The notes: generated by a model not told the origin, from the sequence alone. Counted from the stretch's first letter, positions 1 through 64,000 are shown. The stretch: DNA of 64,000 nt from Amoebidium appalachense (GCA_963693365.1 CAVNZM010000001.1:1114054-1178053); one strand, 5' to 3'. Made by a program: numbers and translations.

Positions 1-94
1 AGAAGGAAAGCAGACACGAATACAAACAAGCTAAGACACATACATACTTCAAGGCTCTTGCTGTCATACATGGACCAGGTGACGTATTCCAACA
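1..94 (-). mobile_element. Start of the 3' LTR (family B) of a minus-strand degenerate LTR element, running off the window edge
   Basis: Reverse complement reads TGTTGGAATACGTCACC...CATGTATGACAGCAAGAGCC, matching the LTR starts at 47558 and 54640. It is immediately preceded on the minus strand by the PPT GAGTGGGGA (95-103). Confidence 0.85.
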
Positions 95-312
95 TCCCCA
101 CTCAAGGGGTTGAAGTTTGTGTTCTCGTGTCTGTTGATGTGACGGTAGATGAGGTCCAAACACAGGAGGGGCCGTCACACTCAAGTTTCCCCACTCGAGG
201 ATGCAAACCGAAGATCCTTGAGGTGGGAAGGAGTGTTGGAAGATGGTATCGTTATCCAGTCCGATCGCATGAATCAGATCATGATCGGCTGGTGGCCTGC
301 GAGATCTTAACC

Positions 313-551
313 GATCTCGTAGCTCAGTTGGTAGAGCACTCGACCGGAGATAGAGGGGGGTTTACGCTGTTTACTCGAGGCAAAGAGAACCAGTCTCAGG
401 TATGGGGGGGGGGGGTTTGCTCGGAATATCCCCTCAGCGGTATATCATGATCACGTACATAGATGTCGGGTGGTGACTATATATCAGGGTTTACTTTCTC
501 TACGAGACACCATAAAGACTACAAGGAGAAATCAATTAGTTGGGGTTCCCC

Positions 552-603
<52 letters not shown>

Positions 604-635
604 GGGCTCCCCTCGGGACACTCGGTATCAGCTGG

Positions 636-702
<67 letters not shown>

Positions 703-1305
703 TGCGCTATAATTTTGTAGTGATGTGTTTCTCAAGCCAATCAATACATCTAATAAACAGGTCGTAGTTACGCGTGTTTAGTATAAAATCAAGGATGTTG
801 TAATTTACAGGTAGGCTATCTTTCTGGGTGTCTGTTGTGAATGTGACGTGTGTGTGTTGCGGTATTATGTGGTCTATCAAACTACATTTGGCGATACATG
901 ACCGGTTAAACTGGTGTGTGTGTGTGTTGTTTGGGCATGCAAATGATGCCACCTTATACTTATTAGATCTCCACTGTATAGCACGTGTACAGTAAAAGCG
1001 TGGTAATTGATCAATAATACCATCAGCTAGAGAAAGACCAGTTCTACAGGAAGGTAATATGTATTTAGGTGTTATACACTTGCGAGTGCCATATTTGGCA
1101 ATATGGTTGAGGCGGTCAGTATATATAAAACGAGACATAAGGCTTAGTTTTTCAAGGTGTATGCTTTCATCGGGTCTAGTGTCGTGTGGTATCTTTTTCC
1201 ATTTGTTATATTGCGTGATTATCTTGTGATTGTGTACATGTTTAATAAGTAAGTGGCAGTGTTTAATAGATAGAGGGGTCGCGGGTTCAAATCCCGTCGG
1301 GATCA
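313..1305 (+). pseudogene. tRNA-like copy in TRIM LTR1, split by a LINE insertion
   Basis: 5' half GATCTCGTAGCTCAGTTGGTAGAGC... at 313-356 and 3' half ...GGTCGCGGGTTCAAATCCCGTCGGGATCA ending about 1305; otherwise identical to 1645-1717. Confidence 0.8.
357..1267 (-). mobile_element. 5'-truncated LINE (family 2)
   Basis: Near-identical reverse complement of about 40534-41421, including the C-terminal ORF, (CA)n, internal poly(A) and 3' end GTAAACAGCGTAAACCCC. TSD AGATAGAGG at 348-356 and 1268-1276. Confidence 0.9.
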
Positions 1306-1355
1306 TCTTTTTCTCATCCTCTTCTCGCTGGGGTAAAAGCCAGCACGCCTTTACT

Positions 1356-1385
1356 TCTTTGCCTCGAGTAAACAGCGTAAACCCC
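1356..1385 (+). mobile_element. 30-bp 3'-terminal remnant of LINE family 2
   Basis: TCTTTGCCTCGAGTAAACAGCGTAAACCCC is identical to 41392-41421. It is flanked by a 12-bp TSD CACGCCTTTACT and absent from LTR2. Confidence 0.9.
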
Positions 1386-1644
1386 CACGCCTTTACTGGC
1401 GTCATCACAACCATCGGCAGTGGTTAGGTTGTGATCTCAGGGCTAGCAAGATCGCTAGTCTCTGCACCAGGACAAAATCCAAAATGGTAGCATGAACAGG
1501 GGTTCAGTGGGGACTGAGGGGGCAGTCCACCCTAACCTGATTCTGCGATTCGTCCTGAGTGGGGATGTTGGAAGATGGTATCGTTATCCAGTCCGATCGC
1601 ATGAATCAGATCATGATCGGCTGGTGGCCTGCGAGATCTTAACC

Positions 1645-1717
1645 GATCTCGTAGCTCAGTTGGTAGAGCACTCGACCGGAGATAGAGGGGTCGCGGGTTC
1701 AAATCCCGTCGGGATCA
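1645..1717 (+). tRNA. tRNA-like sequence inside TRIM LTR2 (anticodon GGA, probably tRNA-Phe-derived, unlikely to be a decoding tRNA)
   Basis: 73-nt cloverleaf: acceptor GATCTCG/CGGGATC, D arm and A box TAGCTCAGTTGGTAGAGC, T arm GCGGG-TTCAAAT-CCCGT, followed by TTTTT. Anticodon loop CCGGAGA lacks U33, there is one mismatch in the anticodon stem, and there is no long Ser variable arm. Confidence 0.8.
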
Positions 1718-1859
1718 TCTTTTTCTCATCCTCTTCTCGCTGGGGTAAAAGCCAGCACGCCTTTACTGGCGTCATCACAACCATTGGCAGTGGTTAGGTT
1801 GTGATCTCAGGGCTAGCAAGATCGCTAGTCTCTGCACCAGGACAAAATCCAAAAAGGAG

Positions 1860-4800
1860 AGAATCAAAACTGAAGAGGCACACAACGACGGTTGCCTCTG
1901 AAGACTCGGAACAATAAATCATGGTGGTTATCGTCGATATATATATATAGAGGAAACACTAGTGTATGTGTGACGTGTTGGTGGCTAATGTTTTCTACTG
2001 GGGACCACCCAGGTAAACACATTGGCATGAACATCTTGTGGACTGATTTATAGACTGGTTGTCAACCAGTTAAGACACGGGGAAGGTGCATCCCGTGGAC
2101 TAGGTTTAGACTGGCAGTCAACCAGCTCGCAAGGCTATAGATAATTATTTATACTGGGTCGCCATCCCAGTTCGACATATATATAAAGTCGAATATAGAA
2201 GAAAACCAATATATATGGTGGGATATGAATATAAATAAACGACGGATGGTGGAGAATAATCCCCACTGAAGATGCACACACATGACGATGTAAGACTGAG
2301 TCCCCACTGATGAAGAGAAACGATGAGGAGTAGTAGACTTTCGTTGGGAGGCATCTTGATCACCGTAGGTGTGTCAACTGCTGTCCAGGGCCCCAACCTT
2401 CTCAGAAACCACTCGATGATGAACACCAGTGCACGGGTCAGTCACGGAGACTGAGGTTGGCACGGTGTGTGTCGTGGGCCGGACTGTCAGAGTATTGTGC
2501 AACCAGCCGTCTCTGCCAGCACCACCATCACGGATATGCAACCAGCTGTTTGTGGTGGCACTGCGGGTCGTGTAGTGGCAGCTATCACATTTGCTGACGC
2601 TGCGAAAGGCAAGGGTCCTATCTACTATACCAACACTGTCCCCACCTCTCATGGACATCCACCTCTTGGTATAGACACAACTATCGGTGGTACATGGCGT
2701 ATTACGCAGAAACGTAAGGAACCACACATCCCTGCGAAAATTATGCGGGCCGTCCTGGCAGCTAAAGAAGGCAAGCTGTTCCTACCACTTACTCGGGTGC
2801 ACTCTAAGACGACTACACTGGCCTCTGGGCCCACCACAGCCCCACCCCCTGTTGTGGTGGTGACCCCAGCGGAGGAGCTGACAGAGGGTGTATGTGGCTC
2901 TGTTCCTTTGTCGTCTCCGGTCATGGATATTGATATCACACGACCACTTGGTCCCGCAGACCACCCCACTGCCATCACCTTGGAAGCAGGTGTAAATGGG
3001 TGTATTATGTCTATGCTCGTCGATCTGGGTTCTTTTGCTACACTCATGCAAACATCCCGGGCCCACAGAATAAGCGGAGGAACCAGTGGACTCCGTCAAG
3101 AAGCCTTCCGAGCATCCAGCGCTCGAGGAGACTCTCTACACTACCGCGGCACTATCTCTGCCGCCATCACTTTAAAGGATATGCATAGTAACACCACCTT
3201 ACGTGTGCAAACCGGAGTCTCGCTTATTGACAATCTCGCTGTTGGTTTTATATTGGGCACTGATTTCTTTATTCGCCTGAAGAACCGCGGTGTGAAAATG
3301 ACTATGAACGACTACAATACTCTCACGTTTGTGTACATGTAGCAGTCCGTGACTGTCCCGCTGCATCACGCCCGTGCACCCAGCAGGGTAGCCGGTGTCT
3401 GTCTGTATCATAATAGACAGGACAGTCTCCATGACCTTTTCGGTCCCAGTGCCGTGTGTCTGTGTACATGTGTGGCAGCACCAGCTCCCCATCCCCCCTC
3501 CCCCTGAGTCAGGTTCTTCTTGGTGTCGATGTAGTTGACGACTACATCAAGGCTGGGTCGGGAGATGCTCACCATAGCCGTGGCTGGCCGGGAGGAGAGA
3601 CGGGAGGAACGACGGGGGACGGTACGGAGGGGCTCAGGGCCCGGGGGGGTGGCTGGGACAGACACTCGGTGGCCGGGGATGGGGGCCTGGAAGCCAAGGA
3701 TGGGTGCCGTGTTGAGGGGGGAGTCGGATAACACGGGGCTGGACGGGGCCGAGTGGAACTCCGGAGACCCAGGACGAACCGGGGTGAGATGACCAGGTAC
3801 GTGGTCATTGACGGCAGGGGCCGGCAGCAGGGGTTGCTGGCCGGTGGGGGGGTGGGTGGGTGGACCCACCGGGGCAGGCACACGACGGCGGGAACGACGG
3901 AGAATCACTGACTGAATCTCATCGTCATCGGAGTGAGGATCGAGGGACGGCAGTGATGGATCGATTGAGGTCGGCTGATTGGTGGCCGGCACAGAAATCT
4001 GATTGGATGCCGTGGTGAATTGTGATTCGTCGAAGACAGGGGCTTCGGAAACGGGGGCAGGCAGCACGGTAGGCTGGCTAGAAACGTGGATGGGAATGGC
4101 CGGACCTGGCAGCACGTGTTGCTTGCCGGGGTCGGGGGGTAACTGTTATTTTGTGTGGGTAAACGGAGAAGCAGAGAGCACAGATGGGTGTTATGATATA
4201 CACAACACAGAGACACACGGGAAAAACAGAACCGGAGAGGAGGAATGATTTCTGGAACCATAGGAAATGAATACGACTGCTTATGATTTATTTCAAGATG
4301 AAGTCCCTTTTATACTTGGGAATGTGAAACGATAAACCAATCAAAAGAACGAAAACTATGAGTGTAAAATATATCGATTAAAATGTCTGTCGACACATAG
4401 AATATAAAACTCAATCCTCTAATGAAAGAAACCTCTAATAAAAGCACGGAAACATTTAATAAAATGAAACCACTTATGTAACTATTAATTCATAACATAC
4501 ATGTATACATGTTCTTATCATAACACGTCTAAATATAATTATTCCTAATAGTTGGAGAACATAGCACAATGCTACGTCGTGGGAAAGGAATGAGAAAGGA
4601 ATGTAAGTTACTATATTTGGGAAAATACAAACGAGATATGATTGGAGGACATATATAGATTTGGACACAAACGACAATACGTGTGCGCGAGCTAAGTATG
4701 TCGATACGTACACAGATCTAAGATGTCGTGTACACGGAAACAGAAAGGAAAGAAAGAAATGAAGAAAGGAAAAGGAAACAAACTACAACAACTAATAAAT

Positions 4801-5509
4801 AAATACAAAACTCAACTTCTAAGTCTTGCTGAGAATCAAGTGAAGATGACAGTAACGGGGGGAAACAGCTGCAGGGGTAACTGGGGCCCGTGCAGGGTTT
4901 GGGGGAGCTGAGAGCTCGACGAGGCTGGCCACGTGATCGGAGGAAACTGCTGCCGGAATGCGGGGCAGATCAATGGAATGTGAGGGGTCCGGCGACAGTG
5001 ACGGCACGTGGTGGGAACAGGGTTGGAAATCCTGGAAGGGAGCATGTTGGACGACATGGTAAACGGTTCTGGCAGGGACTTGGGGCCGGGACTCCTAGGG
5101 AGTAGGAAAGCACAAAGTGCTTGGACTGTGTTGAACACGGGAGACTGGAAAGAAGTACCGAATTTGGGTACTTCAGATGGACTTGAGGGAAGATAGTCAA
5201 GTCGGATCGAGACGGGGTGTCAAATGATCGTCGATCGGAATGGAGCCGGGGTTTGATATTTGACGAGTGATTGGGATTTCGATGTTATGGAATGGGAGCC
5301 TCCGGGGCAGACAGGGCGGCGTGGTTGAGACCACGTCGGGACAGGGGGACACGTCATGAAGTGTCAAAGAAGAACTTGGAGCGCGACGGCAGAACCAAGG
5401 GTGGAGGAAGGTTTGTCGTGACGGAGAGGAACCAGGACGGAACTGGAAGGAGGGCAAGCTGAAACTTGCAAGGATGGCACGATTGTCAACATCTGCAATC
5501 TTCACCCCC
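1860..5509 (-). mobile_element. Mosaic, degenerate internal region of the family-B-like LTR element
   Basis: About 2160-2484 matches the Copia-B pol end and 3' UTR (53968-54290). About 3508-4035 matches the Copia-B IN-RT linker (51957-52455), joined directly to the RNase H end (VVNYIDTKKNL), so RT is deleted. 4810-5509 is degenerate Ser/Arg/Pro-rich sequence. Confidence 0.7.
2467..3342 (+). CDS. Retropepsin-like aspartic protease fragment (Gypsy-like), antisense to the surrounding element
   Basis: MLVDLGSFATLM (variant of the D-[ST]-G motif) and the C-terminal FILGTDFF motif typical of retroelement proteases. Confidence 0.6.
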   Translation: MCRGPDCQSIVQPAVSASTTITDMQPAVCGGTAGRVVAAITFADAAKGKGPIYYTNTVPTSHGHPPLGIDTTIGGTWRITQKRKEPHIPAKIMRAVLAAKEGKLFLPLTRVHSKTTTLASGPTTAPPPVVVVTPAEELTEGVCGSVPLSSPVMDIDITRPLGPADHPTAITLEAGVNGCIMSMLVDLGSFATLMQTSRAHRISGGTSGLRQEAFRASSARGDSLHYRGTISAAITLKDMHSNTTLRVQTGVSLIDNLAVGFILGTDFFIRLKNRGVKMTMNDYNTLTFVYM

Positions 5510-6244
5510 CATCGGAAACCCCTCTTCGACGTCGACGACGGGTTCGGAGTAGTTTACGATACCTGAGTGGCTGCGTTTGGTACCCTCGACATTTTTTTTA
5601 ATGGATGGAAAAGCTGAAAACCCATCGCCGACGTCGACAAGCATATTACAGGGTAATAAAGAGGTCCACTGATTTTTTGACCCTCATGTGTATATGCCAA
5701 CGTCATCATATGGACATGCTGTGCATGCCTTTACACCGTCCATTAACCGAATGTAGCACCTATTCCAATGCTATAGACGTGCTATGGACGTCGTAAGCCT
5801 GTTCTACGTATGCATACTGTGTAGGCTAACAAGATGGGTATCGTCGACGTCGAAAACAAAGCATACTGTGAAGGCGATTCTGAGCATCTTAATATGAGGT
5901 TTCCGACGTCCGTAAACTAATAAGAAACGGCGAATTCTGCAATAATAAATACTGTTTTTATAATGTTACAGTATAAGTACAATAGTTTTATGTGTATGTA
6001 TATATATATATATATTGGGGGTAAGGGGTGTCCTGTGAATGAAAACATGGTTTAGTTCTAACGTGAAATGTACTAATGTACTACAGGAAACATGTGCTTA
6101 CCAACTGGAATATTCTACCCCACACACAACCATACACGTATGCATGAGAATGGGAGGGGGGAAGAATAAATGAATAGAAAAAGAAAACAGTATACAAATA
6201 ATAAACAAATAAATAAATAAATAATAAATAAATAAATAAAAAAA

Positions 6245-6333
6245 GGATTGGAGTGGATTCGAACCGCAGTCTTGGGCAAAATTATCCTCCTTCGAGCTAC
6301 TGCCTTGCCCAGGTACGCCATTCGGTCACTTCC
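6245..6333 (-). ncRNA. tRNA-like Pol III unit (SINE head or small RNA)
   Basis: Minus strand has A-box-like TGACCGAATGG, a consensus B box GGTTCGAATCC (6255-6265), internal stem TGGGCAA/TTGCCCA and an oligo-T terminator directly after. It does not form a canonical cloverleaf. Confidence 0.5.
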
Positions 6334-7031
6334 GAAAGCATGGGAAACCCGAACACTATATAGCGTACAATACTTATTATTATTATTATTATTATTCCTT
6401 ATTTGCGTGGACGACGTCTATGGAAATAGTCAGGGGTATAGGGCATACCCACCCACCCAAAATAAGAATACAAACAACCACGTCAATGGCCAAAAACAAA
6501 CAAAGAAGAAGAACAAAAGAGGGGAGGGAAAAAAAAGAAAAAAAAAAGCTGGCGTGGGGAGGATCGGGTGGCGTACCTGGGGCAAGGCGCCGAAATCGAA
6601 GGAAAATCTGAACACCATATATTGTACATTAATACATCAATATAGCGTTGCTAAGCAGTGACTGTGGCATAAGGAAAAAAATAATGGGAAGTGCAATATT
6701 GTTGCAATCAAAAGAAGTAAAAAATTAGCAATGTCGCATTTAGTTACATTCACATTTCACTATGAAATGACGTGCTAATCAAACATACCTACACAGTTTA
6801 GCAGGTACAATATATACTAGTTCTCGACATACATGAAACATGCGTACACAATAAACTGACACTCGAGGATATGCTCTCAGCTTTTCCATTATATAGTCGA
6901 CGATATACATCAAACATCATAACACAATAATAAATAAATCCACCGATATCCATCAGATCATCGAAATATGGAATCATGATTTGATTTCAGAAGACATTTC
7001 TCCCGAAACGGCGACACCGCATGCACAGCAA

Positions 7032-17991
<10,960 letters not shown>

Positions 17992-18906
17992 TTTCCACTG
18001 CGTGGGTGCACATGTGTCCTGTGCAAGCAGTTAGTAACCCCTCGTCGACACGTCGGGTGGACGCTGGCAACTGGTGATGTCGCAAACAGATCATTGCCTG
18101 TGCCGATTGGCTCAAAATCACTGTTTTCGCGCCGTCGCACCCACGCCATGGCCATGGTAACAGTGGACTATGCATGGAGTATTGGCTATCATGAGGTATG
18201 TACCAATATTTATTATTTAATAAATGAAAGAATTTTTATAGTTAGGTATAATTTTTTTTTCAATATAACATTATCTCCTGCTGAAGTTCATTGTTTGACC
18301 AATTATCACATATAGAGGTACGCCATGTGGGCGCGGTTTCATTGGCCGATGCAACCATTGTACAGTGGTGTGCCTATTTTCATGCATAGTGATATAACAG
18401 TAGTGTTTACATCAGTATTTCCATAATTGAGTATAATAATTTTAATTTTACAGTTGCGCACACGTTTTCTACTATTACTCCTTTGCAACTACGCCTATAT
18501 AATATTTCAGTTATATTTTTGGGTCGCCTCAACGCGCGAAACGGATTGGTTGGGCATCACATGTTCGTGCGGGCGTTGTGTGCGGTACATGTGTTTCGCA
18601 ATACACCATTTAACATGTGGTCACATTATTTACATGATTTTAATACTAATAATATTGTTTTTTATTTACCCGATACCTTTTTACTTTCTATGTTAATATT
18701 ATTACATATTGTGTCATGTCACACACCCAAAGGCCTCTAAAACGAACCATATTCATTGGCGATATATCACGAAATGAAAATGGCGGACGGAATTATGCGT
18801 GATAGTCGCGATCATTGGTTGGCGAGGACCAATGAAACATTTTTACAGATTGGAATGCATCCATCCATTTTTCTTCATGCACGTTCTGATTGCCATCGAA
18901 TACGCT

Positions 18907-21900
18907 TTTTTTTTATTATTTTTTTTTATCACGTTTTGTTCCCGGAGGGCCTTTTCAGGCCCTCTAGGGAAACTACCGTCTACCACACAGCACCGACAGT
19001 ACACTAGTTAAGGTGCTATCTATGAGTTCAGCTAAGCTAAACCATCCTTCACAACCTAACTATAAGTACACACTTTGCCCAGGGCTACTACCCCAGCCAC
19101 GCCGGCAGGAGGCTCCAGTCCTCCCCTCCATTCAAAACCTAGCAATAAACGTTAACCGAGGGCTCTCATTGGTCGATCTACAGTATTGGGAAGTCCTAGG
19201 TGTTGTGTATAATATTTACGGTGGGTATGGGTGGATGCTGGGGTGTGGTGGTGGTGGTGGTGGGGGGTTGCTGCCTAACATTATGTGTTGGTGTATGTAT
19301 GTTGTGGCGATGTTTTTGTGGACTAAAAGGTGGGTTTTACAGGGCACACCGGGTCTGTGGGTGTTCCGGCATTCAGAACAGGCCGGCCGGGTGTGTGTGG
19401 GGGGTGTATTTGTTGGTTTTTTGGGTTTTTGGAGAGCCATACTTTTCTTTCTACGGGTGGTGGGTATATGGTGGTGTTTTTGCATTTTAGGGTGGGTGGG
19501 GGGGAGTGTTGTGTTCCGTGGGTGCCAAATTTTTGAAAAGAAAAAGGATTGCAACTCTACTGTGATTTTTCCTAAGATGGCCCGGGTGGTGGTCTTGGTG
19601 GTGCCGGTGGCTGCAAGTAGTGGGCCCACCGATCGTGGGCAGAATCCCCGTTCGACCCACTTGGTGTCTTCGGGGTCAGGTGGGTCACCGTTGCCTCCTA
19701 TCCAGTTTATCCATGCACATTGGTCTACCACCGTGGCTGCCGTATGGTGGTGCTGTGCCGTGGGGGTGTTTGGATGACGAGTGTGCAGGACGTTGTGGAT
19801 GCAGGCTGTGATGGCGGTGGTCAGGGTGGGGACTTCCCCGGCATGGGCCGGGCAGGCCCAGAGGTGGGTGGTGGTCTCAGGGTGCTGGCTGCACCGGGGG
19901 CATGTGGGCTGTGTAACGACGGTGGGGTGATCTCGGTGTAGCCGTGCCATGGTAGGCAGGGTGCCCATGGCCAGGGACAGGCTACGAGTGTTTCCTCTGA
20001 CTGCCCCGATGGTTGCCTGTGTGGGCCCCTTGTTGAGCTTGAGGGGGTTCCGTTCGGCTGGGAGCAGTCTGGGGTCGGCTAGTATGGACATAGCCTTGGT
20101 CTTGCCGGCCATGTCGGTGAGGAAGTCCTTGTTCAACCGGTTCAGTGTACCTGGAATGTTGCCGGGGATACGGTGGCCTTGTAGTCGTAGGAAGTATTTC
20201 CCCCCCCCCCGGGGCCGGAGGTAGGGGGGAGGGGGAGGACTCTTCCTGCATTGGCTGCCTTGTCTGCCTCGTTATTCCGTTGACCGTACCGTTTGGTGTT
20301 GGATTGGTGCCCCTTCACCCACGATACCTGTACAGAGCCTGGTTGCCGGAGAGAGAGTTGGTCTCGTACGTGAGCCCATTCCACTATGTGGGGGAACTTT
20401 AGCTTGCGTCGAGGGGGTGTGGTGGGGTCTATATTTGCCGTCCATCGGTCGACTACTCCGAGGTTATCGAGCTTGATGTGGATGGGGGTGGTGGTGGGGG
20501 TGAGCAGGAGGGCTAGTAGTACCCCTGTGAGTTCGGCTTGGGTGGATGATAGGGCCGTATGGAGCCTGGTCTTGGCCGTCACTGGAGGTGCTTTCCGGTC
20601 CGGGGTGTCCAGTACCGCCCCGGCTCCGGCCTGGGCTATCCTCCTGCCCGGGTGGATGAGGCTGCCGTCCGTATAAACGGTGATCGGTTGGTCTGGGGGG
20701 ATCAGGGTGATTTGCTGCTGCCACTCGTCATAGGTGGCCTGGGGCACCAAGTCGGTGTAGGTGAGCCTACGGGGAGTGGGTGGGCTCGGCAGGTCAGCCG
20801 GGTGGGCCGTGCACTTGTGTCCTGGTGGTGACCCTACCGGTGGTGGCTGCTGGGGGGGGGTGGGCCGGGGAGGTCCCCCGGTAAGGGTGTGGCTTCCTCG
20901 TTGGCAAGTTGCAGGTGGAGCATCTGGGGTGATGCCTGTTGGTGGGGGGGAAGATGCCGCCGGAAATGGTGTATCTTCCTCCACTGCTCGGCCGGATCGG
21001 AGCCATCCTTCAGTGCGATGACTTGGTAGATGTCGATACTGTCGGTGTTGATGAAGTCCTTGTGGTACTTCGGGACTACCATGTGGGTGGTGATTCGGGT
21101 CTTGAAGGCCACGTAGGGGTCTGCCCGTATCATCTCCACAGCACGGGTCCACCCCACACACTGCTGGTTGTGGGTGTGATTATCGGCCGGGGGCTCAGGG
21201 GGCTCGTATTTGCTGTTGGTGCTGTCGGTGTTAGAGTCCTCTGAGTCGTCGGAGTCGTCGCTGGGCCCCGTCAACTCCGATTCTGGCTCCGTGTCTAACC
21301 CTTCCCCCTCTCCGTCTGCGTACCCGGGGTTGGGGGAGAGGGTGGCCGGGGTGTAGGCTAGGTTCCATGGGGAGTGGCCGTATTTGCAGTCACCAGGGCA
21401 AAAGCGGAAATGGGCTGTTCCATGTGGGTCGTTCCACGTGGGTCGGTGCCATCTCAGCCCCTCCTCCTCTGTGTTGTCCCGTAGATGGGCTATTTTGACC
21501 CAAGCCTCCCCGTTGTGGGTGGTGTGGGCCACCACCTGGCTGAGTTCGTATTGCCCGTTCTTGACTATTTCCACCACGAATGCACCGACGGGGTGGTTTG
21601 GCACGAGGTCAATGGTGTGGTGGGTGTGTGGTCTGGGTGCTGGCCGTAGTTTGTCTGCGATGGGGATGGCCCCCTTGATGATGGACCTGTACCACTGTGT
21701 AGCTCCCGGGTGTAGTAGGTCTGGGGGGTGGGGCAGTTCGGGGAACGCCCGGAACACCCCCGGCCGTACCATGGTGTCCTCCACCGTGTAGAGTTGACGG
21801 GGGTGTGTGTGGGGGCCGATGTGGGCCGCAAAGGTGTGGTCCGGGAAAACGGTGTTGATAGGGGTGCTGGTTGTTGTTGCTGCTTCCCCTCCTTCTCCTT

Positions 21901-24315
21901 GGGGGGAGGGGGGTGGGGTGGGGGTGCTTGTGTTTTTTGGGGAGGGGTTTCCCCAATACTCAGGTGCCGCTCGTGAAGGATCCCCGTGATATGGGCCCAA
22001 TAGTTGTGGAGCTGCTTTCCCCCTAGCCTGTAAAGTTTGGCTGGGGGTGCTTGCAGGGGTGGGTAGGGTAGGCCTGTCACGTGTTGCTGCTGCCAGGCTC
22101 GGTACCGGACCACGTCCCCTGCTGGTCCTGGTGTTTCCAGCAGGGCACACAGCTCCGTAACCATGGTGCTGGCTGCTGATTCGACGATGCTGGCCAGTCC
22201 CCCTAGAGTGGGATGGTGTAGCAGCCCGGACGGGGTGCTCCGGTGGAAACCACACTTCCGACGGAGTAGGTCTCTCCACTTGCTGTCGATTGCCTGCATG
22301 GTGGTGTTGCTGATGACTGACCCTTTGAGGAGGAAGAGGATGGCCGGGGCCACCACACTGTTGGCTACGTAGATCACTTGGCTGGGTGCCAGCATTTTAC
22401 GGGCTAGTATGGTGGTGGCCCGTAATGTCAGCTGCATGGCCTTCCCATCGTTGGGCCGGGTGTGTCGTTGGAGGGTGATGTTGACCCCTAACACTCTGAT
22501 GTTTGCATCGGGGAGCTCGATCTGAATGGGTAGGGGTGGTGCTCCCGGGGATTTGCGGTACTGCATGGGGGCCACTGTTGCCCGTGTTGGGGTACCACGG
22601 GCGAGGACTGAAAACTTGTCTGGGTGTGGTTCCAAGTCATGGTAATAAAAAAAGGGGGCAGATAAATGGAGAGTTTGCTGGATGCTCTCCTTGTTGGGGC
22701 CAAACCATGTTGTGTCGTCGGCGAAGGCTACAGACGTCACACACGGGGGTGTTTGTGCCGGTGTGTGGTGCTGTGTCTGTGGGGGTAGGTGGAAAGTGTA
22801 CCCCTTGCCGTGCCTTTTGATGGCTGTTAAAACTGGATCGTAGAAAATAATCCACAGAATGGGGGAGAGGACAGCCCCTTGGGCCAGGCCGTTTTCAACA
22901 GGGAAAGACTCAGTGTGCCCCTGGTCTGTGCACACCGTGGCCGTACGACTGTGCCACATGTGCCGGAGGAGGGTGATTAGCTGGGGGTCTGTGCCCAGGC
23001 GGGTGAGCCCCAGTTCCACCGAGGGCCAAGACACCGTGTCATATGCCCTCTTAATGTCCTGTTGGACGATCCATAGTTCCTGGTCGTGGTCTATGGCATC
23101 CTCTATCGTCTCTCGGATGATAGCCAGCGCCCCGTCGATACCCGGGCCCGGCACGAACCCAAAATTCCCCCCCGGGAGGAGGGTGGGGTACTGCCGGAAG
23201 ATCGAGAGTAGGCGCTGGTTGATGACCGATTCTAGCAGCTTCCGTGCCGTTTCCAAGAGTGCTATCGGATGGGTTTTGTCGAAGTCACCTTCCCATTCCC
23301 CTTTCGGTAGGGGATGGATGGTGTGGTGCAGCCATGACCTCGGTGTGGTCCCCGTGGCCAGACATCCGTTGATGATATGTAGGAGCCATGCTAGCCCCTT
23401 TGGCCCCAGGTGTTGGAAGTATTCGTACTGGATTTCCGTTGGGCCGGGGGCCTTCCCCCCTGTCGGCTTTGGACGATCTGTTGGAGCTCGTCGTGGGTGG
23501 CCGGGTGCATTATAGACCCTAATGGGGAGTCTTCGGGGGGGATCGGTCGATAGATGTCGGCCCACATTGGGTCGGCGAGCATCTCCTCGATGTGTGGGTT
23601 CCTGCGGGCCGTCCACCGGTGATAAGTTTCACGAATGACGGGCTCCGTGTCAGCCCACTCCGTGAGGTACTCAGTGCTCGTTGGGGTGACGTGCTTGACT
23701 AACGTAGCCGAGACGTTCACACTCCCCCGGTCTAAAATGCTGCTTAGTGCTCGCCGGAGTTCGTCCACCATACGCTTGCACCGTGCTTCTGCTGCTGCTG
23801 TTGCCCGTAACCAAAGGAGTTTTTGCCGTTTCCTTCGGAGTTGGGACCTGTATAGTTGTAGTTGCTCCCGCATGGTTGCCTCCCACTCCTCCCACTGCCT
23901 CCCTGTGTGAGACAGGTGGGCTGCTGGGGGGGTGGGGTGCTGCTGCAGGGTGGGTGACCCGTGCCGTGCCTGCTGGCCAGGGTTGCACTCTGCTGCTGTG
24001 GGCCGTTGCGGCTGCGTGGGTGTGGTCTGTAGCTGTTGGTTGCCCGTGGGTGGCCCTGGCAGGGTCTGCAGGCGGGGTGGCCCCTGCTTTGGCTGCCGGT
24101 GTGGGCTGCCTGCTTGGGCTTCAGCCTGCGGCTGCTGCTGCTGGCTTGGTTGCTCCTGTTGGTGCTGTCGGCTGGGTGGCCCGTGCTGGGCCTGCCGGCC
24201 GGGGCTGCAATCTGCTGCTGCATGCAGCTGCTGCAGTGTGGGTGTGATTTGTTGCTGCTGGCCGGGTAGCCCATGCAGGGCCTGCAGGCTGGGCGGCCCC
24301 TGCTGTGGCTGCCGG
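18907..24315 (-). mobile_element. 5'-truncated LINE (family 1) with RT, RNase H and CCHC domains
   Basis: TSD GCCATCGAATACGCT at 18892-18906 and 24316-24330; poly(T) tail at the left; 3' 2 kb nearly identical to 13071-15033. Confidence 0.92.
19216..24315 (-). pseudogene. Frameshifted LINE ORF2 (reverse transcriptase, RNase H, zinc knuckle)
   Basis: ORF pieces 23391-24320, 21565-23616 (HPIALLE, QDIKRAYD, GLAQGAVLSP, FADD, VLGV), 20834-22279, 20142-21161 (RNase H) and 19216-20136 (CCHC). Frameshifts lie mostly in C/G runs. Confidence 0.88.
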
Positions 24316-24385
24316 GCCATCGAATACGCTCACGTTGCCCTTTCAAGAGGCCTGTAGAAGCACCGTAGTTTTTGAAGTGGGGAAG

Positions 24386-27300
24386 ATGACCAAGGGCGTG
24401 GGCAGTAAGGCTTCGAGCAAGTCAACCACAAACAACGGTAGCCGCAAAAGCCCCCGAAAGGCCAGTCAGGGCAGAGTAGCAACGCCGGCAGCAAAGGGGG
24501 CAGTAAAGTGGTTGTGCCCGGTAAGGGTACTGGGGGTACTGGCCTGAAGGCACCGAAGCCACAGGTGAAGGTACGCAGCAAGGCTGAGCAGAATGCCCAG
24601 CGCATCATGCAGGGCATTGACACGACACCTGCATCCTACCGGCCGCGCAAAAAAGGTGAGGGGTGCTTACTGTTAGTGTTTGTGACGTACTTGGGTGCCC
24701 ATATAAGTAGCAGTGTGAAAGCTTTTCCTGTTCAGTTTACCGTTGTTGCCATACAGCACACATCTACTGTATTTCAACATCATCTCATTCTGAGATCATG
24801 TTAACCAGTTTGTGACAGTCCACTTGCGAAACATTATGGCTTCACGTAGAGTGTTAGTGGCTCTTGCCGCGCTACACGCAGCGGAGGCAAAAGGGGAAGG
24901 TGTTGCAGTGTCACGTTCGTTTACGTCACCCATTCCTTTTCGCGAAGCAAGAAAGTTTTTGTTGCAAGATGACGTTTCAAAAACAGTCGTCAAGCACACT
25001 GTCGTGCCTGTATCTGAAACGTGGGCCGAACTCAGGCGCACCAAAGCTAGGTGCTCAATCACTAAGTGTGACGGGCACGAGGACGACAGTTTTTGGTTGT
25101 CAAAGATGGAACCAAGTGACCTAGTTGAGCTTTACGACAGGCTCATCGTAGCTGAGGGGGGCATGTATCTGTCAGATTCTCACGTCGATGGTGCACACAT
25201 CACAGACAGTCTTTATCCCGACCTCACATACTTCTGTAACCACACCCCCTTGGGTGTGCAACACTATGAAGAAGAGATGGAAGGGCTCAATCTGGCGCTT
25301 GCTTACGCTCAGGTGTCGGTAGTCGGCATAACACGTTTCGCTGGTCACGTAGAAGATGCGGGTCTCCCAGCAGCAAGCATTCTCGTTTGTGGTTACAAAG
25401 TTTGGTTCGTGCATCCACCATGGCAATACCCACGCATCCTCGAACTTGCCCGCCAAGGCATCCCTGGATTGGCATGCGAGAATCCTTTGCAGCACAAGTG
25501 TTTTCTTCCCCTCTCTGTTTCGTTTCTCATATCACAGGGACTAGCCCCTGAGGTTGTTGTTCAGGGCCCAGGAGACCTTATTCAAACTGTTAAAATTGTA
25601 TAAATATTTGGGATGAAAGCAGAGACACAGTGGTGCAGTGTGAAAACACCACAGACACACACAACAACAAAACACGGAACGATCGGAGCAGTGTACACAA
25701 CAGACATCAATGTTTAGACACGACTGAACTGAATTTATTCTGATCTTCGAATAAATACCTGAAATTCCTCTAAGTCCAATCCATACATGATTTCCGACCA
25801 GTCGGAAATCAGATCTATCTCTAATAGAAACCAATCACTAAGAACCAATTGCTTTCAGAGAGATCCGGTAGCGGAGACGCACACGATAGGACACAGACAC
25901 TAGTTAAGGTCAACTCGTGTCATCATCAAGGAAATTCTAACCTATGACATACTGCAAAGACTCAGACATATCACACTTAACCTTGATGATTGGTTAAAGC
26001 CCGGGAACACATGAAAACTAAAGTAAATTAATGAAGTCTAAACACACATGCTATTCTAAGTGTAGCCTAAGTGTGTTACCGTCCAATGAACACGTATTAA
26101 GTAACACAAATCTACCTAACATATATTAGTAGAAAAGAAATACGATTATACACATGAAGACAAGGAGAGAAAGAAAAGAAAATAAGGAAGGAGAAAGAGG
26201 AAGGAAAAGAGAGCACAGATCAACAAACAAGATAGTAATAGCATAACTATAACCAGAGATATTTACATACACACGAACATGTACACGTCTCTCCCTGAGT
26301 GGGTGGATCCGTGTACACACATATAAATATTCTAATCGATATTACAACACACGATTAAAGCCGATACAACACGATTACAAGTATACAAGCATATCGGAGA
26401 TCGATGCTACACTTTACATAATAGGAGTGTGGCATATACACTAAGCATATGAACTGAAACATAACACAAACTGATAAGATCTTACCACATGTAAATACTA
26501 GGTATTACAACAGTTGGTTCATGAACCAGTCCGCTTGGATGGGGGGGGGGGGGGGGGGGGGGGGAGGGGGTTGTCGTTTTATATATAATGACCGCCTTTA
26601 CTATTTTTATTTTATCCCGTTTCACTCCCAGCGAGGCACTGCCTCAGGGGAGCTTACCGTCTTCCGCCTAGACACAGATCGTACTGTATAGCACACTCAT
26701 AAGTCTGACCCCAACTGGCACTATTTTTAGTTACGCCTTATCCCACGGTTCTAGCCGCAGCAACGCTAGTGGGGAAGTGAGCACAGCTCACTTTAACAAC
26801 ACCAGCCGGGAGCGACTGGATCCGTGTACACACATATAAATATTCTAATCGATATTACAATACACGATTAGAGCCGATACAACACGATTACAAGTATACA
26901 AGCATATCGGAGATCGATGCTACACTTTACATAATAGGAGTGTGGCATATACACTAAGCATGTGAACTGAAACATAACACAAACTGAGAAGATCTTACCA
27001 TATGTAGATACTACGTATTACAACATCCCCACTTAAGACTTTGAAGTTTGTGTTATCATATCCCCACTGAACTAGTGAAATCTCCCCACTTGAGAACAGA
27101 AACGGAAAAAAAAAAAAAATTAAAGTGTGTACTTTTCGGCGGGGGGGGGGGGGGGGGGGAAGAAGGGGGGGAGGGGGGGAAGGGGGGGGGAAAGGGGGGG
27201 GGGGGAGGGGGGGGGGAAGGGGGGGGGGGGGGGGAACCGGGGCAAAAACAACGAATATGTATAACGTGTATAGTCGGGGTTGGATTAACTGGGTTTTAAA

Positions 27301-30300
27301 CCAGTGAAAGATAGAGTAGAGTGATGGTACAGGTCAAACCTTATATATAAACCCTAAGTGGGCATACCCAGAAAGGCAGTATACATATGAAATAATGATT
27401 ATGATAAAGTAAGTAGTAAACATTAGAAAATCACTCTTGAAGTAGGACGGGTCAATCCACAATATCCGGCAGACAAAGTTTAGCACGATGGTTGACATGA
27501 CTCGGGCCGGGGAGGGGTTTGGTGAGGATGTCAGCTAAGTTGTGGGCTGATTCAACGTAGTGGACAACCACATCCCCACTTGCAATGTAGTCCTTGGTGT
27601 TGTGATACCGGACGGCAATGTGTTTGGTACGGTGCTTGATGCCGGTGGAGTTGACGATGGCAATGGTCGACTGGTTGTCACAGTACACCGGAGTCGGAGC
27701 AAGCATGGGGCAGCCGAGTTCCTTGAAGAGGTCACGGACCCAAGCAACTTCTTGGGTGCCAGCATTGAGAGCAATCAGCTCAGCTTCAGTGGTGCTGGTG
27801 GCCGTGATGGGCTGGAGACTTGGAGTACCAGATGATGGGCATACCAGCAAACTCGATGATGTAGCCGGAGGTAGACTTCTTGCTGTCGGCACAACCAGCA
27901 AAGTCAGCATCCGTGTAGCATTCGAGTATGGGGGGCTGGGTGGCCGAGTACTTGTAGTCAATGCCAAGGTCAATGGTACCGAGCAGGTACCAGGCCACAC
28001 GAGGAGAAGGTCCCAGTGAGTCTTGCCGGGGTTGGTGCTGAACCGACCAAGGAAGCCGATGGCATAGGCAATGTCGGGACGTGTGCACCGTGCCACCCAG
28101 AGGAGACGGCCGAGTAACTCACGGTAGGGCACGGTGAACGGTTGGGGGGGGCAGTCAGCCAGGGAGACGGTGGTGCCTGCAGGGATGGGGGTAGACTTGG
28201 ACTTGGCATCGGTGAGGTTGAAGTCGTGGATGATATCCATGATGTAAGACCTCTGGTGCATGTGGAGGTGATGGGGATCAGAGTGATTAAAATCAACACC
28301 GAGCATACGGTCAAATGGACTCATACGACAGCTGGCCATCTTGCTGATGTGGGCAGCCAGGTCACTGGCAGCAGTAGAACCCCGGGTGTTGGTGATGGTG
28401 GAGTCGTCGACGTAGTTACCAGCCCGAACCACATCGTTGTTGGGGAAGAACCGGGGGTAGATGCACGGATCGGTCTTAGTACGGGTCAGGCCATGGGCAA
28501 GAAGAATGCCGTCGAGGAAGTCGTACCAAGCCTTGGAGGCTTGCTTGAGGCCGTACAGGGCTTTCTTGAGTCTCCAGACCTTGCCAAGTGTGGCCATGGT
28601 GATGAATCCCGGGGGTTGTTTCATGTAGATGGTCTCGGTGAGTGGGCTGTTGAGAAAGGCCGTAGACACGTCGAGTTGATGGATGTCATGACCTTCAACA
28701 ACGGCCAGAGCTAGGATAGCACGGAGAGCAGCCGGACGGATGACAGGGCTCTCAATCAACTCATAGTCAACACCGTATTGCTGACTGAAGCCTTGAGCAA
28801 CACCACGTGCCTTGATCTTGGTGTCACCAGCCGAGTTGAGAGTTTTCTCGGAGACAATCCACTTGAAGCCGACGATGTTAGCACCAGGGGGAGGGTCAAC
28901 AAGTTCAAAGATGTCTTTGTCGACGAAGGCTTGATACTCAGCAGTGAGGGCTGACTTGACCTGGTCACCATTGGGTCCGGAACACAGTTGACGGACAAGT
29001 TTGGGTAGTTGGTCGATGTTGATGGGGGGACCGGGGGGAACTGGGAGGGTGGTGGTGGCTTGAAATCCAACATTGCCCTGTAGACGGGCAGAACGACGGG
29101 GTGCAGGAACCGGGGGAGGTGGAGACGGGGGGGGGGGAACTTGGAAGTTCGGAATTGCAGGGGGGGGCAACCTCCGGGCTGGACGGGGCCGAGTGGAAGT
29201 TGTCGGGGGAGCCGGGTCGGATGGGTGTGACGTTGCCAGGGGCAGGATGAGGGTCGGCAGGCTGGACGGGCACGGGGGCAGGGGGGCCGGTGGGGGGGGG
29301 TGTCGGGGGAACGACGATGGCAGGAGGGGGGCCAGAGTACACCAGACAAACATCATCTTCAGTGTCAACTGTGGGGGGTGGGGTGGTCGAGGTAGCAGTG
29401 GTGTCGGGGGTCAGAAGTGTTGATGGAATGTCGGACGGGAGATAAGCTGATTCGTCGAAAATCACATCACGGAAGAGGCCGACACGATGGGTGGTGGGAT
29501 TGAAGATCCGGTGGCAGTGTGATGGAAGATCATAGCCGTTATACATGCCGAGTTTGACGGTGGGGGCCAGCTTGTTCCGTTTAGAGGCTGGCACATGAGT
29601 GTAGGCAGGGCAACCGAACACCTTGAGCTCGGAGATGTCGGGCTTGACACCGTAGAAAACCTCGAATGGTGTACGACCATTGGCAGTCGTGGACGGGGTG
29701 ACGTTGATGATGTAAGCGGCATGTTGGAGGGCCTCAGCCCACAGTTTGGGGGACAGAGACTGATCTTGGACTTGATGGAGGAGGCAACGAACAATCTCTT
29801 GGAGGAACCGCATACGACGTTCAACATAGCCGTTCAGTTGAGGGCAGTCCACCGGAGCATAGCTGGCCTTGATGCCCTGGGAGAGGCAAAAAGCACGGGT
29901 AGCCTTGGAGGTGAACTCAGAGCCGGAGTCGAAGTGGTAGACACCAACTTTGGAGGGGGCATGGGTAGCAACGAGGTTGGTGTGAGCTGTGAGAATGTCC
30001 AGGGTGGTTGTACGGTCGGCCATCGGGTAGATCTTGACGAGTCCAGAGGCACGGCAGACAGTGACGAGAGCAACCTTGGAACCTCCGTACGATGTTGTGG
30101 TAGGCTCAAAAAAATCCCAATGCCATTCATGACCGGGGATGTTGGAGTGAGGACGGTCACCCTTGAACGGAGCCTTGGTGGTTTTACCCATAATGCAGCC
30201 ATGACAATCAGGAACATCACAGTCGAGGACAGACGAGGGGAGACCAATGACAAGGTCGTGTTTCACCATGTCCTTGATGCTGGTCATAGCACGGTGCCCC

Positions 30301-33300
30301 AGACGATGGTGCCAGATGGATGGGTTAACACTGGTAGTGGCAGCCAGAGCCACAGGACGAGTGGGTGGTTGAATGGTGTAGTCCTTGAAGTAATACAGAC
30401 CGTTGTGTAGACGGAGGTTGACGAGATGACGGCCGGTGAGTCGGTCGAAGAGGAATGACGGAGTGGAGGCATCATTCAAATCACCCTTGATGTATTCGGC
30501 AGCAGCTTGGGATGTTGAAATGAGGAAGGCTTGGCCAGACGGGGTGTAGTAGGCTTCAATGGTAAGGGTGGCAGTCCCATGGTCGGTGGTGGTGTTGATG
30601 ACGATATGGCCGGTGTGAGTGGCCAAGACGGGGGTGCCATTGAAGGCAGCAACGGGAGTCGGTGTCGGAAGGGGAGTGAGGTCATGGAAGAACTCACGGG
30701 TGGGGCAGACATTCATGTTGCACCCGGAATCCCAGGCAGGGTCGGAGGACACGGGGACGGAGCTAACATTGTATGCCGAGAAAGCAAAGGAGACAGATTT
30801 CTCACTGCCTTGACGGGAACGGTTGTGTCTGGACATACGGCATTTCGGCTCAGGGCAATCGATGATCGTGTGATCAGGCTCGTGGCAGTAGGAGCATGCT
30901 TTCACGGACGGGGTGTTAGAACGAGCCGGGGAATCAGAACGACGGGAACCCGAGAAACGGGAACGACTGGGGGAACGAGACGTGGACCGGAAGGCAGGCC
31001 GGTGGGGGGAACGGGATCGGGTGTGCTGACGGGAGAGACGAGTTCGGAGGTCCGTGCCAGGGGTACGGTCAAGTCGGTTGCGTAAGTCACTGCGAGGAAG
31101 ATCACGGGGGGGAGCACTGGCATTTAATGCCATGCTGGACTTGGAGACACGGTGGGTACGGTTGCTCCGGAGTTGCATCTTGAGGTCTTGACGTAACTCG
31201 ATGCCCTTGACGTGGTTGTGGAGGGACTCGAAGTCGGGGAATAGCTTATCACCGAAGTGATAGTCTTCGATAAGACGGTTGAACTCAGGGGTGAGGTCGT
31301 CTCTGGTGGTGAGTTCATTGAAGAACTTCTCAGCGAGACGAGTGAAGTGAATGGACTCATCTTGGAGGGACTGGAGCTGGTTCACGATGGTCTGCAGACG
31401 ACTCAGGTAGGTGGTGAATGATTCACCGGGCTGAAGGGCACAGGCATTCCACTGACGGTGAAGGATGCGGATCTGATCGGGTTTGCCTTGGAGGTAGTGT
31501 TGACGGAATTTCCACATGGCCCGTTCAGGGTCCATGCCAATACGGTACTGGGCAACGGTGGTGAGGACGGAAGGGTCGATGTTCTGTATCATATGGAGCA
31601 GGAGGCAATTGCGGGCCTCCTTGAGTTCCGCGGTAGTGCCGTAGCCATAGAAGGGGGGTTCACCGTCAACCGCGACGGTGGTAGGGGGAACGTAGTTGTC
31701 AGCAAGTACAACATCCACGAGTCGGACACCTTTAGTGCCGGTCATCATGCCGAGAAAAATGATTTCCCATTGAAAATAGGTGGTTTTGCTATCGGGACCA
31801 GTCTTCCCTTCACCTTTCCACATGGTTATTTTGTTTACACCAGTTTTGTTTGGATCCATGATTGAAAAACGAGCGCTAGTTCTAGATGTGTGTAGGGAGC
31901 GTGCAAAAGGGCTGCATAACCTGTTAAAATTGTATAAATATTTGGGATGAAAGCAGAGACACAGTGGTGCAGTGTGAAAACACCACAGACACACACAACA
32001 ACAAAACACGGAACGATCGGAGTAGTGTACACAACAGACATCAATGTTTAGACACGACTGAACTGAATTTATTCTGATCTTCGAATAAATACCTGAAATT
32101 CCTCTAAGTCCAATCCATACATGATTTCCGACCAGTCGGAAATCAGATCTATCTCTAATAGAAACCAATCACTAAGAACCAATTGCTTTCAGAGAGATCC
32201 GGTACGCGGAGACGCACACGATAGGACACAGACACTAGTTAAGGTCAACTCGTGTCATCATCAAGGAAATTCTAACCTATGACATACTGCAAAGACTCAG
32301 ACATATCACACTTAACCTTGATGATTGGTTAAAGCCCGGCAACACATGAAAACTAAAGTAAATTAATGAAGTCTAAACACACATGCTATTCTAAGTGTAG
32401 CCTAAGTGTGTTACCGTCCAATGAACACGTATTAAGTAACACAAATCTACCTAACATATATTAGTAGAAAAGAAATACGATTATACACATGAAGACAAGG
32501 AGAGAAAGAAAAGAAAATAAGGAAGGAGAAAGAGAAAGGAAAAGAGAGCACAGATCAACAAACAAGATAGTAATAGCATAACTATAACCAGAGATATTTA
32601 TGTACACACGAACATGTACACGTCTCTCCCTGAGTGGGTGGATCCGTGTACACACATATAAATATTCTAATCGATATTACAATACACGATTAGAGCCGAT
32701 ACAACACGATTACAAGTATACAAGCATATCGGAGATCGATGCTACACTTTACATAATAGGAGTGTGGCATATACACTAAGCATATGAACTGAAACATAAC
32801 ACAAACTGAGAAGATCTTACCATATGTAGATACTACGTATTACAACACAAACAACACCGCTTGCACTGCACTATGGGTTTCAGTGCGGGCCAAACGTATC
32901 GTTTGCGGTGAACACTGCCACAAAGAAGTGGTTAAACCGCTTGGGAGAATACGAGGCGTGTAGCTGCTGGGAGCATTTCATGCCCGACGTCCCAAAGATG
33001 ATTCGTGCGTTTCACTCAGTTCAACAGCACAATTTGCCCGTTGCTTGTGGTGCATCCCCCCCCCCCCCCCCCCCTCCCCCCCCCCCCCCTTGTCCCGCCC
33101 GCACCAGCGCAACCACCTAGTGATAGGGTATTACGGCATGAAAAGTTTACGTTTTGACCTATAGTGTACACGCTGTGCACCACCGCAACCACTTAGTCAT
33201 ACCGTATTACGACATGAAAAGTTTAGGGGTCGACCCATAGTGTACACTGTGCTTCAAGTTATATTCAGTTTTTGTTTTGTACACTGTGCGTGTATATGTG

Positions 33301-34105
33301 TCCTTGCAGGTCATTTACAGTCTCGACTTATGCGATGATGGTGTGTGATTGGTGAATCTTTGTGTTTTTGCGTGCAATGTTTCATAAGCAACCCCTCACC
33401 CTCACAACATAGATCCTCCTCCTGAGCCGGACTTCGGCAGCAACAGTTCGGAGAGCGACTATGCGCCCGGGGGAAGCGAGTCGGAGGAGTCGGAGGAGTC
33501 TGAGGAGACGACCCCCAAGGGCGACAACAAGAAGTCCCGCCCCAAGAAGCAGGGCCCGCCGGCGGACGATGCGGTCCTCAGCGACCCCCTGAGGATGACC
33601 TATTACAGGGTCATCCACTCCGAAAGGTATGTGTGTGTGTTTGTTATGTGAATCATGTTGTTGTTATGTATAATATGGTGTTGGTAATGTGTTTTGTGTT
33701 AACAATGTGTGTGTTTGTTATGTGAATCATGTTGTTGTTATGCCAATATGGTGTTGGTAATGTGTTTTGTGTTAACAATGTGTGTGTTTGTTATGTGAAT
33801 CATGTTGTTGTTATGCCAATATGGTGTTGGTAATGTGTTTTGTGTTAACACTGTATTAATCTGCCGGCATTTGGTATGGTATGGTTTGGTGAGGTAGTGC
33901 CCCCCTGTATTGTCAAGTTGGGCTGTCCTTTTTGGCCTCATACACATACACACAGCTCTTGTTACTCTTCTGTCAAGGGATTAGCATATGTCTAGTTTAG
34001 TGAGGTTGGGAGCTTCTTAGAAATCCGTATATTAGTTCGCTTGTTTTGACTTTTGTTTATGTTCGCTTGCTGCTCTTTTATACTCCTTTTCTTTCCCCCT
34101 GCCCC

Positions 34106-34137
<32 letters not shown>

Positions 34138-37100
34138 AAAAAAACAAAACAAAAAAAACACACACACACACACACACACACCCACCCCACCACCTCTCAC
34201 CACCAACATTCACCCACATCAAACCCCCTAATGCGAAATCTAATAACAATATACCGAACCAGCATACATACATGCACGTGTGGATGGACACACGATCACA
34301 AAACATTTCTGTTAAATTGTATAAGTATTTTGGGATGAAAGCAGAGACACAGTGGTGCAGTGTGAAAACACCACAGACACACAACAACAAAACACGGAAG
34401 GATCGGAGAAGTGTACACAACAGACATCAATGTTTAGACACGACTGAACTCAATTTATTTTGATCGCTAATAAATACCTGAAATTCCCTTAAGTTAAATC
34501 CATACATGATTTCCGACCAGTCGGAAATCAGATCTATGTCTAAAATAACCAATCACAATTAACTGATTATTTCCCGGATAGATCCGGAGACACAGGAACG
34601 CACACCATAGGTCACAGCTATAAGAAAGAAAAGAGGTGAAGAGTAACGAGGAAAGAGGTGATGTTTCTAACCTATCATCGGCTACAAAGACTCAGACATT
34701 TTCTGACTAAGTCCACTGATTGGATATAGTACGGCAACACACAAAACAAAAGTGTTTGACTAAGCTATGAATCATACCTGACAAGCTAAAGTGTAGCCTA
34801 AGTGTTTTTCTACCAATCAAAACATAACGAGTAATATAAATCTACTCAACGTATATTAGTGAGAGAGAAATATAATTATGTGAAAGGAAACAAGAGAAGA
34901 AAGAAAGAGAAAAGAAAGAAGAAGAAAGAGGAAAAAGAAAAGAAAGCAGGACAGAAAACACGAACAGCAAAACACAGTTATAACCGAAGATATTCATGTA
35001 CACATAACATGTACACGTTTCTCCCTCACTGGGTAGACTCGTGTACCTATAATCAGTTGCTGTAATCGATATCTAAACACACGAATATAGCCGACACAAC
35101 ACGATTACAAGTACTCAAATACACTGGAGATCGATGTCATAATTTACGTACAAGGAGCACATCTTTTTCATTAAGTAAATGAATGAAAACATAACACGAA
35201 CTGAGAAGATCTTACAATATGTAAATACTACGTATTATAACAATTTCTGGAAACAAAATGTAACCATTAAAACCATGAATTTACCACAGATTCGAGTTTC
35301 TGCCTGCCGACAAGCGGTTCTCAACCATGAAGGGTATCCCCGACGAGGAGATGCGCCTGGCCCTCAAGGCCCGCGGCATCGTCATCGACGAGGCCGGCAA
35401 CCGCAAGACTGGTGCAAGCGGTGGGAAGGCCAGCACCGGCTCGGCCAAGCGCGGGGGGGCAACGTCAGACGACGACGACCCCGACAAGCTCTCACCGGTC
35501 CAAACCGTCGACAAACTGGTATGTAAATTGTTGTAACACAAGAGTTTACTTACTGAGAATTTGTTGAAGCCTTGTGGTTCATAAAAGTCAACATACATCA
35601 TGCCGACCTCTTAGGAATCCTCGTAATGTCCGTGCGGTCCCTCCAACAGATCCTTATATGATATCATCTCGAGTATTTTCTGACATTCCATGAATGTCTT
35701 AATTGGGTTGACGACATCTTATGAATCCTCGTAATATCTGTACGATCCCTCCAATAGATCCTTATATGACATCGTCTCGAGTATTTTCTGACATTCCAAT
35801 AATATCTTAACTGGGTCAGCGACATTAAATTCATCATATACATTAATCGTATAATATCGAAGGTGCCTTGTCTTGTTTTGTGTTAACACACCATCACCCC
35901 ATGCATCCAAGGGGAAATTGTGTGTACCCTGTGTTGGATAGCGGCAGTAAGCACACAACATACGGTGTGCGACAAACTTACACCAATATGATTTGCCCTA
36001 TGCAGTTCGAATTCACCGAGGGGCTGTCCAAGTCCCATCCCATCTTTCAAGTGATGGCGATGAAGTTCCCGTTCTCCAACGAGGGCCAGAGCAACATCCC
36101 CGTGTGCAACGCGTTCCTGGAGTGCATCAACCTGACGAACCGGAGCTTGTACGCCACCCTGTCGGGGGAGGGTATCGAAGACTGGGTTCAGCTGCTGAGC
36201 AGGTGCGCCAGGGGCTCCCGGGCCCAGAAAGTTGTCTCCATCATCCGTGCAGGGCTCACCGCGTGCAATTCAGAGGTGAACCGGGGCATGCACACCGCCA
36301 TGCGCAGCTACATTGTGCCAGGGACAAACCAAGATGTATGTGATGACTTTTTTCCCACACCGTCTGCATGTCGTGAATCTGCTTGGGTTTTGCTCATGGC
36401 TGAATCATCTTGCAATTCATGATCGATATGTTGGCAGCTTGATGATTGTGTCTTCAAATGACAAAGGGTAACAATAAAGACAGGTTTTTTCATACGGGTT
36501 TGCATACAAACTGCAACAGATGCCGTGAGACTCACAACTAATCCCCCCCTCCCCCCCCCCCCCTCCCCCCCCCCACAAACACACAATACACATAACACAC
36601 CTGCACACACAGGCACATTTACATGTAACACGCACACACACGCACACACACACTCTCACACACGATGCACATGTTACACAGCACTATAGTGGTTTTAATT
36701 TGCACTTCCACAAACACATATATGCATACATACACAGTTGTTCCAGGTTGCACCGGTCAACTCCGGAGACCCAGCCGAGTTGGCCGAGCAGATCAAGTTT
36801 CGCCGCACGACTTGGGAGGGCTACATGGCGGTGCACCAGACCAACGGCCTGCCCTGCGGCCGCAAGTACAGCGTGGACCCCGTAACCGGCAACCCGTGGG
36901 GCAACTCGTCGCTCTACCGCATCATGTGCCTGGCCCCCATCAACGGGTCATTGATCAAGGAGCGCCTCGGCAAGTTCAAGACCCTCAACGTGGGTCCCCC
37001 CCCCCCCCCCCCTGAGAAACTCATTCTCTTCGGAGGTGTAGGTGCACCCCTAGTGATGGGATCTGGCTAACTGTTCCTTGCTTTGCATATTCTATGCCGA

Positions 37101-40100
37101 GAGATTTGTTTCTGTTTCTTTTTCCTTTTTTTTTCCCGTTGATTATTATTTTTTTTTCTTACCTTTTTTTTTTGTGCAAGTGGGTCCCCCCCCCCCCCCC
37201 CCCCCCCTCCTCCCCCAAAGAATGTACGCATCAATATGCAGACATGATTTAGCCACACCCAAACCTGACCCTCTGAAGGTGGGCGGCCCAGCAACTTCTT
37301 TACCACATATTGTTATAGAGTGTACCTTCAACCTTATGTTGGTGTAAATTCTCATCAACCATCCCCCCCTCCCCCCCCCCCCCCCCCCCCCCCCTTTCTC
37401 AACGTCTCCCACACCTCCCCTATTACACACACACCACTCCCCATTCACACACGCACACACACACGCACACACACATACACTTGCACACACACACTCACAC
37501 ACAGGAATTCCAGAAGGAGTTGCCCGACTTGTTCAGCTTCATGCTGCACACGTTTGAGTGTGGGTTGTGTGACCCTGTCGCGCACAAGTCGGGCACCCAC
37601 ATCAAGTGGTCCGCTGAGGTGTACCACGCCGACCTGTTGTAATACGTAGTATTTACATATGGTAAGATCTTCTCAGTTTGTGTTATGTTTCAGTTCATAT
37701 GCTTAGTGTAAATGCCACACTCCTATTATGTAAAGTGTAGCATCGATCTCCGATATGCTTGTATACTTGTAATCGTGTTGTATCGGCTTTAATCGTGTAT
37801 TGTAATATCGATTAGAATATTTATATGTGTGTACACGGATCCACCCACTCAGGGAGAGACGTGTACATGTTCGTGTGTACATAAATATCTCTGGTTATAG
37901 TTATGCTATTACTATCTTGTTTGTTGATCTGTGCTCTCTTTTCCTTCCTCTTTCTCCTTCCTTATTTTCTTTTCTTTCTCTCCTTGTCTTCATGTGTATA
38001 ATCGTATTTCTTTTCTACTAATATATGTTAGGTAGATTTGTGTTACTTAATACGTGTTCATTGGACGGTAACACACTTAGGCTACACTTAGAATAGCATG
38101 TGTGTTTAGACTTCATTAATTCACTTTAGTTTTCATGTGTTGCCGGGCTTTAACCAATCATCAAGGTTAAGTGTGATATGTCTGAGTCTTTGCAGTATGT
38201 CATAGGTTAGAACTTCCTTGATGATGACACGAGTTGATCTTAACTAGTGTCTGTGTCCTATCGTGTACGCCTCCGCGTACCGGATCTCTCTGAAAGCAAT
38301 TGGTTCTTAGTGATTGGTTTCTATTAGAGATGGATCTGATTTCCGACTGGTCGGAAATCATGTATGGATTGGACTTAGAGGAATTTTATCCTTTTCCACT
38401 CTCCTATCCTTTTCCCACTCTCCTATCCTTTTCTCCACTCTCCTATCCTTTTCCACTCTCCTATCCTTTTCCTCCACTCTCCTATCCTTTTCCTCCACTC
38501 TCCTATCCTTTTCCCCACTCTCCTATCCTTTTCCTACCTAAGATCTCCCTTGATCTGCTCCCCCCTCCCCCTCCCACCTTTCGCCTCCGTCTATCCCAGC
38601 TTAAGTCACAGTGGGGTAGAGTTGATGTATGTGTATGCTATGCTACGAAACACCCTATATATATGCGCCTATTAGAATCTGCACAAGCCAGGCCAGATTC
38701 ACATCTCGTACTAGATACATGCACTAACTTTATTGTTGATGATTTGATAGATCTCGGTGATTATGCTGGCGGTGGTAGGAAGGAATATCCCGATGCTCTC
38801 TTGTTACCAAACACCACTCCCGCTAGACTAGGTGAACCCCTGTCTCAAAAGGAAAGCTTGCGCCGGCTTGCTAGTATGAATCGATTTGGCCCCCCTGCTC
38901 GTATTATTGGTGATACCACTGGAGACCCCCTCATAGACTCTGATAAGTATTTCTCGGAACTGTTTAAAGATAGGACCCCCGCTCAGAAACCTATTGTGTG
39001 GCCTGTAGACCCATCTATCCCCATAGAATCGATCCTCCCCTTTTTCAGTCCCGATGCCATATGGTCTGTGATATCTAGTTATAGCTCTAGTAAGTCTTGT
39101 GGACCTGATGGACTCCCTGCTGGGTTTCTTAAAATCCTTGTTCCCTCCTACCCACAAAAGGAAAGTGATCGTGCTATTAAACCTGATCTTACTATCATGT
39201 TAAGCTCTCTCTTTTCTTGGTGTGTTAAATGTGGACATGTCCCGTCATCTTGGTTAGATACCTTAGTGATCCCCATAGTTAAGAAGGACTCTGAGGGCCC
39301 CATATCATCCTTTCGCCCCATTACACTAACCCAGGTTGTTCGTAGATTCTTTGAAGCTTGCTTACTTAGGTTATTTGCACATCACCCTAGGTTTCAATCT
39401 ATTCTTCACATACACCCATGCCAATCCGCTTTTCGTAAAAACAATTCATGTTATGTTCAAATAATGGCACTGCACGATTCTATGCAAGTTGGTGCACAAT
39501 ATGTTGGCTTTATTGATTGGAAAACTGCTTACGATTCTGTCTCCCCTGGTCTCCTATGGGAAAAGCTTGCTGCACGGGGTGTACCACACTGCATTGGTGT
39601 TCTGTTAGAAGCACTCTTGTCTCAAACCTATGGTAGAGCTGTGGTTAATGGGCATCTTTCATATGGTTTTGCTCGTACTAGAGGTCTCTTGCAGGGTTCA
39701 TTGCTTAGCCCCTTTTTGTTTAACCTATTTATAGATGATTTGGCTGTCAAGATTTACGCCGAAAACGATGACCCTATTAATAACTTTCCGCCTGCACTTC
39801 TCTATGCTGATGATCTGTCCCTCCTTGCCCGTACCCCTAGACGCCTGCAAAGATTGTTCGATGTAGTGTCAGAGTGGTGCAAGGCAAACCTTATGATCCT
39901 TAACATAGACAAATGTGGTGTTCTTGTACCTGATATAGCTAACAATTTACACACATTTACATTATCATCTAAACCTGTACCTATAGTTCCAGAATACAAA
40001 TATCTTGGTGTTCCGGTTGATTCTGTTGGTGTTATGTTTCCCCATATGGTCGAAAAGAGGGTAGAGTTGGCTCGTAAGCGGTTAGCTCTCTTCTCGGCTA

Positions 40101-41091
40101 ATATTTTTAAAGACACACCCCTCCATCCTTCTATTAGACTTACATTTATTCGCACTTTTGTCTTCCCGGCATGTGAATATGGTTTACCCCTTCTCGCCGC
40201 TTGGATCAAGAAAGAGAGAACTAGAGCGCTTAAACCCTTGGCAAATTTCCTTGAAGCAGAAGTTGCCTCCTTTCTATCTAACAACTGTTGTAAACCTGGG
40301 CCTGTAACGCTCTCGATATATGGTCTGGTCCCAATAGCTGCTAGAGTATCCTATCTCGCGCTGAAATTCAATAAGCACATAAGCCGCTTAAAGAAGTATT
40401 TGCCCTCCCACCCTCTCTTCTCTATCCGACCTGTCCCCTCCTCACCTCTCCCCCTCTTTCCTCCCCTCTCTCTCCCCTTCTCCCCTGGGCACAAATACAA
40501 ATAAACCCCGCAATAGTGTGTGTGTGACTTTGGACTGCCACTTACTTATTAAACATGTACACAATCACAAGATAATCACGCAATATAACAAATGGAAAAA
40601 GATACCACACGACACTAGACCCGATGAAAGCATACACCTTGAAAAACTAAGCCTTATGTCTCGTTTTATATATACTGACCGCCTCAACCATATTGCCAAA
40701 TATGGCACTCGCAAGTGTATAACACCTAAATACATATTACCTTCCTGTAGAACTGGTCTTTCTCTAGCTGATGGTATTATTGATCAATTACCACGCTTTT
40801 ACTGTACACGTGCTATACAGTGGAGATCTAATAAGTATAAGGTGGCATCATTTGCATGCCCAAACAACACACACACACACCAGTTTAACCGGTCATGTAT
40901 CGCCAAATGTAGTTTGATAGACCACATAATACCGCAACACACACACGTCACATTCACAACAGACACCCAGAAAGATAGCCTACCTGTAAATTACAACATC
41001 CTTGATTTTATACTAAACACGCGTAACTACGACCTGTTTATTAGATGTATTGATTGGCTTGAGAAACACATCACTACAAAATTATAGCGCA

Positions 41092-41158
<67 letters not shown>

Positions 41159-41190
41159 CCAGCTGATACCGAGTGTCCCGAGGGGAGCCC

Positions 41191-41226
<36 letters not shown>

Positions 41227-44200
41227 GGGGAACCCCAACTAATTGATTTCTCCTTGTAGTCTTTATGGTGTCTCGTAAAGAAAGTAAACCCTGATATATA
41301 GTCACCACCCGACATCTATGTACGTGATCATGATATACCGCTGAGGGGATATTCCGAGCAAAACCCCCCCCCCCATACCTGAGACTGGTTCTCTTTGCCT
41401 CGAGTAAACAGCGTAAACCCCAGAGGAATTTCAGGTATTTATTCGAAGATCAGAATAAATTCAGTTCAGTCGTGTCTAAACATTGATGTCTGTTGTGTAC
41501 ACTGCTCCGATCGTTCCGTGTTTTGTTGTTGTGTGTGTCTGTGGTGTTTTCACACTGCACCACTGTGTCTCTGCTTTCATCCCAAAATACTTATAGAAAT
41601 TAACAGGTTATGCAGCCCTTTTTGCACGCTCCCTACACACATCTAGAACTCGCGCTCGTTTTTCAATCATGGATCCAAACAAAACTGGCGTAAACAAAAT
41701 CACCATGTGGAAAGGTGAAGGGAAGACTGGTCCCGATAGCAAAACTACCTATTTTCAATGGGAAATCATTTTTCTCGGCATGATGACCGGCACTAAAGGT
41801 GTCCGACTCGTGGATGTTGTCCTTGCTGACAACTACGTCCCCCCTACCACCGTCGCGGTTGACGGTGAACCCCCCTTCTATGGCTACGGCACTACCGCGG
41901 AACTCAAAGAGGCCCGCAATTGCCTCCTGCTCCATATGATACAGAACATCGACCCTTCCGTCCTCACCACCGTTGCCCAGTACCGTATTGGCATGGACCC
42001 TGAACGGGCCATGTGGAAATTCCGTCAACACTATCTCCAAGGCAAACCCGATCAGATCCGCATCCTTCACCGTCAGTGGGATGCCTGTGCCCTTCAGCCC
42101 GGTGAATCATTCACCACCTACCTGAGCCGTCTGCAGACCATCGTGAACCAGCTCCAGTCTCTCCAAGATGAGTCCATTCACTTCACTCGTCTAGCTGAGA
42201 AGTTCTTCAATGAACTCACCACCAGAGACGACCTCACCCCTGAGTTCAATCGTCTTATCGAAGACTATCACTTCGGTGATAAGCTATTCCCCGACTTCGA
42301 GTCCCTCCATAACCACGTCAAGGGCATCGAGTTACGTCAAGACCTCAAGATGCAACTCCGGAACAACCGTGCCCACCGTGCCTCCAAGTCCAGCATGGCA
42401 TTAAATGCCAGTGCTCCCCCCCGTGATCTTCCTCGCCGTGACTTACGCACCCGACTTGACCGTACCTCTGGCACGGACCTCCGAACTCGTCTCTCCCGTC
42501 AGCACACCCGATCCCGTTCCCCCCACCGGCCTGCCTTCCGGTCCACGTCTCGTTCCCCCAGTCGTTCCCGTTTCTCGGGTTCCCGTCGTTCTGATTCCCC
42601 GGCTCGTTCTAACACCCCGTCCGTGAAAGAATGCTCCTACTGCCACGAGCCTGATCACACGATCATCGATTGCCCTGAGCCGAAATGCCGTATGTCCAGA
42701 CACAACCGTTCCCGTCAAGGCAGTGAGAAATCTGTCTCCTTTGCTTTCTCGGCATACAATGCTAGCTCCGTCCCCGTGTCCTCCGACCCTGCCTGGGATT
42801 CCGGGTGCAACATGACTGTTTGCCCCACCCGTGAGTTCTTCCATGACCTCAATCCCCTTCCGACACCGACTCCCGTTGCTGCCTTCAATGGCACCCCCGT
42901 CTTGGCCACTCACACCGGCCATATCGTCATCAACACCACCACCGACCATGGCACTAACACCCTAACCATTGAAGCCTACTACACCCCGTCTGGCCAAGCC
43001 TTCCTCATTTCAACATCCCAAGCTGCTGCCGAATACATCAAGGGTGATTTGAACGATGCCTCCACTCCGTCATTCCTCTTCGACCGACTCACCGGCCGTC
43101 ATCTCGTCAACCTCCGTCTACACAACGGTCTGTATTACTTCAAGGACTACACCATTCAACCACCCACTCGTCCTGTGGCTCTGGCTGCCACTACCAGTGT
43201 TAACCCATCCATCTGGCACCATCGTCTGGGGCACCGAGCTATGACCAGCATCAAGGACATGGTGAAACACGACCTTGTTATTGGTCTCCCCTCCTCTGTC
43301 CTCGCCTGTGATGTTCCTGATTGTCATGGCTGCATTATGGGTAAGACCACCAAGGCTCCGTTCAGGGGTGACCGTCCTCACTCCAACATCCCCGGTCATG
43401 AATGGCATTGGGATTTTTTTGAGCCTACCACAACATCGTACGGAGGTTCCAAGGATACCCGTGCTTTTTGCCTCTCCCAGGGCATCAAGGCCAGCTATGC
43501 TCCGGTGGACTGCCCTCAACTGAACGGCTATGTTGAACGACGTATGCGGTTCCTCCAAGAGATTGTCCGTTGCCTCCTCCATCAAGTCCAAGATCAGTCT
43601 CTGTCTCCCAAACTGTGGGCTGAGGCCCTCCAACATGCCGCCTACATCATCAACGTCACCCCGTCCACGACTGCCAATGGTCGTACACCATTCGAGGTTT
43701 TCTACGGTGTCAAGCCCGACATCTCCGAGCTCAAAGTGTTCGGTTGCCCTGCCTACACTCACGTGCCAGCCTCTAAACGGAACAAGCTGGCCCCCACCGT
43801 CAAACTCGGCATGTATATCGGCTATGATCTTCAATCACACTGCCACCGGATCTTCAATGCCACCACCCATCGTGTCGGCCTCTTCCGTGATGTGATTTTC
43901 GACGAATCAGCTTATCTCCCGTCCGACATTCCATCAACCCTTCCGACCCCCGACACCACTGCTACCTCGACCACCCCACCCCCCACAGTTGACACTGAAG
44001 ATGATGTTTGTCTGGTGTACTCTGGCCCCCCTCCTGCCATCGTCGTTCCCCCGACACCCCCCCCCCCACCGGCCCCCCTGCCCCCGTGCCCGTCCAGCCT
44101 GCCGACCCTCATCCTGGCCCTGGCAACGTCACACCCATCCGACCCGGCTCCCCCGACAACTTCCACTCGGCCCCGTCCAGCCCGGAGGTTGCCCCCCCTG

Positions 44201-47200
44201 CACTTCCGAACTTCCAAGTTCCCCCCCCACCGTCTCCACCTACCCCGGTTCCTGCACCCCGTCGTTCTGCCCGTCTCCAGGGCAAGGTTGGACTTCAAGC
44301 CACCACCACCCTGCCAGTCCCCCCCGGTCCCCCCATCAACATCGACCAACTACCCAAACTTGTCCGTCAACTCTGTTCCGGACCCAATGGTGATCAGGTC
44401 AAGTCAGCCCTGACTGCTGAGTATCAAGCCTTCGTCGACAAAGACATCTTTGAACTTGTTGACCCTCCCCCTGGTGCTAACATCGTCGGCTTCAAGTGGA
44501 TTGTCTCCGAGAAAACTCTCAACTCGGCTGGTGACACCAAGATCAAGGCACGTGGTGTTGCTCAAGGCTTCAGTCAGCAATACGGTGTTGACTATGAGTT
44601 GATTGAGAGCCCTGTCATCCGTCCGGCTGCTCTCCGTGCCATCCTAGCTGTGGCCGTTGTTGAAGGTCATGACATACATCAACTCGACGTGTCTACGGCC
44701 TTTCTCAACAGCCCACTCACCGAGACCATCTACATGAAACAACCCCCGGGATTCATCACCATGGCCACACTTGGCAAGGTCTGGAGACTCAAGAAAGCCC
44801 TGTACGGCCTCAAGCAAGCCTCCAAGGCTTGGTACGACTTCCTCGACGGCATTCTTCTTGCCCATGGCCTGACCCGTACTAAGACCGACCCGTGCATCTA
44901 CCTCCGGTTCTTCCCCAACAACGATGTGGTACGGGCTGGTAACTACGTCGATGACTCCACCATCACCAACACCCGGGGTTCTACTGCTGCCAGTGACCTG
45001 GCTGCCCACATCAGCAAGATGGCCAGCTGTCGTATGAGTCCATTTGACCGTATGCTCGGTGTTGATTTTAATCACTCTGATCCCCATCACCTCCACATGC
45101 ACCAGAGGTCTTACATCATGGATATCATCCACGACTTCAACCTCACCGATGCCAAGTCCAAGTCTACCCCCATCCCTGCAGGCACCACCGTCTCCCTGGC
45201 TGATTGCCCCCCCCAACCGTTCACCGTGCCCTACCGTGAGTTACTCGGCCGTCTCCTCTGGGTGGCACGGTGCACACGTCCCGACATTGCCTATGCCATC
45301 GGCTTCCTTGGTCGGTTCAGCACCAACCCCGGCAAGACTCACTGGGACCTTCTCCGTCGTGTGGCCCGGTACCTGCTCGGCACCATTGCCCTTGGCATTG
45401 ACTACAAGTACTCGGCCACCCAGTCCCCCATACTCGAATGCTACACGGATGCTGACTTTGCTGGTTGTGCCGACAGCAAGAAGTCTACCACCGGCTACAT
45501 TATCGTGTTTGCTGGTATGCCCGTCATCTGGTACTCCAAGCTCCAGCCCATCACGGCCACCAGCACCACTGAAGCTGAGCTGATTGCTCTCAATGCTGGT
45601 ACCCAAGAAGTTGCTTGGGTCCGTGACCTCTTCAAGGAACTCGGCTGTCCCATGCTTGCTCCGACTCCGGTGTACTGTGACAACCAGTCGACCATTGCCA
45701 TCGTCAACTCCACCGGCATCAAGCACCGTACCAAACACATTGCCGTCCGGTATCACAACACCAAGGACTACATTGCCAGTGGGGACGTGGTTGTCCACTA
45801 CGTTGAGTCAGCCCACAACTTAGCTGACATACTCACCAAACCCCTCCCCGGCCCGAGTCATGTCCACCATCGTGCTCGACTTTGTTTACCGGATATTGTG
45901 GATTGACCCGACCTACTTCAAGCGTGATTTTCTCATGTGTACTACTTACTTTATCAACATCATTATATCATATGTATTGCCTTTGTGGGTATGCCCACTT
46001 AGGGTTTATATATAAGGTTTGACCTGTACCATCACTCTACTCTATCTTTCACTGGTTTAAAACCCAGTTAATCAAACACCGCCTATACACGTTATATATA
46101 TTCGTTGTTTTTGCCCCGGTTCCTTCCCCCCTCCCCCCCCCCTTCCCCCCCCCTTCCCCCCCTTCCCCCCCCCTCCCCCCCCCTTCTCCCCCCTCCCCCC
46201 CCCCCCCTTCTCCCCCCCCCCCCCCCCCGGGAAAAGTACACACTTTAATTTTTTTTTTTTTTTTTCCGTTTCTGTTCTCAAGTGGGGAGATTTCACTAGT
46301 TCAGTGGGGATATGATAACACAAACTTCAAAGTCTTAAGTGGGGATGTTGTAATACGTAGTATTTACATATGGTAAGATCTTCTCAGTTTGTGTTATGTT
46401 TCAGTTCATATGCTTAGTGTAAATGCCACACTCCTATTATGTAAAGTGTAGCATCGATCTCCGATATGCTTGTATACTTGTAATCGTGTTGTATCGGCTT
46501 TAATCGTGTATTGTAATATCGATTAGAATATTTATATGTGTGTACACGGATCCACCCACTCAGGGAGAGACGTGTACATGTTCGTGTGTACATAAATATC
46601 TCTGGTTATAGTTATGCTATTACTATCTTGTTTGTTGATCTGTGCTCTCTTTTCCTTCCTCTTTCTCCTTCCTTATTTTCTTTTCTTTCTCTCCTTGTCT
46701 TCATGTGTATAATCGTATTTCTTTTCTACTAATATATGTTAGGTAGATTTGTGTTACTTAATACGTGTTCATTGGACGGTAACACACTTAGGCTACACTT
46801 AGAATAGCATGTGTGTTTAGACTTCATTAATTCACTTTAGTTTTCATGTGTTGCCGGGCTTTAACCAATCATCAAGGTTAAGTGTGATATGTCTGAGTCT
46901 TTGCAGTATGTCATAGGTTAGAACTTCCTTGATGATGACACGAGTTGATCTTAACTAGTGTCTGTGTCCTATCGTGTACGCCTCCGCGTACCGGATCTCT
47001 CTGAAAGCAATTGGTTCTTAGTGATTGGTTTCTATTAGAGATGGATCTGATTTCCGACTGGTCGGAAATCATGTATGGATTGGACTTAGAGGAATTTCAG
47101 GTATTTATTCGAAGATCAGAATAAATTCAGTTCAGTCGTGTCTAAACATTGATGTCTGTTGTGTACACTGCTCCGATCGTTCCGTGTTTTGTTGTTGTGT

Positions 47201-47645
47201 GTGTCTGTGGTGTTTTCACACTGCACCACTGTGTCTCTGCTTTCATCCCAAAATACTTATAGAAATTAACACGACCAGCCAGACTACGAGGGCGGGGCCC
47301 ACCCGGCAGAGATAGCAAGGGTAAGTTTTTTGTGCAACTATCCGAACGTGTTGGGATGATCTGATCAGCACTATGATGTACTCGAGTGTGTGTTTTTGTG
47401 TTCATTAGATGCTAATAACATGTCTTCATGGGTCATTGTTTCTAAACGATGCTCTTCAGGTGGTCTACTAGATGTTCCCACATACTTGTAATATGGGATT
47501 TATATGGACATAAGGACAGTCTTGTGTATATCAGTCTTTGAGTTTCCGAGGTATGCGTGTTGGAATACGTGACCATGTATGACAGCAAGAGCCTTGAAGT
47601 ATGTATGTGTCCTAGCTTGTTTGTATTCGTGTCTGCTTTCCTTCT

Positions 47646-47690
<45 letters not shown>

Positions 47691-50600
47691 TCTCTCTCTC
47701 CCCCCCCCCCCCCCCCCGTATCTCTCTCTCCCTTGTTTCTGTGAGCACAGATATCTGTAGATCTGTGCACACCTGACTCTCTTGCCTGATAAGAACTTAT
47801 TGTGTTTTTATTTCTGTTTGCTCTCCTCTGTTTATCTGAGAGGTACTAGTAGCGTGATTGGCTTAGCCTAGCCTAGCCTCACTCGTTGTCTTTCCTTTAT
47901 TTCAAAATGGCCTAGTTTTGTTCTCAAAAGGATGGCTCGCCAATAGTCGCGAGCGAGTACATCTGTAGATTGTGTTGTGCATTCCTGTCTATTAATATAT
48001 GTGTGTTGTGATTGGACAATAGATATATATGGAATTCGGTTTATTGCAAAGTGTCTTCACTTTGAGAGTGTCGACTATTAGGAAATATATGTATTTAAAT
48101 AAGTTTCTTTATAGAGACGAACATAAATATATATGTGAGTTAATAGTGACTAGATGTATAATTACTTAATTTATTTAAGTAAGAGTTTCTAAACTTTAGT
48201 TTAATCGGAAGTTGGAATGCGTATGCTCTGTCGGAATGTGTTTTTCTATCTTCTGATAGAACCGATTGGTTCTCCCTCTTTAGTTGTGATAAAGTGATAA
48301 GTCGCAAGTACAAAAGGAACCGAGAGCACAATAAAGATTCAGTTGTTGTTTGAAATCTTTCAATGTCTCGTGAACAACTCCGATTGCCCTCTCATTAATG
48401 TGTTAGTCGTGTTTTACATGACACCTCTGTGCACTCTGCTCCCTTAGACCCGTACAAAAACAACAGGTTAAAGGCCCATTTTTCGCACGCTCTCGCAACA
48501 CATACTCTCGCTGCAATCAAAAATATTCAAATTTGAATACCGATCTGATTCCTCTCTCACGCATCATCTGACTGATTGATCACCATGTCGGAGAAACCTG
48601 CGTATCTCAACCTCACCCCCTGGAAAGGGGATGACACCACAGACAAGAAGTCCGGCAAACGTCTCACCTATTATGAGTGGGAACCCGTCATCTTCCGGTA
48701 CCTACGTACCACCACCGCGGCCAAGTTAGTGCCCGTCATCAAGGCCCCCGAGTGGGTCGACCCTTCCGACGAGAATGAGTGGCACGGCTATGACACAGAG
48801 GAGGCCTACACCGAGGCTTCCAACTTCCTTGAACAGATGTTTACTCAACTCGTCTCCAATGACGAGCTGTATAACTCTGGTCAAATCCACGATGATGTGT
48901 CACCTGCCCAAGCTTTCCACAACCTCCGTATGACCTATGCGGCTGAACGTGAAGATCGTGCTCGTCAAATCCTCCTCGACTACCATGAGCTTGAACTCAA
49001 GGACTTCAAGACCGTCATGGCCTACCTCACCATGGCACGCCGTCTGTGCACTACCCTGCACATCCTCGAAGAGCCCATTCCTCACAAGACCATGGTTGAT
49101 AACTTCTCCATCCACCTCAAGAAGAACCGTAAGTTAGTTTGTACCGACATCCAGGCCATGATTGCCGACTACTTCCGTCGTACCATTAACTACGAGACCT
49201 ACAACCGTCTAATCAGTGACATCCGAGCTGCAGAGATCCGTGAAGGTCTCATCGACTCTGGGTCCGGGTCCTCCTCCACCGTCCGAACAGCACGTGCCCT
49301 GCAAAGCCGTGTCCTCACCAAGGACGACCTCAGACACCGGATCCCCCGACGTGACAGCTCCGTCTCCCGTCACCCCCGCGGTCGTCCCACCGATCGATCT
49401 CCCTCAGTTGAGACGTGACAGCTCCGTCTCCCGTCACCCCCGCGGTCGTCCCACCGATCGATCTCCCTCAGTTGACCGTGATTACTCACGGTCCCGTTCC
49501 CCCGGCTATCGTTCCCGGTCACCCTACCCCCCACGTAAAGGGGGTAACCGTCATTCCCAGCCAACCCGAGCCAAGACCACTGGCTCCCTCGACTGTGCCT
49601 ACTGTCACGAAGACCATCATGTCACACATTGTGACAAACCTGGCTGCTCAATTGCCCGTCGTCACCGCGCCAGCACCAAGTCTGGAAAAGAGGTGCATTT
49701 TGCCCTCGTGTCCACCACGGCCTCCCTACCCATGGACCCCTGCTGGGACTCGGCTTCCAACGTGCACGTGTGCCCAGTAAAGGAGTACTTCTCTACTCTT
49801 GAGCCATGCCCCCCAACTGACGTCCACGGCCTCGGCATCGTCACTGCACATCACCGTGGTGTCATCAACCTGGCCGTCACCTACAACGGAGTAACATCAG
49901 TACTGAGCCTCAACACCCTCTACGTACCCGACTCCCCAGCCTTCCTGATTTCACCCTCAATGGCCTCCAAGTCGGGTCTCCTTGCCCACCTCGATGATGA
50001 GGATGCATTCCCATCATACCTCTACACTCGTGGTGGCAACATCGTGTGTTCCCTCACAGGCACAGATGGACTGTACTTCATCACTGACTATGAGATACGT
50101 CCCTCCATCCCTCGGACCGTCACTGCTCTAGTAGCCAACGTCAAGGTCAACAATGATCCTCAGCTCTGGCACCACCGTCTCGGCCATCGTGCCCTGTCCA
50201 CCCTCACCAAGATGGTGAGAGGTGACCTCGTGACAGGCCTCCCCTCATCCCTCTCAGTGGCTGACACCACTGACTGCTTCGGTTGTGTCTCCGGCAAGAC
50301 CACCAAGGCCCCATTCTCCGGCACCAGAACCCAGTGCCCCTTCCCCGGTGCCAAGTGGCACATGGACTTCTTCGAGCCTCCCTGTGCCTCCTATGGTGGC
50401 TACAAGGTGGCCCTCGTGTGTACCTGTGATGCCTCCGGCTACACCATCGTGTACCTCCTCCGTGATCGATCCGAAACTCTCGAATACGTCAAGGCCCTGG
50501 TTGAGACTACTGACAAGCAACCCGACAAGGTGGTGACCCACTTCCGTTCAGACTCTGGGTCCGAGTTCACCTCCCACGCTATGGAGCAGTACTGCCAGTC

Positions 50601-53600
50601 CAAGGGCATCATTCAGGAATTTGCCCCGGTTGACTGCCCCCAACTCAACGGCTTCGTTGAACGTAAGATGAGGGATCTGCAGGAGATCGTTCGGTGCTTC
50701 CTTCATCAGGACAAGGCCGACTCCCTTTCCCCCAAGCTGTGGGGAGCTGCTCTCAAGCATGCTGCCTACATCATCAACGTGACCCCGGCCTGTTAAATTG
50801 TATAAGTATTTGGGATGTAAGCAGAGACACAGTGGTGCAGAGTGAAAACACCACAGACACACACAACAACAAAACACGGAGCGATCGGAGAAGTGTACAC
50901 AACAGACATCAATGTTTAGACACGACTGAACTCAATTTATTTTGATCGCTAATAAATACCTGAAATTCCCTTAAGTTAAATCCATACATGATTTCCGACC
51001 AGTCGGAAATCAGATCTATGTCTAAAATAACCAATCACAATTAACTGATTATTTCCCGGATAGATCCGGAGGCACAGGAACGCACACCATAGGTCACAGC
51101 TATAAGAAAGAAAAGAGGTGAAGAGTAACGAGGAAAGAGGTGATGTTTCTAACCTATCATCGGCTACAAAGACTCAGACATTTTCTGACTAAGTCCACTG
51201 ATTGGATATAGTACGGCAACACACAAAACAAAAGTGTTTGACTAAGCTATGAATCATACCTGACAAGCTAAAGTGTAGCCTAAGTGTTTTTCTACCAATC
51301 AAAACATAACGAGTAATATAAATCTACTCAACGTATATTAGTGAGAGAGAAATATAATTATGTGAAAGGAAACAAGAGAAGAAAGAAAGAGAAAAGAAAG
51401 AAGAAGAAAGAGGAAAAAGAAAAGAAAGCAGGACAGAAAACACGAACAGCAAAACACAGTTATAACCGAAGATATTCATGTACACATAACATGTACATGT
51501 TTCTCCCTTACTGGGTAGACTCGTGTACCTATAATCAGTTGCTGTAATCGATATCTAAACACACGAATATAGCCGACACAACACGATTACAAGTACTCAA
51601 ATACACTGGAGATCGATCTCATAATTTACGTACAAGGAGCACATCTCTTTCACTAAGTGAATGAATGAAAACATAACACGAACTGAGAAGATCTTACAAT
51701 ATGTAAATACCACGTATTATAACACGGCCAGAGCTGCCAATGGCCGTACACCGTTTGAAATTTTCTACGGTGTCAAGCCTGACATCTCCCACCTGCACGT
51801 GTTCGGCTGCCCAGCCTATGTACACGTCCCTGCATCCAAACGAGACAAGTTGGCCTCTACCGTCAAACTCGGCACCTACGTGGGCTGGGATATCACCAAC
51901 AAAGCCCACAAGATCATGAATCTACGTGGCAACACGGTCAACCTCTACCGCGATGTCGTCTTCGACGAATCACAATTCACCACGGCATCCAATCAGATTT
52001 CTGTGCAGGCCACCAATCAGACGACCTCAATCGATTCATCCCTGCATTCCGGAAATTCCAATTCCGATGACGATGAAATTCCGTCGGTGATTATCCGTCG
52101 TTCCCCCCGTCGTGTACCTGCCCCCGTGGCTCCACCCACCCCCCCCCCCCCCACCGGTCAGCAACCCCTGCTGCCGGCCCCTGCCGTCAATGACCACGTA
52201 CCTGGTCATCTCACCCCGGTTCGTCCTGGGTCTCCGGAGTTCCACTCGGCCCCGTCCAGCCCCGTGTTATCCGACTCCCCCCTCAACACGGCACCCATCC
52301 CTGGCTTCCAGGCCCCCATCCCCGACCACCGAGTGTCTGTCCCAGACACCCCCCCCGGCCCCTGAGCCCCTCCGTACCGTCCCCCGTCGTTCCTCCCGTC
52401 TCTCCTCCCGGCCTGCCATGGCAATGGTGAGCATCTCCCGACCCAGCCTTGATGTGTCTCAGCTGCCCCGGTCAATTCAGAAGCTGTGCTCCGGCACCAA
52501 GGGTGATGAAGTGGTGACTGCCCTCACTGCCGAGTACAAGGCTTTCATCGACAAGGACATCTTCGACGTAGTTGAGCCCCCCTCCGATGCCAACATCATC
52601 CGATTCAAGTGGATTGTCACGGAGAAGGTCCTCAACTCTGCTGGTGACACCAAGATCAAGGGTCGTGGTGTGGCAAAGGGTTTCACCCAAGTCTACGGTG
52701 TTGACTACGGTGAAAACTCTTCCCCCGTCGTCATGTCCTCCTCCGTCCGTGCCCTGCTTGCCCTCGGTGTGCAACAGGACCACGAGATCCATCAACTCGA
52801 CATCAGCACGGCCTTCCTCAACAGCCCCCTCGACGAGACTTTGTACATGGAGCAACCTCCTGGTTTTATCCTCCCCGGCAATGAACACAAAGTCTGGAAA
52901 CTCAAGAAGGCCATCTACGGACTCAAGCAGGCATCCCTGGCATGGTACGAGTTCTTCAACTCCATTCTCATTGCCCATGGCCTCACCCGTCTCCGTTCCG
53001 ATCCGTGTGTCTACTTCCGTCAGTTCCCCAACGGGCACATCATCCGTTCGGGCAACTACGTTGATGATGCCATCATCACCTGCACACGGCACTCCACCAT
53101 CATGCAGGGGCTTGTTCGTCACATCACGAAGTCTGCCGAGTGCAAGGTCGGTCTGCCAGACATCTTCCTCGGCACCCAACTGCTGTACACCCGTGACTCC
53201 CTCAAGCTGCTGCAGTCCTCCTACATCAAGGACATCATCACCGACTTCAACCTGGTCGATGCCAAGCCTAAGGCAACCCCTATTCCCGTGGGCACCATCA
53301 TCAACGAGACCTCCCTCTCATCCCTGCCCACCACCGTCCCCTACCGTGAACTCCTCGGCCGTCTGCTGTGGGTTGCTCGGTGCTCCCGGCCTGACATCTC
53401 GTATGCCATTAGCTACCTCGGCCGATTCAGCTCCAAGCCCACCAAGACTGCCTGGGAGCTTCTCCTCCGTGTCGTTCGTTACCTGCTCGGCACCATCAAC
53501 CTCGGCCTCTACTACAAGAAGAAGGCCCCCAACAGCAAGGTGCCCATCCTTGAGTGCTACTCGGATTCTGACTTTGCTGGTTGCCCCACCACCCGTCGTT

Positions 53601-54731
53601 CCACGTCTGGGTACGTCATCCTCCTCGAAGGCTCCCCCGTCACCTACCACTCCAAGCTGCAGACGATCACTGCAACTTCCACCTGTGAGGCCGAGCTCCT
53701 GGCCCTCAATGCTGCCGTGCAAGATGTTGTCTGGCACCGTGATCTACTAAAGGAGCTGGGCAACCCCATGACCGAGCCCACCCCAGTGTACTGTGACAAT
53801 CAGTCCACCATTGCTCTGGTCCACTCCAACACCATCAAGCACCGGACCAAGCACATTGCCGTTCGTTACTTCAACACCAAGGACTACATCAACAGTGGGG
53901 ACGTCACTGTCACCTACGTCGACACCAAGAAGAACCTGGCCGACATCTTCACCAAGCCTCTGGCTGGTCCGGCCCACGACACACACCGTGCCAACCTCAG
54001 TCTCCGTGACTGACCCGTGCACTGGTGTTCATCATCAAGTGGTTTCTGAGTAGGTTGGGGCCCTGGACAGCAGTTGACACACCTACGGTGATCAAGATGC
54101 CTCCCAACGAAAGTCTACTACTCCTCCTCGTTTCTCTTCATCAGTGGGGACTCAGTCTTACATCGTCATATGTGTGCATCTTCAGTGGGCATTATTCTCC
54201 ACCATCCGTCGTTTACTTATATTCATATCCCACCATATATATTGGTTTTCTTCTATATTCGACTTTATATATATGTCGAACTGGGATGGCGGCACGATGG
54301 GTGACGTGACTCGGGCCAGGGAGGGGCTTGGTGAGGATGTCGGCCAAGTTGTGAGCTGACTCGACGTAATGGACAACAACATCCCCACTGGCAATGTAGT
54401 CTTTGGGGGGGGGGGGGGGAAGGGGGGAAGGGGGTGGGGAGAGGGGGGGGGGGAAGGGGGGGGGAAGGGGGGGGGGGGGGGGAGAGGGGAAAAAAAAAAA
54501 AAACCCTGAGTTCAACCTCCTCATCGAAGACTACCACCTCGGTGATAAGATGTTCCCCGACTTCGAGTCCCTGCACAACCACATCAAGGGCATCGAGTTA
54601 CGTCAAGACCTCAAGATGCAACTCCGGAACAACCGTGCCTGTTGGAATACGTCACCATGTATGACAGCAAGAGCCTTGAAGTATGTATGTGTCTTAGCTT
54701 GTTTGTATTCGTGTCTGCTTTCCTTCTTTGT

Positions 54732-54820
<89 letters not shown>

Positions 54821-56039
54821 CCCCCCCCCCCCCCCCCGTATCTCTCTCTCCCTTGTTTCCGTGAGCACAGATATCTGTAGATCTGTGCACACCTGGCTCT
54901 CTTGCCTGATAAGAACTTATTGTATTTTATTTCTGTTTGCTCTCCTCTGTTTATCTGAGAGGTAGCGTGATTGGCTAGCCACACTCGTTGTCTTTCCTTT
55001 ATTTCAAAATGGCTTAGTTTTGTTCTCAAAAGGATGGCTCGCCAATAGTCGCGAGCGAGTACATCTGTAGATCGTGTTGTGCATTCCTGTCTATTAATAT
55101 ATGTGTGTTGTGATTGGACAATAGATATATATGGAATTCGGTTTGTTGCAAAGTGTCTTCACTTTGAGAGTGTCGACTATTAGGAAATATATGTATTTAA
55201 ATAAGTTTCTTCATAGAGACGAACATAAATATATATGTGAGTTAATAGTGACTAGATGTATAATTACTTAATTTATTTAAGTAAGAGTTTCTAAACTTTA
55301 GTTTAATCGGAAGTTGGAATGCGTATGCTCTGTCGAATGTATTTTTCTATCTTCTGATAGAACCGATTGGTTCTCCCTCTTTAGTTGTGATAAAGTGATA
55401 AGTCGCAAGTACAAAATGAACCGAGAGCACAATAAAGATTCAGTTGTTGTTTGAAATCTTTCAATGTCTCGTGAACAACTCCGATTGCCCTCTCATTAAT
55501 GTGTTAGTCGTGTTTTACATGACACCTCTGTGCACTCTGCTCCCTTAGACCCGTACAAAAACAACAATGCGTGTTAGAGCTGTGACCTTGACTATGTCAA
55601 ATACATATAATAATGTTCTCATAACTACACTTCATATTCCCCACTAACCCCCCCCCCCCCCCCCTAGAACGTCAAAAGCTGGGACAAGATCTCCAAGGCC
55701 CGTGCCGATGCGGTGAAAGATCTGGACCTGGCGGATGACTACAAGGCCAACAAGAACGCCAAGCAGCAGGACGCTGCAAAGGAGAGGGGCCCCAAGTCTG
55801 TCAAGCGGACTAGGGAAGACGTCGACGACAGCAGCGAGGCCCAGGGCGGTGGCCTAAGCAAGAAGGGCAAGAGTACGGTTGGGTCGCCGGTAGCCCCGGC
55901 CCCGGCTCCCAACCAGCAAGGTGATGAAGAGGGTGGTGAGGAGGAAAATGGGTGGGTTGAGGAGGGGGATGGCGTGAAGGGCAATGAGAAGGTGGAGGAG
56001 GAATTGGATGAAGAAAATGGGGAAGGGGGGCAAACTTGA
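24386..56039 (+). CDS. Transposon-borne JmjC (KDM4/JMJD2-like) histone demethylase fused to an unknown C-terminal domain; 8 exons, about 930 aa, disrupted by two exonic Copia insertions
   Basis: Exons about 24386-24655 (uncertain, one frameshift near 24440), 24819-25587+32853-33049, 33413-33626, 35290-35518, 36006-36335, 36747-36989, 37505-37634+47277-47320, 55668-56039. All GT-AG and phase-consistent after removing TSD-bounded inserts. JmjC motifs FAGHVED, GYKVWF, CENPLQHK, VVQGPGDLI, HYGFQCGPNVSFAVN, W...CSC. Confidence 0.85.
24819..25587 (+). CDS. JmjC domain, N-terminal part (exon 2a)
   Basis: HxE metal ligands at 25346-25354. Aligns by eye with KDM4A FAWHTED...GEPKSWY...CEAFLRHK...VTQEAGEFMIT. 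Confidence 0.88.
25588..32847 (-). mobile_element. Copia family A element (copy A1) inserted in the JmjC exon
   Basis: 5' LTR 31922-32847, PBS GGTTATGCAGCCC, PPT AAGTGGGGA before 27025, 3' LTR region 25588-27025 (rearranged), TSD CAAAC at 25583-25587 and 32848-32852. Confidence 0.95.
27452..31859 (-). pseudogene. Copia gag-pol (Gag CCHC, protease, GAG-pre-integrase, integrase, RT, RNase H) with frameshifts
   Basis: CSYCHEPDHTIIDC, WDSGC, WHHRLGH, HWDFF...FDSGSEF...NGYVER, KARGVAQGFSQ, QLDVSTAFLN, YVDD, RPDIAY, ADILTK; order PR-IN-RT-RH. Confidence 0.93.
32853..33049 (+). CDS. JmjC domain, C-terminal part (exon 2b)
   Basis: Continues in frame across the TSD: TTPLALHYGFQCGPNVSFAVNTATKKWLNRLGEYEACSC. 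Distal His codon at 32869. Confidence 0.88.
33632..33850. repeat. Intronic tandem repeat, about 73 bp x 3
   Basis: TTTGTTATGTGAATCATGTTGTTG recurs at about 33640, 33714 and 33787. Confidence 0.85.
34310..35242 (-). mobile_element. Solo LTR (Copia A, LTR subtype 2) in a JmjC gene intron
   Basis: TGTT...AACA termini, 933 bp, TSD ATTTC on both sides, near-identical to 50791-51724. Confidence 0.93.
38387..38535 (+). repeat. Minisatellite (18-21 bp unit, CTCTCCTATCCTTTTCC..) at the 5' end of the LINE
   Basis: About 7-8 tandem copies, translating as LSYPFP repeats. Confidence 0.85.
38387..41087 (+). CDS. Non-LTR reverse transcriptase (RT ORF to 40504, C-terminal Cys/His domain in a shifted frame 40518-41087)
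   Basis: GPDG, FRPITL, QSAFR, FIDWKTAYDSV, GLLQGSLLSPFLF, LYADD, KCGVL, YKYLGV; C-terminal WR...CP...H...C...C. No endonuclease recognisable in this copy. Confidence 0.88.
41669..45906 (+). pseudogene. Copia A gag-pol with an in-frame integrase deletion and a poly-C frameshift
   Basis: Same protein as copy A1, but GGSK is joined to DTRAF (57 aa missing); RT-RH in ORF 44008-45906. Confidence 0.93.
48585..54013 (+). pseudogene. Copia B gag-pol, disrupted
   Basis: CAYCHEDHHVTHC, WDSAS, WHHRLGH, HMDFF...SDSGSEF...NGFVER, YVDD, ADIFTK. Broken by a 64-bp tandem duplication (49348-49475), a solo LTR and a poly-C frameshift. Confidence 0.92.
50791..51724 (-). mobile_element. Solo LTR (Copia A, subtype 2) inside the Copia B integrase
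   Basis: 934 bp with TSD CGGCC; integrase frame INVTPA/RAANGRTP resumes after it. Confidence 0.93.
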
Positions 56040-57152
56040 AGCGTGAGAGATCTGAGAGTGAGGAGGAGAGCGAGGATGAGGAAGGAGGGAGGAGTCGAAA
56101 GCGGGAGAGGAAGGATAGTGAGAATGAGGGTGGGGAGGAAGAAGGAGAAGAGGGTGGGGAGGAGGAAGTCGAGACTTAGAAATTTGTTGTATTGCAGTCT
56201 CGCTCCTGTGGAACGAGACAAAAAAGTACATCGACTCTGCTCCTGTGGAGCGAGACGCAAAGAAACGTCTTTATGTGCTCTTCTTACCGTCTATTGTCAT
56301 ATTCAAGTTGTATGTGTCCTTACAGTGATTTTATGACGTTTGATGTATGATATCATTATCATACATGGAACATGCCATTATGCATGTAAGGATGGTTTTA
56401 TGACGCACCAAAAAGCACATTGTGCATGTGCATAGCACACCGTTACAACATATGCAAGTGCACATTACGACGTCAAATGTATTAATATGCGTCATCTACA
56501 TTATATGTCGTAATGTCCTCCTATGCATCTGTTTACAACATCGTAATGTAGTCTGTAGTAGGATGCAAATCACATCTTATGATAGGTCATGGGATAGCAC
56601 AAACCCACCCATGGTATATCCACTGGTTGTGTTTCGGATGTCGGAAAGAGCGCCGGAACGATTGGATTTCGATCTATTTTTATAATCAACTGGATGGGTT
56701 TGCAGTGCTCCAATTGCATTGCTTTACAACATACAATAGACATACATGTGATAGTCATAGGTATTTGATCAAGAGAGTATTAATACCATACATTCGATAC
56801 GTTTACAATGCTCCGTTATATGGCTTTACATCAGACCATAGACATGCATAAGATCGTCCACAGGGTGGCGTTCTGATCCTCCCGTCGACGGTGTTACGAC
56901 TGTCTGAATGCTCCCTGGCCGCCGTCATATACCCACCGACTAGACGTCGTATGTTGAATCTATTGCACGTCCATTGCACGTCGGTAAGATGGCTACATTG
57001 CACATCCATTGAACAAGCACTCGCGGGGGTCTATGTACGTCCATTGGTGCATCGGGTGTCGGACCGAGCATATTACGACACATCCATTGGACATCGGGGA
57101 GCAATGATATGTATTTGGGGTTAGTTTTGGAGGGGTTGAGGGGTTTCCGATG

Positions 57153-58002
57153 TCGTCGGGTAGTTTACGACAGCTTTTGGATGCCGCAACAAGATTGCTG
57201 ATGAAGGCATGACAGAAGCTCTCGACAGAAGCTCTGGTCAAGATGAGTCAGATCTTGTCAAGGGGAGTGACGGAGGACCGGTTACGGCCGGTCGCGGGAG
57301 GAGCCGAGAGGCTAGGTGACGGCGGGAAGTGCCAGAGACGGAATGTGCAGAAAAGCACAAACGGGTTTAGGGGACGCCAGGGAGAGATGTACACGGCCTC
57401 AGCACCAAGAGGAAGGGGGGCGGCGTCAATTCACGAATCATTCAATAGGCACTCAACGTTAACACGCAAGTGACCATTAGATGAGGTGCATGAGGAGCTG
57501 ACCACAGCTATGATGTGTACCAGGAATTTAACGATTGCTAGGTCTAGATGTGTTGCGAGAGGGTGCGAAAATGGGCCTTTAACCTGTTGTTTTGTACGGG
57601 TCTAAGGGAGCAGAGTGCACAGAGGTGTCATGTAAAACACGACTAACACATTAATGAGAGGGCAATCGGAGTTGTTCACGAGACATTGAAAGATTCTTGA
57701 AAGATTCAAACAACAACTGATTCTTTATTGTGCTCTCGGTTCCTTTTGTACTTGCGACTTATCATCTTATCACAACTATAGAGGGAGAACCAATCGGTTC
57801 TATCAGAAGATACAAAAACACATTCCGACAGAGCATACGCATTCCAACTTCCGATTAAACTAAAGTTTAGAAACTCTTACTTAAATAAATTAAGTAATTA
57901 TACATCTAGTCACTATTAACTCACATATATATTTATGTTCGTCTCTATAAAGAAACTTATTTAAATACATATATTTCCTAATAGTCGACACTCTCAAAGT
58001 GA
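57153..58002 (-). mobile_element. 5' internal region and truncated 5' LTR (family B) of the host LTR element
   Basis: LTR-B 3' half at 57585-58002, followed on the minus strand by PBS GGTTAAAGGCCCATTTTCGCAC as at 48466. Confidence 0.85.
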
Positions 58003-60804
58003 GTCTTGCCGGGGTTGGTGCTAAACCGACCGAGGAAAGCCGATGGCATAGGCAATGTCGGGACGGGTGCACCGTGCCACCCAGAGGAGACGGCCGAGTA
58101 ACTCACGGTAGGGCACGGTGAACGGTTGGGGGGGGCAGTCAGCCAGGGAGACGGTGGTGCCTGCAGGGATGGGGGTAGACTTGGACTTGGCATCGGTGAG
58201 GTTGAAGTCGTGGATGATATCCATGATGTAAGACCTCTGGTGCATGTGGAGGTGATGGGGATCAGAGTGATTAAAATCAACACCGAGCATACGGTCAAAT
58301 GGACTCATACGACAGCTGGCCAACTTGCTGATGTGGGCAGCCAGGTCACTGGCAGCAGTAGAACCCCGGGTGTTGGTGATGGTGGAGTCGTCGACGTAGT
58401 TACCAGCCCGAACCACATCGTTGTTGGGGAAGAACCGGAGGTAGATGCACGTGTCAGTCTTAGTACGGGTCAGGCCATGGGCAAGAAGAATGCCGTCGAG
58501 GAAGTCGTACCAAGCCTTGGAGGCTTGCTTGAGGCCATACAGGGCTTTCTTGAGTCTCCAGACCTTGCCAAGTGTGGCCATGGTGATGAATCCCGGGGGT
58601 TGTTTCATGTAGATGGTCTCGGTGAGTGGGCTGTTGAGAAAGGCCGTAGACACGTCGAGTTGATGGATGTCATGACCTTCAACAACGGCCAGAGCTAGGA
58701 TAGCACGGAGAGCAGCCGGACGGATGACAGGGCTCTCAATCAACTCATAGTCAACACCGTATTGCTGACTGAAGCCTTGAGCAACACCACGGGCCTTGAT
58801 CTTGGTGTCACCAGCCGAGTTGAGAGTTTTCTCGGAGACAATCCACTTGAAGCCGACGATGTTAGCACCAAGGGGAGGGTCAACAAGTTCAAAGATGTCT
58901 TTGTCGACGAAGGCTTGATACTCAGCAGTGAGGGCTGACTTGACCTGGTCACCATTGGGTCCGGAACACAGTTGACGGACAAGTTTGGGTAGTTGGTCGA
59001 TGTTGATGGGGGGACCGGGGGGAACTGGCAGGGTGGTGGTGGCTTTAAGTCCAACCTTGCCCTGTAGACGGGCAGAACGACGGGGTGCAGGAACCGGGGG
59101 AGGTGGAGACGGGGGGGGGGAACTTGGAAGTTCGGAATTGCAGGGGGGGCAACCTCCGGGCTTGACGGGGCCGAGTGGAAGTTGTCAGGGGAGCCGGGTC
59201 GGATGGGGGTGACGTTGCCAGGGGCAGGATGAAGGTCGGCAGGCTGGACGGGCACGGGGGCAGGGGGGCCGGTGGGGGGGGGTGTCGGGGGAACGACGAT
59301 GGCAGGGGGGGGGCCAGAGTACACCAGACAAACATCATCTTCAGTGTCAACTGTGGGGGTTGGGGTGGTCGAGGTGGCAGTGGTGTCGGGGGTCGGAAGT
59401 GTTGATGGGATGTCGGATGGGAGATAAGCTGATTCGTCGAAAATCACATCACGGAAGAGACTGGCACGATGGGTGGTGGGGTTGAAGATCCGGTGGCAGT
59501 GTGATTGAAGATCATAGCCGATATACATGCCGAGTTTGACGGTGGGGGCCAGCTTGTTCCGTTTAGAGGCTGGCACATGAGTGTAGGCAGGGCAACCGAA
59601 CACTTTGAGCTCGGAGATGTCGGGCTTGACACCGTAGAAAACCTCGAATGGTGTACGACCATTGGCAGTCGTGGACGGGGTGACGTTGATGATGTAGGCG
59701 GCATGTTGGAGGGCCTCAGCCCACAGTTTGGGGGACAGAGACTGATCTTGGACTTGATGGAGGAGGCAACGAACAATCTCTTGGAGGAACCGCATACGAC
59801 GTTCAACATAGCCGTTCAGTTGAGGGCAGTCCACCGGAGCATAGCTGGCCTTGATGCCCTGGGAGAGGCAAAAAGCACGGGTAGCCTTGGAGGTGAACTC
59901 GGAGCCGGAGTCGAAGTGGTAGACACCAACTTTGGAGGGGGCATGGGTAGCAACGAGGTTGGTGTGAACTGTGATAATGTCCAGGGTGGTTGTACGGTCG
60001 GCCATCGGGTAGATTTTGACGAGTCCAGAGGCACGGCAGACAGTGACGAGAGCAACCTTGGAACCTCCGTACGATGTTGTGGTAGGCTCAAAAAAATCCC
60101 AATGCCATTCATGACCGGGGATGTTGGAGTGAGGACGGTCACCCTTGAACGGAGCCTTGGTGGTTTTACCCATAATGCAGCCATGACAATCAGGAACATC
60201 ACAGTCGAGGACAGACGAGGGGAGACCAATAACAAGGTCGTGTTTCACCATGTCTTTGATGCTGGTCATAGCACGGTGCCCCAGACGATGGTGGCACCAG
60301 ATGGATGGGTTAATACTGGTAGTGGCAGCCAGAGCCACAGGACGAGTGGGTGGTTGAATGGTGTAGTCCTTGAAGTAATACAGACCGTTGTGTAGACGGA
60401 GGTTGACGAGATGACGGCCGGTGAGTCGGTCGAAGAGGAATGACGGAGTGGAGGCATCATTCAAATCACCCTTGATGTATTCGGCAGCAGCTTGGGATGT
60501 TGAAATGAGGAAGGCTTGGCCAGACGGGGTGTAGTAGGCTTCAATGGTAAGGGAGGCAGTGCCATGGTCGGTGGTGGTGTTGATGACGATACGGCCGGTG
60601 TGGGTGGCCAAGACGGGGGTTCCATTGAAGGCAGCAACGGGAGTCGGTGTCGGAAGGGGAGGGAGGTCATGGAAGAACTCACGGTTGGGGCAGACAGTCA
60701 TGTTGCACCCGGAATCCCAGGCAGGGTCGGAGGACACGGGGACGGAGCTAGCATTGTATGCCGAGAAAGCAAAGGAGACAGATTTCTCACTGCCTTGACG
60801 GGAA
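58003..60804 (-). pseudogene. Copia A internal fragment (protease, integrase, RT)
   Basis: ORFs 58740-60737 and 58021-58743 are near-identical to copy A1; both ends are truncated. Confidence 0.92.
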
Positions 60805-62725
60805 TGTTATAATACGTGGTATTTACATATTGTAAGATCTTCTCAGTTCGTGTTATGTTTTCATTCATTCACTTAGTGAAAGAGATGTGCTCCTTGTACG
60901 TAAATTATGAGATCGATCTCCAGTGTATTTGAGTACTTGTAATCGTGTTGTGTCGGCTATATTCGTGTGTTTAGATATCGATTACAGCAACTGATTATAG
61001 GTACACGAGTCTACCCAGTAAGGGAGAAACGTGTACATGTTATGTGTACATGAATATCTTCGGTTATAACTGTGTTTTGCTGTTCGTGTTTTCTGTCCTG
61101 CTTTCTTTTCTTTTTCCTCTTTCTTCTTCTTTCTTTTCTCTTTCTTTCTTCTCTTGTTTCCTTTCACATAATTACATTTCTCTCTCACTAATATACGTTG
61201 AGTAGATTTATATTACTCGTTATGTTTTGATTGGTAGAAAAAACACTTAGGCTACACTTTAGCTTGTCAGGTATGATTCATAGCTTAGTCAAACACTTTT
61301 GTTTTGTGTGTTGCCTTACTATATCCAATCAGTGGGCTTAGTCAGAAAATGTCTGAGTCTTTGTAGCCGATGATAGGTTAGAAACATCACCTCTTTCCTC
61401 GTTACTCTTCACCTCTTTTCTTTCTTATAGCTGTGACCTATGGTGTGCGTTCCTGTGCCTCCGGATCTATCCGGGAAATAATCAGTTAATTGTGATTGGT
61501 TATTTTAGACATAGATCTGATTTCCGACTGGTCGGAAATCATGTATGGATTTAACTTAAGCGAATTTCAGGTATTTATTAGCGATCAAAATAAATTGAGT
61601 TCAGTCGTGTCTAAACATTGATGTCTGTTGTGTACACTTCTCCGATCGCTCCGTGTTTTGTTGTTGTGTGTGTCTGTGGTGTTTTCACACTGCACCACTG
61701 TGTCTCTGCTTACATCCCAAATACTTATACAATTAAACAGGTTATGCAGCCCTTTTGCACGCTCCCTACACACATCTAGCACTCGCGCTCGTTTTTCAAT
61801 CATGGATCCAAACAAAACTGGCGTAAACAAAATCACCATGTGGAAAGGTGAAGGGAAGACTGGTCCCGATAGCAAAACCACCTATTTTCAATGGGAAATC
61901 ATTTTTCTCGGCATGATGACCGGCACTAAAGGTGTCCGACTCGTGGATGTTGTACTTGCTGACAACTACGTCCCCCCTACCACCGTCGCGGTTGACGGTG
62001 AACCCCCCTTCTATGGCTACGGCACTACCGCGGAACTCAAGGAGGCCCGCAATTGCCTCCTGCTCCATATGATACAGAACATCGACCCTTCCGTCCTCAC
62101 CACAGTTGCCCAGTACCGTATTGGCATGGACCCTGAACGGGCCATGTGGAAATTCCGTCAACACTACCTCCAAGGCAAACCCGATCAGATCCGCATCCTT
62201 CACCGTCAGTGGGATGCCTGTGCCCTTCAGCCCGGTGAATCATTCACCACCTACCTGAGCCGTCTGCAGACCATCGTAAACCAGCTCCAGTCTCTCCAAG
62301 ATGAGTCCATTCACTTCACTCGTCTAGCTGAGAAGTTCTTCAATGAACTCACCACCAGAGACGACCTCACCCCCGAGTTCAACCGTCTTATCGAAGACTA
62401 TCACTTCGGTGATAAGCTATTCCCCGACTTCGAGTCCCTCCACAACCACGTCAAGGGCATCGAGTTACGTCAGGACCTCAAGATGCAACTCCGGAGCAAC
62501 CGTGCCCACCGTGCCTCCAAGTCCAGCATGGCATTAAATGCCAGTGCTCCCCCCCCGTGATCTTCCTCGCCGTGACTTACGCACCCGACTTGACCGTACC
62601 CCTGGTACGGACCTCCGAACTCGTCTCTCCCGTCAGCACACCCGATCCCGTTCCCCTCACCGGCCTGCCTTCCGGTCCACGTCTCGTTCCCCCAGTCGTT
62701 CCCGTTTCTCGGGTTCCCGTCGTTC
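60805..62725 (+). mobile_element. Copia A 5' LTR (subtype 2, 60805-61739), PBS and truncated gag (from 61802)
   Basis: LTR followed by GGTTATGCAGCCC and MDPNKTGVNKITMW...; similarity stops at about 62725. Confidence 0.9.
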
Positions 62726-63036
62726 TTGTAAACAACTGTACACATGAACTGTACATGTTGACTAAAGAATGTGATCTACTAGCACACAATTCGCTCTTTG
62801 TCATGAATATCACATAAATATTATGTCCACACCAATAGGAATCAATCTTACCTAAGAAATGAACCATGTATGATTCTACCGCTGCATACCACATAAACGA
62901 AGTGAACCAATAAGATGTTTGCATAAATAGGACGAAGGTCTGACTGGCTTGGACCGCACCAGAATCACGAATGGCATGTTGCCACCCGCGCTGGCCGCGG
63001 ATGAAGCAATCCTGGGCCTTGATCCGAAACCTGGGG

Positions 63037-63971
63037 TGTTATAATACGTAGTATTTACATATTGTAAGATCTTCTCAGTTCGTGTTATGTTTTCATTCAT
63101 TTACTTAATGAAAAAGATGTGCTCCTTGTACGTAAATTATGACATCGATCTCCAGTGTATTTGAGTACTTGTAATCGTGTTGTGTCGGCTATATTCGTGT
63201 GTTTAGATATCGATTACAGCAACTGATTATAGGTACACGAGTCTACCCAGTGAGGGAGAAACGTGTACATGTTATGTGTACATGAATATCTTCGGTTATA
63301 ACTGTGTTTTGCTGTTCGTGTTTTCTGTCCTGCTTTCTTTTCTTTTTTTCCTCTTTCTTCTTCTTTCTTTTCTCTTTCTTTCTTCTCTTGTTTCCTTTCA
63401 CATAATTATATTTCTCTCTCACTAATATACGTTGAGTAGATTTATATTACTCGTTATGTTTTGATTGGTAGAAAAACACTTAGGCTACACTTTAGCTTGT
63501 CAGGTATGATTCATAGCTTAGTCAAACACTTTTGTTTTGTGTGTTGCCGTACTATATCCAATCAGTGGACTTAGTCAGAAAATGTCTGAGTCTTTGTAGC
63601 CGATGATAGGTTAGAAACATCACCTCTTTCCTCGTTACTCTTCACCTCTTTTCTTTCTTATAGCTGTGACCTATGGTGTGCGTTCCTGTGTCTCCGGATC
63701 TATCCGGGAAATAATCAGTTAATTGTGATTGGTTATTTTAGACATAGATCTGATTTCCGACTGGTCGGAAATCATGTATGGATTTAACTTAAGGGAATTT
63801 CAGGTATTTATTAGCGATCAAAATAAATTGAGTTCAGTCGTGTCTAAACATTGATGTCTGTTGTGTACACTTCTCCGATCCTTCCGTGTTTTGTTGTTGT
63901 GTGTCTGTGGTGTTTTCACACTGCACCACTGTGTCTCTGCTTTCATCCCAAAATACTTATACAATTTAACA
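63037..63971 (+). mobile_element. Copia A LTR (subtype 2), no matching TSD
   Basis: Reverse complement of 34310-35242. Flanks TGGGG and ATAAC differ, and no PBS follows. Confidence 0.88.
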
Positions 63972-64000
63972 ATAACAAAGCCGTCCCAGTACGGGGATCA

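Follow-up and report, generated by a model that had tools for sequence, protein, structure and literature searches.

The 64,000-nt stretch of Amoebidium appalachense DNA that we analyzed (hereafter, the window) contains a PlavakaB-type DNA transposon at positions 5490-57203 in which a Plavaka transposase gene and a partner gene are arranged head to head. The partner gene carries a KDM4-like JmjC domain on an in-frame exon that can be skipped. From the sequence evidence described below, we propose, with moderate confidence, that this domain demethylates histone H3, most likely at K9, and counters silencing of the element.

The transposon begins with CATCT, terminates in TGATG, and is flanked by a 2-bp target site duplication (TSD; AA at 5488-5489 and 57204-57205). 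Its terminal inverted repeats (TIRs; 5490-5524 on the plus strand and 57138-57203 on the minus strand) are short and imperfect: the outer left arm (5490-5502), which reads CATCTGCAATCTT from 5490, matches CATCAGCAATCTT read from 57203 at 12 of 13 positions, and a second arm of 15 bp pairs 5510-5524 with 57138-57152. We found these repeats by k-mer comparison together with published termini; plain local alignment missed them. PlavakaB elements are described as having 5'-CATCA..TGATG-3' termini and a 2- or 3-bp TSD, and both features are present here, with an exact right terminus and a left CATCT like that of the published PlavakaB-1_GyCo (PMC12730594). Resampling of 5000 flank pairs gave such a CATC..GATG pair in 42 cases, 2 of which also carried a TSD. 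The sequence-only reading had placed the JmjC gene wholly inside TIRs, for which it gave no coordinates; the TIRs and AA TSD at 5490 and 57203 do enclose both genes. For this reason, and because the partner exon pieces scanned against Pfam have no PHD or Tudor match, we rejected a host KDM4 gene that a transposase merely adjoins. A giant-virus remnant was also rejected as the carrier, since the ~18.45 kb that remain after removal of six nested retroelements hold no viral genes; instead of the core viral genes and gene-dense, intron-poor block of a giant endogenous viral element, this core has two intron-rich genes only.

The non-coding DNA of the element has its own sequence signature. The left subterminal region (5525-6420) is rich in CGACGTC/GACGTC, with sites at 5528, 5630, 5787, 5846, 5905 and 6413, and the 9.2 kb of non-coding element DNA contain 15 copies of CGACGTC, whereas the 45.5 kb of inserts and flanks have none. 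Neither Rfam nor ARAGORN called a tRNA in the tRNA-like stretch at 6245-6330. Tandem arrays are found in a transposase intron (9989-11786; 366-bp unit, 4.9 copies) and at a second intronic position (15704-16998; 183-bp unit, 7.1 copies).

The Plavaka DDE transposase gene (17991-7032, minus strand) is open and was modeled with eight exons encoding ~1130-1160 amino acids: 17991-17278, 15586-15431, 12893-12529, 12342-~12097, ~9948-~9345, 9017-8860, ~8645-~8309 and 7931-7032, with some exon edges not unique. Two consecutive exons scored above the cut-off for Pfam PF18759 (E=2.1e-20 and 2.3e-8). The YSD, TDWPEG, CHKC and ESWERAH motifs of this model are candidates, assigned by motif, for its D-D-E, C(2)C and H(3-4)H signatures; the second histidine of H(3-4)H is not evident.

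Nested retroelements account for much of the length of the element. A 5'-truncated LINE copy (13070-15049, plus strand; 15-16-bp TSD) lies in transposase intron 2, and a LINE with a reverse transcriptase and RNase H-like open reading frame (18907-24330, minus strand; 15-bp TSD; RVT_1 E=5.5e-21) separates the two genes. Within the partner gene, a Copia LTR retrotransposon (25588-32847, minus strand; TSD CAAAC) interrupts the JmjC exon, and a Copia of the same family in the opposite orientation (37635-47271, plus strand; TSD CGACC), which has further inserts within it, interrupts exon 7. Intronic insertions comprise a solo LTR (34310-35242, plus strand; TSD ATTTC) and a Copia of a second family (47558-55566, plus strand; TSD ATGCG), inside which another solo LTR is nested (50791-51724; TSD CGGCC). 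The claim of the sequence-only reading that excising the 25588-32847 Copia restores an in-frame JmjC domain was confirmed when one TSD copy was removed with it, which yields the open frame FAGHVED..GYKVWF..CENPLQHK..GPGDLIQTTPLALHYGFQCGPN..CSC; retention of both CAAAC copies places a stop in this frame.

Sequencing runs contain other forms of this element. Contigs of all three DNA runs examined (X1, X2 and X15) have a LINE-free joint from 18870 to 24316 that connects the transposase side to the partner gene, which bears out the linkage of the two genes. X1 and X2 also contain a second, divergent version of this junction that keeps an ATG; the two versions occur at about 3:1 contig depth, a ratio that we do not read as copy number or expression. 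Forms without the Copia in the JmjC exon are represented by a loose end in X2 and by contigs of X11 and X15 that continue beyond 25587, and X11 holds a second version of the JmjC region that is about 93% identical. X11 is probably an RNA run, and we treated it as such because of a GT-AG joint described below. It lacks cover over 17300-18704, an observation we set aside as evidence.

All partner exons lie on the plus strand. Exon 1 (24386-24655) is basic and of low complexity, and it is followed by the JmjC exon, whose 5' part (24819-25587) has a modeled phase-1 acceptor and an internal ATG at 24836 and whose 3' part (32853-33004) has a modeled phase-1 donor at 33005 with an alternative at 33047. 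Exon 3 (33413-33626) is acidic; exons 4 (35290-35518; GC3 0.83), 5 (36006-36335; no Pfam or Atlas match) and 6 (36747-36989; GC3 0.90) are modeled, as is the 5' part of exon 7 (37505-37634), whose 3' part (47277-47320) returns to frame when the Copia and one TSD copy are removed. The last exon, as read in this copy, is 55668-56039. An acidic frame extends beyond it in a different register, stopping at 56177, and may reflect a frameshift close to the 3' end of the gene. With GT-AG introns, the model from ATG 24386 to TGA 56039 has no internal stop and encodes 916 amino acids with donor 33005 or exactly 930 with the weak donor 33047, in keeping with the ~930-residue gene proposed by the sequence-only reading. 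To stay open, the model has to omit 2 nt at 24473, failing which exon 1 meets a stop after 54 codons. These 2 nt are absent at full depth from all four runs examined (X1, X2, X11 and X15), from which we conclude that this copy is frameshifted or mis-assembled in exon 1; a tiny intron as a remedy was rejected, since the difference is seen in every run, X11 included. Given the frameshift and two exonic Copia insertions, the partner gene is dead in this copy, and the JmjC-containing form of 916-930 residues is a model.

We found that X11 joins exon 1 straight to exon 3, using donor 24656 and acceptor 33413. This is the sole splice junction among the joints listed, and it skips the JmjC exon to give a 609-amino-acid isoform. 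Neither junction expected of JmjC inclusion (24655 to 24819, or 33004/33046 to 33413) occurs among the contigs listed, and one X11 contig runs unspliced across 24656-25133, from intron 1 into the JmjC exon. As the JmjC exon is symmetric (phase 1-1), isoforms with and without it would both be open. On the basis of the only listed junction, the JmjC domain is more aptly viewed as an optional cassette within the partner gene than as that gene, which is how the sequence-only reading had treated it. The G+C content of the JmjC exon at fourfold sites is 43%, whereas exons 3-8 reach 80% (p=8e-14); such a difference would be expected if the segment were foreign or seldom translated. Pfam and Atlas searches recognized no DNA-binding domain in the C-terminal partner exons, and no partner exon piece scanned against Pfam at E<=10 matched a PHD or Tudor reader, in line with the sequence-only reading, which saw none.

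By sequence comparison, the best solved relatives of the JmjC domain are KDM4 and Rph1. The 5' half matched the Pfam JmjC profile weakly (E=0.004, below the curated cut-off). All 34 PDB chains that it matched at E<=1 are of the KDM4 family (33 are named KDM4/JMJD2 and one is named just "2-oxoglutarate oxygenase"), and the 50-residue 3' half ranked KDM4D at the top (E=0.024). Against the family profile, KDM4/Rph1 scored 139-154 bits, KDM5 and plant JMJ proteins 91-114, and JARID2/UTY 43-45. This ranking, together with the TIR- and TSD-bounded element, upholds the earlier identification of a KDM4-like JmjC domain inside a transposon. Neither the window piece nor its closest homolog, P0002, matched JmjN in Pfam, and a diverged equivalent is possible. 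The N-terminal third of the domain aligns poorly to KDM4, so the substrate-selecting residues located there cannot be mapped.

When aligned to KDM4D, the domain retains the His-Glu-His iron ligands, the 2-oxoglutarate (2OG) lysine and the Cys-His-Cys-Cys zinc site (His 25346, Glu 25352, Lys 25397, Cys 25475 and His 25493 in the 5' part; His 32869, Cys 32959 and Cys 32965 in the 3' part), in agreement with the counterparts of KDM4A ligands reported from sequence alone. The pocket differs at Asn198, which was also suspected to be substituted and is a serine here (codon 25376), at Ser196 (alanine) and at Glu287 (phenylalanine). Tyr132 and Asn198 are both named as KDM4 pocket residues (PMC9712658); the counterpart of Tyr132 is ambiguous: HMMER pairs this residue of KDM4D with an aspartate, and a Y-L-S-D motif just upstream is common to the domain and P0002. 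Without the Copia, the JmjC frame is open over 306 codons, and the joined domain matches P0002 across the insertion site (E=1e-38). P0002, which itself matches Pfam JmjC (E=2.3e-10), has 89 identities over 294 aligned columns, yet of the 20 catalytic, zinc and pocket positions it shares 19, among them the serine at 198, which points to long-term constraint. A fold search with the AlphaFold model of P0002, a poor model (mean pLDDT 41.5, core about 60-72), returned a KDM4/KDM5-type fold and did not separate KDM4 from plant JMJ13/JMJ14, whose solved structures contain H3K27me3 and H3K4me3 peptides. In word-indexed protein searches, the JmjC half had no relative of near or greater length, and a 7-sequence profile recovered P0002 alone; these negatives carry little weight. 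Scans of IMG/VR contigs and JGI metagenomes turned up nothing related to the window domain or to P0002.

The mechanism that we favor has the JmjC exon acquired later than the rest of the partner gene. The JmjC-free 609-residue protein would be an ordinary helper of the element, similar to TnpA or VANC, and may bind its CGACGTC motif. Inclusion of the JmjC exon would then tether the enzyme to the element, where removal of methyl marks from H3, most likely at K9, would counter host silencing. We regard as doubtful, though conceivable, a stronger version in which splicing switches a motif-binding helper into a self-targeted demethylase that, by virtue of the captured exon, strips H3K9 methylation from CGACGTC-marked DNA, and in which such elements may have moved KDM4-like domains between host and giant viruses.

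Alternatively, the JmjC segment could be a passenger, captured from a host or giant-virus KDM4-like gene into partner intron 1, normally spliced out and useless to the element. The skipping splice and a codon usage unlike that of the flanking exons are consistent with this, and possible donors abound in the KDM4-like JmjC-only genes of Amoebidium giant-virus insertions (PMC11244446). Against it are the frame of 306 codons, open once the Copia is removed, phase 1 at both edges, 19 of 20 key positions in common with a homolog of only about 30% identity, and the about 93%-identical second version in X11; we consider it unlikely.

Less likely again is a separate JmjC protein of ~340 residues, made from its own ATG at 24836 on transcripts that retain intron 1 and acting without a targeting partner, like the KDM4-like proteins of endogenous giant viruses. 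The unspliced X11 contig fits this proposal, although pre-mRNA or DNA would yield such a contig too. The exon 1 frame stops in intron 1, a 339-residue reading frame begins at 24836, and P0002 has Met-Ala-Ser at the equivalent point. However, there is an acceptor of the correct phase 17 nt upstream of this ATG, both proteins have Thr-Val just before Met-Ala-Ser, as an ACAG|T acceptor would probably encode, and at its end the stand-alone frame runs into a poly-C tract, a feature characteristic of introns in this genome. We assign a comparably low probability to a domain that is active, or binds, on something other than H3K9/H3K36: it could act on a different histone mark or on a non-histone protein (the transposase, for instance), or could bind methyl-lysine without catalysis. 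The three pocket changes, the unmapped substrate-selecting residues and the presence of JMJ13 (H3K27me3) and JMJ14 (H3K4me3) among the top fold matches make this conceivable, but the sequence ranks KDM4/Rph1 clearly over KDM5 and plant JMJ proteins, the KDM4-type zinc site is complete, and serine at 198 recurs in P0002, P0003 and P0005 (4 of 9 alignment rows).

Relative to human KDM4A-D and yeast Rph1, the JmjC domain shares the metal and 2OG ligands along with Tyr177, Phe185, Trp208 and Lys241; it differs in Ser198, Phe287, a core identity of ~30%, and the lack of PHD/Tudor domains and a Pfam JmjN match. The closest published elements are in PlavakaB (CMCT clade), which includes TET/JBP-carrying families in Agaricus bisporus and Gymnopus confluens (Kojima 2025, PMC12730594). 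They have in common with ours a Plavaka transposase, 5'-CATC(A/T)..TGATG-3' ends, a 2-bp TSD, a length of ~18-24 kb and a cargo of Fe(II)/2OG dioxygenase type, theirs being proposed to counter silencing. In contrast, their cargo is a TET/JBP DNA dioxygenase, and ours is a histone-demethylase-type domain that a larger gene carries on an optional exon; the term "JmjC" is absent from the text and supplement of that paper as searched. Plavaka elements of the red alga Bostrychia likewise bear chromatin- or DNA-modifying cargo, proposed to modify their own sequence (bioRxiv 10.1101/2025.02.11.637652). Their accessory genes PAG1-3, three in number versus one alternatively spliced gene here, include SET and adenine methylase functions and a ParB-like DNA-binding domain fused to a 2OG oxygenase, the gene for which adjoins tandem repeats; the available text of that preprint does not use "demethylase" or name a KDM4-like domain.

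In A. appalachense itself, giant endogenous viral elements carry KDM4-like JmjC-only genes, with the proposal that these allow escape from H3K9me silencing (Sarre et al. 2024, PMC11244446), so the caution about novelty in the sequence-only reading was warranted. Compared by description, those genes and ours are divergent KDM4 paralogs without PHD/Tudor on a genomic parasite, which in our case is a TIR transposon whose core lacks any viral gene; the Plavaka repeats of that study are intron-poor tyrosine-recombinase clusters and, in its available text, are not linked to JmjC. VANDAL/VANC provides transposon-encoded anti-silencing in Arabidopsis (Hosaka et al. 2017, PMC5735166), and like our element, with its putative helper, it combines element-specific motifs and tandem repeats in non-coding DNA; VANC acts on DNA methylation, whereas the element here encodes an enzyme domain itself. 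TnpA, the helper protein encoded by the Spm transposon, is a further anti-silencer of this kind.

Published precedents include Plavaka elements whose cargo is TET, SET or another 2OG oxygenase, as well as KDM4-like genes in endogenous giant viruses, and transposons with DNA-demethylating or histone-methylating cargo are known. In the literature searched, we found neither a KDM4-like exon inside a Plavaka nor a working transposon-borne eraser of histone marks. This element, a two-gene transposon whose catalytic exon may be either spliced in or left out and which has a candidate target motif, offers a compact test system. Should the long isoform exist and be active, it would be a natural sequence-targeted histone demethylase and, beside giant viruses, a second carrier of KDM4-like domains in microbial eukaryotes. 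It would also suggest that Plavaka elements repeatedly recruited different anti-silencing enzymes: TET in fungi, SET and 2OG oxygenases in red algae, and JmjC here.

The occurrence of a KDM4-like JmjC exon in a transposon is a genuine finding. We placed the element ends by k-mer comparison at 5490 (CATCTGCAATCTT) and 57203 (CATCAGCAATCTT); this comparison also gave a second 15-bp inverted arm and more inverted subterminal matches, and AA is present outside both ends. Plain alignment of the element did not pick up the terminal repeats. In the available text of Kojima 2025 (PMC12730594), PlavakaB elements have ends CATCA..TGATG and 2-3-bp TSDs, and its supplement includes a family that begins with CATCT. 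Among 5000 resampled flank pairs, an end pair of this type arose in 42 and a pair plus TSD in 2. As a sequence-only reading had proposed, both genes are enclosed by inverted ends, here with an AA TSD. The nested insertions number six, all flanked by TSDs of their own; they total ~33 kb and leave a core of ~18.45 kb.

One LINE family inserted twice in the element (13070-15049 and 18907-24330, TSDs of 15-16 bp), and sequencing-run contigs suggest that this family is very active. Nested within the second Copia is an insert (38387-41421) that carries an RT and tandem repeats of 21/39 bp and that ends in a near-perfect copy of 357-1260 in inverted orientation. Both flanks of the element (4860-5489 and 57204-57547) are purine-rich on the plus strand, and the minus strand of the left flank encodes a degenerate CCHC zinc knuckle; the Plavaka element has therefore probably inserted into the gag of an old retroelement.

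The window is eukaryotic DNA rich in repeats, and the JmjC exon (24819-25587 and 32853-33004) is split by a Copia element (25588-32847) that has paired LTRs and the CAAAC TSD previously reported from sequence alone. When the Copia and one TSD copy were removed, the frame was open across every motif quoted in that reading, which recovers its in-frame JmjC domain; when both TSD copies were kept, the frame was not open. The Pfam JmjC profile matched the 5' half weakly (E=0.004, below cut-off), and all 34 PDB sequences matched by this half at E<=1 were KDM4-family chains. KDM4D also ranked first in a search with the 50-residue 3' half. The closest homolog found, P0002 (source Logan), aligned to the joined domain with 33% identity over 270 columns spanning the insertion site (E=1e-38). 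An 8-row alignment profile scored KDM4A-D and Rph1 at 139-154 bits, KDM5 and plant JMJ proteins at 91-114, and JARID2 and UTY at 43-45. Two other divergent proteins, P0001 and P0008, consist of JmjC only, have zinc ligands of the KDM4 type and come from a whitefly and an ostracod annotation; one of them repeats the JmjC core ~15 times.

Alignment with KDM4D placed the His-Glu-His triad, the 2OG lysine, Tyr177, Phe185, Trp208, Lys241 and the Cys-His-Cys-Cys zinc site in the window domain, in agreement with the iron, 2OG and zinc counterparts named from sequence. The predicted change at Asn198 is a Ser. As the same Ser occurs in P0002, P0003 and P0005 (4 of 9 rows), decay private to the window copy does not explain it. 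The Ser196 and Glu287 positions are Ala and Phe, and the match to Tyr132 is uncertain in the alignment. KDM4A residue numbers beyond the published set are background or come from the sequence-only reading. The KDM4A numbering of Tyr132, Tyr177, Phe185, Asn198, Lys206, Trp208 and Lys241 follows the available part of PMC9712658.

The JmjC region was present whole or in part in 20 of the 24 runs listed, from 6 studies, with 0 recorded as RNA. We compared contigs of three DNA runs (X1, X2, X15) and one probable RNA run (X11) over 17300-25700. A LINE-free form joining 18870 to 24316 was found in 3/3 DNA runs, where the X15 contigs, at a depth of ~3, may stem from carry-over; one of the runs may be the window's own source. 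X1 and X2 share a further junction of diverged sequence, from 18849 to 24400 with an ATG kept, at ~1/3 depth in both, which is only a hint of several element copies as contig depth is not copy number in these runs. In an X2 contig, 25587 is directly followed by the letters of 32853, and X11 and X15 contigs also extend beyond 25587; Copia-free forms thus exist.

Two nucleotides at 24473 are missing from 4/4 runs, and exon 1 with them meets a stop after 54 codons, so the window copy is either frameshifted or mis-assembled there. Once the two nucleotides are dropped, GT-AG models of the partner gene that include the JmjC exon encode 916 or 930 aa, and the model that skips it encodes 609 aa; as both boundaries of this exon are in phase 1, every one of these frames stays open. 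The ~930-aa model of the sequence-only reading is thus open only on this proviso, the difference at 24473 having been overlooked. The P0002 protein starts with a basic stretch of low complexity, has an intron-like linker whose final Thr-Val precedes Met-Ala-Ser, and carries Cys-Met-Cys after the domain; judged from this protein sequence, its exon layout seems common to the window gene, Cys-Met-Cys being what a phase-1 GTATGT donor would encode. Exons 3-8 had no Pfam match and exon 5 no Atlas match. A Lys/Gly-rich stretch in exon 1 (24510-24580) and a short helix motif in exon 4 (35330-35390) presumably resemble the histone H3 tail and SAP/LEM domains, respectively; Pfam gave no support for either resemblance.

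The Plavaka transposase has 8 exons on the minus strand (PF18759, E=2.1e-20 and 2.3e-8) and is modelled open at ~1130-1160 aa in 160 combinations, so some exon edges are not fixed. It lies head-to-head with the partner gene, ~970 bp apart without the LINE. The 7-mer CGACGTC, chosen post hoc, was counted 15 times (12 GACGTC sites) in 9.2 kb of element non-coding DNA versus 0 in 45.5 kb of inserts and flanks, a mostly coding background; its sites are mainly close to the element ends and within transposase introns. Element introns also hold tandem arrays. A ~170-bp direct repeat (78%) links a transposase intron (8029-8198) and the right subterminal region (56378-56549), with TACGACGTCA in both. 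The left subterminal region contains two stretches that resemble tRNAs (6245-6330, minus; 6560-6610, plus) and have in common a short box and a T-loop-like motif; ARAGORN and Rfam made no call for them, and they are possibly tRNA-derived SINE remnants. A tRNA-Ser(GGA)-like gene (1645-1717) sits inside a short repeated unit (1566-1857), pieces of which recur at 234-358 and 1268-1487 and which may be a SINE or part of an LTR.

Several readings of the JmjC exon were weighed. Its fourfold-site G+C is 66/155, compared with 194/244 in exons 3-8 (p=8e-14) and 269/489 in the transposase. This is consistent with an exon captured by an older helper gene, within its intron 1, or with one that is rarely translated. 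Skipping was seen once: in an X11 contig, the last exon 1 position, 24655, is followed directly by the letters of 33413, a canonical splice that omits the entire JmjC. An inclusion junction was found in none of the contigs listed, a listing short of 2 joints and 348 loose ends and a source that loses rare forms; inclusion is a feature of our models. We consider it unlikely that the domain is a passenger removed by splicing; the window and P0002 have the same residue at 19/20 active-site, zinc and pocket positions versus 89/294 columns overall.

Another X11 contig is unspliced over 24656-25133, and X11 holds two versions of 25332-25587 (0 and 17 differences). Translation of JmjC as a stand-alone protein from the ATG at 24836 appears a little less probable again. 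We put at a similarly low level another substrate, or binding without catalysis. A fold search on a low-confidence P0002 model grouped JMJ13, JMJ14 and KDM4 together, so structure does not settle the substrate.

In its available text, Sarre et al. 2024 (PMC11244446) describes JmjC-only KDM4-like proteins encoded in giant-virus insertions, as the earlier reading had cautioned, and makes the same anti-silencing proposal for them; here the carrier is a Plavaka transposon. In the same text, Plavaka giant repeats form a separate subject and are described as clusters of tyrosine recombinases. The cargo of fungal Plavaka is TET/JBP in the accessible part of Kojima 2025 (PMC12730594), as stated in that reading, and that of red-alga Plavaka is SET, adenine methylase and 2OG oxygenase in the portion available of bioRxiv 10.1101/2025.02.11.637652, in contrast to JmjC here. 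Our literature search on Plavaka with JmjC and KDM4-like with transposon, with most subscription papers outside its scope, found only Sarre et al., and the listings searched (20/27 of one) held none describing a transposon-borne JmjC. Hosaka et al. 2017 (PMC5735166), in the part available, describes VANC as an anti-silencer that has been tested and that goes with element-specific motifs.

We give about even chances to a mechanism in which the 609-aa protein would be the element's helper and inclusion of the JmjC exon would yield a demethylase that may be tethered to the element. This putative enzyme would lower H3K9 methylation, and the reduction would allow expression of the transposase.
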